Positions 1-54,124 are shown, numbered from the stretch's first letter. The stretch is DNA of 54,124 nucleotides from Opitutaceae bacterium (GCA_035656555.1 DASRSJ010000054.1:1-54124); one strand, 5' to 3'. Notes: generated by a model not told the origin, from the sequence alone. Translations and numbers: made by a program.

Positions 1-995
1 CCGCCCCGCTCAGGTCACAGCCGATCCCAGTGAAGGTGGCGGTCGTCGTGACCTTCGAGGTGGGTGCCGACCGCGGCGACCGTCCCGGCGAGTTCCAGGG
101 ATGGGTCGAGGGCGAGAACTGGACCCAGCAGATACTGGTGCCCGGCGTCGATCATCCCGTCCTGACCGACGGCAACGGCACCATTGGCGTCATCTCGGGC
201 ACGACGGTTCGGGCCTCGAACCAGATCATGGCGCTCGTCATGAGCGGGAAATTCGACTTCACGAAGACCTACTGGGTGGTGAACGGCATCGCGGGCGTGA
301 ATCCCTCCGCCGCATCGATCGGCAGCGCCGCATGGGCGCGCTACGTGATCGATGGCGACGTGGCCTATGAGATCGACTCCCGCGAGGACGACCCCTCCTG
401 GCCCTACGGGATCATGCCAATAGGCTCGACCGTCCCGAACCAGAAGCCCAAGAGGGAGGGATGGGAGCCCGACTCGATGGCGTACCCTCTGAACCCGACC
501 CTCGTCGAATGGGCCTATGAGTTCACGAAGGACACGCAGATTCCCGACAACGACGCGATGAAGGCCTACCGCGCGACCTATGTCGGCTATCCGGAGGCGA
601 TGAAGCCCCCGTTTGTGCTCCTGGGCGAGACTTTCGGCTCCTGCCGCTACTGGCATGGCAAGGCGATGACGCAGTGGGCAAGCGACTGGACGAAGCTGTG
701 GACGGACGGCAAGGGCTTCTTCGCCATGTCCGACATGGAGGACCAGGGAATCGCGGCGGCGCTCTCGCGCCTTGCGAAAATGAAGCAGGTCGATTTCCAG
801 CGCGTCCTTTTCCTGAGGACGGCCAGCAATTACTGCATGCAGGCGCCGGCGCAGGATGTGAGCAAGAGCCTCCATGCGGAGTATGCCGGCTTCATGCCCT
901 CGCTCGCGGCCGCCTACCGCGTCGGCAGCCTGGTCACCCATGAGCTTGTGGCCCACTGGGCCGAGTACTCCGTAACCCCTCCCGCGGCGAAGTGA
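1..995 (+). CDS. Purine nucleoside permease (NUP family), 5-prime partial
   Basis: ORF 30..995 stays open in frame back to base 3. The product (KVAVVVTFEVGADRGDRPGEFQGW, CRYWHGK, SDMEDQG) resembles NUP-family proteins as I recall them. No signal peptide is present if it starts at GTG 30, so the N-terminus probably lies upstream of the window. Confidence 0.7.
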   Translation, partial: APLRSQPIPVKVAVVVTFEVGADRGDRPGEFQGWVEGENWTQQILVPGVDHPVLTDGNGTIGVISGTTVRASNQIMALVMSGKFDFTKTYWVVNGIAGVNPSAASIGSAAWARYVIDGDVAYEIDSREDDPSWPYGIMPIGSTVPNQKPKREGWEPDSMAYPLNPTLVEWAYEFTKDTQIPDNDAMKAYRATYVGYPEAMKPPFVLLGETFGSCRYWHGKAMTQWASDWTKLWTDGKGFFAMSDMEDQGIAAALSRLAKMKQVDFQRVLFLRTASNYCMQAPAQDVSKSLHAEYAGFMPSLAAAYRVGSLVTHELVAHWAEYSVTPPAAK

Positions 996-2083
996 GCGGC
1001 GTCGAGCAAAGGGACGATGCCCCTCCGGTCACCCGGAAGAAGCCCTCGTTCCCGATAACGGACGGCCTGCGCGGCTACCTGCGCACCTACAAGCGCGAGC
1101 GCGTCCTGCCCGTGACCTACGAGAGGCTGCGCGGCTTCACCGAGGTGATCCCACTCACCGACTCCGACGGCAAGCCGACTCTCTGGGACACGGTCATCTA
1201 CGACGGCAACGAGATGAGGTCGCTCAACGAGGCGCTCAAGGAGGTCTATGCCCTCCTGAAGGTCGATGGGGACATGTCGGTTGTGCAGCACCTCTATGCC
1301 GACCGCGTGGATTTCTGCACCTTCGGCAACTCGACGCCCTTCAGGATCCGGATCGTCAACGCCTACAACGACAACCAGGACTACTTCTACATCAAGAAGG
1401 CGGACGCCTCGCGGGTGTACGGTCTGGAGCTTGAACACCTCCTCTCGCCGAACCGCCTGAACTTCATGACGCAGGGGACGACCTTGGTCGAGGAGCACGT
1501 CCCGGGGATCCCGGGGGACATCTTCATCGACAAGTGGCTCAACCGTCCGGACCTGAGTCCGGTCCGCGTGGCGAAGGAGCTCGTGAAGTTCAACGAGCGC
1601 TGCTTCGTGCGGCTCCTCGGGGACATGCGCTCCTACAACTTCGTCTTTGTTGTGACGCCCGACTTCGAGGACTTCCAGCTGAGGGTGCGGGCGATGGACT
1701 TCGACCAGCAGAGCTACAACGGGCGTAGGAACTTTTACAGGCCGCAGTTCTTCAAGGAAAACGCGTCGCTCGCCATGTTCTGCGCGAAGCACCTGCGCCT
1801 CGAGACGGCCAGCCAGTACCTCAGGGAGGAGCAGACGCTCATGCTGCACCGCGCGGAGCTTGCAGCCGGCCGCCTCGGCCTTCTCCTTGTTGAGATGGAG
1901 AAGGATCCGATTTCACCGCCCGAGAAGGTGCACCTGCTGAGGGAGTCCCTCGCAGAGCACTATGGGCGCCGTGAGTACATGGCCTGCGAGTCCATGGGGG
2001 CCCTGATCCGCGAGAACCTCGAGTCCATCCGCCGTCATGTCGGTCGGCCCGCGCTGTCCGAGATCATGCCAAACATCCGTTGA
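992..2083 (+). CDS. Hypothetical protein with protein-kinase-like motif pattern
   Basis: 363-aa ORF with high GC3. GTG start overlaps the NUP stop (GTGA). Motifs appear in kinase-like order: YFYIKKAD, YGLELEHLL, LVEEHVPGIPG, LGDMRSYNF (D-x4-N), AMDFD. Confidence 0.6.
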   Translation: MSGVEQRDDAPPVTRKKPSFPITDGLRGYLRTYKRERVLPVTYERLRGFTEVIPLTDSDGKPTLWDTVIYDGNEMRSLNEALKEVYALLKVDGDMSVVQHLYADRVDFCTFGNSTPFRIRIVNAYNDNQDYFYIKKADASRVYGLELEHLLSPNRLNFMTQGTTLVEEHVPGIPGDIFIDKWLNRPDLSPVRVAKELVKFNERCFVRLLGDMRSYNFVFVVTPDFEDFQLRVRAMDFDQQSYNGRRNFYRPQFFKENASLAMFCAKHLRLETASQYLREEQTLMLHRAELAAGRLGLLLVEMEKDPISPPEKVHLLRESLAEHYGRREYMACESMGALIRENLESIRRHVGRPALSEIMPNIR

Positions 2084-2508
2084 AAACCGTCCTTCAAAAG
2101 TTCCTCTGCTGCGGCGCACTTGCCGCGCTCCTCCTCTCAAGCGGCTGCGACTCCGAGCCCGTCCGCGTGCCCAAGACGACGCAGACAGTCACCATGATGC
2201 CGGATCGTCAGAATCCCGCGATCGACATCGAGGTGGTGACGAACCTGAGGATCGTGCTGCCCGGGCCCGACATCGGCTCCGACCTCGTCTGGGAGATTGT
2301 CTCAAACAACACGAAGGTCCTCGACCAGACGTCGTCACTCAAGCCGGTCACGCCCGTGCCGGTGGGCGACAAGCCCACGACGACCGTGACGTTCTATTCC
2401 CAGAAGCCGGGCAAGAGCGTCCTGCGCTTCGTCCTCGTGCATCCCGACCAGGCCGAGTCGGTTCCGGTCTCCAAGTGCGCGCTGGCCGTCCGGGTGAACG
2501 ACGACTAG
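2080..2508 (+). CDS. Small lipoprotein, unknown function
   Basis: TTG start overlaps the upstream stop (TTGA). N-terminus MKTVLQKFLCCGALAALLLSSGC carries a signal peptide and lipobox LSSGC. Confidence 0.65.
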   Translation: MKTVLQKFLCCGALAALLLSSGCDSEPVRVPKTTQTVTMMPDRQNPAIDIEVVTNLRIVLPGPDIGSDLVWEIVSNNTKVLDQTSSLKPVTPVPVGDKPTTTVTFYSQKPGKSVLRFVLVHPDQAESVPVSKCALAVRVNDD

Positions 2509-2512
2509 CCCG

Positions 2513-2845
2513 TCAGTTCATCCAGTATCCGGAGTTGCCCGCGCCCACCTCGGCAAGCTCCCCGACCTCCGCCTCCTCGGGCGGATGCTCCTCCAGCGGC
2601 GCGAAGCGCTCCGATGAAAAACCAAGCTCCTGTTTGCCGACATGGAAGGGATCAGGGGGATTGTTGAGCTCCGCGAGAAGCAGGCCCACGGTGGCGGAGT
2701 CGCCTCCCTTGACGATCTTCTCACGGCCGAGGAACACTTCGCGGATCGTGTAGGTGTTGCCCTTCACGGGCAGCTGCTTGTACACGGCCTTAACGAACTC
2801 GTTGAAGGTGTCGTTGATGCAGACGACTTTCTGGCCCTTGATCAA
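2513..2845 (-). CDS. Small hypothetical protein (about 110 aa)
   Basis: This is the 3-prime part of ORF 2513..2992. An internal TTG at 2845 is preceded by GGAGG (5-nt spacer) and overlaps the upstream gene stop (TTGA). The 5-prime part of the listed ORF overlaps the DUF5069 gene and is Arg/Pro-rich, so it is probably not translated. Confidence 0.5.
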   Translation of the reverse strand: MIKGQKVVCINDTFNEFVKAVYKQLPVKGNTYTIREVFLGREKIVKGGDSATVGLLLAELNNPPDPFHVGKQELGFSSERFAPLEEHPPEEAEVGELAEVGAGNSGYWMN

Positions 2846-3303
2846 TCGATCCTCCCTTCGTCGAACTCTATGAGGTCGGTGACGCTGCGGATCTCGTCGG
2901 TCCTGTCGGCGCAGCCCATGGCAGTCAGGGCCTCGCCGAGGAACTCCCTGCCGGCGGGGGTCATCCCCTTCTGGACATACGCCCGGTTCCACTCCGCCGC
3001 GCGGACATCGGCAGGGAGCAGTTCCTTGAGTCCGGACTCCACCTCGGCCTCGTCCCTCGATTCGAAGACCAGCTTCTCCACGGACGACGGGTCAATGCCC
3101 AGGTGCAGGCACAGGAAGCGGTCCATGCCCCTCTTGAAATTCTTGGCGTAGGTTGGGGGAAGCGAGCCGTTCTCCTTCACGTACCTGCACTTGGCCAGGA
3201 AGCGCGGCAGGTGCAGAAGCCCCGTCGCGGCGTGCGGCACATAGGCTGACGGCAGGGAGGTGAGCACCTCACCAGAGGATCCGGGGATCGGCTTTGACGG
3301 CAT
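2842..3303 (-). CDS. DUF5069-like protein
   Basis: ORF 2842..3336. ATG at 3303 (MPSKPIPGSS) is preferred because the upstream 33 nt are AT-rich. LLHLPRFLAKCRYVKENG resembles the DUF5069 signature as I remember it. Confidence 0.55.
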   Translation of the reverse strand: MPSKPIPGSSGEVLTSLPSAYVPHAATGLLHLPRFLAKCRYVKENGSLPPTYAKNFKRGMDRFLCLHLGIDPSSVEKLVFESRDEAEVESGLKELLPADVRAAEWNRAYVQKGMTPAGREFLGEALTAMGCADRTDEIRSVTDLIEFDEGRID

Positions 3304-3335
3304 TGGTAGCAAACAGATATATCCCAAAACCTCCA

Positions 3336-3815
3336 ATGGACAAGAGTGCCCTTATCCGCTCGATCGTTTTGCAGCTTGAGGCCGACCTCGCCATGCAGAG
3401 CGCAGCCGCCCACGCCTCAAAGGCCGAGGCCACGGACGAGGAGAGCCGCGCCGAGGACAAGTACGACATGAGGAGCCAGAGTGCGGCCTACCTGGCAGCC
3501 GGCCAAGCCAAGCTCGCCTCGGACCTGCTTGATGCGATCGCCGCCTGGAATTTGCTGACGCCGAAGGCGTTTGGGGAGGGGCAGGCCATCGCGGCCGGGG
3601 CCCTTGTCACCCTTGAATCAAAGGGCAGGTTGGCGACCTACCTGATGGGACCTTCCTCGGGCGGCCTGGAGGCCAGCGACGGAGTGTCAACCGCGACCGT
3701 GGTCACGGCGGCATCGCCCTTGGGACGCCAGCTGCTCGGCAGGCGGGCGGGGGACAACGTAAAGATCGCGGACCGCCTCGGGCCCGTTATTCATCGGGTG
3801 AGCGCCGTGATCTAG
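3336..3815 (+). CDS. GreA/GreB-family (Rnk-like) regulator
   Basis: C-terminus VVTAASPLGRQLLGRRAGDNVKI...HRVSAVI fits the GreA C-terminal domain pattern (SPLG..LLG...GD). The N-terminal part is a helical coiled coil. The ATG at 3336 (MDKSALIR) is chosen over the start at 3294. Confidence 0.6.
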   Translation: MDKSALIRSIVLQLEADLAMQSAAAHASKAEATDEESRAEDKYDMRSQSAAYLAAGQAKLASDLLDAIAAWNLLTPKAFGEGQAIAAGALVTLESKGRLATYLMGPSSGGLEASDGVSTATVVTAASPLGRQLLGRRAGDNVKIADRLGPVIHRVSAVI

Positions 3816-3858
3816 GGCGCCTCGAATAGCTAAGGACTCGTCCCGGAACTCCCCCAAA

Positions 3859-4920
3859 GTGACACAACGAATTACCCTGCGAACGGGCGGGTGGAGCAAG
3901 GAGGCGTGCGGGGCATTGATGGATGAGCTCAAGGGAATAGCCATCCTCTGCATCATCATCTACCACGCAGGCGCGGTATTCCACGGCTCTCCCAATCATT
4001 TTCTCTTTGGTCAGTACGGCGTGGACCTGTTTCTCGTCATCAGCGGCGCACTGTTGACGATCTACTCGAGTTCCAAGTCGCCCCTTCAATTCCTGCGCGC
4101 CCGTTTCTGGCGCATCGCCCCTGCCTATTGGGTGGCATATACTCTCTATCTGTTTTGCGGCCTGCATTTTCTGGGAAAGTCCTATCCGGGTTACAACGTG
4201 GCCATTCACTATCTGGGGCTTCAGACCGCGTTCGGCGCCATGGGCTTCGATGTCACCGCGGCATTCTGGTTCATGACCCTCCTCGTCTACCTCTATCCCA
4301 TTTTTGCATTCACAAAACAGTGGCATGGGAAAATGGAGCACGTGCTGCTGATCGGGGGCGTTGCGTCCATAGCCGCGGGCGCATGGTTCCGGTGGGTTAT
4401 CACCGACGAAGTCGTTCTGGGATATTTCGCCATGCGGATCCCCGCCTTCTTCTTTGGAATCATCATCGGCCAATTTCTAAAGCACGGCTTCATGGACGTC
4501 GGCATCACCTGGTGGCAGGCGATCGTGATGTACCTGATCGCGATTGAATGGAGTGCGCTAAGTCTGAACGCGAACGGGATAATCTACGCCGCCGGGATAA
4601 CCGTGCTCTATTTTTTCGCCGTGCGGCCGCTGGCAGTCTTCCTCGGGCTGCCACGCCTTCTTAGGGTCTTTGCTTTCCTCGGTTTCTATTCCCTCGAGAT
4701 CTTCGTCTTCCATCAACCCCTGCTGGAGCCCTACGCCCGCATGGCTATCCGCGCCCTGTTCGGAACGGTCAATCCGGGCCATCTCGCCCTCCTATCCGGA
4801 ATCGTCGTGGCGATCGCCGTCACGACGGCCCTGGCGGTCGTCATTCGCAAGATTCTCGATCTCGTGCTGAGGCAACTGTCACTGACGACACGGTCCAGCC
4901 CGGCCCACCCCGCCCGCTAG
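3859..4920 (+). CDS. Acyltransferase family 3 integral membrane protein
   Basis: LKGIAILCIIIYHAG motif followed by about 10 hydrophobic helices. An alternative start exists at 3919 (MDELKG). Confidence 0.7.
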   Translation: MTQRITLRTGGWSKEACGALMDELKGIAILCIIIYHAGAVFHGSPNHFLFGQYGVDLFLVISGALLTIYSSSKSPLQFLRARFWRIAPAYWVAYTLYLFCGLHFLGKSYPGYNVAIHYLGLQTAFGAMGFDVTAAFWFMTLLVYLYPIFAFTKQWHGKMEHVLLIGGVASIAAGAWFRWVITDEVVLGYFAMRIPAFFFGIIIGQFLKHGFMDVGITWWQAIVMYLIAIEWSALSLNANGIIYAAGITVLYFFAVRPLAVFLGLPRLLRVFAFLGFYSLEIFVFHQPLLEPYARMAIRALFGTVNPGHLALLSGIVVAIAVTTALAVVIRKILDLVLRQLSLTTRSSPAHPAR

Positions 4921-4922
4921 CC

Positions 4923-4945
4923 GCAGGCGCCGCTTGGGCACCTGC
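4923..4945. terminator. Possible bidirectional hairpin between convergent genes
   Basis: GCAGGCGCC-GCTTG-GGCACCTGC forms a 9-bp stem with one mismatch. No U-tract follows. Confidence 0.3.
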
Positions 4946-4965
4946 CGCGAAACGGGGCCGGCGGC

Positions 4966-7900
4966 TCAGACCGGGATCGGAATCTTGGTCGCGTCGAACG
5001 TGAAGACGCCCTTCGGCGTCTCCGGCGTCGGCGGGTGGGGCACGACCTTCCAGAACTTGGATATAGCCGACTCCCATGAGTCGACCATGGCCTTGGCGTG
5101 CGGGCTGCCCGTCAACTTGGCGTGGACGGCGACCAGTTGCCTGAGCGAGCCGATCTCCTCCTCATTGTTGAGGCGCTCGATGCCGATCATCTGGGGATTG
5201 ATCCGGTCTCCCAGCGTGCCGCTCTCGTCATGGATGAAGGCCAGGCCACCGCTCATGCCGGCGCCGAAGTTCGTGCCCGTGGATCCCAGGATGACGACGA
5301 CTCCGCGGGTCATGTATTCGCAGCCGTGGTCGCCCACGCCCTCGACTACCGCCGTAGCGCCGGAGTTGCGGACCGCGAAGCGCTCGCCGGCCCAGCCGGC
5401 CGCGAAGAGCGAGCCACCCGTCGCGCCGTAGAGGCAGGTGTTTCCGATGATGACGTTGTCGGACCACTTGTACTTTTCCGTGGCCCTTGGGCGGATGACG
5501 ATCTCGCCTCCGGCCATGCCCTTGCCGACATAGTCGTTGGCCTCGCCGTTGAGAAGGAGCTTCAGTCCGCCAACCAGGAATGCGCCGAAGGACTGGCCGG
5601 CGCTGCCGGTGAAGGTCAGGTCGATGGTCCCCGGGGGCAGGGCGTGGTTGCCGCGCTGGTAGGCGATCTGTCCGGACAGGTGCGTTCCGACGTCACGGTT
5701 GACGTTCGTGATCTTGTAGCGGGCGACAAGCCGCGCGCTCTTGCCCAAGATGACGTCCCTGGCCTCCTGGAGGAGCTGCTCATCCAGGGATCCCTCCGCG
5801 CCGAAGCGCTCGTTGCGCTCCCTCGTGTGGTAGCGGTCGTGCTCGCCCGACGGGTCGGGGTTGTGGAGGAGCCCGGAGAGGTTGACCATCTTGGTCTTCG
5901 GGTTCGACGGGTCGTCGATCTGCTCAAGGAGCTCGGTGCGTCCGATGATCTCGTTGAGGGTGCGGGCTCCGAGCTTCGCCAGGTAGCCGCGGACATCCTC
6001 GGCGACGGCGTTGAAGTAGTTGATGACGTTCTCGGGCTTGCCGCGGAACTTGGCGCGCAGGTCGTCGCGCTGCGTGGCGACGCCGACGGGGCAGGTGTTA
6101 AGGTGGCAGACGCGGAACATGGCGCAGCCGGACGCGATCAGGGCGCCGGTGCCGAAGTTGAACTCCTCGGCGCCAAGGATGGCGGCCACGATGATGTCGC
6201 GGCCGGTCTTCATGCCGCCGTCCGTGCGCAGGACGACGCGGCCGCGCAGGCCGTTCATCATCAGCACCTGGTGGACCTCGGCGATGCCGATCTCCCAGGA
6301 GGAGCCGGCGTTCTTGATCGAGGCAAGCGGCGAGGCGCCCGTTCCGCCCTCATGCCCGGAGACCAGAATGACGTCGGCGTAGGCCTTGGCCACGCCGGCC
6401 GCGACCGTGCCGACGCCGGAGCTCGAGACGAGCTTCACGCACACCTTGGCGCGCGGGTTGACCTCCTTCATGTCGAAGATCAGCTGGGCCAGATCCTCGA
6501 TGGAGTAGATGTCGTGATGCGGGGGCGGGGAAATGAGCGTCACGCCCGGCACGCTGAAGCGCAGCTTCGCGATCAGGGGGGAGACCTTGTGGCCGGGCAG
6601 CTGGCCGCCCTCGCCGGGCTTTGCGCCCTGCGCCATCTTGATCTCGATCTCCTTCGCGTTCGCAAGGTACTCGGCGGTCACGCCGAAGCGGCCGGAGGCC
6701 ACCTGCTTGATCGCGCTGTTGGCCGAGTCGCCGTTCTCCCTGATGGAGAAGCGGGAGGGATCCTCGCCGCCCTCGCCGGAGTTCGACTTGCCACCGATGC
6801 GGTTCATGGCGATCGCGAGGTTCTCGTGGGCCTCGGGCGAGAGTGCGCCAAGCGACATGCCGGCGGTCGTGAAGCGCTTGCGGATGTCCTCGCCCGGCTC
6901 GACCTCGTCAAGGGCCACGGGGGTGCGCTGGTCGTAGCGGATCTTGAGCAGATCCTTGATAGCGAGCGGCTGGTGCTCGTCGGTCACAGCCTTCCAGCCC
7001 GAGAAATCCTCGGGTGTTCCGCTCTTCGTGAAGCGGTTCATGGCTGCGATGACCTTCGGGTTCCAGCCGTGGTACTCGCCGTCGCCCTTCTTGTTTACCT
7101 TGTAGAAACCCTCGTTGTGGAGGCCCACGACCGGGGCGGCCTGGCCGATGTGATCCGGGTCGGCGGAGTCCAGGGCCGGGAACGCGCGGTCGTGGCGCTT
7201 CAGGGTCTCCTCCGCGATCTGCCGGTAGTCGATTCCGCCCACGGGTGTCGGCGTGCCGAAGAAGCACTCCTCGACCACCTTGTAGCTGATGCCGATCGCC
7301 TCGAAGATCTGCGCGCCGCGGTAGCTCAGCAGCGTGCTGATTCCCATCTTTGCCATGATCTTGAGCAGGCCGGCGTCGATGGCGTACTTGTAGTTCGTGC
7401 GCGCCTTGTCGGCGGCGACGGGCTTGGAGGTCTTGCCGGTCGCGGCCAGGTCGCTCACGACATCGAGGGCCAGCCATGGATAGACGGCGTTCGCGCCGAA
7501 GCCGAGGAGGCAGGCGATGTGGTGCACGTCGCGGGCCTCGCCGGTCTCAGCGACAATGTCGCAGCGCAGGCGCAGCCCGGCCTTAACCAGCTGCTGGTTC
7601 ACGGCGCCGACGGCGAGAAGCATGGGCGCGGCGACTCGCTCGCGGGTCACGCCGCGGTCGGAGAGAATGACGACCTTCGCGTTGTTGCCCTCGACGGCGA
7701 CCTGGACGCGCTGGGCGATGTCCTTGAGAGCCTTCTCGAGCCCGTCGGGCCCGGAGGCCGCGTCAAAGAGGACGCCGATCCTAACGACGCGGTTCTTGAG
7801 GAAGGGGACATCAAAGAGTGCGGCCGTCTCGTCGGCGCCGAGCACCGGCGAGTCGAGCTCGACGAAGCCGCTCGTCTTCGGGAGTTCCTCGAAGAGGCCG

Positions 7901-9531
7901 AGCCGGCCGCCGAGGTACATTCCAAGCGACATGACGGACTTCTCGCGGATCGAGTCGATCGGCGGGTTCGTGACCTGAGCAAAGAGCTGCTTGAAGTACT
8001 GGTAGAGCAGGCGCGGGCGGCGAGAGAGGACGGCGAGCGGCGTGTCGTCACCCATCGAGCCCGTGGGCTCGAGGCCCTCGGCGAGGGAGGTGAGTACCAT
8101 CTCGACCTCCTCGCTGTCGTAGCCGAAGGCCACCTGCGAGGTGAGGGAAGGCTCCACGGCAGCCTCAGACCTCGCGTTCTCCGCGGCGAAGGCCGAGAGG
8201 CTGAGGAGGTGCTCGTCGCACCAGGACTTGTAGAGGGGCTTCTGGGTGATGGCGTTGAGGATCTGCGCGTCGTGGAGGACGCGCTTCTGCTCCAGGTCGA
8301 CCGCGATCATGCGGCCGGGCCCGAGGCGGCCACTCTCGATGACGGTGCCGGGGAAGTCGAAGACAAGGCCGGCCTCGCTTGCCAGCATCACATAGCCGTC
8401 GCTGAAGACCTTGTAGCGGGCGGGACGCAGGCCGTTCCTGTCCAGGGCCGCGCCGACGATCTTGCCGTCCGTGAAGACAATGGCCGCCGGGCCGTCCCAG
8501 GGCTCGATCATGCAGGAGTGGTACCTGAAGAACGCGCGCGCCTCGGGGGTCAGGCTCTTGTCCTTCTCCCAGGCCATCGGCATCATCATCAGGCACGCGT
8601 GGAGCGCCTCGCGTCCTCCGAGCGTCAGGAGCTGCAGGGCGTTGTCGAACGACGCGGAGTCGCTCATGTTCGGCTGCACCAGGGGGCGCAGGTCCGTGAA
8701 GCGGTCGCCCCAGACGCCGTGCGCGGTGCTGCGCTCGCGGGCGCGCATGAGGTTCCTGTTGCCGCGGATCGTGTTGATCTCGCCGTTGTGGGCCATCATC
8801 CGGAACGGGTGGGCCAGGTGCCAGGTCGGGAAGGTGTTCGTCGAGTAACGCTGGTGGAAGATGACGAACGCGCTCTTGTACTTCGGGGACTTGAGGTCGT
8901 CGAAGAACTTGCGCACCTGGGGGGCGTTCAGCAGGCCCTTGTAGACGATGGTCCTGGACGAGAACGAGCAGATGTAGAAACCGTCGACGCCCGCCTCGAA
9001 GGACTTCCGCTCCGAGGCCTTCTGGGCGAGGAACAGCTTGCGCTCGAAATCGTCGTCGGAGGCGTCGTCCTTGCGGGCCACGAGGGCCTGCACGATGACG
9101 GGCTTGGTCTCCAGGGCCTTGCGACCGAGGCAGGAGTCATCCGTCGGTACCTCGCGCCAGCAGAGGAAAGCCAGGCCCTCGGCCTTGATCGCGGCCTCGA
9201 CGATCTTCTTGCAGTGGGAGGCCGCGTAGTCGTCGCGGGGGAGGAAGATCATGCCGACGCCAAGGTCGGCCTCGCGGAAGAGGGGCTTCTTCTTCTTTTC
9301 CAGGAACTCCTTGAAGAGCTCGTGGGGAATCTGGGTGAGGAGCCCGGCTCCGTCGCCGGTCACCGCGTCCGCATCGATGGCGCCGCGGTGGGCGAGGGAC
9401 TTGAGGGCCGCGATGGCGCGCTCCACGACGTCGTGGGACTTCTCCCCCGAGGTCTTCGCGATGAAGCCCACGCCGCAGGCGTCGTGCTCCTGGCCGGAGT
9501 TGTAGAGGGGGGAAGGAATGATCGGGCTCAT
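4966..9531 (-). CDS. gltB: Glutamate synthase large subunit (GOGAT alpha chain)
   Basis: N-terminal Ntn-amidotransferase Cys motif QEHDACGVGFIA, length about 1520 aa, and the typical central, FMN and C-terminal GXGXG-type regions. The start is set at ATG 9531 because the ATG at 9570 lies inside the upstream terminator U-tract. Confidence 0.93.
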   Translation of the reverse strand: MSPIIPSPLYNSGQEHDACGVGFIAKTSGEKSHDVVERAIAALKSLAHRGAIDADAVTGDGAGLLTQIPHELFKEFLEKKKKPLFREADLGVGMIFLPRDDYAASHCKKIVEAAIKAEGLAFLCWREVPTDDSCLGRKALETKPVIVQALVARKDDASDDDFERKLFLAQKASERKSFEAGVDGFYICSFSSRTIVYKGLLNAPQVRKFFDDLKSPKYKSAFVIFHQRYSTNTFPTWHLAHPFRMMAHNGEINTIRGNRNLMRARERSTAHGVWGDRFTDLRPLVQPNMSDSASFDNALQLLTLGGREALHACLMMMPMAWEKDKSLTPEARAFFRYHSCMIEPWDGPAAIVFTDGKIVGAALDRNGLRPARYKVFSDGYVMLASEAGLVFDFPGTVIESGRLGPGRMIAVDLEQKRVLHDAQILNAITQKPLYKSWCDEHLLSLSAFAAENARSEAAVEPSLTSQVAFGYDSEEVEMVLTSLAEGLEPTGSMGDDTPLAVLSRRPRLLYQYFKQLFAQVTNPPIDSIREKSVMSLGMYLGGRLGLFEELPKTSGFVELDSPVLGADETAALFDVPFLKNRVVRIGVLFDAASGPDGLEKALKDIAQRVQVAVEGNNAKVVILSDRGVTRERVAAPMLLAVGAVNQQLVKAGLRLRCDIVAETGEARDVHHIACLLGFGANAVYPWLALDVVSDLAATGKTSKPVAADKARTNYKYAIDAGLLKIMAKMGISTLLSYRGAQIFEAIGISYKVVEECFFGTPTPVGGIDYRQIAEETLKRHDRAFPALDSADPDHIGQAAPVVGLHNEGFYKVNKKGDGEYHGWNPKVIAAMNRFTKSGTPEDFSGWKAVTDEHQPLAIKDLLKIRYDQRTPVALDEVEPGEDIRKRFTTAGMSLGALSPEAHENLAIAMNRIGGKSNSGEGGEDPSRFSIRENGDSANSAIKQVASGRFGVTAEYLANAKEIEIKMAQGAKPGEGGQLPGHKVSPLIAKLRFSVPGVTLISPPPHHDIYSIEDLAQLIFDMKEVNPRAKVCVKLVSSSGVGTVAAGVAKAYADVILVSGHEGGTGASPLASIKNAGSSWEIGIAEVHQVLMMNGLRGRVVLRTDGGMKTGRDIIVAAILGAEEFNFGTGALIASGCAMFRVCHLNTCPVGVATQRDDLRAKFRGKPENVINYFNAVAEDVRGYLAKLGARTLNEIIGRTELLEQIDDPSNPKTKMVNLSGLLHNPDPSGEHDRYHTRERNERFGAEGSLDEQLLQEARDVILGKSARLVARYKITNVNRDVGTHLSGQIAYQRGNHALPPGTIDLTFTGSAGQSFGAFLVGGLKLLLNGEANDYVGKGMAGGEIVIRPRATEKYKWSDNVIIGNTCLYGATGGSLFAAGWAGERFAVRNSGATAVVEGVGDHGCEYMTRGVVVILGSTGTNFGAGMSGGLAFIHDESGTLGDRINPQMIGIERLNNEEEIGSLRQLVAVHAKLTGSPHAKAMVDSWESAISKFWKVVPHPPTPETPKGVFTFDATKIPIPV

Positions 9532-9568
9532 GCGGTGCGTGGAAATTGGAGGAGGCTGGCGTCTGGGC

Positions 9569-9600
9569 AAAAAAAGGGCCGTCTCGTGCGAGAGCGGCCC
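9569..9600 (-). terminator. Rho-independent terminator after the glutaredoxin-like gene
   Basis: Minus strand reads GGGCCGCTCTCGCACGAGACGGCCC followed by TTTTTTT. The stem is 10 bp with a 1-nt bulge. Confidence 0.6.
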
Positions 9601-9630
9601 GGTTCGGTTAGGAGTTGCGGAGAGCTCTCG

Positions 9631-9966
9631 TCAGAAGAAGCGGATCGTTTTGGTCGCCATTTTGGCGTGCTCCTCGTCCGAGCAGCCCGCGTTCGTCGGA
9701 ACACCGGCCTGGAGATCCGTCGGCTTAACGAGGTCGTTGCTCAGGAGATAGTTCTCAACTTCCTCGCCGGAGACATCGGCCAGCATCACGCCGTCGATCT
9801 CAACGCACGGGGAGAGGGGCTGGCCGGACTTGCGGACCATCTCCGCATAGTTCTCACGGTCGTTGATGATATCAATGTCGCTGTAATCCAGAGCGTACTT
9901 GCGGAGGGTGGCGCGGACGCCATTGGACCATCCGCACGACGGCTTGAGGTAGGCTTTGATATTCAT
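9631..9966 (-). CDS. Glutaredoxin-like thioredoxin-fold protein (CGWS motif)
   Basis: MNIKAYLKPSCGWS followed by SPCVEIDG (cis-Pro region) is typical of the Grx/NrdH-like fold. A C-terminal extension follows. Confidence 0.6.
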   Translation of the reverse strand: MNIKAYLKPSCGWSNGVRATLRKYALDYSDIDIINDRENYAEMVRKSGQPLSPCVEIDGVMLADVSGEEVENYLLSNDLVKPTDLQAGVPTNAGCSDEEHAKMATKTIRFF

Positions 9967-10117
9967 TCGTTAGTTTATGCCCGGACAGGGTGACGGGCAA
10001 GGTATAGGCTTCGATTTGCCCCAATCAAGCATCCTCTTCCGAATTTTTCGGGAGGAGTGCACGAGTCGGCCAGTGCGGTATTGCCGGGATCGGGCCCGGG
10101 ACTTGGATGGTGCCAAC

Positions 10118-10474
10118 ATGTCCAAGGTCATCCTCCTCCTCATCGGCTCGAACATCTTCATGACGACCGCCTGGTACGGGCACCTCAAGTTCAAGTGGCT
10201 TGAGGGCAAGCCGCTGATCGTCGCGATCCTCGTCGCCTGGGGCGTCGCCTTCTTCGAGTACTGCCTGCAGGTGCCCGCCAACAGGCTGGGCTACCTGACC
10301 GGGCACCTGAGCGGATACCAGCTCAAGGTCATCCAGGAAGCCGTGACCCTTTGCGTGTTCATCGTCTTCGCCTGGGTGGTGCTGAAGGAGCGCCTCACCT
10401 GGAACTATGCGCTCAGCTTTGCCCTCATGATGCTGGCTGTCTACTTCGCCACGGCGTTCAGGCCGGCGTCGTAG
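10118..10474 (+). CDS. Small DMT-superfamily membrane protein (DUF486-like)
   Basis: Started at MSKVILLLIGSNIFMTTAWYGHLKF, the product is about 118 aa with 4 hydrophobic helices. The part of ORF 9977 upstream of this start has poor coding character. Confidence 0.6.
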   Translation: MSKVILLLIGSNIFMTTAWYGHLKFKWLEGKPLIVAILVAWGVAFFEYCLQVPANRLGYLTGHLSGYQLKVIQEAVTLCVFIVFAWVVLKERLTWNYALSFALMMLAVYFATAFRPAS

Positions 10475-10479
10475 GACGG

Positions 10480-11985
10480 CTAGCGGTCGCCCTGCGGGTC
10501 CCAGAAGCCGCCCCCGGAGGCGCGGATCAGGTCCACGGTCGCCGCGTAGCGGATGCTGAGCGTCTGGACCTGCGCAAGCTCGGCCATGAGGAGCACCCTC
10601 TGGGAGTCGACGACCTCGAAGTAGGTGAGGCCGCCGTCGAGGTAGCTCGACTTGGAGGCCTCGAAGACCTTCCTCGCGTCGTCGACGGCGCGTTTCCTGG
10701 ACTCCGCCTGGAGGGCACGCTGGCGAAGGTTGCTGAGCGCATCCTCCACTTCACGGAAGGCACGAAGCGCCGTCTCGTGGTAGGCCGCGATGGCCTCCTC
10801 GTTGCGGGACCTCGCGCTCTTCAGGTTGGCCGAGTTTCGGCCGCCGTCGAAGATCGGGATGTTGATGGCGCCGGCGATCAGCCAGGTGTGGCTCTGGTTT
10901 TCCAGCAGCTGGTTCGCCTCGGAGCTCTCGAAGCCGTAGCCGCCCTGGACCGTGACGGCAGGGTAGAACTGGGCCCGCGCGGCCTTGACGCCCTCGCTGG
11001 CGGCCGCGATCCGGCGCTCGGCCTCGACCAGGTCCGGGCGCTGGGTCAGGAGCTGGGCGGGAATGGTGGCGGGGATCGCCGGGGGCAACAGCTGCTCAAG
11101 CGGGACGGAGTCCACGTGGAAGGTGCTGGCTGACTGGCCGCAGAGGACGGCTAGGGCGTTCTCGAGCTCGGCCCTCTCCTGCTGGGCGTCAATCAGGTCG
11201 GCCTGGGTGTTCTCGCTCTCGACCCGCGAGCGCAGGAGGTCCACGTCCGTCGCGGTGCCGCCCTTGACGCGGTGCTCCTGCACCTGCTGGGCCTCCGCGC
11301 GCAGCTTCACGGCGCGCTCGAGGACCGAGAGCCGGGAGTCTGCTCCGCGGAGCGCGAAGTAGTTCGAGGCGACCTGGGCCGCCAGGCTCAGCTTGACGCC
11401 CTGGCGGTCGGCCAGCGAGGCCTCGGCATTGGCGCGGGCCTGGCTGTAGGCGTGCGAGACGCGCCCGAACACGTCGACCTCGTAGGCCACCGTCAGCGGC
11501 ACCTGATAGTCGTCGTAGGTGTTGGCGAGCGCCTGGCCGGCAAAGGTCGCCGGGCCCGTGGTCGTCGCGGGAAGGAAGAAGGCGTTGCCTATCAGGCGCG
11601 ACGTCGTGACGGGGCCGGTGTTCGTCGTATGCTGACGGCTCGCGGAGAGCGGCGCCGAGACTTTCGGATAAAGATCGGAGGCCACGGCGCCGGCCTGGGC
11701 GCGGGCTTCCGTCACCCGCGCGACGGCCTCCTGGAGGTCCTGGTTTGAGGCGATGGCCTGCTCCTCAAGCCGGTTGAGGACCGGGTCGGCGAAGATCGTC
11801 CACCACGCGGGCCCGGACGGCATGGGCGACACGGCATCCGGCGTTGAAAGGCCGGCAGACTTGAAATGCGCCGGCACCGCGAGATCCGGGGCGGACTGGG
11901 TGTCGGCCGCGAGGGAGCCTGCGGCGAGACCGACGGCCGCAAGGGCCAGACGGCCTCTGTTATATATGTGAGCGAGGGTGTTCAT
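10480..11985 (-). CDS. Outer membrane efflux protein (TolC/NodT-type OMF)
   Basis: 501 aa with a signal peptide and two repeated halves typical of OMFs. Its ATG overlaps the stop of the upstream HlyD gene. Confidence 0.8.
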   Translation of the reverse strand: MNTLAHIYNRGRLALAAVGLAAGSLAADTQSAPDLAVPAHFKSAGLSTPDAVSPMPSGPAWWTIFADPVLNRLEEQAIASNQDLQEAVARVTEARAQAGAVASDLYPKVSAPLSASRQHTTNTGPVTTSRLIGNAFFLPATTTGPATFAGQALANTYDDYQVPLTVAYEVDVFGRVSHAYSQARANAEASLADRQGVKLSLAAQVASNYFALRGADSRLSVLERAVKLRAEAQQVQEHRVKGGTATDVDLLRSRVESENTQADLIDAQQERAELENALAVLCGQSASTFHVDSVPLEQLLPPAIPATIPAQLLTQRPDLVEAERRIAAASEGVKAARAQFYPAVTVQGGYGFESSEANQLLENQSHTWLIAGAINIPIFDGGRNSANLKSARSRNEEAIAAYHETALRAFREVEDALSNLRQRALQAESRKRAVDDARKVFEASKSSYLDGGLTYFEVVDSQRVLLMAELAQVQTLSIRYAATVDLIRASGGGFWDPQGDR

Positions 11986-13112
11986 TTGACCTTAACAGCC
12001 ACAACCGCGGACAGGCCGGGCCGCAGGCGGTCCTCGAAGCCCTGTGTGCTTTGCTGGTCGAAGATGACCTTAACGGGGACGCGCTGGACGACCTTCGTGA
12101 AGTTGCCCGTCGCGTTGTCCGCGGGAAGGAGGGCGAACTCCGCCCCGGTCGCCGGGGCGACGCTGTCCAGCTTGCCCGTGAAGGCGTGGCCGCCGATGGC
12201 GTCGATCGTGACCTCGACCTCCTGGCCGGCGCTCATGCCGCGCAGCTGGGTCTCCTTGAAGTTCGCGGTGACCCAGAAGTTGGGCTCCACGAGGGCGAAG
12301 AGCGGCTGGCCGACCTGGATGCGGTTGCCGACCTCGATGTTCTTGTTGCCGATCCGGCCGTCGGAGGGCGCGGTGATGGTGGCGTAGGTCAGGTTGCGCT
12401 CGGCGTCGCGGACGGATTCCTGCTCCGCCTTGACCCGGGCCTGCGCGGAGGCGACCTGCGCCGCCGAGGACTCGATGGCCGCGCTGTCCACGTGGACGCG
12501 GGCCTGCGCCGCCTCGAGGCTCGCGTTCATCGCCGTGACCGAGGCCTCGGAAGCGGCCTTTGCGCTCGCGGTCGTGTCGACCTCCGACTGGGAGATCGTG
12601 CGCACGTCGGCGTGGAAGAGCTTCTCGTCGCGGCCGCTGTTCACGTTGGCGAGCTGGAGCTGGGCGTTGGACTGGCCCACCTGCGCCTGGGCCTCGGCGA
12701 CCTGGGCCTTGGCCTGTATCTCCTGGGCTTTCGCCTGGTCGAGGGCGGCCTGGGCGCGGAGCGCATCGGCCTTCGCCGAGTCCAGCGCCGCCTTGGCCTT
12801 GTCGAGCGCGACCTCCGAGGCGAACGGGTCGAGGCGGGCGAGGACCTGTCCGGCCTTCACGGTCTCGTTCTCCTGGACAAGGACCTCGGTCACGGACCCG
12901 TCCAGCCGCGAGCTGATCATGTGGACGTGGCCCGAGACGTAGGCATCGTCGGTCTCGGTGTAGACGATCGCATGGTGGAGGAAGCCGGCGAGCCAGATGC
13001 CGCCGACGACGGCGACCACGGCGATGACGGCCCAGAAGACGGGCCCGCGCTTTTTCTTGGCGGGCGCTGAAGAGGATGAGGCCGTGGCGGCCTTGGTGTC
13101 GGTGTTGCTCAT
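11982..13112 (-). CDS. HlyD/EmrA-family membrane fusion protein
   Basis: Started at MSNTDTK (ATG 13112), it has one TM helix (VFWAVIAVVAVVGGIWLAGF), TDDAYVSGH, a long coiled coil and a C-terminal beta-barrel. The 5-prime part of the ORF is a Pro/Ser/Arg-rich shadow. Confidence 0.85.
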   Translation of the reverse strand: MSNTDTKAATASSSSAPAKKKRGPVFWAVIAVVAVVGGIWLAGFLHHAIVYTETDDAYVSGHVHMISSRLDGSVTEVLVQENETVKAGQVLARLDPFASEVALDKAKAALDSAKADALRAQAALDQAKAQEIQAKAQVAEAQAQVGQSNAQLQLANVNSGRDEKLFHADVRTISQSEVDTTASAKAASEASVTAMNASLEAAQARVHVDSAAIESSAAQVASAQARVKAEQESVRDAERNLTYATITAPSDGRIGNKNIEVGNRIQVGQPLFALVEPNFWVTANFKETQLRGMSAGQEVEVTIDAIGGHAFTGKLDSVAPATGAEFALLPADNATGNFTKVVQRVPVKVIFDQQSTQGFEDRLRPGLSAVVAVKVK

Positions 13113-13134
13113 GGAATGTGGGTTTGTCTGTAGA

Positions 13135-14817
13135 TTAGTGGACCGCGGCCTCGGCCTCGGCCGCCTCGAGATCCTCGGCCGTCGGCTGGGCGGCGACCGC
13201 GGGTGCGGCCTCGGGCTTCTTGTGCTTGTCGCCCAGGAGGATGATGAGGGGCAGGGAGGCCAGGAAGAGGATCGCGACGTAGAAGAAGATGTCGGAGTAG
13301 GCGAGGAGGGCGGCCTGGCCGTTGATGATGCGGTCAATCACGGCGAGCGCTCCCTGGCGCCCGGAGATTCCGCCATGGTGGGAAAGGCTGCCGCCCAGCA
13401 TCCCGAGGCGCTGGATCGCCGGCTGGCTGAAGTCCGTCACCTTCTCCACCAGGATCGCGCGGTGCACGCTGATGCGCCTGGCGAGCATGGTCGTGATGAG
13501 GGCGATGCCGATGCTGCTGCCGAGCTGGCGGGTCAGGCTGTAGAAGCCGGCGCCCGCCGGAATGTCCTTCTTCGGAAGCGGCCCCAGCGTCGCGATGCTG
13601 AGCGGCATGAACATCATGACGCTGCCAAGCCCGCGGACGACCAGGGGCCAGAAAAGCTGGTGCGTGCCCGTCCCCGTGTTGATTCCCATGAGAAGCAGGC
13701 CCGTGCAGGCTGTCAGGGTGGCGCCCAGGCCGATCAGGAGCTGCTGGGGCAGGCGGTTGGCGATTTTGCCGTAGGCGATCATCGCGACGGCGGAGGCCAG
13801 GGCGCCCGGCACGAGGATCAGCCCGCTCTGGAGCGCCGTGTAGTGCAGGAAGTCTTGGACGAAGATCGGGACCGCGAACATGATGCCGTAGAGGCCCATG
13901 CCGAGGATGCCCGAATAGATGCTTCCGCCGACCATCGAGGGGAAACGAAGGATCCTCAGGTCCACGGCGGGGTGGTCGGTCGTCAGCTCGCGGTGGATGA
14001 AGAGTCCCAGGCCCACGACGGCGCACACGGCGGACCAGACGATGAACTTCGAGGAGAACCAGTCGTCCTGCTGTCCCTCCTCCAGCATGATCTGGAAGGC
14101 GGCCAGGCCCAGGGTGAGGTACCCGATGCCGTACCAGTCGACGGAGGTCTGGGGCCGGGAGGAGGCCTTCTCGTCCCTGGGGAAGAGGACCATGCACATC
14201 CATACGGCGAGGAGGCCGAGCGGCACGTTGATGAAGAAGATCCAGCGCCAGCCGAGGTTGTCGGTCAGCCAGCCGCCGAGGACCGGTCCGATGGCCGGCC
14301 CGGCGATGACTCCCAGGCCGAAGAGCGCCTGAGCCATCGGGCGCTCCTCCCTCGGGAAGGCCTCGAAGACCAGGGACTGCGCCTTCGCGAGAAGGCCGCC
14401 GCCCGTGATGCCCTGGACCACGCGGGCGAAGATCAGCATCCCCAGGCTCTGCGAGAAGCCGCAGAGAAGCGACGCGACCGTGAAGCCCACGAGGGAGAAG
14501 AGGAAGTAGTTCTTCTTGCCGAAGCGGATGCCGAGCCACGCGGAGAGCGGGATGATGACGACGTTGGCGCAGGCGTAGCTCGTCGAGACCCAGCCGGCCT
14601 CCGAGAGCGTCGCCCCCAGGTTGCCGCGGATGTCCGGCAGGGCCACGTTCGTGATCACGGTGTCGATCACCTCCAGGATGGCGCCAAGGGAGGCCGCCAG
14701 CGTGATCGCCCACTTCAGGACACCGCGCTCAAGCAGCCGCCTCGCGATCGGCGAGAGATAGGCGGGGTCGGACCCGTAGAGTGCCCCTGCATGGGGGGAT
14801 GAAACGGCTGCGGCCAT
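13135..14817 (-). CDS. MFS drug efflux transporter, DHA2 (EmrB/QacA) family
   Basis: About 14 TM segments. Motifs LDTVITNVALPDI-like, GxLaDrxGrkk-like (WLGIRFGKKN) and VVQGITGGGLL are present. Confidence 0.88.
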   Translation of the reverse strand: MAAAVSSPHAGALYGSDPAYLSPIARRLLERGVLKWAITLAASLGAILEVIDTVITNVALPDIRGNLGATLSEAGWVSTSYACANVVIIPLSAWLGIRFGKKNYFLFSLVGFTVASLLCGFSQSLGMLIFARVVQGITGGGLLAKAQSLVFEAFPREERPMAQALFGLGVIAGPAIGPVLGGWLTDNLGWRWIFFINVPLGLLAVWMCMVLFPRDEKASSRPQTSVDWYGIGYLTLGLAAFQIMLEEGQQDDWFSSKFIVWSAVCAVVGLGLFIHRELTTDHPAVDLRILRFPSMVGGSIYSGILGMGLYGIMFAVPIFVQDFLHYTALQSGLILVPGALASAVAMIAYGKIANRLPQQLLIGLGATLTACTGLLLMGINTGTGTHQLFWPLVVRGLGSVMMFMPLSIATLGPLPKKDIPAGAGFYSLTRQLGSSIGIALITTMLARRISVHRAILVEKVTDFSQPAIQRLGMLGGSLSHHGGISGRQGALAVIDRIINGQAALLAYSDIFFYVAILFLASLPLIILLGDKHKKPEAAPAVAAQPTAEDLEAAEAEAAVH

Positions 14818-14827
14818 GTCCTTTGTC

Positions 14828-15457
14828 TCAGCTCCCGGCCGGCGGTGAGATGCGCTTCTTCAGATAGGCGGCCAGAAGGACTTGGTACTCGGCCACGACG
14901 CTCGGCCGGTCCTTCGCGCGCAGTTCGGCGCAGAGCATGATGAGGCCCCTGATCGTGAGAAGAGTGACCGTCGCGACCTGCATGGCATCGTCATCCGAGA
15001 GGCCGGGGTCGCGGGACTTGAAGAGGTCTGAAAACTGCGCGCGCAGGCGCTCCCTGACCGCCGGGTCCTTTTTGATCATGACCGGCGCGTTCATGATAGG
15101 GAAAAATGCGGGCATGTCGTTCGCGAAGGCGAAGAACTTGTCGATGATGGCCGAGCCAAGCTCCTCGGTCCCGATTCCCTGGGTCTCTACCTGGAAGTTG
15201 CTCCAGAGCTCCACGCAGGCGGCCCCGTAGGTGGCGTAGAGTGCGGACGTGATGGCCTCCTTGTTGGGGAAGTACTGGTAGACCGACCCGATCGATGTCT
15301 TCGCCCGGGCCGCGATCTCCGTCATGGTGGTCGCCTCGTAGCCCACCTTCGCCAGCACGGCCTCCGCGTGCGCGAGGAGGCTCGCGACGCGCTTCTCCGA
15401 GCGGTCCTGCACGGGGACCCGCCGGGCCGTCTTGGTGGAAAGTGAGGGAGGACTCAT
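14828..15457 (-). CDS. TetR/AcrR-family transcriptional regulator
   Basis: N-terminal HTH TTMTEIAARAKTSIGSVYQYFPNKEAI. It is the first gene of the efflux operon. Confidence 0.88.
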   Translation of the reverse strand: MSPPSLSTKTARRVPVQDRSEKRVASLLAHAEAVLAKVGYEATTMTEIAARAKTSIGSVYQYFPNKEAITSALYATYGAACVELWSNFQVETQGIGTEELGSAIIDKFFAFANDMPAFFPIMNAPVMIKKDPAVRERLRAQFSDLFKSRDPGLSDDDAMQVATVTLLTIRGLIMLCAELRAKDRPSVVAEYQVLLAAYLKKRISPPAGS

Positions 15458-15464
15458 GTTCTGA

Positions 15465-15500
15465 TTGACAAAGGTGAGGACGGTCTCACATATTTGTCAA
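15465..15500. promoter_or_regulatory. Candidate TetR operator (nested imperfect palindrome)
   Basis: TTGACAAA-GGTGAGGACGGTCTCACATA-TTTGTCAA sits 8 nt upstream of the TetR start. The inner arms are GTGAG/CTCAC. Confidence 0.45.
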
Positions 15501-15553
15501 CGCATGGGTGTCACAAACAAATCAAAACGCGGGAATGGCCCGCTCATACGCCG

Positions 15554-15637
15554 GTGATCACCGCGATCACAGTCCTGGCGCTGCTGACGCTCTTCGTCTT
15601 CCTCGATACCTCGGGCGGCTGCGACGACCCGCGCTAA
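15554..15637 (+). CDS. Candidate 27-aa hydrophobic peptide (MITAITVLALLTLFVFLDTSGGCDDPR)
   Basis: Too short for the ORF track. It has a GTG start, 25 of 27 third positions are G/C (the two other frames are much lower), and it contains one TM-like helix. It is divergent from the TetR operon across the palindrome. No clear RBS. Confidence 0.3.
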   Translation: MITAITVLALLTLFVFLDTSGGCDDPR

Positions 15638-15655
15638 GTCGTTGTCGGGGAGAGC

Positions 15656-16678
15656 CTAGCGGCCCACCACCAGGACCTCGAAGGATCCCGCGATCCCCTG
15701 CCTGCGCGGGTGCGGGTTGTCGGCCGTCGGCGCCGGGGCGTCCTTGTACTTGCCCGTGCAGAGATAGACGCGGCCCGTCTTCGAATCGAGGGAGATGGTC
15801 CTGGCGCCCGGCGCCGTCGTCACGGTCTGCACGAGGCTGAAGCTGCCGGCACTGTCCTCGCGCAGCACGGTCACGGTTCCCATGACGCTCGACGAATAAA
15901 TGAGTCCCGTCGCGGGGTCGAAGGCGTCGCCGTCCGGGTCCTCGCCGATGGCGGGTGTCGCGACCAGGGCCCCCGTGTCGCTGTCGACCACGGCCATCTT
16001 GCCGTTGCCGCCCGCGGAGAAGAGCCGGTGGCTCTTCGCGTCGATCGCGAGGCCCGTTCCGCCCTCGACGGGTGAAAGGCTCCATTCGGCGACGGGCTTC
16101 AGCGTCCCCGTGTCGATCACCTGGATCTCGCTCTTGTCCTCCGTGTTGACGAAGAGGCGGCCCCGGCCGTCGAAGGCCATGCCCTCGAGCTTGCCGGTGA
16201 TCGGCACGTTGGCGGAGATCTCGCCCTTCTGCGGGTCGATCACGGTCACGCCACCCGACTCGCCGTTCGCGACATAGATCATCTTCGTGTCGGGGTCGTA
16301 CTCGATGGCGTCGGGCTTCACTCCCAGGCCGGTGATCACCTTCAGGATCCGGAGGCTGTCCACGTCGAACATGACGACGGCCCTGTCACCTCCGGCCGTG
16401 ATAAAGCCCCTCTTAAGCGAGGGGACGATCGCTATGCCGTGGATTCCCTTCATGGGGGCTATGACGCCGAGGACGGCGCCATTGTCGGCGTTCAGGACGT
16501 CGACCTGGGTTGAGTGCGCCACATAGAGGCGGCGCATCGCGGGGTCCACGCGGAGGTAGTCGAAGCGGACCTCGCCGCCGATCGGGTAGTGGGCGATCAC
16601 CTTAAAGTCCTCCGCTGCCGGGAGTAGGGTCGCTGCGGCCAGGAAGGGAATGAGTGTCCTTAGGATATTGCGACTCAT
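15656..16678 (-). CDS. YncE/YVTN-type beta-propeller repeat protein, secreted
   Basis: Signal peptide MSRNILRTLIPFLAAATLLPAAE. Repeated strand blocks include RLYVAH, MIYVAN, RLFVNT, RLFSAG and RVYLCT. Confidence 0.7.
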   Translation of the reverse strand: MSRNILRTLIPFLAAATLLPAAEDFKVIAHYPIGGEVRFDYLRVDPAMRRLYVAHSTQVDVLNADNGAVLGVIAPMKGIHGIAIVPSLKRGFITAGGDRAVVMFDVDSLRILKVITGLGVKPDAIEYDPDTKMIYVANGESGGVTVIDPQKGEISANVPITGKLEGMAFDGRGRLFVNTEDKSEIQVIDTGTLKPVAEWSLSPVEGGTGLAIDAKSHRLFSAGGNGKMAVVDSDTGALVATPAIGEDPDGDAFDPATGLIYSSSVMGTVTVLREDSAGSFSLVQTVTTAPGARTISLDSKTGRVYLCTGKYKDAPAPTADNPHPRRQGIAGSFEVLVVGR

Positions 16679-16774
16679 GATAAAGGGGGACGGACGCTAT
16701 GACCTTGGTCATGGTTCCACGAATCCAAGGAATACTCGACGATGCGGTGGTACCCGTGGTAATTCTCGAAAGCG

Positions 16775-18109
16775 ATGCCCAAGAAAAACACGACCCAGTT
16801 TTTTGACGTACCCCATATCCGCTTCGAGGGCTCCAAGTCCTCGAATCCCCTCGCCTTCAGGCACTATGATCCCGCCGAGGTGATCGACGGCGTCACGATG
16901 AAGGACCACATGAGGTTCTCCATCGCCTACTGGCACTCCTTCCGCGGCGTTGGCAGCGACCCGTTCGGCCCGGGCACGATCCAGAGGCCCTGGGAGTCGG
17001 GCAAGGACGCGGTCTCCGTCGCCAAGAAGCGCATGGACGCCGCCTTCGAGTTCTTCGTCAAGATCGAGGCCCCGTTCTGGGCCTTCCACGACCGCGACAT
17101 CGCGCCCGAGGGCTCGACGCTCGCGGAGTCGAACAAGAACCTGGACGCGATCATCGCTCACGCGAAGGGCCTCCAGAAGTCGACCGGCATCAAGCTCCTC
17201 TGGGGCACCGCCAACCTCTTCTCCAACCCGCGCTACATGTGCGGCGCGGCCACGAATCCGGATGCGCACGTCTTTGCCTACGCCGCGGCGCAGGTGAAGA
17301 AGGCCATGGAGGTCACCCACGAGCTGGGCGGCGACGGCTACACCTTCTGGGGCGGCCGCGAGGGCTACGAGACGCTGCTCAACACGAACCTCAAGAGGGA
17401 GCAGGACCACCTCGCCGCCTTCCTGCACATGGCGGTCGACCACGCCAAGCGCATCGGCTTCAAGGGGCAGTTCTACATCGAGCCCAAGCCGAAGGAGCCG
17501 ACCAAGCACCAGTACGACTTCGATGTCGCTAGCGGCATCGCCTTCCTGCGCACGTACGGCCTGGAGAAGCACCTGAAGTTCAACATCGAGACGAACCACG
17601 CGACGCTCGCGGGGCACACGTTCCAGCACGAGATCGAGGTCGCGGCCTCGCAGGGGATGCTGGGCTCGATCGACGCCAACTCGGGCGACACGCTGCTCGG
17701 CTGGGACACGGACCAGTTCAACACCGACGTTAAGGAGATCACGCTCGCGATGGTCTCGATCCTCAAGGCCGGCGGCCTTGGCAAGGGCGGCTTCAACTTC
17801 GACGCGAAGCTGCGCCGCCCCTCGGTGGACCCGCAGGACCTCTTCTACGCGCACATCGGCGGCATGGACACCTACGCCCTGGCCTTCAAGATCGCGCGCA
17901 AGATCATCTCCGACGGCCAGCTCGGAGGCTTCGTCGCCGACCGCTACTCGAGCTACGACTCGGGCTTCGGCAAGGACATCGAGAAGGGCAAGGTCGGCTT
18001 CCGCGAGCTGGAGAAGCTCGTCCTCACCAAGCTCGGCGAGCCCAAGCTGCGCAGCGGCCGCCAGGAATACCTGGAGAACCTCGTCAACAAGTACCTCCAC
18101 GGAGCCTGA
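16775..18109 (+). CDS. xylA: Xylose isomerase
   Basis: [34 protein letters not shown] and [14 protein letters not shown] are present. The 444-aa length fits class II XylA. Confidence 0.95.
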
Positions 18110-18115
18110 CGCGCC

Positions 18116-19615
<1,500 letters not shown>

Positions 19616-19638
19616 GGCGCCGTGTTTCTCTGCGCGTG

Positions 19639-19701
19639 TGCTGCGAATTGCAGCAGCGCGGGCGGGTGTCGGTGAAAATGCTGAGCGGAAATGCAGCATT
19701 T
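19639..19701 (+). promoter_or_regulatory. Two inverted repeats, candidate enhancer (UAS) sites
   Basis: TGCTGC-GAATT-GCAGCA (19639..19655, 6-N5-6) and AAATGCTG-N10-CAGCATTT (19676..19701). They lie 75-137 nt upstream of the sigma-54-like promoter. Confidence 0.35.
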
Positions 19702-19775
19702 GGCGCGTGCGTCCATTTTCCCCGAATAACATGTAAGAGTTTATGGGGCAGGTGGATGTAAATAGTTAAATCGGT

Positions 19776-19790
19776 TGGCACGGTGGCAGC
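19776..19790 (+). promoter_or_regulatory. Sigma-54 (-24/-12) type promoter upstream of the porin
   Basis: TGGCACG-GTGG-CAGC has the GG and GC at consensus spacing (consensus TGGCACG-N4-TTGC). It is intergenic, 57 nt upstream of ATG 19847, with an AT-rich tract just upstream. Confidence 0.55.
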
Positions 19791-19846
19791 TAAGTGTGGC
19801 GCGAACTCCAGCTTCACTGAACCAACAACCTGCACTCACCGCGCAC

Positions 19847-20842
19847 ATGACCACAACTCGACTTACACTTGCCGGCATCGCCTTCCTTGCGGCCGCTTCT
19901 GCCTACGCAGACGTAAAGCTTAACGACAACTTCAGCCTGAGCGGCTACGCGGCCGGCTCCTACGTCGCCGTCGACCCTTCCGGCGCCCCCTCTTCGGACT
20001 CCTTCAACCTCGACGCGGCCAAGGTGAGCCTCCTCGCGAAGTTCGACGCCGTGAGCGCCGACTTCGGGGCCTACTACACGCAGAGCTCGAATGGCACCGA
20101 CAACCTGACGCTCATTGACGCCAACGTCTCCTACACCCCCGCGGACGGCGTAACGATCACGGGCGGCCGGTTCCTGAGCTGGATGGGCTACGAGGCCTTC
20201 GACGCGATCAACAAGAACCAGGTCAGCTCCGCCTACATCAATCCGGACGGCACGATCATGTTCTACCCGGCCTACCACGAGGGCCTGAAGATCAAGTACT
20301 CGACCCCGGACTTCACGGTCGGAGCGGCGCTGCTCGACTCGCTGAACGGGCCGAGCATCTACCGCGGCGACGGCGAGCTGAAGCACAACTTCGGCTCCGA
20401 GGTCTTCGCCTCCTTCAACGCGGCCAAGGGCCTGACGATCTGGACCGGCATCGGCTACGACAGCGCGGGCGATTTCGCCTACCAGATGCACTCGACGACG
20501 ATCTACAACGTGTGGGTCCAGTACGTCGTCGGCAACGCGACGTTCGCCGGTGAATACCTCTACCAGGACGCCGCCGAAGCCTCGACGGGCTCGGACGGCC
20601 TGATCCTGCTGGACTACGCCTTCACGAAGCAGCTCTCGACCGCCTTCCGCGTCTCGGGCGGCAAGCTCAAGGACACGGCGGCGGGCCCCGGCCTCGGCTT
20701 CACGAAGTTCACGGTCAGCCCGACCTACGCCCTGACCGACCACTTGGCGATCCGCCCTGAGATTTCGTACATCAAGTACAAAAACAATAACCCCATCAGC
20801 CACGACACGTTCTTCGCCATCCAGGCGCTCTTCAAGTTCTGA
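19847..20842 (+). CDS. Outer-membrane beta-barrel porin-like protein
   Basis: Signal peptide MTTTRLTLAGIAFLAAASAYA, alternating amphipathic strands rich in Y/G/S/T, and a C-terminal FAIQALFKF ending in Phe. Confidence 0.6.
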   Translation: MTTTRLTLAGIAFLAAASAYADVKLNDNFSLSGYAAGSYVAVDPSGAPSSDSFNLDAAKVSLLAKFDAVSADFGAYYTQSSNGTDNLTLIDANVSYTPADGVTITGGRFLSWMGYEAFDAINKNQVSSAYINPDGTIMFYPAYHEGLKIKYSTPDFTVGAALLDSLNGPSIYRGDGELKHNFGSEVFASFNAAKGLTIWTGIGYDSAGDFAYQMHSTTIYNVWVQYVVGNATFAGEYLYQDAAEASTGSDGLILLDYAFTKQLSTAFRVSGGKLKDTAAGPGLGFTKFTVSPTYALTDHLAIRPEISYIKYKNNNPISHDTFFAIQALFKF

Positions 20843-20854
20843 AGAGAGCCCGTT

Positions 20855-20870
20855 TGGCACTCCAACTGCA
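20855..20870 (+). promoter_or_regulatory. Sigma-54 (-24/-12) type promoter upstream of urtA
   Basis: TGGCAC-TCCAA-CTGCA has exact spacing and a near-consensus -12 element. It lies in the 46-nt porin-urtA gap. Confidence 0.6.
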
Positions 20871-20888
20871 GCCTAGACCCTCATCTCC

Positions 20889-22187
20889 ATGATAAAGTCC
20901 AAATTGTTCAGCCTGTTTGCGGCGGGTGCCATGCTATCGGCACCTTGCCTGAGCTCGATGCGAGCCGATACCATGCCTGCCGACGCGACCGTCAAGGTCG
21001 GCATCCTCCACTCCCTCTCCGGGACGATGGCCATCAGCGAGACGTCCCTGCGCGACATCCTCCTGTTTGCCTTTGACGACATCAACTCCAAGGGCGGCAT
21101 CCTGGGCAAAAAGATCGAGCCCGTGATCGTCGATGGCGCCTCGAACTGGCCGCTGTTCGCCGAGAAGGCGAAGCAGCTCCTTGAGGAGGACAAAGTCTCC
21201 GTCACCTTCGGGTGCTGGACCTCTGTCAGCCGCAAGTCCGTGCTGCCGGTCTTCGAGAAGGACAACGGCCTCCTCTTCTACCCCGTGCAGTACGAGGGCG
21301 AGGAGCTTTCCAAGAACATCTTCTACACGGCCGAGGCCGTTAACCAGCAGGCGACGCCCGCGGTCGACTACCTCCTCCAGCAGGGCAAGAAGAAGTTCTA
21401 CCTGATCGGCACGGACTACGTCTACCCGCAGACGACGAACCTCATCCTCTACAAGTACCTGCTCCTCAAGGGCGTCCCGATCGAGAACATCGGCGGCGGC
21501 CTCCGCAAGGACGAGTCGGGCAAGGTCATCTCCGCCGGCAAGTACGTTCCCTTCGGGCACACGGACTTCCAGCAGATCGTCGCGGACGTGAAGCAGTTCG
21601 CCGCGAGCGGCGACGCCTGCGTCATCAACACGATCAACGGCGACTCGAACGTGCCGTTCTTCAAGGAAGTGGTCGCCGCGGGCCTGACCCCGTCTGACTG
21701 CCCCGTTGTCTCGTTCTCGCTCGCCGAGGATGAGCTGCGCAGCATGCCGACGAAGGACATGGTCGGTGAGCTCGGCTGCTGGACCTACTTCCAGAGCATC
21801 AAGACCCCCGCGAACGCCGCGTTCCTCGAGGCCTGGAAGACCTGGCTCTCGACCGAGAACCACCCCGGCGTCATCAAGGACAAGCGCGCAGTCGACAGCC
21901 CGATGGTCCTTTCCTACGACGGCGTCTACCTGTGGAAGGCCGCGGTCGAGAAGGCTGGATCGTTCGACGTGGACAAGGTCCGCGCCGCCCTTGAGTCCGG
22001 TGTCACCTTCGAGGGGCCCGGCGGCAAGATCACCATGCAGGCGAACCACCACGCGACGAAGAACGTCTACATCGGCGAGACCCTCGCCAACGGACAGTTC
22101 AAGATCCTCGAGACATTCGACCAGCAGTACGGCGAGCCCTTCCTCCTCAAGGGCCTCGACGAGAAACTTGCGGCCAAGGGCCAGTAA
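20889..22187 (+). CDS. urtA: Urea ABC transporter substrate-binding protein
   Basis: Signal peptide, then [32 protein letters not shown] and [10 protein letters not shown], all characteristic of UrtA. Confidence 0.9.
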
Positions 22188-22237
22188 CATCGGGCCAATC
22201 CCGATTTCCGCCGAATAGGCACACAAACTGCGAACCC

Positions 22238-22269
22238 GGGGGCGGAGCTAGAAACTCCGCCCCCTTTCT
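22238..22269 (+). terminator. Intercistronic stem-loop between urtA and urtB
   Basis: GGGGGCGGAG-CTAGAAA-CTCCGCCCCC is a perfect 10-bp stem followed by TTTCT. It abuts the urtB ATG. Confidence 0.5.
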
Positions 22270-24045
22270 ATGAGAGTATCCCCGATCCCGAGCTTTGCCC
22301 ACTGGCTGATTGCCGCCGCGTTCCTGCTGGTGGCCGCGCTGGGCGGATACGGGGCGGAATCGACCGACAGGATGAACGAGGGCCCGGCGCGCTCCCTCCT
22401 GGTCGGCGCACTTGAGGCCAAGGGCCCCGAGCAGCTGAAGCTCCTGGGCGAGCTGGGAGACTCGGGCTCCAAGACCGCGGCCGAGGTGCTGACGGCATGG
22501 AGCCGGGGCCAGGTCTACCTGGTGCAGGATTCAGCCGGCAGGACGGTCCCCGTCCTCTTCGAGGAACAGCAGGACTCCGCGGGCAAGTCCCGCGCGGACA
22601 GCATCGCGGACGGAACGTGGATCGCCGACGCGAAGGGAAAGGAGGCGAGGTTCGATCCCAGCGACGCGACCTCGGTCGACGCCGACATGCGGCTGAGGAG
22701 CGCCATACGCCAGACGCTCGACATGCTGGCCCTCTCAAACCCTGACCCCGACGAGCGCCGCTCGGCCGCGGTGAAGCTCGGCGCCTCCCAGAGGCGCCAG
22801 TACATACCGGCGCTCCAGGCGCGCCTAGCGAAGGAGAAGGATTCCCACGTTCGGAGGGCCCTCGAGGAGTCCATCGCGCAGATCGACCTCACCTCCGCGG
22901 ATCCCGCCGTGCAGCAGAAGGCAATCGCGCGCCTCGCGTTCCTGAACGCCATGGGCTGCATCGACAACCTGAACCAGCTGGCCGCCGCCCCGACCACCGA
23001 CAAGCAGGTCGCGCAGGCCGCGAAGGCCGCCGCGGCCTCGATCAATTCCCACATCCAGCACGTCAACCTCTTCGGCACGATCTTCCGCGGCGTGAGCCTC
23101 GGCTCGATCCTGCTCGTCGTGACGCTCGGCCTCGCGATCACCTTCGGCCAGATGGGCGTCATCAACATGGCGCACGGCGAGATGATCGCCGTCGGCGCCT
23201 ACACGTGCTACGTCGTGCAGAACGTGTTCGGCACCGGCTTCAGCTTCGCGCTGACGCTGCCGTTCTCCTACGGCGGCCACCAGGTCTCGTTCGGGGCCAG
23301 CATCCCGGGCATCAACGCGACGGGACTCTTCTACGAGAGCTACTTCCTGTTCGCCATCCCGCTCAGCTTCATGACGGCCTTCATAGCGGGTCTCGTCGTC
23401 GAGCGGCTGATCATCCAGTTCCTCTACAACCGCAAGCTTGAGTCGCTGCTGGCGACCTGGGGGGTCTCGCTCGTCATGCAGCAGCTGCTGCGCATGGTCT
23501 TCGGCGCGAACAACGTCCAGGTGAACTCGCCGAGCTGGCTCCTTGGGCACTTCACGCTCGACGACGTTCTCTTCGGCTACAACCGCGTGTTCGTGATCGC
23601 GTTTGCCATCCTGATCGTGATCGGGACCTGGCTGCTTCTCACCAAGACCTCGGTCGGGCTCCTCATCCGCGCCGTGACACAAAACCGCGAGATGGCCTCG
23701 TGCATGGGGGTCCGCACGACCCGGGTCAACATGATGACCTTCGCCTTTGGCTCGGGCCTCGCCGGGCTGGCCGGAGCCTTCCTCTCCCAGATCGGCAACG
23801 TCGGCCCCAGCATGGGGCAGAGCTACATCGTCGACAGCTTCATGGTGGTCGTCGTCGGAGGGGTGGGGAGCATCGTGGGTACGGTCTGCGCCGCCCTCGG
23901 CATCGGAACGGCGGACCAGGTGCTCCAGCAGGTCCTCGGCTCCCCGGTCCTCGGCAAGATCATCGTCCTTGGCACCATCATCTTGTTCCTGCAGTGGAAG
24001 CCCGGCGGGCTCTTCACCACCCGCAGTCGAAACCTCGATTCCTGA
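22270..24045 (+). CDS. urtB: Urea ABC transporter permease with long N-terminal extracytoplasmic extension
   Basis: The C-terminal ~300 aa are a branched-chain-type permease ([15 protein letters not shown]). The N-terminal ~265 aa are a helical repeat region that follows a signal/TM segment. Confidence 0.85.
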
Positions 24046-24049
24046 GCGC

Positions 24050-25147
24050 ATGCTGGACCAATCGAAACGCACCGAGACCGCGATCGTCGCCTTCGCTGCG
24101 ATCATCATCGTAGGCGTTCTCCCGTGTCTGAACGCCTTTACGCCGACAGGGAGCCTGCTCCACATCAGCGATTTCTCGATCAACCTTTACGGGAAATACC
24201 TCTGCTATGCCGTCTTGGCGATCAGTGTCGACCTGCTCTGGGGCTACACCGGCCTCCTGAGTCTTGGCCAGTGCCTCTTCTTCTCCTTGGGCGGCTACGC
24301 GCTCGGCATGCACCTCATGCTGATGATCGGCAAGCTGGGCCAGTACCACAGCGACCTTCCGGACTTCATGGTCTTCCTCGGATACCCGAGGCTGCCGGCA
24401 CACTGGGTGCCCTTCCGCAGCTTCTGGTTCGCGTCCGCCGCCGTCGTCCTCGTCCCCGCGGCACTCGCCTTCGTCTTCGGCTTCCTGGCCTTCAGGTCCC
24501 GCATCAAGGGCGTGTACTTCGCGATCCTGACGCAGGCGCTCACCTACGCGGCGTGCCTGATGTTCTTCCGCAATGACTTCACGTTCGGCGGCAACAACGG
24601 CCTGACAGACTTCAAGTTCATCCTGGGCCATGACCTGCGGACGGCCGCCACCCAGAGGGACCTCTACATCGCGACCGGCATCCTCCTCTTCGCCACGTAC
24701 GGCCTATGCCGCTGGCTCATCGCGACCAAGTTCGGCAAGGTACAGCGCGCCATACGCGACCGCGAGAACCGCGTCCTCTTCTCGGGCTACGCCACGGCGA
24801 GCTACAAGCTCTTCATCTTTGTCGTCTGCGCGGTCATCGCCGGCGTCGCGGGCGCCCTCTATGTGCCCCAGGTCGGCATCATCAACCCGAGCGAAATGGC
24901 GACCGACAAGTCCCTGGAGGCCGTCGTGTGGGTCGCGGTTGGAGGGCGCGGGACCCTGGTCGGCCCGATCATCGGCGCCATATTCGTGAACGCGCTGAAG
25001 AGCTGGGCCACGCGAGCCTATCCCGACCTCTGGCTCATCATCCTCGGGACGCTCTTCATCTTCGTCGTCCTTTTCCTGCCAGGCGGGATCGTGAGCATCC
25101 CGGAGAGGGTGTCCGAGTGGAAGGCCAGCAGGAGGAAGCCGGTATGA
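24050..25147 (+). CDS. urtC: Urea ABC transporter permease
   Basis: Starts at MLDQSKR (ATG 24050). [26 protein letters not shown] is typical of UrtC/LivM-type permeases. Confidence 0.88.
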
Positions 25148-25899
25148 GCAAGAAGATGATCCTAACCGTCGAGGGCGTGAACAAGACCTTCGACGGCTAC
25201 AAGGCGATCACCAACCTCACGTTCCAGCTTGAGACCGGCGAGATGAGGGTCGTGATTGGACCCAATGGAGCTGGCAAGTCGACGTTCTTCGACCTCCTGA
25301 CGGGCCGAACGAAGCCCGACTCGGGCAAGATAGAGTACCAAGAGGACACAGATCTGACTTCGCTCAACGAGTACCAGATCAACCGCCTCGGCATTGGGCG
25401 CAAGTTCCAGACCCCGTCTGTCTACCTTGAGCACACGGTCTTCGACAATCTGCTCATGTCGCTCAAGGGGCGACGGGGCGTCCAGGCTTCGATCTTCCAT
25501 CGGTTGTCGCCGGCCGAGAACTCCAGAATCGAGGAACTCCTCGAGCTCGTGAGGCTCACGAGCAAGCGCGGGCGCTGGGCGGGGGAGCTCGCCCACGGTG
25601 AGAAGCAGTGGCTCGAGATCGGCATGCTGCTCGCCCAGGACCCGCAGGTGCTCCTCGTGGACGAGCCCGCCGCGGGCATGACCGACGAGGAGACGCACCG
25701 CACCGGCGAACTCCTCATATCGCTCTCTGGCAGGCACAGTCTCATTGTCGTCGAGCACGACATGGCGTTCGTCCGCCAGATCGCGCGCGACAACAAGATC
25801 ACCGTCCTCCACCAGGGAACCGTCCTCTGCGAGGCGCGATTCGACGAGGTCCAGGCAAACCCCAAGGTCCGCGAGGTCTACCTCGGCCGCGGAAAATGA
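25144..25899 (+). CDS. urtD: Urea ABC transporter ATP-binding protein
   Basis: ATGA overlap with urtC. Walker [10 protein letters not shown] is present, with [14 protein letters not shown] in the signature region and LLLVDEP as Walker B. Confidence 0.9.
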
Positions 25900-26624
25900 G
25901 CATGGAGGCGGCAGCACCCATCCTCGAGCTCGACGGTGTGGAGGCCGACATTGGCGGCTCCCGCATCCTGAGGGGCGTGGCGCTCAAGGTCGCCCCCGGC
26001 GAGGTCGCGTGTCTCATGGGCCGGAACGGCGTCGGCAAGACGACGACCTTGCGTGCGATCATGGGCCTGCGGCAGGTCAGGAGCGGCACAATCCGCTTCG
26101 CGGGCAAGATGATCGCGGGCGTTCCCGTGGCGGACAGGGCGCTCGCAGGCATCGGCTACGTCCCGCAGGGCCGCGACATCTTTCCGCATCTCACGGTCGA
26201 GGAGAACCTGCGCGTCGGCCTGTGCACGCACCCGAGAAGCCGAGAGGCCACCAAGTCGGACCTGGACGAGGTCTACACGCTCTTCCCCGTCATCAAGATC
26301 ATGCTCGGGCGCAAGGGTGGCGTCCTTTCCGGGGGCCAGCAGCAGCAGCTGGCAATCGCACGCGCCCTCCTCACCAAGCCGAAGCTCCTGATGCTCGATG
26401 AGCCGACCGAGGGAATCCAGCCCTCGATCATCGACGAGATCGGCGACACGCTCGGTCGCCTGAAGAAGCAGGGCGGCCTGGCGATTCTCCTCGTCGAGCA
26501 GTACGTCGACTTCTGCAAGGGCGTTGGCGACAGCTTCCACGCCTTGGACCGCGGGGTCGTCGTTGCAACGGGCTCCATTGCGGAGTTGACCGACGAGGTC
26601 GTGAAAAAGCATCTCCAAGTCTGA
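25896..26624 (+). CDS. urtE: Urea ABC transporter ATP-binding protein
   Basis: ATGA overlap with urtD. Walker A GRNGVGKTT, signature LSGGQQQQLAIARAL, Walker B LLMLDEP. Confidence 0.9.
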   Translation: MSMEAAAPILELDGVEADIGGSRILRGVALKVAPGEVACLMGRNGVGKTTTLRAIMGLRQVRSGTIRFAGKMIAGVPVADRALAGIGYVPQGRDIFPHLTVEENLRVGLCTHPRSREATKSDLDEVYTLFPVIKIMLGRKGGVLSGGQQQQLAIARALLTKPKLLMLDEPTEGIQPSIIDEIGDTLGRLKKQGGLAILLVEQYVDFCKGVGDSFHALDRGVVVATGSIAELTDEVVKKHLQV

Positions 26625-26641
26625 ACACCCCCCAGCGACAC

Positions 26642-29600
26642 ATGTTCAAGAAAGTACTCATAGCCAACCGGGGTGCGATCGCATGCCGGATCATCCGCAC
26701 CCTCAGGAAGCTCAACGTGGTCTCGGTCGCCGTTTACTCCGAGGCCGACGCCAGCTCACTCCACGTTTCGGCCGCGGACGAGGCCGTCTGCATCGGGCCG
26801 GCGCCGGCGACCGAGAGCTACCTCAAGTTCGAGGCGATCTTCGATGCCGCCCGGAAAACGGGCGCCGAGGCCATCCACCCGGGCTACGGCTTCCTGAGCG
26901 AGAACGCGGCCTTCGCGGAGGCATGCGAGGCGGCCGGCTTCGTCTTCATCGGCCCGAGCCCGATGCACATGAAGGAGTTTGGGCTGAAGCACACGGCCCG
27001 GGCGGTGGCCAAGAAGAGCAGCGTGCCGCTCCTGCCGGGAAGCGAGCTCCTGGCGAGTCTCGAGGAGGCGTGCGGCGAGGCGGCGCGCATCGGATACCCG
27101 GTCATGCTGAAGAGCACGGCCGGCGGCGGGGGCATCGGCATGAAGCTCTGCAGCGACCAGCCCTCGCTCGAGGAGGCCTACGTCTCGGTCAAGCGCCTCA
27201 GCGAGACCGCCTTCAAGTCGGGGGGCATGTACCTGGAGAAGTTTGTGTCGGTCGCAAGGCACATCGAGGTCCAGGTCTTCGGCGACGGGCTCGGCAAGGT
27301 CGTGGCCCTAGGCGAGCGCGATTGCTCGGCCCAGCGCAGGAACCAGAAGGTCGTCGAGGAGACGCCCGCTCCGGGTCTCTCGCCCGAGATGCGCGCCTCC
27401 CTCCTGGAGTGCGCGGTCCGGCTGACATCCACGCTGTCCTACCGCTCGGCGGGCACGGTCGAGTTCGTCTTCGATGTAACGTCGGGCGCCTTCTATTTCC
27501 TCGAGGTGAACACGCGTCTCCAAGTGGAGCATGGCGTCACCGAGGAGGTCACGGGCGTGGACTTGGTCGAGTGGATGGTGCGTCTCGCGGCAGGGGAGAC
27601 GGCGTTTGTCTCGGCGTACCGCCACGTCCCGAAGGGCGCCTCGATCCAGGTCAGACTTTACGCCGAGGACCCGAACAAGGCGTTCCAGCCGAGCTCCGGC
27701 GGCCTCACCGAGGCCGTGTTCCCGGACAACGCCCGCGTGGAGACATGGGTGGAGCGCGGCTCGGAGATACCCTCGTTTTATGACCCGATGATCGCGAAGA
27801 TCATCGTTGTCGCCGATGACCGCGTGGCGGCCACCGAGAAGATGAAAGCCGCCCTCGCGCGATGCCGGATCGCCGGCATCGAGTCTAATCTTGAGTACCT
27901 GCGCCAGGTGATCGCGAGCCAGGGCTTCGCTGACGGTATCATCCACACGAAGTGGCTGGCCACCTTCCCCTATGTCGCCGCCACGATCGACGTGATCGAG
28001 CCAGGGACGCAGAGCAGCATCCAGGACTACCCCGGCAGGACCGGCTACTGGTCGATCGGCGTTCCCCCGTCGGGGCCCATGGACGACCTGGGCTTCCGCC
28101 TGGCGAACCGGCTCGTGGGCAACGAGGAGAGCGAGGCCGGCCTCGAGATAACGCTCAGCGGTCCGACGCTTCGCTTCAACATCCCGACCACGATCGCGCT
28201 GACCGGCGCCGCCATGGCCGCCGACATCGACGGCGAGCCGGTCACCTTCTGGAAGAGCGTTCCCGTCAAGGCAGGGCAGACGCTCAGAATGGGGACCGTG
28301 AAGGGTTCGGGCTGCAGGACCTACCTCGCGGTGCAGGGCGGCTTCCAGGTCCCGGCCTATCTCGGCAGCAAGTCGACGTTCAACCTCGGCAAGTTCGGCG
28401 GCCACGCCGGCCGGACGCTGCGCCACGGCGACGTGCTCCCTATCGCAAAAACCTCGGGAGAGACCTTCGTCCAGCGGTCGGTGCCCAAGGAGCTGGTCCC
28501 CGCATACCACAGCAAGTGGGACATCGGGGTCCTCTACGGCCCGCATGCGGCCCCGGACTTCTTCACCGAGGGCTTCATCTCCACGTTCTTCACGTCGGAC
28601 TGGAAGGTCCACTACAACTCGAACCGGCTGGGCATCCGCCTCGTTGGCCCGAAGCCCGAGTTCACGCGCGCCGACGGCGGGGAGGCGGGTCTTCACCCCT
28701 CCAACATCCACGACACGGAGTACGCGATCGGCACGATCAACTTCACCGGGGACATGCCGGTCATCCTGGCGAAGGACGGCCCGAGCCTGGGCGGCTTTGT
28801 GTGCCCGGTGACGATCATCCAGGCCGAGCTCTGGAAGATCGGCCAGCTGCGTCCGGGAGACACCATCCGCTTCGTGCGCACGACATTCGCGGAGGCACTG
28901 GCGGCCGAGCGATGCCAGGACGCGGCAATCGCGGCGCTCGCTCCGCCGGACAACGACTGCCCGTCGCTCATGACGCGCTCCTTCACGCCCTCGCTCGGGG
29001 ACGGCGCCGTCCTCCACGCGACCGAGGCCTCTGCCGGCCGCCCGGCGGTCACGTACCGGCAGGCCGGCGACAAGTATATCCTGATCGAGTACGGTCCGCT
29101 GGTCCTCGACCTCGACATGCGCTTCAGGATCCACGCCCTCATGCAGTGGTTCGCGAAGAACCCGGTCGAGGGTGTCCTCGAGCTGTCGCCCGGCGTGCGC
29201 TCGCTCCAGGTCAACTTTGACAGCCGCAAGCTGCCCCTTGCCCTCCTGGTGGACATCCTCATGCAGGCCGAGAAGGAGCTTCCCGAGACCGAATCGATGG
29301 AGCTCGAGACACGCGTGCTCCGTCTGCCGCTCGCCTTTGACGCCAGCTCGACCCGCGCGGCCATCGACAAGTACCGCCAGTCGGTGCGCCAGAAGGCGCC
29401 GTGGCTGCCGAGCAACGTGGAGTTCATGCGCCGGATCAACGGACTCGCCAGTGTGGATGACGTGAGCCGCACAATCTTCGAGGCGAGCTACCTCGTGCTG
29501 GGCCTAGGTGACGTTTATCTCGGCGCACCCTGCGCCGTCCCCATCGACCCCCGCCACAGGCTCGTCACGACCAAGTACAACCCGGCGCGCACCTGGACGG

Positions 29601-30274
29601 CCGAGGGCGAGGTTGGGATCGGCGGCGTCTACATGTGCGTTTACGGCATGGAGAGCCCGGGCGGGTACCAGCTGGTGGGACGCACGGTGCCCGTCTGGAA
29701 CACCTACAAGCGGACGGCGGAGTTCCAGGCCGGGTCCCCGTGGCTCCTTCGTTTCTTCGACCAGGTCCGGTTTTTCCCGATGCCGGAGAAGGACGTCCTG
29801 GAGTTCCGCCAGGAGTTCCTGCGGGGCCGCGTGAAGCTCGACATCAAGTCCGAGATTTTCAGCGTGAAGAAGTACCACGCGTTCCTCGAGGCGGACAAGG
29901 CCGACATCGCCGAGTTCAAGGGCCGCCAGCAGGTCGCGTTCGACGAGGAGCGCGAGCGGTGGAAGCTGGAGGTCGCCGAGGTGGCGCCCGCGCAGGACGA
30001 GGGCGAGGCCCCGCCGTCCCCCGACGAGATCGTGCTGCCCCCCGGCGGCCGGCTCATATCGTCGCCCATTGCCGGAAATGTCTGGGCTGTCCCCGCGAAG
30101 GAGGGCGACAGCGTGACCGCCGGCCAGAAGATTATGATCGTCGAGGCCATGAAGATGGAGGTGGGAGTCGAGTCGCCGGTCCGAGGGACCATGGGCAAGA
30201 TCCTCGCGCCGCCGGGACGCCTGGTCTCGGCGGGCCAGCCGCTGGCGATCGTCATCGAGGAGGCCGCGCCATGA
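26642..30274 (+). CDS. Urea carboxylase (biotin carboxylase + KipA/KipI-like carboxyltransferase + BCCP)
   Basis: 1210 aa. Starts with the biotin carboxylase sequence MFKKVLIANRGAIACRIIRT. The central part resembles allophanate-hydrolase subunits 2 and 1. The C-terminal biotinylation motif is VEAMKME. Confidence 0.9.
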   Translation: MFKKVLIANRGAIACRIIRTLRKLNVVSVAVYSEADASSLHVSAADEAVCIGPAPATESYLKFEAIFDAARKTGAEAIHPGYGFLSENAAFAEACEAAGFVFIGPSPMHMKEFGLKHTARAVAKKSSVPLLPGSELLASLEEACGEAARIGYPVMLKSTAGGGGIGMKLCSDQPSLEEAYVSVKRLSETAFKSGGMYLEKFVSVARHIEVQVFGDGLGKVVALGERDCSAQRRNQKVVEETPAPGLSPEMRASLLECAVRLTSTLSYRSAGTVEFVFDVTSGAFYFLEVNTRLQVEHGVTEEVTGVDLVEWMVRLAAGETAFVSAYRHVPKGASIQVRLYAEDPNKAFQPSSGGLTEAVFPDNARVETWVERGSEIPSFYDPMIAKIIVVADDRVAATEKMKAALARCRIAGIESNLEYLRQVIASQGFADGIIHTKWLATFPYVAATIDVIEPGTQSSIQDYPGRTGYWSIGVPPSGPMDDLGFRLANRLVGNEESEAGLEITLSGPTLRFNIPTTIALTGAAMAADIDGEPVTFWKSVPVKAGQTLRMGTVKGSGCRTYLAVQGGFQVPAYLGSKSTFNLGKFGGHAGRTLRHGDVLPIAKTSGETFVQRSVPKELVPAYHSKWDIGVLYGPHAAPDFFTEGFISTFFTSDWKVHYNSNRLGIRLVGPKPEFTRADGGEAGLHPSNIHDTEYAIGTINFTGDMPVILAKDGPSLGGFVCPVTIIQAELWKIGQLRPGDTIRFVRTTFAEALAAERCQDAAIAALAPPDNDCPSLMTRSFTPSLGDGAVLHATEASAGRPAVTYRQAGDKYILIEYGPLVLDLDMRFRIHALMQWFAKNPVEGVLELSPGVRSLQVNFDSRKLPLALLVDILMQAEKELPETESMELETRVLRLPLAFDASSTRAAIDKYRQSVRQKAPWLPSNVEFMRRINGLASVDDVSRTIFEASYLVLGLGDVYLGAPCAVPIDPRHRLVTTKYNPARTWTAEGEVGIGGVYMCVYGMESPGGYQLVGRTVPVWNTYKRTAEFQAGSPWLLRFFDQVRFFPMPEKDVLEFRQEFLRGRVKLDIKSEIFSVKKYHAFLEADKADIAEFKGRQQVAFDEERERWKLEVAEVAPAQDEGEAPPSPDEIVLPPGGRLISSPIAGNVWAVPAKEGDSVTAGQKIMIVEAMKMEVGVESPVRGTMGKILAPPGRLVSAGQPLAIVIEEAAP

Positions 30275-32145
30275 TCATCGAAAGCCTGGACCTGACGACG
30301 CTGAGCGAGGGCTACAAGGCGGGAGCCTTCGATCCCCTCGACGTGATTGCCCTCATCTACAGGCGCATCGAGGCAAGGGGGAGCGACTGCGTCTGGATTC
30401 ACAAGGTTCCGCTGGCCGACGCCGTCGCGGCGGTGGGTAAGGCCAAGGCGCTCAAGGCCGGGGGGAAAGCCATGCCCCTCTTCGGGATCCCTTTCGCGGT
30501 GAAGGACAACATCGATGTCGCGGGAATGCCGACGACGGCGGCCTGCCCGGCGTTCAGCTACATTGCGAAGGAATCGGCTCCCGTCGTGGACCGCCTGATC
30601 GAGGCCGGCGCCATCCTCGTCGGAAAGACCAACCTCGACCAGTTCGCCGCGGGCCTGGTCGGCGTGCGCTCGCCCTACGGGGCATGCTCGTCCGTCTTCA
30701 ACGACAAGTATATTTCAGGAGGATCGAGCGCGGGCTCTGCCGTGGCTGTCGCCGCGGGCCTCGTCAGCTTCTCGCTTGGCACCGACACCGCCGGCTCAGG
30801 CCGCGTTCCCGCGGCCTTCAACAACCTCGTCGGATGGAAGCCGACCCGAGGCGTCGTCAGCACGCGCGGCGTCCTGCCGGCCTGCCGCTCGCTCGACTGC
30901 GTGAGCTTCTTCTCGCTCACCTGCGCCGATTCCCAGGCCCTGGCCCGCGTGGTCTCGCAGTTCGACGCCGCGGACCCGTTCGCACGCGAGATTCCGGGGC
31001 CAATCCCGGGATTGCCGTCCTCCTTCCGCATCGGCATTCCCGCCGAATCCCAGATGCAGTACTTCGGGGATGCGGACTCCCCCCGGCTCTTCGCGGCGGC
31101 CGTCGAGCGACTCAAGGCCCTCGGTGGCACGGTGGTCGAGATCGACTTCAAGCCCTTCTGCGAGGTGGCCGAGCTGCTTTACTCGGGACCCTGGGTCGCC
31201 GAGAGGCTGGCCGCGATACAGCCCTTCTTCACCGAGCACCCCGAGTCGCTCCACCCGATCACGGCAAAGATCATCGGCGGCGCGACCAGATACTCGGCGG
31301 TGGAGGCCTTCGAGGGCCTCTACAAGCTCGAGGCCCTGAGGAGGCGCACCGATGCGGAATGGTCGAAGATGGACCTCCTGGCGCTTCCGACCGCGGCCAC
31401 GACCTACAGGATCGCGGAGGTGGAGGCCAATCCCCTCCAGCTGAACACCAATCTCGGATACTACACGAACTTCGTGAACCTGCTCGACCTCTGCGGCATC
31501 GCTGTGCCGGCGGGCTTCAACGCCGCTGGCCTTCCCTTCGGAATCTCGCTCCTTGGGCCCGCGTTTGCCGACCAGGCGCTGATCGCGCTGGCGGGGCGCT
31601 ACCACCACGCCCTGGGCGGCCAGGTCGGCGCCACCGGCAAGGACATTCTGTCGCTGCCGCAGCCTGCCGCGCCAATCCCCACGCCGTCCGTCATGCTGGC
31701 CGTCGTCGGTGCGCACCTTGAGGGCCAGCCCCTCAACCACCAGCTCACGAGCCGCAGGGCGAAGTTCATCAGGAAGACCGCGACTTCCGCCGAGTACCGC
31801 CTCTTTGCGCTCCGGGGCACCGTGCCGCCGAAGCCCGGCCTCGTTCGAGTCAGCGACCGGAGCGGGCAGGCGATAGAGGTCGAGGTCTGGGAAATGAGCG
31901 AGGAGGCCTTTGGCAGCTTTGTCGCCGCCATTCCTTCTCCGCTCGGTATCGGAACCCTTGAATTGGCGGACGGAAAATGGGTCAAGGGCTTCATCTGCGA
32001 GCCGATTGCAACAGAACAATCGACGGATATCACCCAGTTCGGAGGGTGGCGTAACTACCTTGGCAGCCTTTCTGCTCAGCAGGGAAGGCCCACCGCCGAT
32101 GTCCCAGGATCTCCTGCTGACGCCTCCCGTGCCGGCTCGCCCTAG
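30271..32145 (+). CDS. atzF: Allophanate hydrolase (amidase signature family)
   Basis: ATGA overlap with the carboxylase. Amidase signature GGSSAGSAVAVAAGLVSFSLGTDTAGSGRVPAAFN. The C-terminal ~120-aa extra domain is typical of allophanate hydrolase. Confidence 0.88.
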   Translation: MIIESLDLTTLSEGYKAGAFDPLDVIALIYRRIEARGSDCVWIHKVPLADAVAAVGKAKALKAGGKAMPLFGIPFAVKDNIDVAGMPTTAACPAFSYIAKESAPVVDRLIEAGAILVGKTNLDQFAAGLVGVRSPYGACSSVFNDKYISGGSSAGSAVAVAAGLVSFSLGTDTAGSGRVPAAFNNLVGWKPTRGVVSTRGVLPACRSLDCVSFFSLTCADSQALARVVSQFDAADPFAREIPGPIPGLPSSFRIGIPAESQMQYFGDADSPRLFAAAVERLKALGGTVVEIDFKPFCEVAELLYSGPWVAERLAAIQPFFTEHPESLHPITAKIIGGATRYSAVEAFEGLYKLEALRRRTDAEWSKMDLLALPTAATTYRIAEVEANPLQLNTNLGYYTNFVNLLDLCGIAVPAGFNAAGLPFGISLLGPAFADQALIALAGRYHHALGGQVGATGKDILSLPQPAAPIPTPSVMLAVVGAHLEGQPLNHQLTSRRAKFIRKTATSAEYRLFALRGTVPPKPGLVRVSDRSGQAIEVEVWEMSEEAFGSFVAAIPSPLGIGTLELADGKWVKGFICEPIATEQSTDITQFGGWRNYLGSLSAQQGRPTADVPGSPADASRAGSP

Positions 32146-34513
32146 CGCGCAAGCCGTCAAGGTCACACCGACCGCCCCCCTCAGGAGGCAGAGAGGCGAA
32201 GCCGAGTCCGGCGCCAAGCAGGAGGCCCTGGAGAGAATGGAGCAGCTTCGAAGCGAGATGCTCCGCACGATGGAGATCCTTCACTCGGTGCAGGCGCTCT
32301 TCGAGGTGAAGCCGACCGTCACCCGGGCCGAGTTCAAGCACTTCGTCCAGTCGGCCCTGACTCGCCTGCCGGAACTCCAGGCGCTGGAGTGGATACCGTG
32401 CGTGCCCCACGCGCAGAGGGACGATTTCGAGCGGTCCGCCCTGGCGGACGGCATGGAGTCCTTCAGCTTCAAGGAGATCGGACCCGACGGCCAGATCATG
32501 CCCGCGCGCGAAAGGCAGGAGTATTCCCCTGTTTTCTATGCCGAGCCCCTGCAGACGAATGCCCCGGCGCTCGGCCTCGACCTGGCTTCCGATCCGCGCC
32601 GTCGCGAGGCATTGGAGCGGGCGGCGCGCACGGGCCTGCCGACCGCGACGGCCACCCTCCGCCTGGCGCAGGTGTCCGGCGAGCGCCTGGGCTTCCTGGT
32701 CGTCCTTCCCGCGAAATCATCCGAGGGCAAGGTATTCGGGTTTGGGCTCGCCGTTTTCCAGGTCGGGAGTCTCGTGGACGAGATCTTCTCGCCGCTTGTG
32801 TGGCGCGGCGTGAATATCGAGATCTGGGACTCCGAGGACCCGACGGCGCCCATCTACACGGGCGGAACGCCCGAGTCGGGCGAGGCTGCCTGGAGCTACC
32901 AGCAGGACCTGCCGCTCGTGGGACGCGTGTGGCGCTTCCGCTTCACCCCCAGCGACGCCTTCAGCATCGCGGACCCCGATTGGCTGCGGCGCTCCGCGGA
33001 GACGCTCATGAGGACAAACGAGGTCCTGGAGGAGAATGTCATGGAGCGCACGGCCCAGCTCGCGCGCCTCAACGCGGCACTCCACGGCGAGGTCGAGGTG
33101 AGGAAGTCAGCCGAGGCCGCCGCGGCCTCGGCAAACCGCGCAAAATCGCTCTTCCTGGCGGAGATGAGCCACGAGATCCGCACGCCGCTCAACATCATAC
33201 TCGGCTACACGCAGCTCCTGCAGCGGGACGAGATGATCTCGATGAAGCAGGGCGAGGCGATGCGCGCGATCGTCGAGGGTGGAAACCATCTGCTGTGCCT
33301 CGTCGATGGCATCCTTGACCTGACGAAGATTGAGACCGGCCAGATGGAGCTTTCGCTGGTCGATTTCGACCTCGAGATGATCATGAAGGCGCTGGCGGCC
33401 ATGTTCTCGCCGCGGTGCCAGCAGAAGGGGCTCAAGCTCAGGCTCGAGAGTCTGGGTGACGCCCCGATCTGGGTCAGGGGCGACGAGCGCAAGCTTCGCC
33501 AGGTCCTGGTCAACCTCCTCGGCAACGCGGTCAAATTCACCGACAGGGGCGAGGTGAGGCTGCGCGTCGTGCCGGGTTCCGGCCCGAACGCCTTCCGGTT
33601 CGAGGTCATCGACACCGGCCCGGGCATAGCACCAAACCTGCAGAGCCTCATCTTCGAGCCCTTCAAGCAGGACACCATCGGCCAGCGGATGGGAGGGACG
33701 GGACTGGGGCTTAGCATCGCCCGGCGCCTCATCGAGCTCATGGGCGGATCGCTCGACGTGAACTCGGCGCCCGGTTGGGGAAGCGACTTCTTCTTCACGG
33801 TGACGCTGCCGCCGGCCAGCATCTCGAGCCCGCTGCGCGGCGTGGAGTCCCACGCGGGGCTGCGCCTCGAGAAGGGCAGAATCGTCCGGGCCCTCATCGT
33901 CGAACCCGCGCAGAACAGCCGCAACGTGCTGCGCGAGATGCTTGAGGCCGTCGGCTGCGAGGTGGTCCTCGCCGAGAACGCCACCGAGGCCTCGGACGCC
34001 ATCAGCGCTGGGGCTCCCGACGTCGTCTTCGTCGACGTGCGCACGCACGCCATGGACACCGAGACGGCGCTCGAGGCCTCCCACGCGGCGCTGCGCACCT
34101 CGATGCCGAAGCTCATCTGTTACTCGGCGTCCGCCTTCGAGCACGAGCGAGACCAGGTGAGGGAGCTTGGCTACGACGGCTTCCTGCTGAAGCCCTTCAG
34201 GCTGGAGCAGATCTGCGAGTGCCTGACCCGCTCCCTCGGTGTTTCCTTCACGTCCGCAGCTGCCCCGCAGGCTGAGGAGCCCTCCCAGGAGATCGAGGTC
34301 AGCAAGCTGGCACTTTCCGGGGAGGTCATTCTCAAGCTGGTCTCTTCCGCTGAGATTGGCGACATGGCGGAGCTCCGGCGTATTCTGGGCGAGATCGAGC
34401 TGCTCGGCTCCAACGAAGGCGAATTCGCCCGGCGCCTCCTGGTCAGCGTCGAGCGCTTCGACACCGAGTCGGTGGCGAGGATGCTCTCGCAGCTCTCCTC
34501 CAACAAGCCATGA
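32099..34513 (+). CDS. Hybrid sensor histidine kinase with an apparently cytoplasmic CHASE-like sensor domain
   Basis: No TM segment anywhere in the protein. The N-terminal region has CHASE-like features (LQALEWIPCVPHAQRDDFE, YSPVFYAEPLQTNAPALGLDLASDP, TATLRLAQ). H-box AEMSHEIRTPLN, N-box LLGNAVKFT, G-boxes DTGPGI and GGTGLGLSI, then a receiver-like domain. The start is uncertain: ATG 32099 overlaps atzF by 47 nt, and ATG 32237 is the alternative. Confidence 0.8.
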   Translation: MSQDLLLTPPVPARPSAQAVKVTPTAPLRRQRGEAESGAKQEALERMEQLRSEMLRTMEILHSVQALFEVKPTVTRAEFKHFVQSALTRLPELQALEWIPCVPHAQRDDFERSALADGMESFSFKEIGPDGQIMPARERQEYSPVFYAEPLQTNAPALGLDLASDPRRREALERAARTGLPTATATLRLAQVSGERLGFLVVLPAKSSEGKVFGFGLAVFQVGSLVDEIFSPLVWRGVNIEIWDSEDPTAPIYTGGTPESGEAAWSYQQDLPLVGRVWRFRFTPSDAFSIADPDWLRRSAETLMRTNEVLEENVMERTAQLARLNAALHGEVEVRKSAEAAAASANRAKSLFLAEMSHEIRTPLNIILGYTQLLQRDEMISMKQGEAMRAIVEGGNHLLCLVDGILDLTKIETGQMELSLVDFDLEMIMKALAAMFSPRCQQKGLKLRLESLGDAPIWVRGDERKLRQVLVNLLGNAVKFTDRGEVRLRVVPGSGPNAFRFEVIDTGPGIAPNLQSLIFEPFKQDTIGQRMGGTGLGLSIARRLIELMGGSLDVNSAPGWGSDFFFTVTLPPASISSPLRGVESHAGLRLEKGRIVRALIVEPAQNSRNVLREMLEAVGCEVVLAENATEASDAISAGAPDVVFVDVRTHAMDTETALEASHAALRTSMPKLICYSASAFEHERDQVRELGYDGFLLKPFRLEQICECLTRSLGVSFTSAAAPQAEEPSQEIEVSKLALSGEVILKLVSSAEIGDMAELRRILGEIELLGSNEGEFARRLLVSVERFDTESVARMLSQLSSNKP

Positions 34514-36066
34514 GCGCCATGGACACGGTCATCGATTCCTCCCCGCCCCCGGGCGCCCTGGCCTCAATGGCCCCGGCAACGATCCTCCTGATCGACGACA
34601 TCTCCGCGAACATCGGTGTGTTGAGCGGGGCCCTGGAGTCGGCGGGCTACCGCGTCCTCGCGGCCCTCTCGGGCAGCGCCGCAATCAAGAGCGCCTCAAA
34701 GGCGCGCCCGGAGCTGATCCTCCTCGACGTCATGATGCCGGAGATGGACGGGATCGAGACGTGCCGACGGCTGAAGTCGAACCCCGCGACCGCGGGGATC
34801 CCGGTCATCTTCATTACTGCGAACGACGAGACCCAGAGCCTAGTCGAGGGGTTCCAGGCGGGCGGCGTCGACTACATCACGAAACCCTTCCTGATCGACG
34901 AGCTGCTGTTGCGCGTCAGCACACACCTGCGCATCCACCGGCTGACCCAGGACCTGAAGGCCCGCTCTGACGAGCTCGCGAAGTCGAACCGCGAGCTTTT
35001 GACCGAGATCCAGAGGAGAGAGAGCGCCGAGGTCGCGCTGACGCTCGCGGACGCAAAGCTCTCGGTCCTCACCGAAGCCGAGGCGCGCAGCTGGGGTCTG
35101 CAGGGCTTCCTGGGACAGGGACCGCTGTTCAAGCAGCTCCTGCGCGAGATCCGCGCGGTGCAGGAGTACCCTGGCACCAACGTGCTCCTGACCGGCGAGA
35201 GCGGCACCGGCAAGGAGCTGATTGCCCGCGCAATCCACTTTGGCGGAAAGCTTTCCAAGGGCCCGTTCGTTGCCGTCAACTGCTCGGCGCTCCCCGCCGA
35301 GCTCGCGGAGTCCTACCTCTTCGGCCACGTCCGCGGCTCGTTTACCGGGGCCATCGCCGACAAGAAGGGCTACTTCGAGCTGGCCGACAAGGGAACGCTC
35401 TTCCTGGACGAGATCGGGGACATGCCGCTCGCGATGCAGGCCAAGCTCCTGCGCGTCCTGGAGGACGGCGTCGTGACCCCGGTTGGCGCCACGACGGCGA
35501 AGCACACGGAGGTGCGCGTCATCGCGGCAACGAACGTCGACCTGCCCGCCAAGGCGGCGCTCGGGGAGTTCCGGCAGGACCTTTACTACAGGCTCATGCA
35601 CTTCCACGTGAATGTGCCTTCTCTCAGGCAGCGCAGGGAGGACATACCAGCCCTGGCCGCCCACTTCATCCGCGTCTTCTCCACCGAGCTGAAGCGCAAG
35701 CCGCTCGGGCTCCGGCCCGACGCCCTTGAGAAGCTGATGGCCCACCACTACCCCGGGAATATCCGGGAGCTGAAGAACACCATCGAGCGGGCGATCATCT
35801 ACGCCGGCGGCGACCACATCCTAGCCGAGCACATTGTCTTTGCGCCCCAGGTCTCGGCCGGGGCGACCGCCCCTGAGGCGCCAGGCAAGTCGCAGGCCGC
35901 GGCCGAGGAGCCGGGGCCTGCGTTCAACCTCGAGGCCGCCGAGACCCGCCTCATCGAGCGAGCATTGGCCGCCAGCGGCGGCAACGTCTCGGCCGCGGCG
36001 CGCCTCCTGGGCGTCGACAGGGCGAAGATTTATCGCTGGCAGCAGGCCCGCCCTCCCGCACCCTGA
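34510..36066 (+). CDS. Sigma-54-dependent response regulator (NtrC-family enhancer-binding protein)
   Basis: ATGA overlap with the kinase. Canonical receiver (LLIDD, LLDVMMP, KPF), then a coiled-coil linker. AAA+ motifs are [15 protein letters not shown] and GSFTGA. The C-terminus is a Fis-type HTH ([15 protein letters not shown]). Confidence 0.9.
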
Positions 36067-36073
36067 GTGCGGG

Positions 36074-36781
36074 ATGTGCGTCCGCTATACCCTCCACAAG
36101 ACCGACGCCGCGCTGAACGCGATCTCGCGGGCGCTGGGCGTACCGCTTGAGACGCCCGACTGGGCGACCGAGCCCAAGTTCAACGTGTCGCTCACGAGCA
36201 CGATGCCGGTCGTGGCGCTTGCCGAGGAAAGGGTGCAGGTCCGGCCGATGAGATGGGGCCTCGTTCCCTCGAACGAGCGCTCCAACCCCAGGCCGCGGCT
36301 CCTCGCGAACGCGCGCTCCGAGACCGTGGCCAGCCTCTCGGCCTTCAGGAAGGGGACGGCGTCGAGGAGGTGCCTCGTCCCGGCGAACGGCTTTTATGAA
36401 TGGAAGACCCTGGGCACCCTGAAGCTGCCTTATCTCTTCACGCTGGCGGGCGAGGAGCCGTTCGCATTCGCCGGGATATGGGATCCCGCGGGCGACAACC
36501 TGCCGGAAACGTACTGCTTGCTGACCACGGAGCCGAATTCTCTCGTGGGGCAGGTGCATAACCGCATGCCCGTTCTCCTCACCCAGGAGATGATGCCTCA
36601 ATGGATAGGGGAAAAGCCGCTGCCGGAGGAAGAACTCAAGAGGCTCTTCCGGCCGCTGGATCCGGCTCTCATGGCGTCGCGTCCCGTCAGCCGGTTTGTG
36701 AGCAGCACGCGCAACCAGGGACCGGAATGCCTGGACCCGCCGCGCGAGGAGCCGAAGGAGCCTGAGCTCGACTTCGGTTAA
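36074..36781 (+). CDS. SOS-response-associated peptidase (SRAP/YedK family)
   Basis: Starts MCVRY (catalytic Cys2). NARSET, PANGFYEW and VHNRMPVLL motifs are present. Confidence 0.85.
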   Translation: MCVRYTLHKTDAALNAISRALGVPLETPDWATEPKFNVSLTSTMPVVALAEERVQVRPMRWGLVPSNERSNPRPRLLANARSETVASLSAFRKGTASRRCLVPANGFYEWKTLGTLKLPYLFTLAGEEPFAFAGIWDPAGDNLPETYCLLTTEPNSLVGQVHNRMPVLLTQEMMPQWIGEKPLPEEELKRLFRPLDPALMASRPVSRFVSSTRNQGPECLDPPREEPKEPELDFG

Positions 36782-36796
36782 CCGAAGCCAGGGAAA

Positions 36797-39700
36797 TCAG
36801 GGAATGGCGTAGACTTCCACGAGGGCGATGCCTGTGTCTCCCGATGCGCCCTGGACCTGGGCCGTGTAAGAGCCTGGCGGCAACGTTATCAGTATTGCCG
36901 AATCGAGGGTCGCCGCCGTTCCCCACGAGAAGGCGCCTGCGGCGGCGGCCTCAGCTGCAACGAGCGCATCGCCGTTCCAACCCGCGTTGGTGGCGATTGT
37001 CTTCTGATCGCTGACAAGGGTGAGTCTGGGGTCGGGGATCGTGCCTGGGACGTTGAAAGCGTTGAGTGCCGGCCCCGAGGCGCGGATGAGGACAGTCTGG
37101 CTCGTCGTTCCCCCGATAACGAAACCCGCGATGAGTATGTTGCCTCCGGTCCCGACATAGGCGCGGGTCGAGATGTTGACCAGATGGGGAGCGCTGGCGC
37201 CCTGAAATGCGCCGTTCGTGGCGTCGTAGACTTCGACAAGGGAGACGCCGGTGCTTCCGCCGGCGCTGCTCACTTGTGCCGTGTAGGATCCCTGCTCTAG
37301 CGAGGTTGAGATGGCTGAGTCAGGAGTGGCCGTGGCTCCCCAGGTAAAGGCGCCGACCGAACTTGCCTCAGAGAAGATCCCGGCGGAGCCACCCCATCCC
37401 GTGTCAGTGGCGATAACGTCTTGATCGCTAAGGAGAACGATCCGTGGATCTGCGAGGGTACCGGTGACACCGAAGGAGGTAAGGGCCGGACCCGAGGCGC
37501 GGATAAGAACAGGATCGTTCGCCCCCGAACCTCCCTTTAACACGACACCGGCGATCATGATGCCGCCGCCTGTCTGTACCATCCCGCGGGTGGAAATATT
37601 GATGAGGTGGCCGGGATTGGTCGTCGTGACCACATTGAGTTTGGCAGCGGAAGTCAGGGTAGACCCCGAGGCGTTCGTGAGCAGGCAGTTGAAGTAGGCT
37701 GAATTGCCGCCAGCGGGGACTGAAATGAGTAGCGACGGTCCGGTCGCACCCTGGAGGGAAACGCCATTCTCAAACCATTGGTAAGAGGTTCCGCTCGCGG
37801 CTGTCTGAACCTTTGGCGAAATATGGTCTGCCGTAGAGACAATGCTGCCATTCTCGATTGAAAATATGACCGTTGACCCGGCCGTGACCGTCTGAGGCTG
37901 AGGCTGGGCCGGCACTTGGGGCGAACCAGCAGAGTCGATCGCCAGAAGAGCGCCGCTGCTGACAACATTTCCGGATGCACCCGTAGCGCTTACCGTGTAC
38001 GATCCGGCGTCACCGACTCCCGCCGACGCGATCGAATAGGACGGTCCGGTCGCACTCGGGATCGCCGCGCCATCGAAATACCATTGGTAGCCGGAAAGGG
38101 CGTCAGTCGAGGATACAGTGAACGTAGCTCCCTGTCCGGCAGGGACTGATTGGGAGACCGGAAGCACCTGGGCGCTCGGCGGTGTGCCGGCCTGAGACAA
38201 AACCACCACCGGCGGGGACGTGGGAGCCGGAGTCGGAGTGACTGTTGTCGTGCCAGTGGGCGACGGCGTTGGGGGAGTAGCCGACGTTGGGGTCGGTGTG
38301 GGTGTCGCCGAAGGCGTAGGCGTGCTGCTCGGTGTCGGAGTGACGTTCCGGGTCGGTGTCGGCGAGGGTATCGGGGTCGGAGTGGTATCCTGAGTCGGGG
38401 TGGGAGTGTAAGTGGGTGTCGGAGTTGCCGTTGGAGTTGGAGTGGGTGTTGGTGTGGGTATGGGTGTGGGCCCGCTTGCGACAGCCAACATCGCGGCCGT
38501 CGACGTTGCGGTCCCATACGCGTTGCTCACGACCACCTGATAGCTACCCGCGTCGCCGAGCTGGATATTCTGCAGGGAAAGAAATGACGAGGTCGCGTTT
38601 GTGATCGGGGCCGTGTTCTTTTCCCATTGGTAGGATAGCGTCCCCCCGCCATGGGCCGTGACGTTGAGAGTTAGCGAGTCGCCCACCGACACACTGGCCC
38701 CCGCCGGGGGTATGGAGATCACTGGTGGGTCCGTGAACGTGATAGTCGCCGTTTGCGACGATGCTGAAACACCGTTATACGTCGCCTGCAGATAATAGAC
38801 ACCGGCATCGATAAGGCTGCCGTTAATCGTATAGCTGTTGCTCGTCGCTCCCGCAACCGGGATGCCGTCCTGAAACCACTGATAGGTAAATGCCTGCAAT
38901 CCGACGGCTAGGGCGGTCATTGTCACGGAATTCGCAAGGCCGGTGTAGCCTGTCGGCTGTGTGAAGAACACGGGGGTTGTCGGTACGCTTGGAGAAGTGC
39001 CGGGCGTTACGCGGCTCAGGCGAGTGGGCAATGCGTAGAAAGTATAAAATCCCGCTGCGGAATCTACTACGGTGGCCACGCCTGCGCTCGAGACCCTTAT
39101 GGTCGCACCGTTCACGCTCAGGGTAGCGACCGTCCCGCCGATGCGGAGAAGTAGGTCGTATGCTGCGCCGGCGAAAATGGGTGCGTCCGCGCCCCCGTGA
39201 ACGAAGCTGTAGCTGTAGTCCTGTGCGCCGGCCGCCGAGTAGTGGATGCAGGCAAAGTAAGTTTGCCCGTTGGGGAAATTATTCTCGATTACAGTCAGCA
39301 GGCTGTCGTCGGAAAAGGTGCAATACCCTGCCACGCCGACCGTGCCATCGTTACGGCTGGCGACGGTTGAAAACGACGTGTCGATGCTCCCGTCGGAACC
39401 CAGCCGCTTTATATTCACGCCCAAGCCGACGGTCTGCGGTATGACGACGAAAGACTTTGCGTCATCTAGGGGCAGTACCTTTGGCAGTTGCCCGCTACTC
39501 AGCGCGGTGAGGTTCGAGAAACCTGCGTCCGTTGTTCCGTCCGGATTGTACCGCGCCAGGATGCGGCTATTGTTAAATGCATATATGCGACCGGAGGAAT
39601 CCATCCCGGCAATCACGAAGCTCGATGGCGCGGCTAGCGCGAAGCCGCTCTGCACACTTCCGTCGGGATTTATGAGATAGTTTACCTCTGATGTCCCATT

Positions 39701-40099
39701 TGAACCGACAATGTGGCCGTCCGGCTCGGAGTACATGAAGTCACCCAGTCCGACGATTCCCGTCAGATTGGGCAGGGTCGTGTCCAGGGTTCCGTCGTTG
39801 TTGATGCGGACGATGTTCGTGCCTGAGGAGGGATAGGATGTGCCGTCTACATCATCGAAAATCCCGTTGAAAATGTATCTGCCGTCGGATTGCGCCGCCC
39901 AGGACAAGATGCCGTTGTTCGGATGACTCGTCTGCTCGAGGTAGGTCAGCTGAGGACTGTACGAAGGATCAACTTGCCAGAACTGAGCCCGCAGTACGGC
40001 AGGAGCGAGGACAAGGAGAGCCCAGACCAGCGGGCCCAGAGCTATGCGCGTGGATTTTCTGCGCGGTGCGGGGCTGACGGATGGGGTGGTTGTAAGCAT
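36797..40099 (-). CDS. Large secreted multi-domain surface protein (delta-60-like repeats, 4 Ig-like domains, PT linker, 2 C-terminal NISTR-type domains)
   Basis: Signal peptide. Repeats of the N(P)DG(T/S)xDxxF type occur (NNDGTLDTTL, NPDGSVQSGF, NPDGTTDAGF, GSDGSIDTSF). Four Ig-like modules carry YQW..G....A and DAG.Y motifs. The two terminal modules begin LINISTRG and LVNISTRA. Confidence 0.8.
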   Translation of the reverse strand: MLTTTPSVSPAPRRKSTRIALGPLVWALLVLAPAVLRAQFWQVDPSYSPQLTYLEQTSHPNNGILSWAAQSDGRYIFNGIFDDVDGTSYPSSGTNIVRINNDGTLDTTLPNLTGIVGLGDFMYSEPDGHIVGSNGTSEVNYLINPDGSVQSGFALAAPSSFVIAGMDSSGRIYAFNNSRILARYNPDGTTDAGFSNLTALSSGQLPKVLPLDDAKSFVVIPQTVGLGVNIKRLGSDGSIDTSFSTVASRNDGTVGVAGYCTFSDDSLLTVIENNFPNGQTYFACIHYSAAGAQDYSYSFVHGGADAPIFAGAAYDLLLRIGGTVATLSVNGATIRVSSAGVATVVDSAAGFYTFYALPTRLSRVTPGTSPSVPTTPVFFTQPTGYTGLANSVTMTALAVGLQAFTYQWFQDGIPVAGATSNSYTINGSLIDAGVYYLQATYNGVSASSQTATITFTDPPVISIPPAGASVSVGDSLTLNVTAHGGGTLSYQWEKNTAPITNATSSFLSLQNIQLGDAGSYQVVVSNAYGTATSTAAMLAVASGPTPIPTPTPTPTPTATPTPTYTPTPTQDTTPTPIPSPTPTRNVTPTPSSTPTPSATPTPTPTSATPPTPSPTGTTTVTPTPAPTSPPVVVLSQAGTPPSAQVLPVSQSVPAGQGATFTVSSTDALSGYQWYFDGAAIPSATGPSYSIASAGVGDAGSYTVSATGASGNVVSSGALLAIDSAGSPQVPAQPQPQTVTAGSTVIFSIENGSIVSTADHISPKVQTAASGTSYQWFENGVSLQGATGPSLLISVPAGGNSAYFNCLLTNASGSTLTSAAKLNVVTTTNPGHLINISTRGMVQTGGGIMIAGVVLKGGSGANDPVLIRASGPALTSFGVTGTLADPRIVLLSDQDVIATDTGWGGSAGIFSEASSVGAFTWGATATPDSAISTSLEQGSYTAQVSSAGGSTGVSLVEVYDATNGAFQGASAPHLVNISTRAYVGTGGNILIAGFVIGGTTSQTVLIRASGPALNAFNVPGTIPDPRLTLVSDQKTIATNAGWNGDALVAAEAAAAGAFSWGTAATLDSAILITLPPGSYTAQVQGASGDTGIALVEVYAIP
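38210..38470 (-). repeat. Coding low-complexity Pro/Thr linker (about 87 codons)
   Basis: Translates to GPTPIPTPTPTPTPTATPTPTYTPTPT...TPTPAPTSPP. The degenerate ACN-CCN periodicity is visible in the DNA. Confidence 0.9.
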
Positions 40100-40224
40100 G
40101 GGCTCTGGCGCCGGTCAGGACGGTCCTGTCGAACTCAGGGTCAGCAAGGTAAGCCTTTGGCACCCCTTGCGATAACCCGTTTTACGTAAATCTACGTCCT
40201 GGATCATTTCCCAACCCATGCCGG

Positions 40225-42345
40225 TCACTCCCTGATCTCTGAGAGCACGAAGGCGTAGTCGAACGCCGTCTCCCGCAGGGCGTCGTACCGGCCGCTCGAG
40301 CCGCCGTGGCCTGCGGGATCGAGACTGATCTTAAGGAGCAGCGGGTTCGAGTCGGTCTTCGTGGCCCGCAGCTTCGCGACCAGCTTGCTGCCCTCCCAGT
40401 ACGGGACCTGGCTGTCGTTGAGCGCGGTCGTGACCAAGGTCGCCGGATAGGCCTGCGCCTTCACGTTGTCGTACGGCGAGTAGGCGCGTATCCAGCCGTA
40501 CTCGGCGGCGACGTTCGGGTTGCCCCACTCGATGTACTCGCCGGTCGTGAGCGGCAGGGAGGCGTCGAGCATCGTGTTGATCACGTCGACGAAGGGTACC
40601 TTGGAGACGACACACTTGTAGAGGTCGGGCCTCAGGTTGGCGACAGCCCCAAGGAGGAGGCCGCCGGCGCTCCCGCCGTAGATCCCCAGCTTCTCCTTGG
40701 TAGAGTAGCCCGACTTCTCGAGGTACTCGGCGCAGGCGATGAAGTCAGTGAAGGTCGTCATCTTCCTCTCCATGCGCCCCGCGTCGCGCCAGGGCTCTCC
40801 CAGCTCGCCGCCGCCGCGGATGTGGGCGACCGCGAAGATAACCCCGCGGTCGAGCAGGCTCAGGCGCGCGCTTGAGAAGCTGTCCGGGATGCTGAGGCCG
40901 TAGCTTCCGTAGCCGTAGAGGAGGAGCGGCTGGGGCCCGCTCTTCCTGAGCGACTTCTGGTAGACAAGCGTCACCGGGATCAGGGTGCCGTCGGACGCCG
41001 GGGCCATCACGCGCTCGCAGGCGTAGTTCGAGGGCGAGTAGCCGCCCAGGACCTCGTCCTGCTTCACGAGCACCGACTTGCGGGTGCCCATGTCGTACGA
41101 AAACACCGAGGGCGCCGTGACGGGCGACGTGTAGCTGTACCTTAGCTGCGCCGTGTCGTACTCGGCGTTGGTGGCGAGCGAGGCCTCATAGGAGGGTTCC
41201 GGGAACTCCACCCTGTGCCGCTCGCCGGTCTTCAGGTTGATCACCTCGATCTGGGGAAGGCCCGCCTCACGCTCGCTGACAACGGCGTAGTCATGGAACA
41301 TCGAGACCGCGCTCACCTTGACCTTGGCGTCGGCGGCAACGAAATCCGTCCAGTGGTCCTCGCCGGGGGTGGCGACCGGGGCCGTCACCACCTTGTAGTT
41401 CTCCGCGTCCTTGTTCGTCACGATGTAGAACAGGCCGTCCCGGTGCTCGACCCGGTACTTGCGCTCGGGCTTCCTGGGCTCGATCAGGGTCCATTCCCCG
41501 AGCGGCGCGTCCGCCGTGAGTGCGCGCACCTCCGAGGAGCGCTTGCTGGCCACGGTGCAGAAGATGAACTTCCGGTCGTCCGAACGGCCGACGCCCACGG
41601 AGTACAGCTCGTCCTTCTCCTCGAGGAGGACCTGCGGCTTGCCGGTGGCCAGGTCGCAGCGCCCGAGGAGGTGGGACCTCTTGGAGATCGGGTCCTCCTG
41701 GGTATAGAAGAGGGTCTTGTTGTCGCTGGCCCAGACGATGCCCGAGGCCTTGCCGACGGACTGCGGCACGAGTTCGCCGGTCCGCAGGTCCTTCACGTAG
41801 AGGTCGTAGTCGCGGTGGCCCGTCGTGTCGGTCGAGTAGGCGAGGAAGTTGCCGTCGTCGCTCACCTCGTAGTCGCCCAAGCCGATGAACTTGAGGCCCG
41901 CGCCGAGCGCGTTCAGGTCGAGGGTCACTACCTCCGGCGCATCGGCGAGGGCCTTGAGCTTCCGGCAATAAATCCTGTACTGCTTCCCCTGTTCGGTCCT
42001 CGAGTAATACAGCCAGTCCCCGTCTGGGTAGGCCGCGCTGGAGTCGGTCTCCTTGATTCTGCCGACCATCTCCTTGTAGAGCGTGTCCTGGAGCGGCTTC
42101 GTTGGCGCCATGACTGCCTCCGTGTAGGCGTTCTCGGACTTCAGGTAGTCGATTACGGCGGGGTTCGCCTTATCGCGGAGCCAGAAGTAGTCGTCGATGC
42201 GCCTGTCGCCGTGGACTGTGACGTCCTTGGGAATCTTGGTCGCCACCGGCGGCGTGAGCCCGTCGGTCGCAAGCTGGGCGCCGAGGTTGAGGGACGAGGC
42301 GAGCATGAGAGCCGTCAGGATGCGCAGTCCGGGAGCGTGGTCCAT
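40225..42345 (-). CDS. ptrB: Oligopeptidase B / S9 prolyl-oligopeptidase family protease, secreted
   Basis: RIDDYFWLRDKANPAVIDYLKSENAYT is typical of protease II. The catalytic Ser motif is GGSAGGLL. A signal peptide is present when started at MDHAPGLRIL (ATG 42345). Confidence 0.85.
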   Translation of the reverse strand: MDHAPGLRILTALMLASSLNLGAQLATDGLTPPVATKIPKDVTVHGDRRIDDYFWLRDKANPAVIDYLKSENAYTEAVMAPTKPLQDTLYKEMVGRIKETDSSAAYPDGDWLYYSRTEQGKQYRIYCRKLKALADAPEVVTLDLNALGAGLKFIGLGDYEVSDDGNFLAYSTDTTGHRDYDLYVKDLRTGELVPQSVGKASGIVWASDNKTLFYTQEDPISKRSHLLGRCDLATGKPQVLLEEKDELYSVGVGRSDDRKFIFCTVASKRSSEVRALTADAPLGEWTLIEPRKPERKYRVEHRDGLFYIVTNKDAENYKVVTAPVATPGEDHWTDFVAADAKVKVSAVSMFHDYAVVSEREAGLPQIEVINLKTGERHRVEFPEPSYEASLATNAEYDTAQLRYSYTSPVTAPSVFSYDMGTRKSVLVKQDEVLGGYSPSNYACERVMAPASDGTLIPVTLVYQKSLRKSGPQPLLLYGYGSYGLSIPDSFSSARLSLLDRGVIFAVAHIRGGGELGEPWRDAGRMERKMTTFTDFIACAEYLEKSGYSTKEKLGIYGGSAGGLLLGAVANLRPDLYKCVVSKVPFVDVINTMLDASLPLTTGEYIEWGNPNVAAEYGWIRAYSPYDNVKAQAYPATLVTTALNDSQVPYWEGSKLVAKLRATKTDSNPLLLKISLDPAGHGGSSGRYDALRETAFDYAFVLSEIRE

Positions 42346-42424
42346 AGGATTAAGGGTGCGTGCGGGCGACGCGCCCGAGCATCCCAAGCGTAGCCGTTTC
42401 GGGGCCGGATGGGAAGCTGCGCCG

Positions 42425-42991
42425 CTACGCCGAGAAATTCGGGTCGATGTCCCCGTAGTCCCGGCGCACCTTCTCCACGTTCTCGCGGTACTCCCGGGCG
42501 TTCCCGTACTCCATGAACTTGTCGTAGCGGCTGTGGGAGCAGTGCTCGCAGCTCAGGTGCTTGATCGGGCACCAGTGCTGCTCGGTCCTGGCCGCGATCT
42601 CCGCGATGTACCCGAGGATCCCGTTCACGTAGGCGCAGTACTCGCAATTGGCCTTCTCGAAGATGTTGAGGTAGGTCAGGTGCCTGCGGTCGAACTTCAC
42701 GTACTCCCGGCGGTGGACCTTGGGGATGCCGTAGATCGGGAAGCAGATCGACTGGTAGATCGTTCCCACGATGTCGGTGAAGATGATGGGAATCGCGCAC
42801 ATCCAGATGACGGGGGAGCTGATGAGGACGAAGAAGCGGGATTCCAGGATGTAGTGATGTCCCTTCTTCCGGAAGCTGCGGTGCTCCTCGAGCTCGGCCT
42901 CGGTGAAGTGGGTCTTGATCTCCTTGTACTTAGAGCACCCGGTGGCGCCCGTGGGCATGTCCTGTCTAGAGCTGGAGTCTAGGGAATTCAT
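42425..42991 (-). CDS. Cys-rich small membrane protein, unknown function
   Basis: 188 aa with one clear hydrophobic helix pair (FFVLISSPVIWMCAIPIIFTDIVGTIY). Cys motifs are CEYC and WCPIKHLSCEHC. GC3 is coding-like. Confidence 0.6.
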   Translation of the reverse strand: MNSLDSSSRQDMPTGATGCSKYKEIKTHFTEAELEEHRSFRKKGHHYILESRFFVLISSPVIWMCAIPIIFTDIVGTIYQSICFPIYGIPKVHRREYVKFDRRHLTYLNIFEKANCEYCAYVNGILGYIAEIAARTEQHWCPIKHLSCEHCSHSRYDKFMEYGNAREYRENVEKVRRDYGDIDPNFSA

Positions 42992-43078
42992 ATGGGGTTG
43001 ACCGCGAGGGCCATATGAAGGGACAGCATTCCCGGCAAAAGGTGCGCCCGTTCCGGGTACCGAAGCCTCGTGCTTGGC

Positions 43079-45073
43079 CTAGACCTTCGGCTTTGGAAGC
43101 AGCTTCGCGACCACCACCAGCAGCACGACGACGACCAGGCTGAGCGCCCCCCAAAAGACGAAGCCGCCATTCAGGCCCGCGAATACCGTCCTCGGCGAGG
43201 AGGCATCCGCCACGTCGTCGCCCAGATGGGCGGAACTGCGGGGCGAGGTGAGAAGGCGCCAGGAAACTAGGCCGAGGTCGTAGCGGGGCGCCATGGCGTC
43301 GGCGTTGCCGTAGGCGAGCGCGTACCCGTCGGAGTCCGCCACCTTGAACACCATGCGGACGACGGGGTAGACCGCCTGCACCGTCCCCAGGGAGATGGCG
43401 GGATTGTCGCCATTGTCGCACTCGATCCAGAGGACGTCGGAGTCCATGCGGTCCGGCAGGACGAAAGCCCTGTTCTCCGGTGCCCCAGGCGTGGGCGTGC
43501 GGTTCCACGAACCCGATGAGAGGGTGTCCTCCAGCGTGCCGCCGTCCTGGCCGGAGCGCTTCTCAAAGATGCGGATCTGCCGCTCAAAAAGGTTCGTGGA
43601 CGAGGACAGGACGATGCTCGTCACAGGCAGCCCGGACTTGGGCAGCTGCACCTTCCAAATGCTCACCGACGGCCTCTTCGGATCCGGCTCGGACTCGGCG
43701 GTGATGCTGAGCGAGCGGGCAAGGCCGGGCTGCTCGAGGACATAGGGAATCTGGTTGCCTGCATGGAGCAGCCTGAGATCCCCAAAGTCCGAGCGCACCT
43801 TCGAGAGCACGCCGAGGTCGAGCTCGAGTTCCTGGACTCCCGTGGCGGAGACCTGGACCGCCCTCTTGATCTTCCAGGCCGTCGCATCCAGTGGCGCGCC
43901 GGCCAGCGGGACTTCCGGCATCGGCGGGGTGCCGAGCGACTGGGGGGCATGGTAGTCGGGTGTGTCCTCGACCGGGCCGGGAGAGACGGTGGTCGCCTTC
44001 GCGCCGCGCATCTCCGCCGCGAAGGCGGCGAGGTCGTACTGGGGTGCGCCGACCTGCGGGTTGCCGGTTAAGAGCGAGTAGGCCCCGGGTGCCGGGGCCA
44101 TGAAGAGGAGACTGACCGGCCACCGCTTGAACGTCACGGCGTCGACCGCGAGCGGCTGCGAGTCGCCGTTGTGGATGTGGATCAGGAGCTCGCGTGTGGC
44201 CGGCGTTACGACGAAGGGCAGCTCGAGGCCCTCACGGGCCTGGCCGCCGCCCAAGGCAACGCGGAATATCGTGCCGGAGCCGATGATGCGCTCGCCGGGC
44301 ACGGCGTCGCGCATCTCGCGCACCGAGATCGTGACCCTGCGCATGAAGAGGGGGTCCTTGGTCTCGAAGGCAACGGCCGCGAGCGGAAGGTTCCGCCCGT
44401 CGAGGGCCACCGTCAGCACGCTCTCCCCGGCAAACTCGTCCCGCGAGGTGATGCGCGAGCCGACGCTCACCGGCTCCGGCGCAGGCGCCGCCTCCTCGGA
44501 AAGCCATGCGCCGACGAAGGGAAGCGGGACCTCGCGGTTGTCGGACACCGTTATCCGGATGAAGCCGGCCACGCGGCCGCCGAGCGGGACGGAGAGCTTC
44601 TCCGCGCCCCACTCGCGAAAGAGCGGCACGCCGTCGTCGAGCGTCGTCCAGGAAAAGCCCGACTCGGAGATCTCGATCCTTGCGGCCCTCAGGAAGAACG
44701 GCGCGGGGGTGTCCAAGGTGACCCAGGACAGGCCTTCCTTTGAGCCCGTCTTTATCAGGATAACGGTCGTTCCCGGACCGACCTTGGTCTCGAAGCCTTC
44801 CGGGCGGGCGACGCGCGGGGAGGGAACCGGGGGTCGGTCGACCAGTACGGCCGTCTCGCGTCCGGAGGGATCCAGCACCCTCAGGTCCTCCTGGCGTGAG
44901 CCGGCCGAGTCGAAGGTCGCCGCCGGCAGCTCGACGCGCACGAGGCCCGGCTCGACCACGGTGACGGCCTGGCGGTGCTGCCACTCCGTGGGCGTGAGGG
45001 CTGCGCAGCTGGCGGCGCCCAGCAGGGCGATCGCCGCGGTGAGGCTAAGCCGGTGGCGACGCGCGCTTTTCAT
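43079..45073 (-). CDS. DUF3999-like protein, internally duplicated, with C-terminal TM anchor
   Basis: Started at MKSARRHRL (ATG 45073) it has a signal peptide. Two homologous halves follow, and the C-terminus is the hydrophobic anchor FVFWGALSLVVVVLLVVVAKLL. Confidence 0.65.
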   Translation of the reverse strand: MKSARRHRLSLTAAIALLGAASCAALTPTEWQHRQAVTVVEPGLVRVELPAATFDSAGSRQEDLRVLDPSGRETAVLVDRPPVPSPRVARPEGFETKVGPGTTVILIKTGSKEGLSWVTLDTPAPFFLRAARIEISESGFSWTTLDDGVPLFREWGAEKLSVPLGGRVAGFIRITVSDNREVPLPFVGAWLSEEAAPAPEPVSVGSRITSRDEFAGESVLTVALDGRNLPLAAVAFETKDPLFMRRVTISVREMRDAVPGERIIGSGTIFRVALGGGQAREGLELPFVVTPATRELLIHIHNGDSQPLAVDAVTFKRWPVSLLFMAPAPGAYSLLTGNPQVGAPQYDLAAFAAEMRGAKATTVSPGPVEDTPDYHAPQSLGTPPMPEVPLAGAPLDATAWKIKRAVQVSATGVQELELDLGVLSKVRSDFGDLRLLHAGNQIPYVLEQPGLARSLSITAESEPDPKRPSVSIWKVQLPKSGLPVTSIVLSSSTNLFERQIRIFEKRSGQDGGTLEDTLSSGSWNRTPTPGAPENRAFVLPDRMDSDVLWIECDNGDNPAISLGTVQAVYPVVRMVFKVADSDGYALAYGNADAMAPRYDLGLVSWRLLTSPRSSAHLGDDVADASSPRTVFAGLNGGFVFWGALSLVVVVLLVVVAKLLPKPKV

Positions 45074-48000
45074 TGCTCGGAAGGAAACGTTGGTAGGCAA
45101 AGGAGGCCACGATCGCGATGACCGCGACCGCGAAGAGGGCGCCGACCCGGTAGAGCGCCTCGAGGTGGGCCAGGTCGTTGAAGAAGAGCTTCAGCAGCGC
45201 GACGCTGAGGAGGGCGATGGCCGCGTACCTCACATACGGCTGCTTCTTCCAGATGCCGGCCGCAAGGAGGCCGAGGGCGAAGAGGGCCCATGCGATCGTG
45301 TAGCACATGTCGCGCGCGAAGTTTCCGGAGAAATCAAACGCAAGGGAGCGGGACCCCGGGGCCGTGAAATAATCGGCGATCTCGATGTTCAGGAGCAGGA
45401 AGGAAAGGACGACACCCAGCGCGTACGTGACGGACTGGGCGTTGATGCCGAAGACAGACTCGCGGGGCGGGGCCAGGAGCCGGGAGGCCGTGAAGAGGGA
45501 GGCGATCGCGAGGCCGTAGGCGTAGAGGTACCAGTTAAGAAGGGGCGCCGCGCCGCGCGTGTGGTACTCGAGGACCGCGGGATTGAGCGCCAGTCTCGCG
45601 AACGCCGTGACAAGGAGGACGAAGCCCGTGGCCCTGAGGCCGGCGTGGGGCACGCGGTGATAGAGCCAGAGGAGCGCCGCTCCCTCCAGGGCCCACGCCA
45701 CCGTGAGCCACTGGCGGTCGAACTGGACGGGGAAGATGAGCGTGATGAAGAAGAGCGCCACGCCGCCGAACCAGGCCAGCTGGTTCAGCTTCGCCGGATT
45801 CTCCGCGTCCTTGGAGCGCAGGATGAGGGCAAGGCTCACGAGGGGAGCCACCGCGAACGCTGCGGGAATGAGGCCCAGGGCGGGGCTCGGCCACGCGAGC
45901 TTGATCGTTTCGTAGGTCATCCAGAAGTGCGCCACCCCGCTCAACGCGGCAACGGCCCACGGGCCCGTCATCCTGACGAATTTGGCCCTGAAGATGAAGG
46001 GGAAGACCGCGAACGAGGCGTAGAACACGAGGTACCAGGTGAGCGGCACCGTCGCCGAGGCCACGTTGAAGTGGCGCGTGTGCCACATGTATTCCAGGGA
46101 TGCGATGCCGGCGAGGGCGCACGCCGGCAGCCACTCAAGCTCCAGGATGACGGAGAGCCCGAGCGTCAGGACGACCAGGAGGAAGCCGAGCCCGAAGACC
46201 ATCGACGGGTCGGGGACCCTGAGCCTCGCGCAGACCATGATGAGGAGCAGGAAGGGCAATAGGGCAGAGAAGGCCGGGATCTGACTCTGTCCGCTCCCCA
46301 GGAGGCCCTTGAACCTCGGGTCCACGCTGGGCACGGAGCCGCCCATTTTCCGCACGAGCCACAGGCCGCCGATGAAGAAGAGGAGCGCAAAGCCGCCGAT
46401 GACGAGGAGGAGCGACGGGTCGACGAGCGCGTCCACCGGCCCGCGGAAGATGGACATGCCTGTCGCGGCGAGGGTCAGGACCAGCACGGCGGCGACGGAC
46501 ATCAGGGAGGCGGAGACGACGGCCAGCGCGATCGCCACCAGGTCAACGAGCAGGATCGCCGGCCAGACGAGGAAGGACACCGCCGCCATGCTGTAGATCG
46601 GGAACATCATCAGGATCAGCGCCAGCGGGGGGAATATCTGCTTCCAGAAGGACGGGACCATCCCCGGCCGGCGCCTCTCGAGCACGATCGGGAACGCCGT
46701 GTGGAGGATCGCGAAGAGCAGGCTGGCGCTGAGGGACCACTTCAGGAGCGGGTCGGTCAGGCTCTGCATGGTCCAGACCGAGAGAAGCGCGAATACCGCG
46801 GCGCCCGCTCCGACGTGCAGCTCGGGATTTTCCTCGTCCAGCCACGCAACCGCGAGGAGCATCAGGTCGGCGCCGAACACGAGCCCGAGGACGAGGCCCG
46901 GCCGCGAGCCCATCTGCAGGTTCACGATCATGTAGAGCGCGATCACGAGGCCGACGGCCGGCATCCCGACCGCGGACCAGAGGACCGCGGGGCCCGCCCG
47001 CCCGAGGCGGCGCGCCGCGACGTACGCGATCAGGAAAAGGGCGCTGAAGCCCAGGCACACGGCGACGACGACCGGCGCGTCGGCGACCTTCACACTGCCC
47101 ACAAGCCACCTCGCGATGACAAGCGCCGTGAAGGCCGCGGCCGCAAACACGAGCTGGTCCATCTTCTCCCGCCAGGCGAGGATCAGGGTGAAGAGGGCGG
47201 CGCCGAGGACGAATGAGAAGATGAGGCCCGCCTGGTCCGCCACCTGCGGGAAGCTCAGGAAATAGAGGGCGAAGCAGAAGGCGAGGGCGGGTAGGGCGAT
47301 GGCCGTGCGGCCGAGCACGCGGGTGTCGCGTCCCATGCGCCTCGCGACCTCGGTGGCCGCCGTGAAGAGGGCGCAGTAGCCGAGGCACACCACCATGGCC
47401 GTCACCGTCTTCTCGGGCGCGTAGAAATTGTCCGCCCAGCCGCAGATCATCAGGACCGTGCCTGCGGCTCCGAGCGGGATAAGGTAGAGCCACTTGCGGT
47501 GCAGCGCGACGGCGATCAGCCCGATGACCAGGAGGGCGACGTAGCCGAAGAGGCCGGCCGGGTTGTCGTGGCCGGAATTGAGCAGCTTGGGCGTGAGGAA
47601 TCCGCCGAGGATGCCAAGGACCGCGACGACCTGCGCGTCCAGTCTCACGGCGAGGACGAAGGCCGCCGCCGTGATGAGGCTCATCATCAGGAAGGTCTCA
47701 AGCGGGCCGAAGTACGCGAAGTGGTAGACCGAGTTCGCCGCGAACGTGACGGCGTAGAGGGAGACGACGCCCGAGGCCACGAGCGTCTGGGAGGTTATGC
47801 CGTAGGCCTCGCGGGAAATCTTCAGTCCCCCGACGATCAGGCCGACGCCGAGGATGAAACCCATGGCGACCCTCACCTGCGGCGGTATCAGGTCATGCTC
47901 GAACGAGTACTTCACGAAGAACGCCACGCCGAGGAAGAGGGCGAGGCCGCCCAGCCAGGCGAAGAGCTTGGCGCCCATGAACTGCTCCCAGTTGATCGCC

Positions 48001-48461
48001 GGGGCCCTGGGCCCGGACTCGTGGACCAGCTCGCGGATGGGCTCCGGCTCGGGCGGGCGTTCCTCGAGCGCCGCATGCGTCGCAATCCCCCCGAGGATCG
48101 GCGGGGCCTCAAGGACGGGTTCAAGCTCCGGTTCAGGAATGGCAGTCTGGGCCACCTCTTTGGGTTCATCCAGGGACTCGAGAGCCTGGGCATACCTCTC
48201 CTCAAAGGGTGGCAATTCTTCCTTGGGCTCTTCGTCCCTAGTCGGCTCGGCCGACGCCTCGGGAGTTTTAGCCAGCCTCTCGATGGGGACGCTCTTCAGC
48301 AGACTCTTGAGGCTGGCCAGGTCAGCATCCTGAATTCGGATCTTCGTCCTGAGTGCCTCGAGGTCCTCGCCGTGCGCCTTGACTCTCATGATGGTCCACA
48401 GCGGCAGGATCAGCAGAACTGCAATCAGGTAGATCGCCAGCACTACGATGAAGGGTCCCAT
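45045..48461 (-). CDS. DUF2339-like giant polytopic membrane protein
   Basis: Started at MGPFIVV (ATG 48461). It has an N-terminal TM helix, a coiled-coil/acidic linker, then WEQFMGAKLFAWLGGLALFLGVAFFVKYSFE and more than 25 further hydrophobic helices. Its 3-prime end overlaps the next gene by 29 nt. Confidence 0.7.
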   Translation of the reverse strand: MGPFIVVLAIYLIAVLLILPLWTIMRVKAHGEDLEALRTKIRIQDADLASLKSLLKSVPIERLAKTPEASAEPTRDEEPKEELPPFEERYAQALESLDEPKEVAQTAIPEPELEPVLEAPPILGGIATHAALEERPPEPEPIRELVHESGPRAPAINWEQFMGAKLFAWLGGLALFLGVAFFVKYSFEHDLIPPQVRVAMGFILGVGLIVGGLKISREAYGITSQTLVASGVVSLYAVTFAANSVYHFAYFGPLETFLMMSLITAAAFVLAVRLDAQVVAVLGILGGFLTPKLLNSGHDNPAGLFGYVALLVIGLIAVALHRKWLYLIPLGAAGTVLMICGWADNFYAPEKTVTAMVVCLGYCALFTAATEVARRMGRDTRVLGRTAIALPALAFCFALYFLSFPQVADQAGLIFSFVLGAALFTLILAWREKMDQLVFAAAAFTALVIARWLVGSVKVADAPVVVAVCLGFSALFLIAYVAARRLGRAGPAVLWSAVGMPAVGLVIALYMIVNLQMGSRPGLVLGLVFGADLMLLAVAWLDEENPELHVGAGAAVFALLSVWTMQSLTDPLLKWSLSASLLFAILHTAFPIVLERRRPGMVPSFWKQIFPPLALILMMFPIYSMAAVSFLVWPAILLVDLVAIALAVVSASLMSVAAVLVLTLAATGMSIFRGPVDALVDPSLLLVIGGFALLFFIGGLWLVRKMGGSVPSVDPRFKGLLGSGQSQIPAFSALLPFLLLIMVCARLRVPDPSMVFGLGFLLVVLTLGLSVILELEWLPACALAGIASLEYMWHTRHFNVASATVPLTWYLVFYASFAVFPFIFRAKFVRMTGPWAVAALSGVAHFWMTYETIKLAWPSPALGLIPAAFAVAPLVSLALILRSKDAENPAKLNQLAWFGGVALFFITLIFPVQFDRQWLTVAWALEGAALLWLYHRVPHAGLRATGFVLLVTAFARLALNPAVLEYHTRGAAPLLNWYLYAYGLAIASLFTASRLLAPPRESVFGINAQSVTYALGVVLSFLLLNIEIADYFTAPGSRSLAFDFSGNFARDMCYTIAWALFALGLLAAGIWKKQPYVRYAAIALLSVALLKLFFNDLAHLEALYRVGALFAVAVIAIVASFAYQRFLPSNEKRASPPA

Positions 48462-48470
48462 TCGCCTGCA

Positions 48471-48530
48471 CTCTATATAGATACGACCGCCCCAAGCGAC
48501 ATTTTTGCAATACACCCACTATATATAGAG
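48471..48530 (-). promoter_or_regulatory. AT-rich inverted repeat in the promoter/leader of the DUF2339 operon
   Basis: On the plus strand, CTCTATATAG (48471..48480) and CTATATATAGAG (48519..48530) are inverted copies flanking a 38-nt spacer that contains TTGCAA. The proximal copy ends 10 nt from the ATG. This is the most AT-rich spot in the window. Confidence 0.4.
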
Positions 48531-48613
48531 AATATCCGCAATTGGTTGCAGAGGCCCGGCCCGGCTCGCGTCGGCCATATTGGACGAACACGCAACCCAC
48601 TTCGAATCAAGGA

Positions 48614-49846
48614 CTAGCCTGCAGCGGCTCCGACGGAACGGATGTCCACCGTGGAGCGCACCCCGGCCTTGTCCTGCATCTTCTCGCGGTATTCGCCGGG
48701 GGGGTGCCCGGTGACCCGCTTGAAAAGGACGCTCATATATTCGGTGTATTCAAAGCCCGTCAGCTCCGCCACGCGCTTGAGCGGATAGTCGGTGTCGATC
48801 AGGAGCTCGGAGATCTTGTTCACCTGGACCCTGCGGATCTCCGCCTGTGGTGAGCGCCCAATGTACTTCCTGAACTTTTTCTCGAGGAGGCTTCGGGAGA
48901 TGTGGGAATTCTCGGCGACCTGGTCCGGCGTCAGGCCGGAGCAGGCGTTCTTGCGGATGTAGTTCACGGCTTCCGCGATCTTCTCGTCGTCAATTGCAAG
49001 TGAGTCGGTCGACAGGCGTGTCACGACGCCGAGCGGCTCAACCCTCTGGTCGAGGTTCTGCGGCTTGCCGCCGGCAAGCATCTCCGCGAGGAGGCTCGCG
49101 GCCCTGAACCCGGACTGGAAGGCATTCGGGGCGACGCTCGAGAGCGCCGGGATTGTCATCTCGCAGCGGAAGGTCTCGTTGTTGGCCCCGAGGATCGCCA
49201 GATCCTCGGGCACCGAAATTCCTGAGATGCCAGCGGCGTTGATCAGCTGCTGGGCCCTCAGGTCATTGCAAGCCATGACCGCCGTCGGCTTTGACAGCTC
49301 TCCCAGCCACTCGGCAATCTTGGCGAGCTGCTTTGAGTTCCATGAAGGTGTTGAGGATTCCGGGCAGTGCACATCCAGGACGTTGCAGTCCTGGCCCGCG
49401 CGCCTGAGAGCCTCGACGAAGCCGTCCCTGCGCTCGGCCGACCACGCCTGGCCTGTGAAGCCCGCGAAGCCAAAGCTGCTGTATCCGCGCTCAAGAAGGT
49501 GCTCGGCGCCGAGCCTGCCGATCGTGGCGTTGTCGGGACGGATCTTCGGGACGCCCTCGAAGACGGCCACGTCGTTGAGATCAACCAGTGGTACGTTCAT
49601 CTCCTTGCACGCGGCTACGAGCTTCGCGGTGGTGTGGCGGCTGATGACGCCCTTCCAGTTTCCTTCGCGGATCCACTTTGGATCCGTCTCTGCGACCGCG
49701 AGATCGTCATGGAATGCCGTCCACGCGCCGTGGCTTCGCTCATAATGCGCGATTCCCTTCAGCATGGAGGTGCACTCCTCGAACTGGGGCCTGAAAATCA
49801 GGAGCACCTCCGGTCGCTTCAGGGCACGCATGGTCAGATGGCGCAT
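48614..49846 (-). CDS. XylR-type regulator (periplasmic-binding-protein-like sensor + AraC HTH)
   Basis: The architecture and C-terminal sequence (IRKNACSGLTPDQVAENSHISRSLLEKKFRK...FEYTEYMSVLFKRVTGHPPGEYRE) parallel E. coli XylR as I recall it. An alternative start exists at 49831. Confidence 0.8.
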   Translation of the reverse strand: MRHLTMRALKRPEVLLIFRPQFEECTSMLKGIAHYERSHGAWTAFHDDLAVAETDPKWIREGNWKGVISRHTTAKLVAACKEMNVPLVDLNDVAVFEGVPKIRPDNATIGRLGAEHLLERGYSSFGFAGFTGQAWSAERRDGFVEALRRAGQDCNVLDVHCPESSTPSWNSKQLAKIAEWLGELSKPTAVMACNDLRAQQLINAAGISGISVPEDLAILGANNETFRCEMTIPALSSVAPNAFQSGFRAASLLAEMLAGGKPQNLDQRVEPLGVVTRLSTDSLAIDDEKIAEAVNYIRKNACSGLTPDQVAENSHISRSLLEKKFRKYIGRSPQAEIRRVQVNKISELLIDTDYPLKRVAELTGFEYTEYMSVLFKRVTGHPPGEYREKMQDKAGVRSTVDIRSVGAAAG

Positions 49847-49924
49847 TTCTGCACCCTATCCGCTTTCATGGTGGGAAATCCCTTTTGCACGCACAGCACT
49901 GACGGGTCTCAGGGGGATGAGTTT

Positions 49925-50086
49925 CGAAAATTTTCGCTCCGACCGAAAATGTTTACGGAACCTTATACTGGGAATCCGCCCATAAGTTCAGCTGACGCCA
50001 TCTCAGGCGCCCCTGCGCGGGCGACCCAGTTTCATAGGAGAATGGAAGGAAGGGTCATGATGTCGGCGAAACGTTTGTGACCGAAC
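49925..50086. promoter_or_regulatory. Repeated motifs in the 460-nt divergent control region
   Basis: Perfect palindrome CGAAAATTTTCG (49925..49936). A direct-repeat-like pair follows: CGAAAATGTTTACGGAAC (49944..49961) and CGAAACGTTTGTGACCGAAC (50067..50086). Confidence 0.3.
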
Positions 50087-50306
50087 TGTTACGTTCAAAA
50101 TTTCACACCGCTTTCCCGGATTTCTCATTTTTCATACAAGCGTCCACATTTCCTCGGCTTCGGGAAAAAGGTATAAACACCGCGCATCGCCCAACTGCCC
50201 AGCCGCAGCTTACCCCTGCGACTCGGCAAATTGCCCCCGATCCTGACGAGTTCTCCCCCGAGAACTCTCTGCCCCTGTCATCAACCCCAAGTCCCAACAC
50301 CAAACC

Positions 50307-53300
50307 ATGCCTGCTAATCGTACACTGGCGTTGCTGCGTGCCCTCACGGTCACCTCAGCGCTCGGTCTGTCTGTAGTGCCTCGCATCGCGGTCGCCCAGA
50401 CCGCTCCAGCCACCGACACAACCACAACCACGACGACGACGACGGCTGCGGCCGCCCCGGACGCGGAAGAGCCCACAGTGCTTTCCCCGTTCGTAGTCGA
50501 CGCGGCCGAGGACAAGGGAAGCTACAAAGCCAACAGCACGTTGGCCGGCACCCGCGTCCGCACCGACCTGAAGGATGTCGCCTCCGCGATCTCCGTCGTC
50601 ACGGCGCAGTTCCTCCAGGACACGGGCGCCAAGAACGCCTCTGACCTGCTGGTCTACACGCCGAGCACCGAGGTTGCCGGTCTCCGTGGTAACTTCTCGG
50701 GCGCCGCGGGCAGCGCGGTCGTCCAGGAAAACACGGTTTCCGCCACGACCCGCGTTCGTGGTCTCGATTCCGCCGACAACACCCGCGACTACTTCCTGAC
50801 GGACATTCCGTGGGACAGCTTCGACGTGGGTCGCGTTGACCTCCAGCGCGGACCGAACTCGATCCTCTTCGGAACGGGCTCGCCGGCCGGCATCATCAAC
50901 GTGAGCACCAACGGCGCCTCGTTCAACAACTCCTACAACGTCACGAACCGCTTCGACCAGTACGGCTCGCTGCGCGACTCCGTGATGATCAACCAGGAGC
51001 TCATCCCCGGCGTGCTGGCGATCCGCCTCGCGGCCCTGCAGGACGACGAGAAGTTCGAGCAGGCCGACGCCTTCGAGAACACCACCCGCTACTACGGCGC
51101 GTTCCGGTTCGACCCGAAGCTCTTCGGCAAGGACAGCCACACGACGATCCGCGGCAACTTCGAGCGCGGCCAGCAGACCTCGGACGAGCCCCGCACGCTC
51201 CCCCCGACCGATGAGATCACGCCTTGGTTCTCGACTGCGCTGAACATCGGCGGCGTCACGAACCCCGGCTACAACAAGCTCACGGAAAACCAGTTCTCCA
51301 ACGCGAACACGACCGCCAGCGGCGCCAATACCCCCGGCGGTTCAGGTGGTCCCGAGTCGGCGAACTACTTCCAGCTCGGCGGCTTCTCGCAGGGCCGCTC
51401 GTACTGGGCGGATGTCGTCAACTACTACGAGGCGACGCCTGTCGCCATCAACGGCCAGTCCGGCGCCCTCGCGCCCGGCGGCACGCCGATCAAGGTCATC
51501 ACGGCTGAGGCCAACACCGGTCTCGCCGCTGGCGGCGCGATCGCCGGCATCAGCGCCTTCCGCCCTGACGCCATCCCGCCGTTCAGCCTGATCGCCGACT
51601 ACCTCGGTGCGAACGACACGGTCAACGGCGGCAATGAGCCCTTCAAGGCCATCCCCGGCGGCGCGTACTACACGGACAAGGTCCTCACCGACACGTCGAT
51701 CTTCAACTTCTACAAGAAGCTGCTCGACGGCCCGAACAAGCATGAGTGGAAGAACTGGAACTCCTTCAACATCTCGGTTGACCAGAGCTTCTTCGACGAC
51801 CGCCTTGCTTTCGAGGTCGCCTATGACCAGCAGAAGTACGTCGAGGGCGCCGAGCCGTTCCTCGAGGGTGAGAACTATGCCATCAACGTCGACGTCAACC
51901 AGACGTACGCTGACGGCACGGCCAACCCGAACGTCGGTCGCCCCTATGTCGCCAACGCGACGTCGGGTGGTGAGGACAACAACTACCAGACGACCACGAC
52001 CCGCAATACATGGCGCTTCACCCCGACGGGCGAGCTGAGGTCCTCGGACTTCTTCAGCAACCCGACGATGACGTACCTGCTCGGCAAGAGCGACGTCACC
52101 GCGCTCTTCGAGAAGAACACGGTTGTCCAGAGCACGTACCAGTTTGCCGAGTTTGCCACGACGCCCGACTACATCACCGCGAACTCCCTGAACGCCAACG
52201 CGGCGAACACGGAGAATTCGAACCGCTCCTACGAGTTCCTGGCCTACATCGGGCCGAGCCTCGCGAGCAGGACGTCGGCCGCGAACTCGAACCTGAACAA
52301 CCTGAACTACGTGATCGCCCCGCCGGAGCACGAGCAGACGCTCAACTTCAACTCGACCTGGAACAAGCCGACGGATCCCTCCGCCCCCGGCTATGTCGAC
52401 CCGGCCGCTCCGTACACGTACACGAGCACGGTGACCGGCGTCACGACGACCAACTCGACGCAGAACAACAACCCGGCGAACTACGTCGGCTGGACCAACC
52501 AGCAGATCTCCTACATGTACGCCAGCGACCCGAAGGACCTGCCCGACCTCGTGTCGGCGGCGAGCCGCACGCGCTACACCGACGAGTCCGAAGGCATCAC
52601 CTGGCAGGGCTACCTGCTCGGCGGCGACCTCGTTCCCTCGCTCGGCTGGCGCAAGGACAAGGTCACGAACTACCTGACGACGTCCCCGACGGACCAGAAC
52701 ACGGGCTACACGAGCCTGAGCTACCCCGACAACGAGCAGTCCCGCACGGATGTCGAGGGCACGAGCAAGACCTGGGGCGGTGTTTACCACTTCCCGAAGT
52801 CGCTCATGGAGAAGCTCCCCGGTGACCTGACGTTCAGCATCCTGTTCAACCGCTCGGAGAACTTCAAGCCGGACGCGGCCCGCCTCGATCTGGATGGCAA
52901 TCACATCCCGAACGCGACCGGCACCACGACGGAGTACGGCTTCGTCACCACGGCCCTGGCGGACAAGATCTCGCTCAAGGTTGACTGGTTCAAGACCACG
53001 GTGAAGAACGCCTCGCTCGGTGAGACGGACGGTAACTCGATCGCCGGACTGGGCTCCAACGCCTACTTCGTCGCTGACGGTGTCATCTGGGGATACGGCT
53101 GGGCGACGGCGCTCCAGGACGGTCTCCGCGGCAACCTCGGCAACGGTGTCTCGAGCAACCTGCCGAACTCCAACTACTGGGATTACGGCGCAGGCAACGG
53201 TTACGCCATCGGCAGCCCGCAGTACATCGCCACGAACCAGGCCTCGGCGGCCATCGTGAACGCGTGGGTCAACAATCCGTTCTCGGCGAACTTCTTCAAC

Positions 53301-54124
53301 AGCTACAACCTGTCGCCGCCGATCAACCCCACGCTCGCCAAGGGCTCGGGCCTCCTGTCCTCCGGCTTCATCAACGGCAACAACGATGCCAACGATGCGG
53401 CGGGCGGCGAGAGCGGCTCGAACTTCGGTGACCACCAGACCACGGTCGACAACCTGTCGAAGGGCTTCGAAATCGAGCTCTCCGCGCAGCCGACCCGCAA
53501 CTGGAACATCACGGTCAACTACTCGCACGTCAACGCGACCCACGAGAACATCGACCCCGCCATGCAGGCCTTCATCGGCCAGGTCACGGCGTTCATGAAC
53601 GGACCCGGCGGCCAGGTTCGCATGTGGTGTAACTCCTGCGGCACCCTCGGCGCCGACTGGAACTCCTCGATCGTCGCCCCCTGGACGGTGCAGCTGAACG
53701 ACCAGGGCCACGAGGCCCCCGAGGTCGCTCCGTGGAGGCTCAACCTCGTGTCGACGTACTCCTTCGACCGCGGCCCGATCAAGGGCTGGTTCATCGGCGG
53801 TGGCCTGCGCGTTGAGGCGGCCCGTATCCTCGGATACAGGTACGACCCGACGTTCAAGAACATCAACTCGGATGACCCGAACTATGCCCAGGTCACCTCG
53901 GTCACCCAGGGCGGCCTGAATGTCAACGAGCCCTGGAAGGGGTCCAATGACACCCACGTTGACGCGTGGCTCGGCTACTCGAGGAAGATCTACCGGAACG
54001 TCAACTGGCGCATCCAGCTGAACCTCCAGAACGTCGGCGAGAAGGACCATCTGGTCGCCTCGGCCTTCGAGCCGGACGGCAGCCTGGCCCTCGCCCGCAT
54101 CCAGCTCGGAATGGGCTGGAAGCT
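50307..54124 (+). CDS. TonB-dependent outer membrane receptor, 3-prime partial (at least 1272 aa)
   Basis: It is absent from the ORF track because no stop codon occurs before the window end. Frame 0 is open from ATG 50307. It has a signal peptide, a poly-Thr stretch, a plug start (LSPFVVDAAEDKGSYKANSTLAGTRVRTDLKDVASAISVV, RVDLQRGPNSILFGTGSPAGIIN) and barrel-end-like VNWRIQLNLQNV...GMGWK at the window edge. Confidence 0.85.
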   Translation, partial: MPANRTLALLRALTVTSALGLSVVPRIAVAQTAPATDTTTTTTTTTAAAAPDAEEPTVLSPFVVDAAEDKGSYKANSTLAGTRVRTDLKDVASAISVVTAQFLQDTGAKNASDLLVYTPSTEVAGLRGNFSGAAGSAVVQENTVSATTRVRGLDSADNTRDYFLTDIPWDSFDVGRVDLQRGPNSILFGTGSPAGIINVSTNGASFNNSYNVTNRFDQYGSLRDSVMINQELIPGVLAIRLAALQDDEKFEQADAFENTTRYYGAFRFDPKLFGKDSHTTIRGNFERGQQTSDEPRTLPPTDEITPWFSTALNIGGVTNPGYNKLTENQFSNANTTASGANTPGGSGGPESANYFQLGGFSQGRSYWADVVNYYEATPVAINGQSGALAPGGTPIKVITAEANTGLAAGGAIAGISAFRPDAIPPFSLIADYLGANDTVNGGNEPFKAIPGGAYYTDKVLTDTSIFNFYKKLLDGPNKHEWKNWNSFNISVDQSFFDDRLAFEVAYDQQKYVEGAEPFLEGENYAINVDVNQTYADGTANPNVGRPYVANATSGGEDNNYQTTTTRNTWRFTPTGELRSSDFFSNPTMTYLLGKSDVTALFEKNTVVQSTYQFAEFATTPDYITANSLNANAANTENSNRSYEFLAYIGPSLASRTSAANSNLNNLNYVIAPPEHEQTLNFNSTWNKPTDPSAPGYVDPAAPYTYTSTVTGVTTTNSTQNNNPANYVGWTNQQISYMYASDPKDLPDLVSAASRTRYTDESEGITWQGYLLGGDLVPSLGWRKDKVTNYLTTSPTDQNTGYTSLSYPDNEQSRTDVEGTSKTWGGVYHFPKSLMEKLPGDLTFSILFNRSENFKPDAARLDLDGNHIPNATGTTTEYGFVTTALADKISLKVDWFKTTVKNASLGETDGNSIAGLGSNAYFVADGVIWGYGWATALQDGLRGNLGNGVSSNLPNSNYWDYGAGNGYAIGSPQYIATNQASAAIVNAWVNNPFSANFFNSYNLSPPINPTLAKGSGLLSSGFINGNNDANDAAGGESGSNFGDHQTTVDNLSKGFEIELSAQPTRNWNITVNYSHVNATHENIDPAMQAFIGQVTAFMNGPGGQVRMWCNSCGTLGADWNSSIVAPWTVQLNDQGHEAPEVAPWRLNLVSTYSFDRGPIKGWFIGGGLRVEAARILGYRYDPTFKNINSDDPNYAQVTSVTQGGLNVNEPWKGSNDTHVDAWLGYSRKIYRNVNWRIQLNLQNVGEKDHLVASAFEPDGSLALARIQLGMGWK

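Follow-up and report, generated by a model that had tools for sequence, protein, structure and literature searches.

DctB/DctD is a substrate-specific sigma-54 two-component system encoded beside its transporter genes, and its sensor is a double-PDC periplasmic domain. The urease operons of Proteus and Providencia are activated by UreR, an AraC-type, urea-inducible one-component activator that acts with sigma-70, and in yeast it is allophanate that induces the urea amidolyase and permease genes. The E in CHASE stands for extracellular: cytokinin receptors such as PcrK of Xanthomonas and AHK4/CRE1 of plants are membrane proteins in which an extracytoplasmic CHASE domain lies between two membrane helices. 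The plant CHASE receptors also bind phenylurea compounds, and in the CHASE pockets of cytokinin receptors a conserved Asp mediates the binding of urea derivatives, for which an analogy has been drawn to TlpB, whose PAS domain binds urea (PMC4378623). In Proteobacteria, urea genes are controlled by NtrC and sigma-54, and sigma-54 promoters have been reported upstream of urease and urea carboxylase-associated genes (PMC12316311).

The locus analysed here lies in a stretch of 54,124 nucleotides from an Opitutaceae bacterium, a Verrucomicrobium from soil (the window), and holds, between 19847 and 36066, genes identified with Pfam and NCBIfam as a porin, urtABCDE, urea carboxylase, allophanate hydrolase, a CHASE kinase and a sigma-54 activator (Table 1). 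We think it reasonably probable that the kinase and activator form a two-component switch that responds to substrate and is dedicated to urea-type nitrogen, controlling this cluster for urea scavenging and ATP-dependent degradation. A published description of such a CHASE-kinase/EBP urea circuit was not found in the literature.

As in DctB/DctD, a kinase and a REC-AAA+-HTH activator are encoded beside uptake genes, with predicted -24/-12 promoters and predicted upstream enhancer sites, and as in DctD and NtrC1 a coiled-coil linker separates receiver and AAA+. Unlike in DctB/DctD, sensing would fall to a CHASE domain that is probably cytoplasmic, the genes controlled would be those for urea uptake and degradation, and the pair appears to have its own sigma-54 promoter. 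Sigma-54-type promoters before urea genes and the domain architecture of the activator recall NtrB/NtrC of Proteobacteria (PMC12316311), but the kinase carries CHASE, not the PAS of NtrB, and the pair is tied to urea genes, not to glnA. CHASE fold and hybrid-kinase layout are those of PcrK and AHK4/CRE1, whereas the membrane helices are missing, the partner is a sigma-54 activator, and the context is urea catabolism instead of oxidative stress or hormone signalling. Like UreR, which answers urea itself and not nitrogen status, the regulator is encoded with urea-degrading genes; UreR, however, has an unrelated fold and controls urease, not the carboxylase/allophanate route. The yeast DUR genes are perhaps similar in logic, in that permease and amidolyase are co-induced by a pathway-specific intracellular signal, but their transcription factors are eukaryotic and have no homology to the regulators in the window.

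Table 1. Features of the urea locus, in coordinates of the window
Feature	Position	Strand	Basis
Candidate UAS palindrome A, TGCTGC-GAATT-GCAGCA	19639-19655		only zero-mismatch TGCTGC-N5-GCAGCA in window
Candidate enhancer palindrome B, AAATGCTG-N10-CAGCATTT	19676-19701		inverted repeat I10, 8-nt arms, 100% complementary
Sigma-54-type promoter P1, TTGGCACGGTGGCAGCT then AAG, before porin	19775-19791	+	pattern match and conservation
BBP2 porin	19847-20842	+	Pfam PF07642, 78.9 bits
Sigma-54-type promoter P2, TTGGCACTCCAACTGCA, in porin-urtA gap	20854-20870	+	pattern match
urtA, urea ABC transporter substrate-binding protein	20889-22187	+	TIGR03407; Pfam Peripla_BP_5, 437 bits
GC-rich hairpin, 10 pairs, and T-run, ending at urtB start codon	22238-22269	+	terminator-like
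urtB	22270-24045	+	TIGR03409, 374 vs equivalog cutoff 250
urtC	24050-25147	+	TIGR03408, 426 vs equivalog cutoff 296
urtD	25144-25899	+	TIGR03411, 345 vs equivalog cutoff 304
urtE	25896-26624	+	TIGR03410, 302 vs equivalog cutoff 286
Urea carboxylase (uca), biotin-dependent, ATP-dependent	26642-30274	+	TIGR02712, 1839.6 bits vs cutoff 1303.85
Allophanate hydrolase (atzF)	30271-32145	+	TIGR02713, 812.7 bits vs cutoff 511; Pfam Amidase and AH_C
Sigma-54-type promoter P3, TTGGCAGCCTTTCTGCT, inside atzF 3' end	32060-32076	+	conservation
CHASE-HisKA-HATPase-REC kinase	32099-34513	+	Pfam
REC-Sigma54_activat-HTH_8 activator (EBP)	34510-36066	+	Pfam

These matches confirm the content and order of the genes. 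UrtB, UrtC, UrtD and UrtE all exceed their NCBIfam equivalog cutoffs, UrtA falls 0.25 bits short of its own (492.5 vs 492.75), and the adjacent urea carboxylase and allophanate hydrolase are both matched at equivalog level. The porin is an outer-membrane beta-barrel protein of the BBP2/OmpL-like type that has a signal peptide and ends in F, and a long N-terminal extension of UrtB gives rise to a HEAT_2 match. A gltB gene is also present in the window, and rpoN is not among the window's genes.

An earlier, sequence-only reading had described the genes from porin to regulator as co-directional, with four ATGA junctions and a 47-nt overlap of atzF and kinase. All of this was borne out: every gene is on the plus strand, the ATGA overlaps are at urtC/urtD, urtD/urtE, uca/atzF and kinase/EBP, and the 47-nt overlap follows if the kinase starts at ATG 32099, a start that conservation supports. 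The same reading counted only two sizeable upstream gaps, each with a -24/-12 match. Such matches do precede the porin and urtA (in a gap of 46 nt), but the region before urtB has three gaps, and the third, the 82 nt between urtA and urtB, holds a strong terminator-like hairpin and no promoter; urtB and urtC are 4 nt apart, urtE and uca 17 nt. A hairpin with a T-run occurs at the same position in seven of eight related loci, with different sequences. We read it as a partial terminator or attenuator that may set the ratio of porin and UrtA to UrtBCDE.

The kinase begins with a long helix, followed by CHASE (PF03924, 137 bits), an 84-residue helix that runs into the DHp domain, an HATPase (PF02518, 100.4 bits), a degenerate receiver and a small C-terminal helical domain. 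His358 lies within MSHEIRTPLN of the HisKA match (PF00512, 56.5 bits). Compared as a profile with the PDB, the CHASE domain finds PcrK (6k62, E = 1.2e-19) and AHK4/CRE1 (3t4j, E = 9.8e-8), and its model aligns with 6k62 in Foldseek at a target-normalised TM-score of 0.81 and an rmsd of 2.8 Å. Invariant polar CHASE residues common to both clades of the family are R76, R89, R107, R168, R276, E92, Q94 and N154.

Membrane helices flanking CHASE, sought on both sides as a 19-residue segment with a Kyte-Doolittle score of 1.6, were found neither in the window kinase nor in the 20 proteins most closely related to it; both are present in more distant relatives. In the AlphaFold model (mean pLDDT 81.8) one continuous soluble helix, residues 293-376, leads from CHASE into DHp. 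Since the flanking membrane helices are missing, the sensor is predicted to be cytoplasmic, which is unusual for CHASE. We considered the usual extracytoplasmic arrangement between two transmembrane helices and rejected it on account of the non-hydrophobic flanks, the continuous helix and the existence of fusions of CHASE to a DNA-binding activator.

A multistep phosphorelay of the hybrid-kinase type was also rejected. The kinase receiver is weak (42.7 bits) and its acidic pair DD has become EP; the pair is degenerate in P0002-P0008 too, with Asp, Ser and Lys retained. No HPt match was found in the kinase protein or its 90-residue tail, and a separate HPt gene may exist elsewhere in the genome. 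With the acidic pocket lost and no HPt domain in the protein, His358 would probably phosphorylate the receiver of the adjacent activator directly.

That activator consists of a receiver, a coiled-coil linker, AAA+ and a Fis-type HTH. Its receiver (PF00072, 95.9 bits) reads LLIDD...LILLDVMMP...ITKPF, that is, it has the DD and the phospho-acceptor Asp; AAA+ (PF00158, 210 bits), the sigma-54 interaction domain, has Walker A/B, a variant GAFTGA loop and LFLDEIGD; the HTH matches PF02954 (HTH_8) with 37.3 bits. The set of motifs expected of a working sigma-54 activator is thus complete. It is not NtrC proper, reaching 340.8 bits against the TIGR01818 equivalog cutoff of 558.6, and its best equivalog match, AtoC, is also below cutoff. 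In two database proteins, P0242 and P0243, a CHASE domain of the window type (55% and 48% identical) is fused directly to the activator lineage's linker, AAA+ and HTH (42% and 52%), without any kinase or receiver parts.

The kinase/EBP pair keeps company with urea genes well beyond the window. Within the clade of kinases without membrane helices, the pair adjoins urt, uca or atzF genes in all nine independent loci, which answers the synteny question raised by the sequence-only reading. Two gene orders occur: uca-atzF-kinase-EBP (window, L083/84, L090, L106, L107, L108) and kinase-EBP-porin-urtABCDE-uca (L081/82, L089). The linkage holds down to 52% kinase identity, rearranged order included. 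Porin orthologues with 57-79% identity stand directly 5' of urtA in L081, L089, L109 and L110; L109 has the porin-urtABCDE block without a kinase/EBP pair within 10 kb. Relatives of the membrane type adjoin equivalogs of the biuret amidohydrolase BiuH (414-421 bits, cutoff 370); in L085 such a relative is flanked by urtABCDE and biuH, and in L096 one is next to an allophanate hydrolase gene. In a 40%-identical subgroup (L092-L095, L105) no urea-related neighbours were seen in the sequence covered. Because the membrane-bound relatives adjoin biuret hydrolase genes, the wider kinase family seems to track urea-type nitrogen compounds.

The promoters have to be judged with some care. As a bare pattern, -24/-12 matches are not above chance (14 found in the window, 16.8 expected), and their weight comes from position and conservation. 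P1, with its match at 19776-19791, has two mismatches to TGGCAC-N5-TTGCW, and equivalents stand 5' of the porin gene in L110, L081, L089 and L109, which makes five loci with the window. A near-identical 20-mer, TGGCAY-N5-CAGCTAAG, precedes a non-homologous porin-like gene in L085 and L088, beside 40%-identical relatives. P2, with its match at 20855-20870, is the sole one in the window with only one mismatch to TGGCAC-N5-TTGCW; it is conserved in L110 alone, as TTGGCACCCTAACTGCA, with no counterpart in L081, L089 or L109. P3 lies 22 nt 5' of the kinase ATG, and each of the eight clade loci has TTGGCA[GA]-N6-xTGCT 19-22 nt ahead of the kinase start, intergenic in L081, L089 and L090 and within atzF in the others. 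Where it is internal to atzF, it is held by a rare Leu codon, CTT (9% of the Leu codons here), and a GCT Ala codon, with variable amino acids next to them. Hence, the pair probably has its own conserved promoter of the sigma-54 type.

Taken together, we propose the following circuit. The soluble, cytoplasmic kinase would bind, through CHASE, a small ureide that becomes available inside the cell while the Urt transporter works, most likely urea, with its product allophanate as the main alternative. The signal would travel along the one continuous helix to the DHp/catalytic core, and the phosphorylated activator would assemble at candidate enhancer sites about 100-150 bp upstream and open P1 (porin) and P2 (urtA), both of which are presumably sigma-54 dependent. 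Only a fraction of transcription would get past the hairpin after urtA and reach urtBCDE and the genes for urea carboxylase and allophanate hydrolase. Kinase and activator would be made from P3; the result would be positive feedback if the same activator fires this promoter, and a cascade if general nitrogen control does. The sequence-only reading had proposed an autoregulated loop in which the pair activates sigma-54 promoters at the 5' end. That the pair is dedicated to the urea genes through such promoters is supported by the synteny, the conserved P1, the fusions and an EBP that is no NtrC equivalog. What did not hold is a single simple operon in which kinase and activator depend on the 5' promoters alone, given the hairpin and P3.

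The circuit could also be dedicated while its signal is not urea, so that the cytoplasmic CHASE senses allophanate, biuret or another ureide. We regard this as unlikely. A cytoplasmic sensor with relatives beside biuret hydrolase genes would be compatible with urea, with allophanate or with some other ureide as the signal. Urea carboxylase and biuret hydrolase both yield allophanate, which is the inducer in yeast; relatives flank genes for BiuH and for allophanate hydrolase, and the many Arg and other polar residues invariant in CHASE of both clades would fit such a ligand. Against this, allophanate is unstable and short-lived, and the membrane-bound relatives would see periplasmic compounds instead of cytoplasmic allophanate. 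Moreover, L085 has urtABCDE with the pair, and porin-urt units of the L109 type bear the same type of promoter. Urea stays our preferred signal. A cytoplasmic CHASE beside urea genes points to a first metabolite signal for a widespread, poorly understood type of bacterial sensor.

The upstream palindromes bear on a second alternative, in which general NtrC acts on the promoters and palindromes and the CHASE pair is a fine-tuner or controls other genes, itself switched by NtrC through P3. The repeats to which the sequence-only reading had drawn attention at 19639-19701 are present as two palindromes with centres about 41 nt apart, A being perfect. About 138 nt separate palindrome A from the -24 GG of P1 downstream of it, and the closest relative, L110, has TGCTGC-GATTC-GCAGCA at the same distance; B is only partly conserved there. 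NtrC sites typically have a 6-N5-6 layout with TGC...GCA ends, which is also the layout of A. Palindrome A was not found in L081, L089 or L109, and since the activators of L081 and L089 have the same recognition helix as that of the window, A could belong to another regulator. P1 and P3 have no upstream motif in common, and the precedent of Proteobacteria points the same way. We nevertheless think that general NtrC is rather improbable as the main regulator. Urea genes accompany the pair in every clade locus, in two arrangements, P1-type promoters travel with it even before a non-homologous porin, fusion proteins tie the CHASE sensor to the activator lineage, and A occurs just once in 54 kb, even though gltB is also there. 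In both L085 and L001, whose recognition helices are identical, a TTGCR-N11/12-TGCAA palindrome precedes the promoter by about 100 nt.

Accidental adjacency with chance promoter matches and no regulatory link would agree with the bare pattern count but is very improbable and already contradicted by the comparative data, namely synteny at low kinase identity and in rearranged order, P3 preserved through rare codons, conservation of P1 and the hairpin, and the CHASE-activator fusions. Identities of 52-74% exclude the related loci as assembly duplicates of a single organism. The window itself derives from a soil metagenome and was matched in metagenomic runs only.

Our results suggest, with moderate confidence, that the CHASE histidine kinase and the sigma-54 activator (EBP) following it form a dedicated ureide-responsive switch for the window's urea cluster. 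The sequence-only reading had tied the pair to the urea genes, and a synteny test set beforehand supports this: every inspectable locus of the clade, including the window, adjoins urea genes, a count that takes in the contig of database protein P0008, which shows no more than a truncated upstream gene. The order urea carboxylase (uca), allophanate hydrolase (atzF), kinase, EBP is found in the related loci L083/84, L106, L107, L108, and L090, with urt genes ahead where the contig extends. Kinase identity to the window is 58%, 69%, 54%, and 52% in the first four and 52% over the CHASE region in L090. Two further loci, L081/82 (kinase 66%) and L089 (CHASE region 65%), have the order kinase-EBP-porin-urtABCDE-uca; gene order has been rearranged at least once. 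A reference-genome scan for kinase relatives was drawn to the generic H-box peptide MSHEIRTP and returned unrelated kinases, with L001 alone being useful.

Domain and family searches identify all ten genes of the block (table). The gene junctions described earlier are correct: there are four ATGA overlaps and a 47-nt overlap between atzF and the kinase gene, as well as one 4-nt and one 17-nt gap. UrtB (591 residues) is extended at its N-terminus by about 270 residues; this extension matches HEAT_2 and also occurs in relatives (543–590 residues). The neighbors of the block are unrelated, with a sugar isomerase-like gene and an FGGY kinase upstream, and downstream an SRAP gene and, on the opposite strand, a gene for a large Ig-domain protein. 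The SRAP (YedK-like) gene, whose product begins MCVRY, starts 7 nt past the activator stop codon and may be co-transcribed with it; no locus other than the window has an SRAP gene beside the pair. G+C content is 64–68% across the window, and the nearest relatives of its proteins come from Opitutaceae/Verrucomicrobiota metagenome bins. The window was found in metagenome-type runs only, with 93% of sampled words present in one soil metagenome run (X1).

Features of the window and of related loci (L-numbers), with coordinates where available
Feature	Position	Strand	Basis or remark
Ten-gene block	19847-36066	+	Pfam and NCBIfam
BBP2 outer-membrane porin	first gene of block	+	Pfam/NCBIfam
UrtA		+	0.25 bits below curated NCBIfam cutoff
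UrtB, UrtC, UrtD, UrtE		+	each above its equivalog cutoff
Urea carboxylase		+	1840 bits
Allophanate hydrolase		+	813 bits
CHASE-HisKA-HATPase-REC kinase	32099-34513	+	Pfam
REC-AAA+-HTH_8 sigma-54 activator	34510-36066	+	Pfam
UrtB N-terminal extension	22270-23080	+	HEAT_2
Kinase C-terminal domain	34241-34510	+
SRAP gene	36074-36781	+
Glutamate synthase large subunit	4966-9630	-
Efflux operon	10480-15496	-
Two large membrane proteins	43079-48518	-
Palindrome A (candidate enhancer)	19639-19655
Palindrome B (second repeat)	19676-19701
P1, predicted promoter before porin	19776		2 mismatches to pattern
P2, predicted promoter between porin and urtA	20855		1 mismatch, best in window
P3, predicted promoter before kinase	32060-32076
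17-mer within atzF, window	31910-31926
17-mer within atzF, L096	L096:13610-13626
Palindrome at kinase promoter, L090	L090:2566-2583
Unit downstream of the pair, L085	L085:13974-16220
Unit downstream of the pair, L086	L086:14036-18514
Unit downstream of the pair, L088	L088:14384-16162
Unit downstream of the pair, L087	L087:819-1997
Unit downstream of the pair, L001	L001:13764-16631

The regulators themselves are predicted to have their own sigma-54-type promoter. The sequence-only reading placed the sigma-54 sites solely at the 5' end of the block and overlooked a third one, P3 (TTGGCAGCCTTTCTGCT), 22 nt 5' of ATG 32099. The element TTGGCA[GA]-N6-xTGCT lies 19–22 nt 5' of the kinase start in all eight loci of the clade. 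It is intergenic in L081 and L089, where the pair comes after an arginine decarboxylase gene, and in L090, where atzF ends earlier. In five loci it falls within atzF and is encoded by the codons TAC CTT GGC, CTT making up only 9% of Leu codons in the window's urea cluster. The -12 TGCT is held by a GCT codon, while the preceding amino acid varies (S, P, or N). Hence, the codon pattern indicates that P3 is conserved by selection on DNA and not on protein. This conservation also fixes ATG 32099 as the kinase start. P3 could be either autoregulated or driven by general nitrogen control; a comparison of 8-mers found no common motif in the regions upstream of P1 and P3. In L090 a palindrome, GTCGCATTTCGCGAC, abuts the -24 element of the kinase promoter, and promoters in L085 and L086 have similar half-sites (TGTCGCA/TGCGACA) upstream of them. 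This palindrome may be the operator of some regulator.

For the 5' promoters, the claim that the upstream gaps carry -24/-12 elements holds in part. P1 and P2 are present, and P1 is conserved. The bare pattern, TGGCAC-N5-TTGCW with up to two mismatches, occurs 14 times in the window against 16.8 expected by chance, and the third gap holds a hairpin. Because the match count is not above chance, the pattern by itself proves nothing and it is conservation that counts. In L110, the closest relative (porin 72% identical), the porin upstream region has diverged except for three islands. One is palindrome A (TGCTGC-N5-GCAGCA), at the same distance of about 138 nt; the others are a portion of the second repeat and the TTGGCAC-N5-xAGCTAAG promoter. 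The -24/-12 element before the porin gene is also found in L081, L089, and L109. Relatives with about 40% identical kinases carry a near-identical 20-mer, TGGCAT/C-N5-CAGCTAAG, ahead of another porin-like gene that has no homology to the window porin gene. P2 is kept in L110 only. One caution for promoter scans within the allophanate hydrolase gene is the 17-mer TTGGCAGCTTTGTCGCC, a -24-like match that is identical inside atzF of two distant organisms and probably reflects coding constraint alone.

Palindrome A was present in L110 only among all related loci searched. It could be the site of another regulator, since it is missing in L081 and L089, yet the activator recognition helix is the same there. 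In a different branch, L085 and L001 have a recognition helix in common, and about 100 nt before the promoter each carries a TTGCR-N11/12-TGCAA palindrome; this favors activator-specific sites there.

The third gap, between urtA and urtB, contains a 10-pair GC hairpin followed by a T-run reaching to the urtB ATG. A hairpin and T-run occupy this position in seven of the eight loci, with unrelated sequences. Hairpins after a binding-protein gene are the usual device for making more binding protein than membrane subunits. Transcription downstream of urtA would hence need read-through.

Another aspect of our study concerns where the kinase senses its signal. By definition, CHASE domains are extracytoplasmic and lie between two membrane helices. 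Neither the kinase of the window nor any of its 20 nearest relatives has a hydrophobic segment on either side of CHASE; both segments occur in nearly all more distant relatives. The fold itself is well supported: in profile searches, E is 1e-19 for PcrK (6k62) and 1e-7 for AHK4, and the target-normalised TM-score from Foldseek is 0.81 to 6k62. The AHK4 alignment spans the cytokinin-binding Asp region, and we base no pocket argument on it. In the AlphaFold model (mean pLDDT 81.8, about 90 over the CHASE domain), the CHASE alpha/beta domain lies between a long N-terminal helix and an unbroken helix 293–376 with the phospho-accepting His358.

An exhaustive search with the CHASE region gave 352, 318, and 255 bits for the best three representatives and at most 197 for the remainder. 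Two of the three, database proteins P0242 and P0243, are single-protein fusions of CHASE to an activator: CHASE, signalling helix, coiled-coil linker, AAA+, and HTH, without kinase core or receiver. Their activator parts are 42% and 52% identical to the window activator. Such fusions are classic evidence suggesting that the CHASE sensor and the window's activator lineage cooperate. Because it is fused to a DNA-binding protein, the CHASE domain must be cytoplasmic there, and together with the model and the missing hydrophobic flanks this indicates a cytoplasmic sensor in the window kinase. Without membrane helices, the clade violates one defining feature of the domain. The GAFTGA loop is degenerate in P0242 and P0243 (GGGARG, PAGGPG; GSFTGA in the window), and hence they may work without sigma-54.

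The signal would most simply pass by direct His-to-Asp transfer from the kinase to the activator receiver. The kinase receiver is weak (42.7 bits). Its acidic pair is gone from the window kinase and those closest to it, DD having become EP, DP, DG, etc., whereas Asp, Ser, and Lys remain. No HPt domain was found by Pfam search of the kinase, whose tail has no Pfam match even at E = 5, and the activator receiver is intact. The kinase receiver would then be a decaying regulatory appendage. The C-terminus itself is a four-helix domain of about 65 residues, conserved family-wide (LPEDLxxRLxxAAE...LGPxGxRLAxHLRxF..YDM), with neither a Pfam match nor a conserved HPt-type His motif; a whole-protein Foldseek search for its fold gave matches dominated by the kinase core.

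Membrane-bound relatives of about 40% identity are found in Luteolibacter, Prosthecobacter, Chthoniobacter, and one Acidobacteriota bin; a cultured carrier is Luteolibacter arcticus (L086), whose membrane-type pair adjoins biuH. In these relatives, the kinase and EBP are followed by a P1-like promoter, a secreted protein of about 310–330 residues (a probable porin, with ...VFF at its end), and an enzyme of the isochorismatase family scoring as a BiuH biuret amidohydrolase equivalog (414–421 bits, cutoff 370). A 539-residue multi-helix membrane protein and a small Cupin_7 protein are frequent additions. The porin-like (X325 family) and permease-like (X539) neighbors have no Pfam or NCBIfam match; we call the former "porin-like" only for its signal peptide and its ...VFF C-terminus, and the latter "permease-like" only for its hydrophobicity. 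Together these genes look like an undescribed unit for taking up and degrading biuret. L085 combines both systems in the order porin-like gene, urtABCDE, kinase, EBP, porin-like gene, biuH, cupin. In L096, a PAS-containing relative is followed by EBP, allophanate hydrolase, and permease. The subgroup L092-95 and L105 has no urea- or biuret-type neighbors within the sequence examined. Allophanate is the product of both biuret hydrolase and urea carboxylase. Hence, the family tracks the urea/biuret/allophanate branch of nitrogen metabolism.

One could go further and argue that the cytoplasmic CHASE domain is the direct receptor of urea or a close ureide, in a three-form family governing organic-nitrogen scavenging in soil Verrucomicrobiota and Acidobacteriota. 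The forms would be a periplasmic kinase beside biuret hydrolase genes, a cytoplasmic kinase beside urt/uca/atzF, and a one-component CHASE-activator fusion. We propose this only tentatively. If true, it would provide the first metabolite ligand for any bacterial CHASE domain beyond cytokinin sensing. Bacterial CHASE domains are common (13,900 relatives from a single query), and to our knowledge almost none has a known ligand. Genomic context here yields a short list of candidates, and a naturally soluble CHASE domain would make binding assays and crystallography unusually easy. The textbook definition of the domain would also have to change to admit CHASE in the cytoplasm and fused directly to an activator, and the family would provide a clean example of a sensor that shifted from periplasm to cytoplasm and exchanged a two-component for a one-component layout.

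The proposed circuit works like the substrate-specific sigma-54 systems of the DctBD type. It is assembled from known domain families and is distinct from NtrBC, and its kinase departs from known CHASE receptors in location and in partner. In soils and on fertilised land, urea serves as a major nitrogen currency; the main impurity of urea fertiliser is biuret. We know of no described control of urea uptake in the abundant soil Verrucomicrobiota. In the searchable literature, which excludes most subscription journals, we found no CHASE/sigma-54 regulator described for urea or biuret genes. Sigma-54 regulons have been reported in Opitutia (PMC12316311).

Elsewhere in the window, a gene for the large subunit of glutamate synthase lies 10 kb upstream of the urea cluster, with no copy of palindrome A nearby. 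Two adjoining large membrane proteins of unknown function contain DUF2339 (1157 residues) and DUF3999 (703 residues). The efflux operon consists of a TetR regulator, an MFS pump, an HlyD-type adaptor, and an outer-membrane factor.

What the first reader, a model, noticed from the sequence alone, without database searches (positions are those of the whole stretch)
43079..48461. Overlapping DUF2339 / DUF3999 gene pair: an uncharacterised envelope module with an internally duplicated partner
Two minus-strand genes overlap by 29 nt (stop at 45045, next ATG at 45073). This argues for coupled translation and fixed stoichiometry.

The first product has one N-terminal TM helix, then a coiled-coil and acidic Pro-rich linker (RVKAHGEDLEALRTKIRIQDADLASLKSLL ... 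EPELEPVLEAPP), then more than 25 hydrophobic helices in visibly repeated blocks.

The second product has a signal peptide and two homologous halves:
- WQHRQAVTVVEPGLVRVELPAATFDSAGSRQEDLRVLDPSG versus WKIKRAVQVSATGVQELELDLGVLSKVRSDFGDLRLLHAGN
- NGDSQPLAVDAVTF...APQYDL versus NGDNPAISLGTVQAV...APRYDL

It ends in a C-terminal TM anchor. I recognise these as DUF2339 and DUF3999, which to my knowledge have no assigned function.

The predicted geometry is a huge polytopic membrane protein plus a membrane-tethered, beta-rich extracytoplasmic partner. It is followed co-directionally by a Cys-rich membrane protein and a secreted oligopeptidase B. Together this looks like a dedicated envelope system rather than isolated hypotheticals.
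Basis: partly seen in the sequence, partly recalled or inferred. Interest (0 to 1): 0.72.

Follow-up and report, generated by a model that had tools for sequence, protein, structure and literature searches.

The report
Arc3A/Arc3B-type membrane defence gene pair
The two overlapping genes are real and correctly recognised as DUF2339 and DUF3999, but this pair was already characterised in Pseudomonas aeruginosa in 2022 as Arc3A/Arc3B, which protects cells against phospholipase toxins, and the two downstream genes do not belong to it.

Summary
All sequence observations hold. There are two minus-strand genes with a 29-nt overlap. The first is a 1138-aa DUF2339 protein with about 35 membrane helices and ~110-aa internal repeats. 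The second is a 664-aa DUF3999 protein with a signal peptide, two homologous halves and a C-terminal membrane helix.

The DUF2339/DUF3999 pair is not function-less. It is the Arc3A/Arc3B module of P. aeruginosa (PA5114/PA5113; Ting et al. 2022, eLife; confirmed in Nat Commun 2025). The two proteins co-purify there. Arc3A blocks lysophospholipid build-up caused by type VI secretion (T6SS) phospholipase toxins. The adjacency across phyla was already reported.

The window comes from an Opitutaceae bacterium (Verrucomicrobiota). In 80 related genomes DUF2339 sits directly upstream of DUF3999 wherever the flank is long enough (73/73). The start-before-stop overlap is conserved, most often at 29 nt. 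The Cys-rich gene, oligopeptidase B and the AraC regulator are absent from all 80, so there is no four-gene system.

Modest new details:
- The two-half "long" DUF3999 form is widespread.
- It folds as tandem discoidin/CBM32-like β-sandwiches.
- DUF2339 length varies by whole four-helix units.
- A sister lineage places an LplT–Aas fusion next to the pair.

Verdict: new member of a known kind.

The parts
45045..48461 (-). arc3A-like gene: 1138-aa DUF2339 polytopic inner-membrane protein of about 35 TM helices
   Evidence: PF10101 at 269 bits, E 1e-79. Identical 1138-aa JGI gene call P0390. AlphaFold2 model has one N-terminal helix plus 34 helices after the linker. K/R count is 36 versus 14 on alternate sides, which fits N-out/C-in.
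48291..48461 (-). N-terminal TM helix (aa 4-22) continuing as one long helix to aa 57, a putative coiled coil predicted to be cytoplasmic
   Evidence: Hydrophobic segment at aa 4-22. Single helix H2-57 in the model. Side assignment from the positive-inside count is an inference.
47997..48290 (-). Acidic, Pro-rich, poorly conserved linker (aa 58-155)
   Evidence: The loop aa 23-164 has 30 D/E against 16 K/R. pLDDT is below 50 for aa 62-155. The consensus is mostly x and P in alignment A3.
46248..47567 (-). Tandem ~110-aa units of four TM helices each (aa ~299-738); copy number differs between homologues
   Evidence: hhalign self-match E 7e-21 at a 110-aa offset. Unit alignment. Homologue length classes of ~1020, ~1130, ~1270 and 1441 aa, with the indels mapping to aa ~300-610.
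45045..45073 (-). 29-nt out-of-frame overlap: the arc3B-like ATG lies inside the last 9 codons plus stop of the arc3A-like gene
   Evidence: Sequence read directly. In 74 related loci, 59 have the ATG 17-50 nt before the upstream stop, always in the same relative frame, and 33 have exactly 29 nt.
43079..45073 (-). arc3B-like gene: 664-aa "long-form" DUF3999 protein with signal peptide, all-β periplasmic body and C-terminal TM anchor
   Evidence: PF13163 at 38.2 bits, cut-off 30. AlphaFold2 pLDDT 83.9, pTM 0.71, all-β. Foldseek matches to tandem discoidin/F5-8 type C/CBM32 domains.
43919..45004 (-). First half (aa 24-385). It corresponds to the Pfam DUF3999 core and includes an extra ~125-aa β-sandwich insert (aa ~90-215) plus motifs W31, DLR(63-65), NGD(302-304) and YD(346-347)
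   Evidence: The Pfam match covers aa 109-361, model positions 121-373 of 424. hhalign. Invariant columns.
43166..43918 (-). Second half (aa 386-636): a shortened copy of the first half that keeps the same motifs (W400, D432/R434, N554/D556, Y598/D599)
   Evidence: BLASTP of the halves E 2e-9. Profile-profile E 2e-31, probability 99.9%. Invariant columns.
43106..43162 (-). C-terminal TM helix (aa 638-656) followed by KLLPKPKV. It is unusually conserved for a simple anchor and is a candidate contact with the DUF2339 helix array
   Evidence: Hydrophobic segment scoring 2.94. Invariant W641, L644, V648, L651, V655, L658, L659, P660 and K661 in 43 sequences. L651, L658 and P660 are invariant at ~30-55% identity. 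A weak match to the C-terminal end of PF13163. The contact role is an inference.

Best explanation
This is a two-gene Arc3A/Arc3B-type envelope module in an Opitutaceae (Verrucomicrobiota) chromosome.

Shown here:
- The upstream gene encodes a DUF2339 protein that is almost entirely membrane-embedded. It has about 35 helices joined by loops of 2-17 residues and is built partly from tandem four-helix units.
- The downstream gene starts 29 nt before the first gene's stop. It encodes a DUF3999 protein that is exported, consists of discoidin/galactose-binding-like β-sandwiches, and is held in the inner membrane by a conserved C-terminal helix.
- The pairing and the overlap are conserved across Verrucomicrobiota and beyond.

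Inferred from the characterised P. aeruginosa homologues (PA5114/PA5113):
- The two proteins form a complex.
- The DUF2339 subunit is the active part. It protects the membrane from phospholipase-A-type damage by preventing accumulation of detergent-like lysophospholipids (lyso-PE, monolyso-cardiolipin).
- The DUF3999 subunit plays an auxiliary role.

My reading of the mechanism (inference):
- The large array of TM hairpins acts as an intramembrane sink or platform. It either sequesters lysolipids or excludes or traps the lipase. This is the hypothesis the original authors put forward.
- The periplasmic β-sandwich arm is made in fixed proportion through translational coupling and docks through its conserved TM helix.
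- The arm presents two copies of a conserved polar site (W / DLR / NGD / YD) towards the periplasm or outer membrane.

The Cys-rich gene, oligopeptidase B and the AraC-type regulator are neighbours by local synteny only.
For: Family membership:
- PF10101 and PF13163 both score above their gathering cut-offs. This is the exact operational definition of Arc3A/Arc3B homologues used by Ting et al. (Methods).
- About 35 helices compares with 35 predicted for Arc3A.
- The C-terminal TM helix in the DUF3999 partner matches Arc3B.

Conserved pairing:
- DUF2339 lies immediately upstream on the same strand in all 73 loci that have an upstream flank.
- The overlap is conserved, with a mode of 29 nt.

Function in the family:
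- arc3A is the top Tn-seq hit for Tle3 defence.
- Lyso-PE and MLCL accumulate in the Δarc3A mutant.
- Arc3A and Arc3B co-immunoprecipitate.
- Divergent homologues complement the mutant.
- An independent CRISPRi screen confirmed protection against the lipases TseL and Tle1.

Lipid link inside this clade: in an Opitutaceae lineage at 64-65% identity, the gene just upstream of the pair is an 1120-aa MFS_1 + Acyltransferase + AMP-binding fusion. That is the LplT-Aas lysophospholipid transporter and re-acylase (L001/L002; L012). The eLife paper reports the same aas neighbourhood.

Fold: the DUF3999 model is confident (pLDDT 83.9). It matches neuropilin b1b2, factor VIII C domains, DDR1 discoidin and CBM32 modules (weak sequence echo).
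Against: - No experiment exists for any Verrucomicrobial member. Sequence distance to the Pseudomonas proteins could not be measured directly because their sequences were not retrievable with these tools.
- All complementing homologues in the paper were proteobacterial.
- The molecular mechanism is unknown even in P. aeruginosa.
- In pairwise assays Arc3B deletion had no detectable phenotype.
- The window has no aas/lplT gene, and only 1 of 80 related loci has one within 10 kb.
- The predicted outer-membrane lipid anchor of Arc3B is not a conserved feature here. The window protein has a lipobox-like AASC, but most homologues have a plain signal peptide with no Cys.
- The DUF3999 Pfam score is only just above threshold (38 versus 30 bits).
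- Discoidin/CBM32-like folds more often bind glycans than lipids.
Confidence: 0.72

Rival explanations
1. One reading: a dedicated four-gene (or five-gene, with the regulator) envelope system made of DUF2339, DUF3999, the Cys-rich membrane protein and secreted oligopeptidase B, working together.
For: The four genes are co-directional with short gaps of 87 and ~80 nt and no terminator-like site between them. The same five-gene order is kept in the nearest relative at 75% identity (L005/L006).
Against: - None of 80 related loci has the Cys-rich gene, PtrB or the AraC regulator within 10 kb of the pair.
- At 64% identity the downstream genes are an unrelated 193-aa protein and an amidohydrolase. 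At 57% the downstream element is an IS110.
- L009 has Cys-rich + S9 peptidase with no DUF2339/DUF3999.
- The Cys-rich family has unrelated neighbours in other phyla.
- The AraC/PBP regulator sits divergent to a large TonB-receptor-like gene and more plausibly serves that gene.
Confidence: 0.03
2. Same family, but the native role is housekeeping membrane-lipid homeostasis rather than defence against rival bacteria. The pair would buffer lysophospholipids made by the cell's own lipoprotein acylation, outer-membrane phospholipase or environmental lipases and detergents.
For: - The pair is near-universal in a clade of free-living soil and freshwater Verrucomicrobiota and sits among ordinary metabolic genes.
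- Linkage to LplT-Aas, a housekeeping repair pathway, occurs in one lineage.
- Ting et al. themselves note that endogenous and environmental lysolipids may be the ongoing threat.
Against: In P. aeruginosa, Arc3A did not change LPE stability without antagonism and is poorly expressed unless Gac/Rsm is activated. No expression data exist for this organism.
Confidence: 0.18
3. A glycan- or cell-wall-directed machine. The CBM32/discoidin-like domains of DUF3999 would bind a polysaccharide (peptidoglycan, LPS core or exopolysaccharide), and the DUF2339 helix array would act as a scaffold or transporter unrelated to lysolipids.
For: The top fold matches include carbohydrate-binding modules of fucosidases, sialidases, GH92, ZmpB CBM32 and BcsB. 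Conserved polar motifs appear in both halves.
Against: - No glycosyltransferase, polymerase or export genes are conserved beside the pair. The most frequent neighbours are lineage-specific dehydrogenase and M13 peptidase genes in at most 29 of 80 loci.
- The only experimental phenotype in the family is lipid-related.
- The same fold also binds phospholipid membranes in factor V/VIII C domains (established knowledge; matches).
Confidence: 0.07

Closest known systems
Arc3A/Arc3B (PA5114/PA5113) of Pseudomonas aeruginosa, antagonism resistance cluster 3 (Ting et al. 2022, eLife 11:e74658; Nat Commun 2025 16:10744)
   Same: - The same two Pfam families in the same order and orientation.
- A giant polytopic subunit of about 35 TM helices with no obvious catalytic domain.
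- A partner that is exported and ends in an inner-membrane TM helix.
- Pairing conserved across phyla.
- An aas (LplT-Aas) gene sometimes adjacent.
   Different: - The DUF3999 partner here is the ~660-aa long form with an internal duplication. The Pfam model is 424 positions, and only aa 109-361 match it above threshold.
- The N-terminal lipobox predicted for Arc3B is ambiguous here and absent in most close homologues.
- Here the two genes overlap by 29 nt.
- There is no estA-like esterase downstream.
- Gac/Rsm control is a Pseudomonas feature and is not expected here.
- No functional data exist for any Verrucomicrobial member.
LplT-Aas lysophospholipid transport and re-acylation pathway (E. 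coli LplT/Aas; PA3267 fusion)
   Same: It deals with the same class of damage, lysophospholipids produced by phospholipase A. A fused LplT-Aas gene lies directly upstream of the pair in a sister Opitutaceae lineage.
   Different: It is an unrelated protein family (MFS + acyltransferase + acyl-ACP synthetase) with a known enzymatic mechanism. Genetically it is independent of and additive with Arc3A in P. aeruginosa. It is absent from this window.
Discoidin / F5-8 type C / CBM32 galactose-binding-like β-sandwich domains (neuropilin b1b2, factor VIII C1-C2, DDR1)
   Same: The predicted DUF3999 body is a chain of such β-sandwiches. Foldseek probability is up to 1.00, E 2e-5 to 2e-4, with a weak sequence echo to the neuropilin b1 domain.
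   Different: There is no significant sequence similarity (best E 0.06). Whole-chain TM-scores are low (0.1-0.25) because the domain arrangements differ. The ligand is unknown. This is a fold resemblance, not family membership.

Membership tests
Arc3A (DUF2339, PF10101) | Match to Pfam PF10101 above the gathering threshold; this is the criterion Ting et al. used to call Arc3A homologues | tested here: met
   269.2 bits against a cut-off of 33.6, E 1.3e-79, aa 164-746 plus two further stretches.
Arc3A (DUF2339, PF10101) | Very large number of densely packed TM helices (35 predicted in PA5114) with no recognisable enzymatic domain | tested here: met
   35 helices in the AlphaFold2 model, loops mostly 2-17 aa. 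No other Pfam or NCBIfam hit. No membrane-protein structural relative in the PDB.
Arc3A (DUF2339, PF10101) | Protects against phospholipase (Tle3/TseL/Tle1) intoxication and prevents lyso-PE/MLCL accumulation | not testable with these tools
   Needs genetics and lipidomics. Known only for Pseudomonas members.
Arc3B (DUF3999, PF13163) | Match to Pfam PF13163, with the gene encoded adjacent to an Arc3A-like gene | tested here: met
   38.2 bits against a cut-off of 30, E 1.3e-9. Directly downstream and overlapping by 29 nt. NCBI names close homologues "DUF3999 family protein".
Arc3B (DUF3999, PF13163) | C-terminal inner-membrane TM helix | tested here: met
   aa 638-656 followed by a K-rich tail. 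Helix H638-658 in the model. Highly conserved.
Arc3B (DUF3999, PF13163) | N-terminal lipoprotein signal, predicted as an outer-membrane anchor so that the protein spans the periplasm | tested here: inconclusive
   The window protein has ...LLGAAS-C23, which is lipobox-like with a non-canonical Ala at -3. Most homologues in 74 loci lack any Cys there and look like ordinary signal peptides ending ...AALTPTEW.
Arc3A/Arc3B system | Stable physical association of the two proteins | not testable with these tools
   Co-IP was shown only in P. aeruginosa. Here the support is indirect only: invariant adjacency, the conserved overlap and the conserved TM anchor.
Arc3A/Arc3B system | Frequent genomic neighbourhood with aas/lplT | tested here: not met
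   No homologue in the window. Present beside the pair in L001/L002/L012 only, which is 1 of 80 GTDB loci. The paper describes this as frequent, not defining.
Discoidin / galactose-binding-like domain superfamily (fold level only) | β-sandwich jelly-roll fold detectable by structure comparison | tested here: met
   Foldseek probability 1.00 to neuropilin b1b2 (2qqi), DDR1 (4ag4), FVIII (5k8d) and fucosidase CBM (4zrx, 8ayr). This rests on a predicted model, and sequence-level membership is not met (best E 0.06).

The most novel reading that the evidence does not exclude
The long-form pair could be a previously undescribed kind of lipid-handling machine. DUF2339 would be a membrane-embedded solenoid of TM hairpins: a fold with no solved relative that grows and shrinks by whole four-helix units and serves as an intramembrane sink or conduit for lysolipids. 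The duplicated DUF3999 arm would use two conserved W/DLR/NGD/YD sites on discoidin-like domains, like the membrane-binding C domains of clotting factors. It would capture lysolipids or grip the outer membrane without a lipid anchor and feed or position the helix array.
Probability: 0.2. Interest if true: 0.7.

Novelty: new member of a known kind. Interest (0 to 1): 0.3.

Why it matters
The Arc3 family is very widespread, and in P. aeruginosa it is the single most important factor protecting against a T6SS phospholipase toxin. Its mechanism is still unknown.

This locus adds no new system. It does show three things:
- The pair, its start-before-stop overlap and a duplicated long-form partner are fixed features in Verrucomicrobiota and some Acidobacteriota, Binatota and Alphaproteobacteria.
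- The partner is built of discoidin-like domains.
- The giant subunit evolves by adding or losing four-helix units.

These points give concrete handles for whoever tackles the mechanism: conserved motifs to mutate, a conserved TM anchor, and natural length variants. It also corrects the annotation "function unknown" for this gene pair.

Tried and rejected
- Retrieving the P. aeruginosa PA5114/PA5113 sequences for a direct comparison was not possible. The genome scan returned only the 80 best loci, all long-form. tblastn of the DUF2339 protein against plasmids gave three weak partial hits. Membership therefore rests on the Pfam criteria used by the original authors.
- A search for LplT-Aas in the window found nothing.
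- A search for any conserved third gene around the pair in 80 loci found only lineage-specific neighbours: 2-hydroxyacid dehydrogenase in 29 loci, a PQQ/HEAT/cytochrome c protein in 18, and an M13 peptidase in 17.
- A PDB sequence search with the DUF3999 profile gave only sub-threshold neuropilin hits.
- A PDB fold search with the DUF2339 model gave only soluble α-solenoid/TPR and designed repeat proteins at TM ~0.1. This is no informative relative, and the model itself is only moderately confident (pLDDT 70.5).
- A sigma-70 promoter scan found none, and terminator-like hits were no more than chance.
- My first attempt to fix DUF3999 starts by requiring a lipobox failed, because most homologues lack the Cys. 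That failure was itself informative.
- Other DUF2339 mentions in the literature are incidental mutation or transposon hits in S. maltophilia and P. syringae, with no mechanism.
Full report
**1. Observation**

The window has two minus-strand ORFs at 45045..48461 (ATG start, 1138 aa) and 43079..45073 (ATG start, 664 aa). Both have the GC3 of ~0.88-0.89 typical of real genes in this 65% GC sequence.

The junction reads CCGAGCA-ATG-AAAAGCGCGCGTCGCCACCGGCT-TAG. The second gene's ATG (45073) therefore lies 29 nt before the end of the first gene's stop (45045). A JGI gene call on an identical public contig gives the same 1138-aa product (P0390).

Pfam assigns PF10101 DUF2339 (269 bits) to the first product. 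It assigns PF13163 DUF3999 (38.2 bits, cut-off 30) to the second. NCBIfam has nothing for either.

**2. Anatomy of the DUF2339 protein**

- A crude hydropathy scan finds 29 hydrophobic segments.
- The AlphaFold2 model (mean pLDDT 70.5, with >90 across aa ~350-550) has a continuous helix at aa 2-57. This is the TM helix plus a putative coiled coil.
- A disordered acidic/Pro-rich linker follows at aa 62-155, then 34 helices joined by very short loops.
- Counting K/R on alternate sides gives 36 versus 14. This fits an N-out, linker-cytoplasmic, C-in topology with 35 TM helices. That topology is an inference, not a dedicated predictor.
- The "repeated blocks" are real. Profile self-comparison gives E 7e-21 at a 110-aa offset across aa ~299-717. 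Each unit is four helices.
- Homologues fall into length classes of ~1020, ~1130, ~1270 and 1441 aa. BLAST shows the differences map to this repeat region. The family therefore evolves by gain and loss of whole units.
- A fold search of the PDB finds no membrane protein. It finds only soluble α-solenoids and designed helical-repeat toroids at TM ~0.1.

**3. Anatomy of the DUF3999 protein**

- It has an N-terminal signal sequence, a ~610-residue body and a C-terminal TM helix (aa 638-656) followed by KLLPKPKV.
- The halves are homologous: BLASTP E 2e-9 and profile-profile E 2e-31. The first half carries an extra ~125-aa insert.
- The same polar residues are invariant in both halves: W31/W400, D63-R65/D432-R434, N302-D304/N554-D556 and Y346-D347/Y598-D599.
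- The Pfam model matches only the first half above threshold. The far C-terminus weakly matches the end of the model.
- The AlphaFold2 model is confident (pLDDT 83.9, pTM 0.71) and all-β.
- Foldseek matches tandem discoidin/F5-8 type C/CBM32 domains, namely neuropilin b1b2, DDR1, factor VIII C domains and fucosidase CBMs. Probability reaches 1.00, but whole-chain TM-scores are low. A sub-threshold sequence echo to neuropilin b1 agrees.
- The C-terminal TM helix is strikingly conserved. I read this as a specific helix-packing contact rather than a mere anchor. That is an inference.

**4. What is already known**

A full-text search shows this pair is not uncharacterised. Ting et al. (eLife 2022, PMC8926400) named PA5114/PA5113 arc3A/arc3B. 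They report that:

- Arc3B homologues are PF13163 proteins encoded next to Arc3A-like genes.

Their findings:

- arc3A is the most important P. aeruginosa gene for surviving the T6SS phospholipase Tle3.
- Δarc3A cells accumulate lyso-PE and monolyso-cardiolipin.
- Arc3A and Arc3B co-immunoprecipitate.
- Divergent homologues complement the mutant.
- arc3B has only a minor effect.
- aas (LplT-Aas) genes often neighbour arc3 and act additively with it.

A second group confirmed protection against the lipases TseL and Tle1 (Nat Commun 2025, PMC12663445). The mechanism remains open. The authors suggest lysolipid sequestration or interference with the lipase. No further mechanistic paper was found.

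**5. Relatives and synteny**

The organism is an Opitutaceae bacterium close to Lacunisphaera and Oleiharenicola.

The ~660-aa two-half form is not peculiar to this locus:

- All of the best 120 word-indexed hits are long form.
- Nearly all of the best 150 cluster representatives, down to 30% identity, are 640-690 aa. In total 2510 representatives score E<1e-3.
- It occurs in other Verrucomicrobiota, Ca. Sulfopaludibacter, Ca. Binatus and a Dongiaceae MAG.

In 80 species-representative loci:

- A DUF2339 gene is immediately upstream on the same strand in all 73 with enough flank.
- In 59 of 74 loci the DUF3999 ATG lies 17-50 nt before the DUF2339 stop, always in the same relative frame. Exactly 29 nt occurs in 33. 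This supports translational coupling as a conserved feature.
- None of the 80 has the Cys-rich gene, an oligopeptidase B or the AraC-type regulator within 10 kb.
- Those genes accompany the pair only in the nearest relative at 75% identity (L005/L006).

Further points against a larger module:

- At 64% identity the downstream genes are unrelated. At 57% there is an IS110.
- An Opitutaceae contig has Cys-rich + S9 peptidase without the pair (L009).
- Elsewhere the Cys-rich family has unrelated neighbours.
- De novo clustering of flanking ORFs found no third conserved gene.
- The AraC/PBP regulator is divergent to a large TonB-receptor-like gene that runs off the window end, and probably serves that gene.

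One informative neighbour did emerge. In L001/L002/L012 the gene just upstream of the pair is an 1120-aa MFS_1 + Acyltransferase + AMP-binding fusion. This is an LplT-Aas lysophospholipid transporter and re-acylase, and it is preceded by a MarR gene. That ties the pair to lysolipid handling within this clade as well. It is rare, however (1 of 80), and absent from the window.

**6. Differences from P. aeruginosa Arc3**

- The partner here is the duplicated long form.
- The N-terminal lipobox that led Ting et al. to propose an outer-membrane anchor is ambiguous here (LLGAAS-C). It is missing in most homologues, which have plain signal peptides.
- The genes overlap here.
- Regulation must differ.

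**7. Verdict**

The family assignments, geometry, coupling and conserved adjacency are right. The claim that the pair is uncharacterised and the claim of a four-gene system are wrong.

The best explanation is an Arc3A/Arc3B-type membrane-protection module. Family membership is shown. Function is inferred by homology, and mechanism is inferred and still open.

Novelty: new member of a known kind. The incremental details are the long-form duplication, the discoidin-like fold, the unit-wise length variation, the conserved overlap and the non-conserved lipobox.

Interest is low to moderate. The family's unknown mechanism is worth pursuing, but this locus does not by itself open it.

Noticed in passing
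window 42425-42991 (-): The 188-aa Cys-rich protein belongs to a large family of ~2000 homologues. They are ~55-60% identical across Verrucomicrobiota and Acidobacteriota, and none has a Pfam or NCBIfam model or a source name. The protein has one TM helix. Invariant residues are C65, C83, C116, C119, H139, C141, H145, C148, C151 and H153, a pattern that looks like metal or Fe-S binding. Its neighbours differ between phyla. In three Opitutaceae contigs it sits just upstream of an S9 peptidase.
   Followed up: partly
L001 3092-6454, L002 379-3741, L012 1673-5032: In a sister Opitutaceae lineage an 1120-aa MFS_1 + Acyltransferase + AMP-binding fusion lies directly upstream of the DUF2339/DUF3999 pair. 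It is an LplT-Aas type lysophospholipid transporter and re-acylase, and a MarR gene precedes it in L001. This echoes the arc3-aas linkage reported for Proteobacteria.
   Followed up: partly
window 46248-47567 (-) and homologues P0411, P0416, P0451, P0456, P0484: DUF2339 homologues fall into discrete length classes of ~1020, ~1130, ~1270 and 1441 aa. The classes differ by whole ~110-140-aa units of about four TM helices in the repeat region. This is a natural copy-number series of membrane repeats.
   Followed up: partly
window 48480-48540 (-), upstream of the DUF2339 ATG: An AT-rich island in a GC-rich genome holds near-palindromic TCTCTATATATAG and TCTATATAGAG elements and a TATTGCAAAAA motif. 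The first element and TATTGCAAAAA are conserved in L005. ATATTGCAAA also appears in L001. This may be a promoter or operator. No sigma-70 consensus was detected in the region.
   Followed up: partly
window ~50300-54124 (+): A long plus-strand gene of at least 1290 aa (GC3 0.90) has a signal peptide and a Thr-rich start. It runs off the window end with a TonB-dependent-receptor-like C-terminus. It is divergent to the AraC/periplasmic-binding-domain regulator at 48614-49846, which therefore probably regulates it rather than the Arc3-like pair. The 902-aa minus-strand ORF listed there looks like an antisense artefact (GC3 0.53).
   Followed up: partly
window 36797-40099 (-): An 1100-aa secreted protein has DUF5122 β-propeller repeats, Ig-like domains and a long Pro/Thr-rich linker (PTPTPTPT...). 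It also has two similar C-terminal ~130-aa repeats (HLINISTRG... and HLVNISTRA...). It is probably a surface adhesin-like protein and was not examined further.
   Followed up: no
L009 versus L005/L006 and the window: Compare the Opitutaceae contig lacking the pair (FMN_bind_2 | Cys-rich | S9 peptidase | ... SRAP, FGGY, XylA2-like) with the contigs that have it. The block of TonB-receptor/regulator/DUF2339/DUF3999 appears to have been inserted or lost as a unit between FMN_bind_2 and the Cys-rich gene.
   Followed up: no
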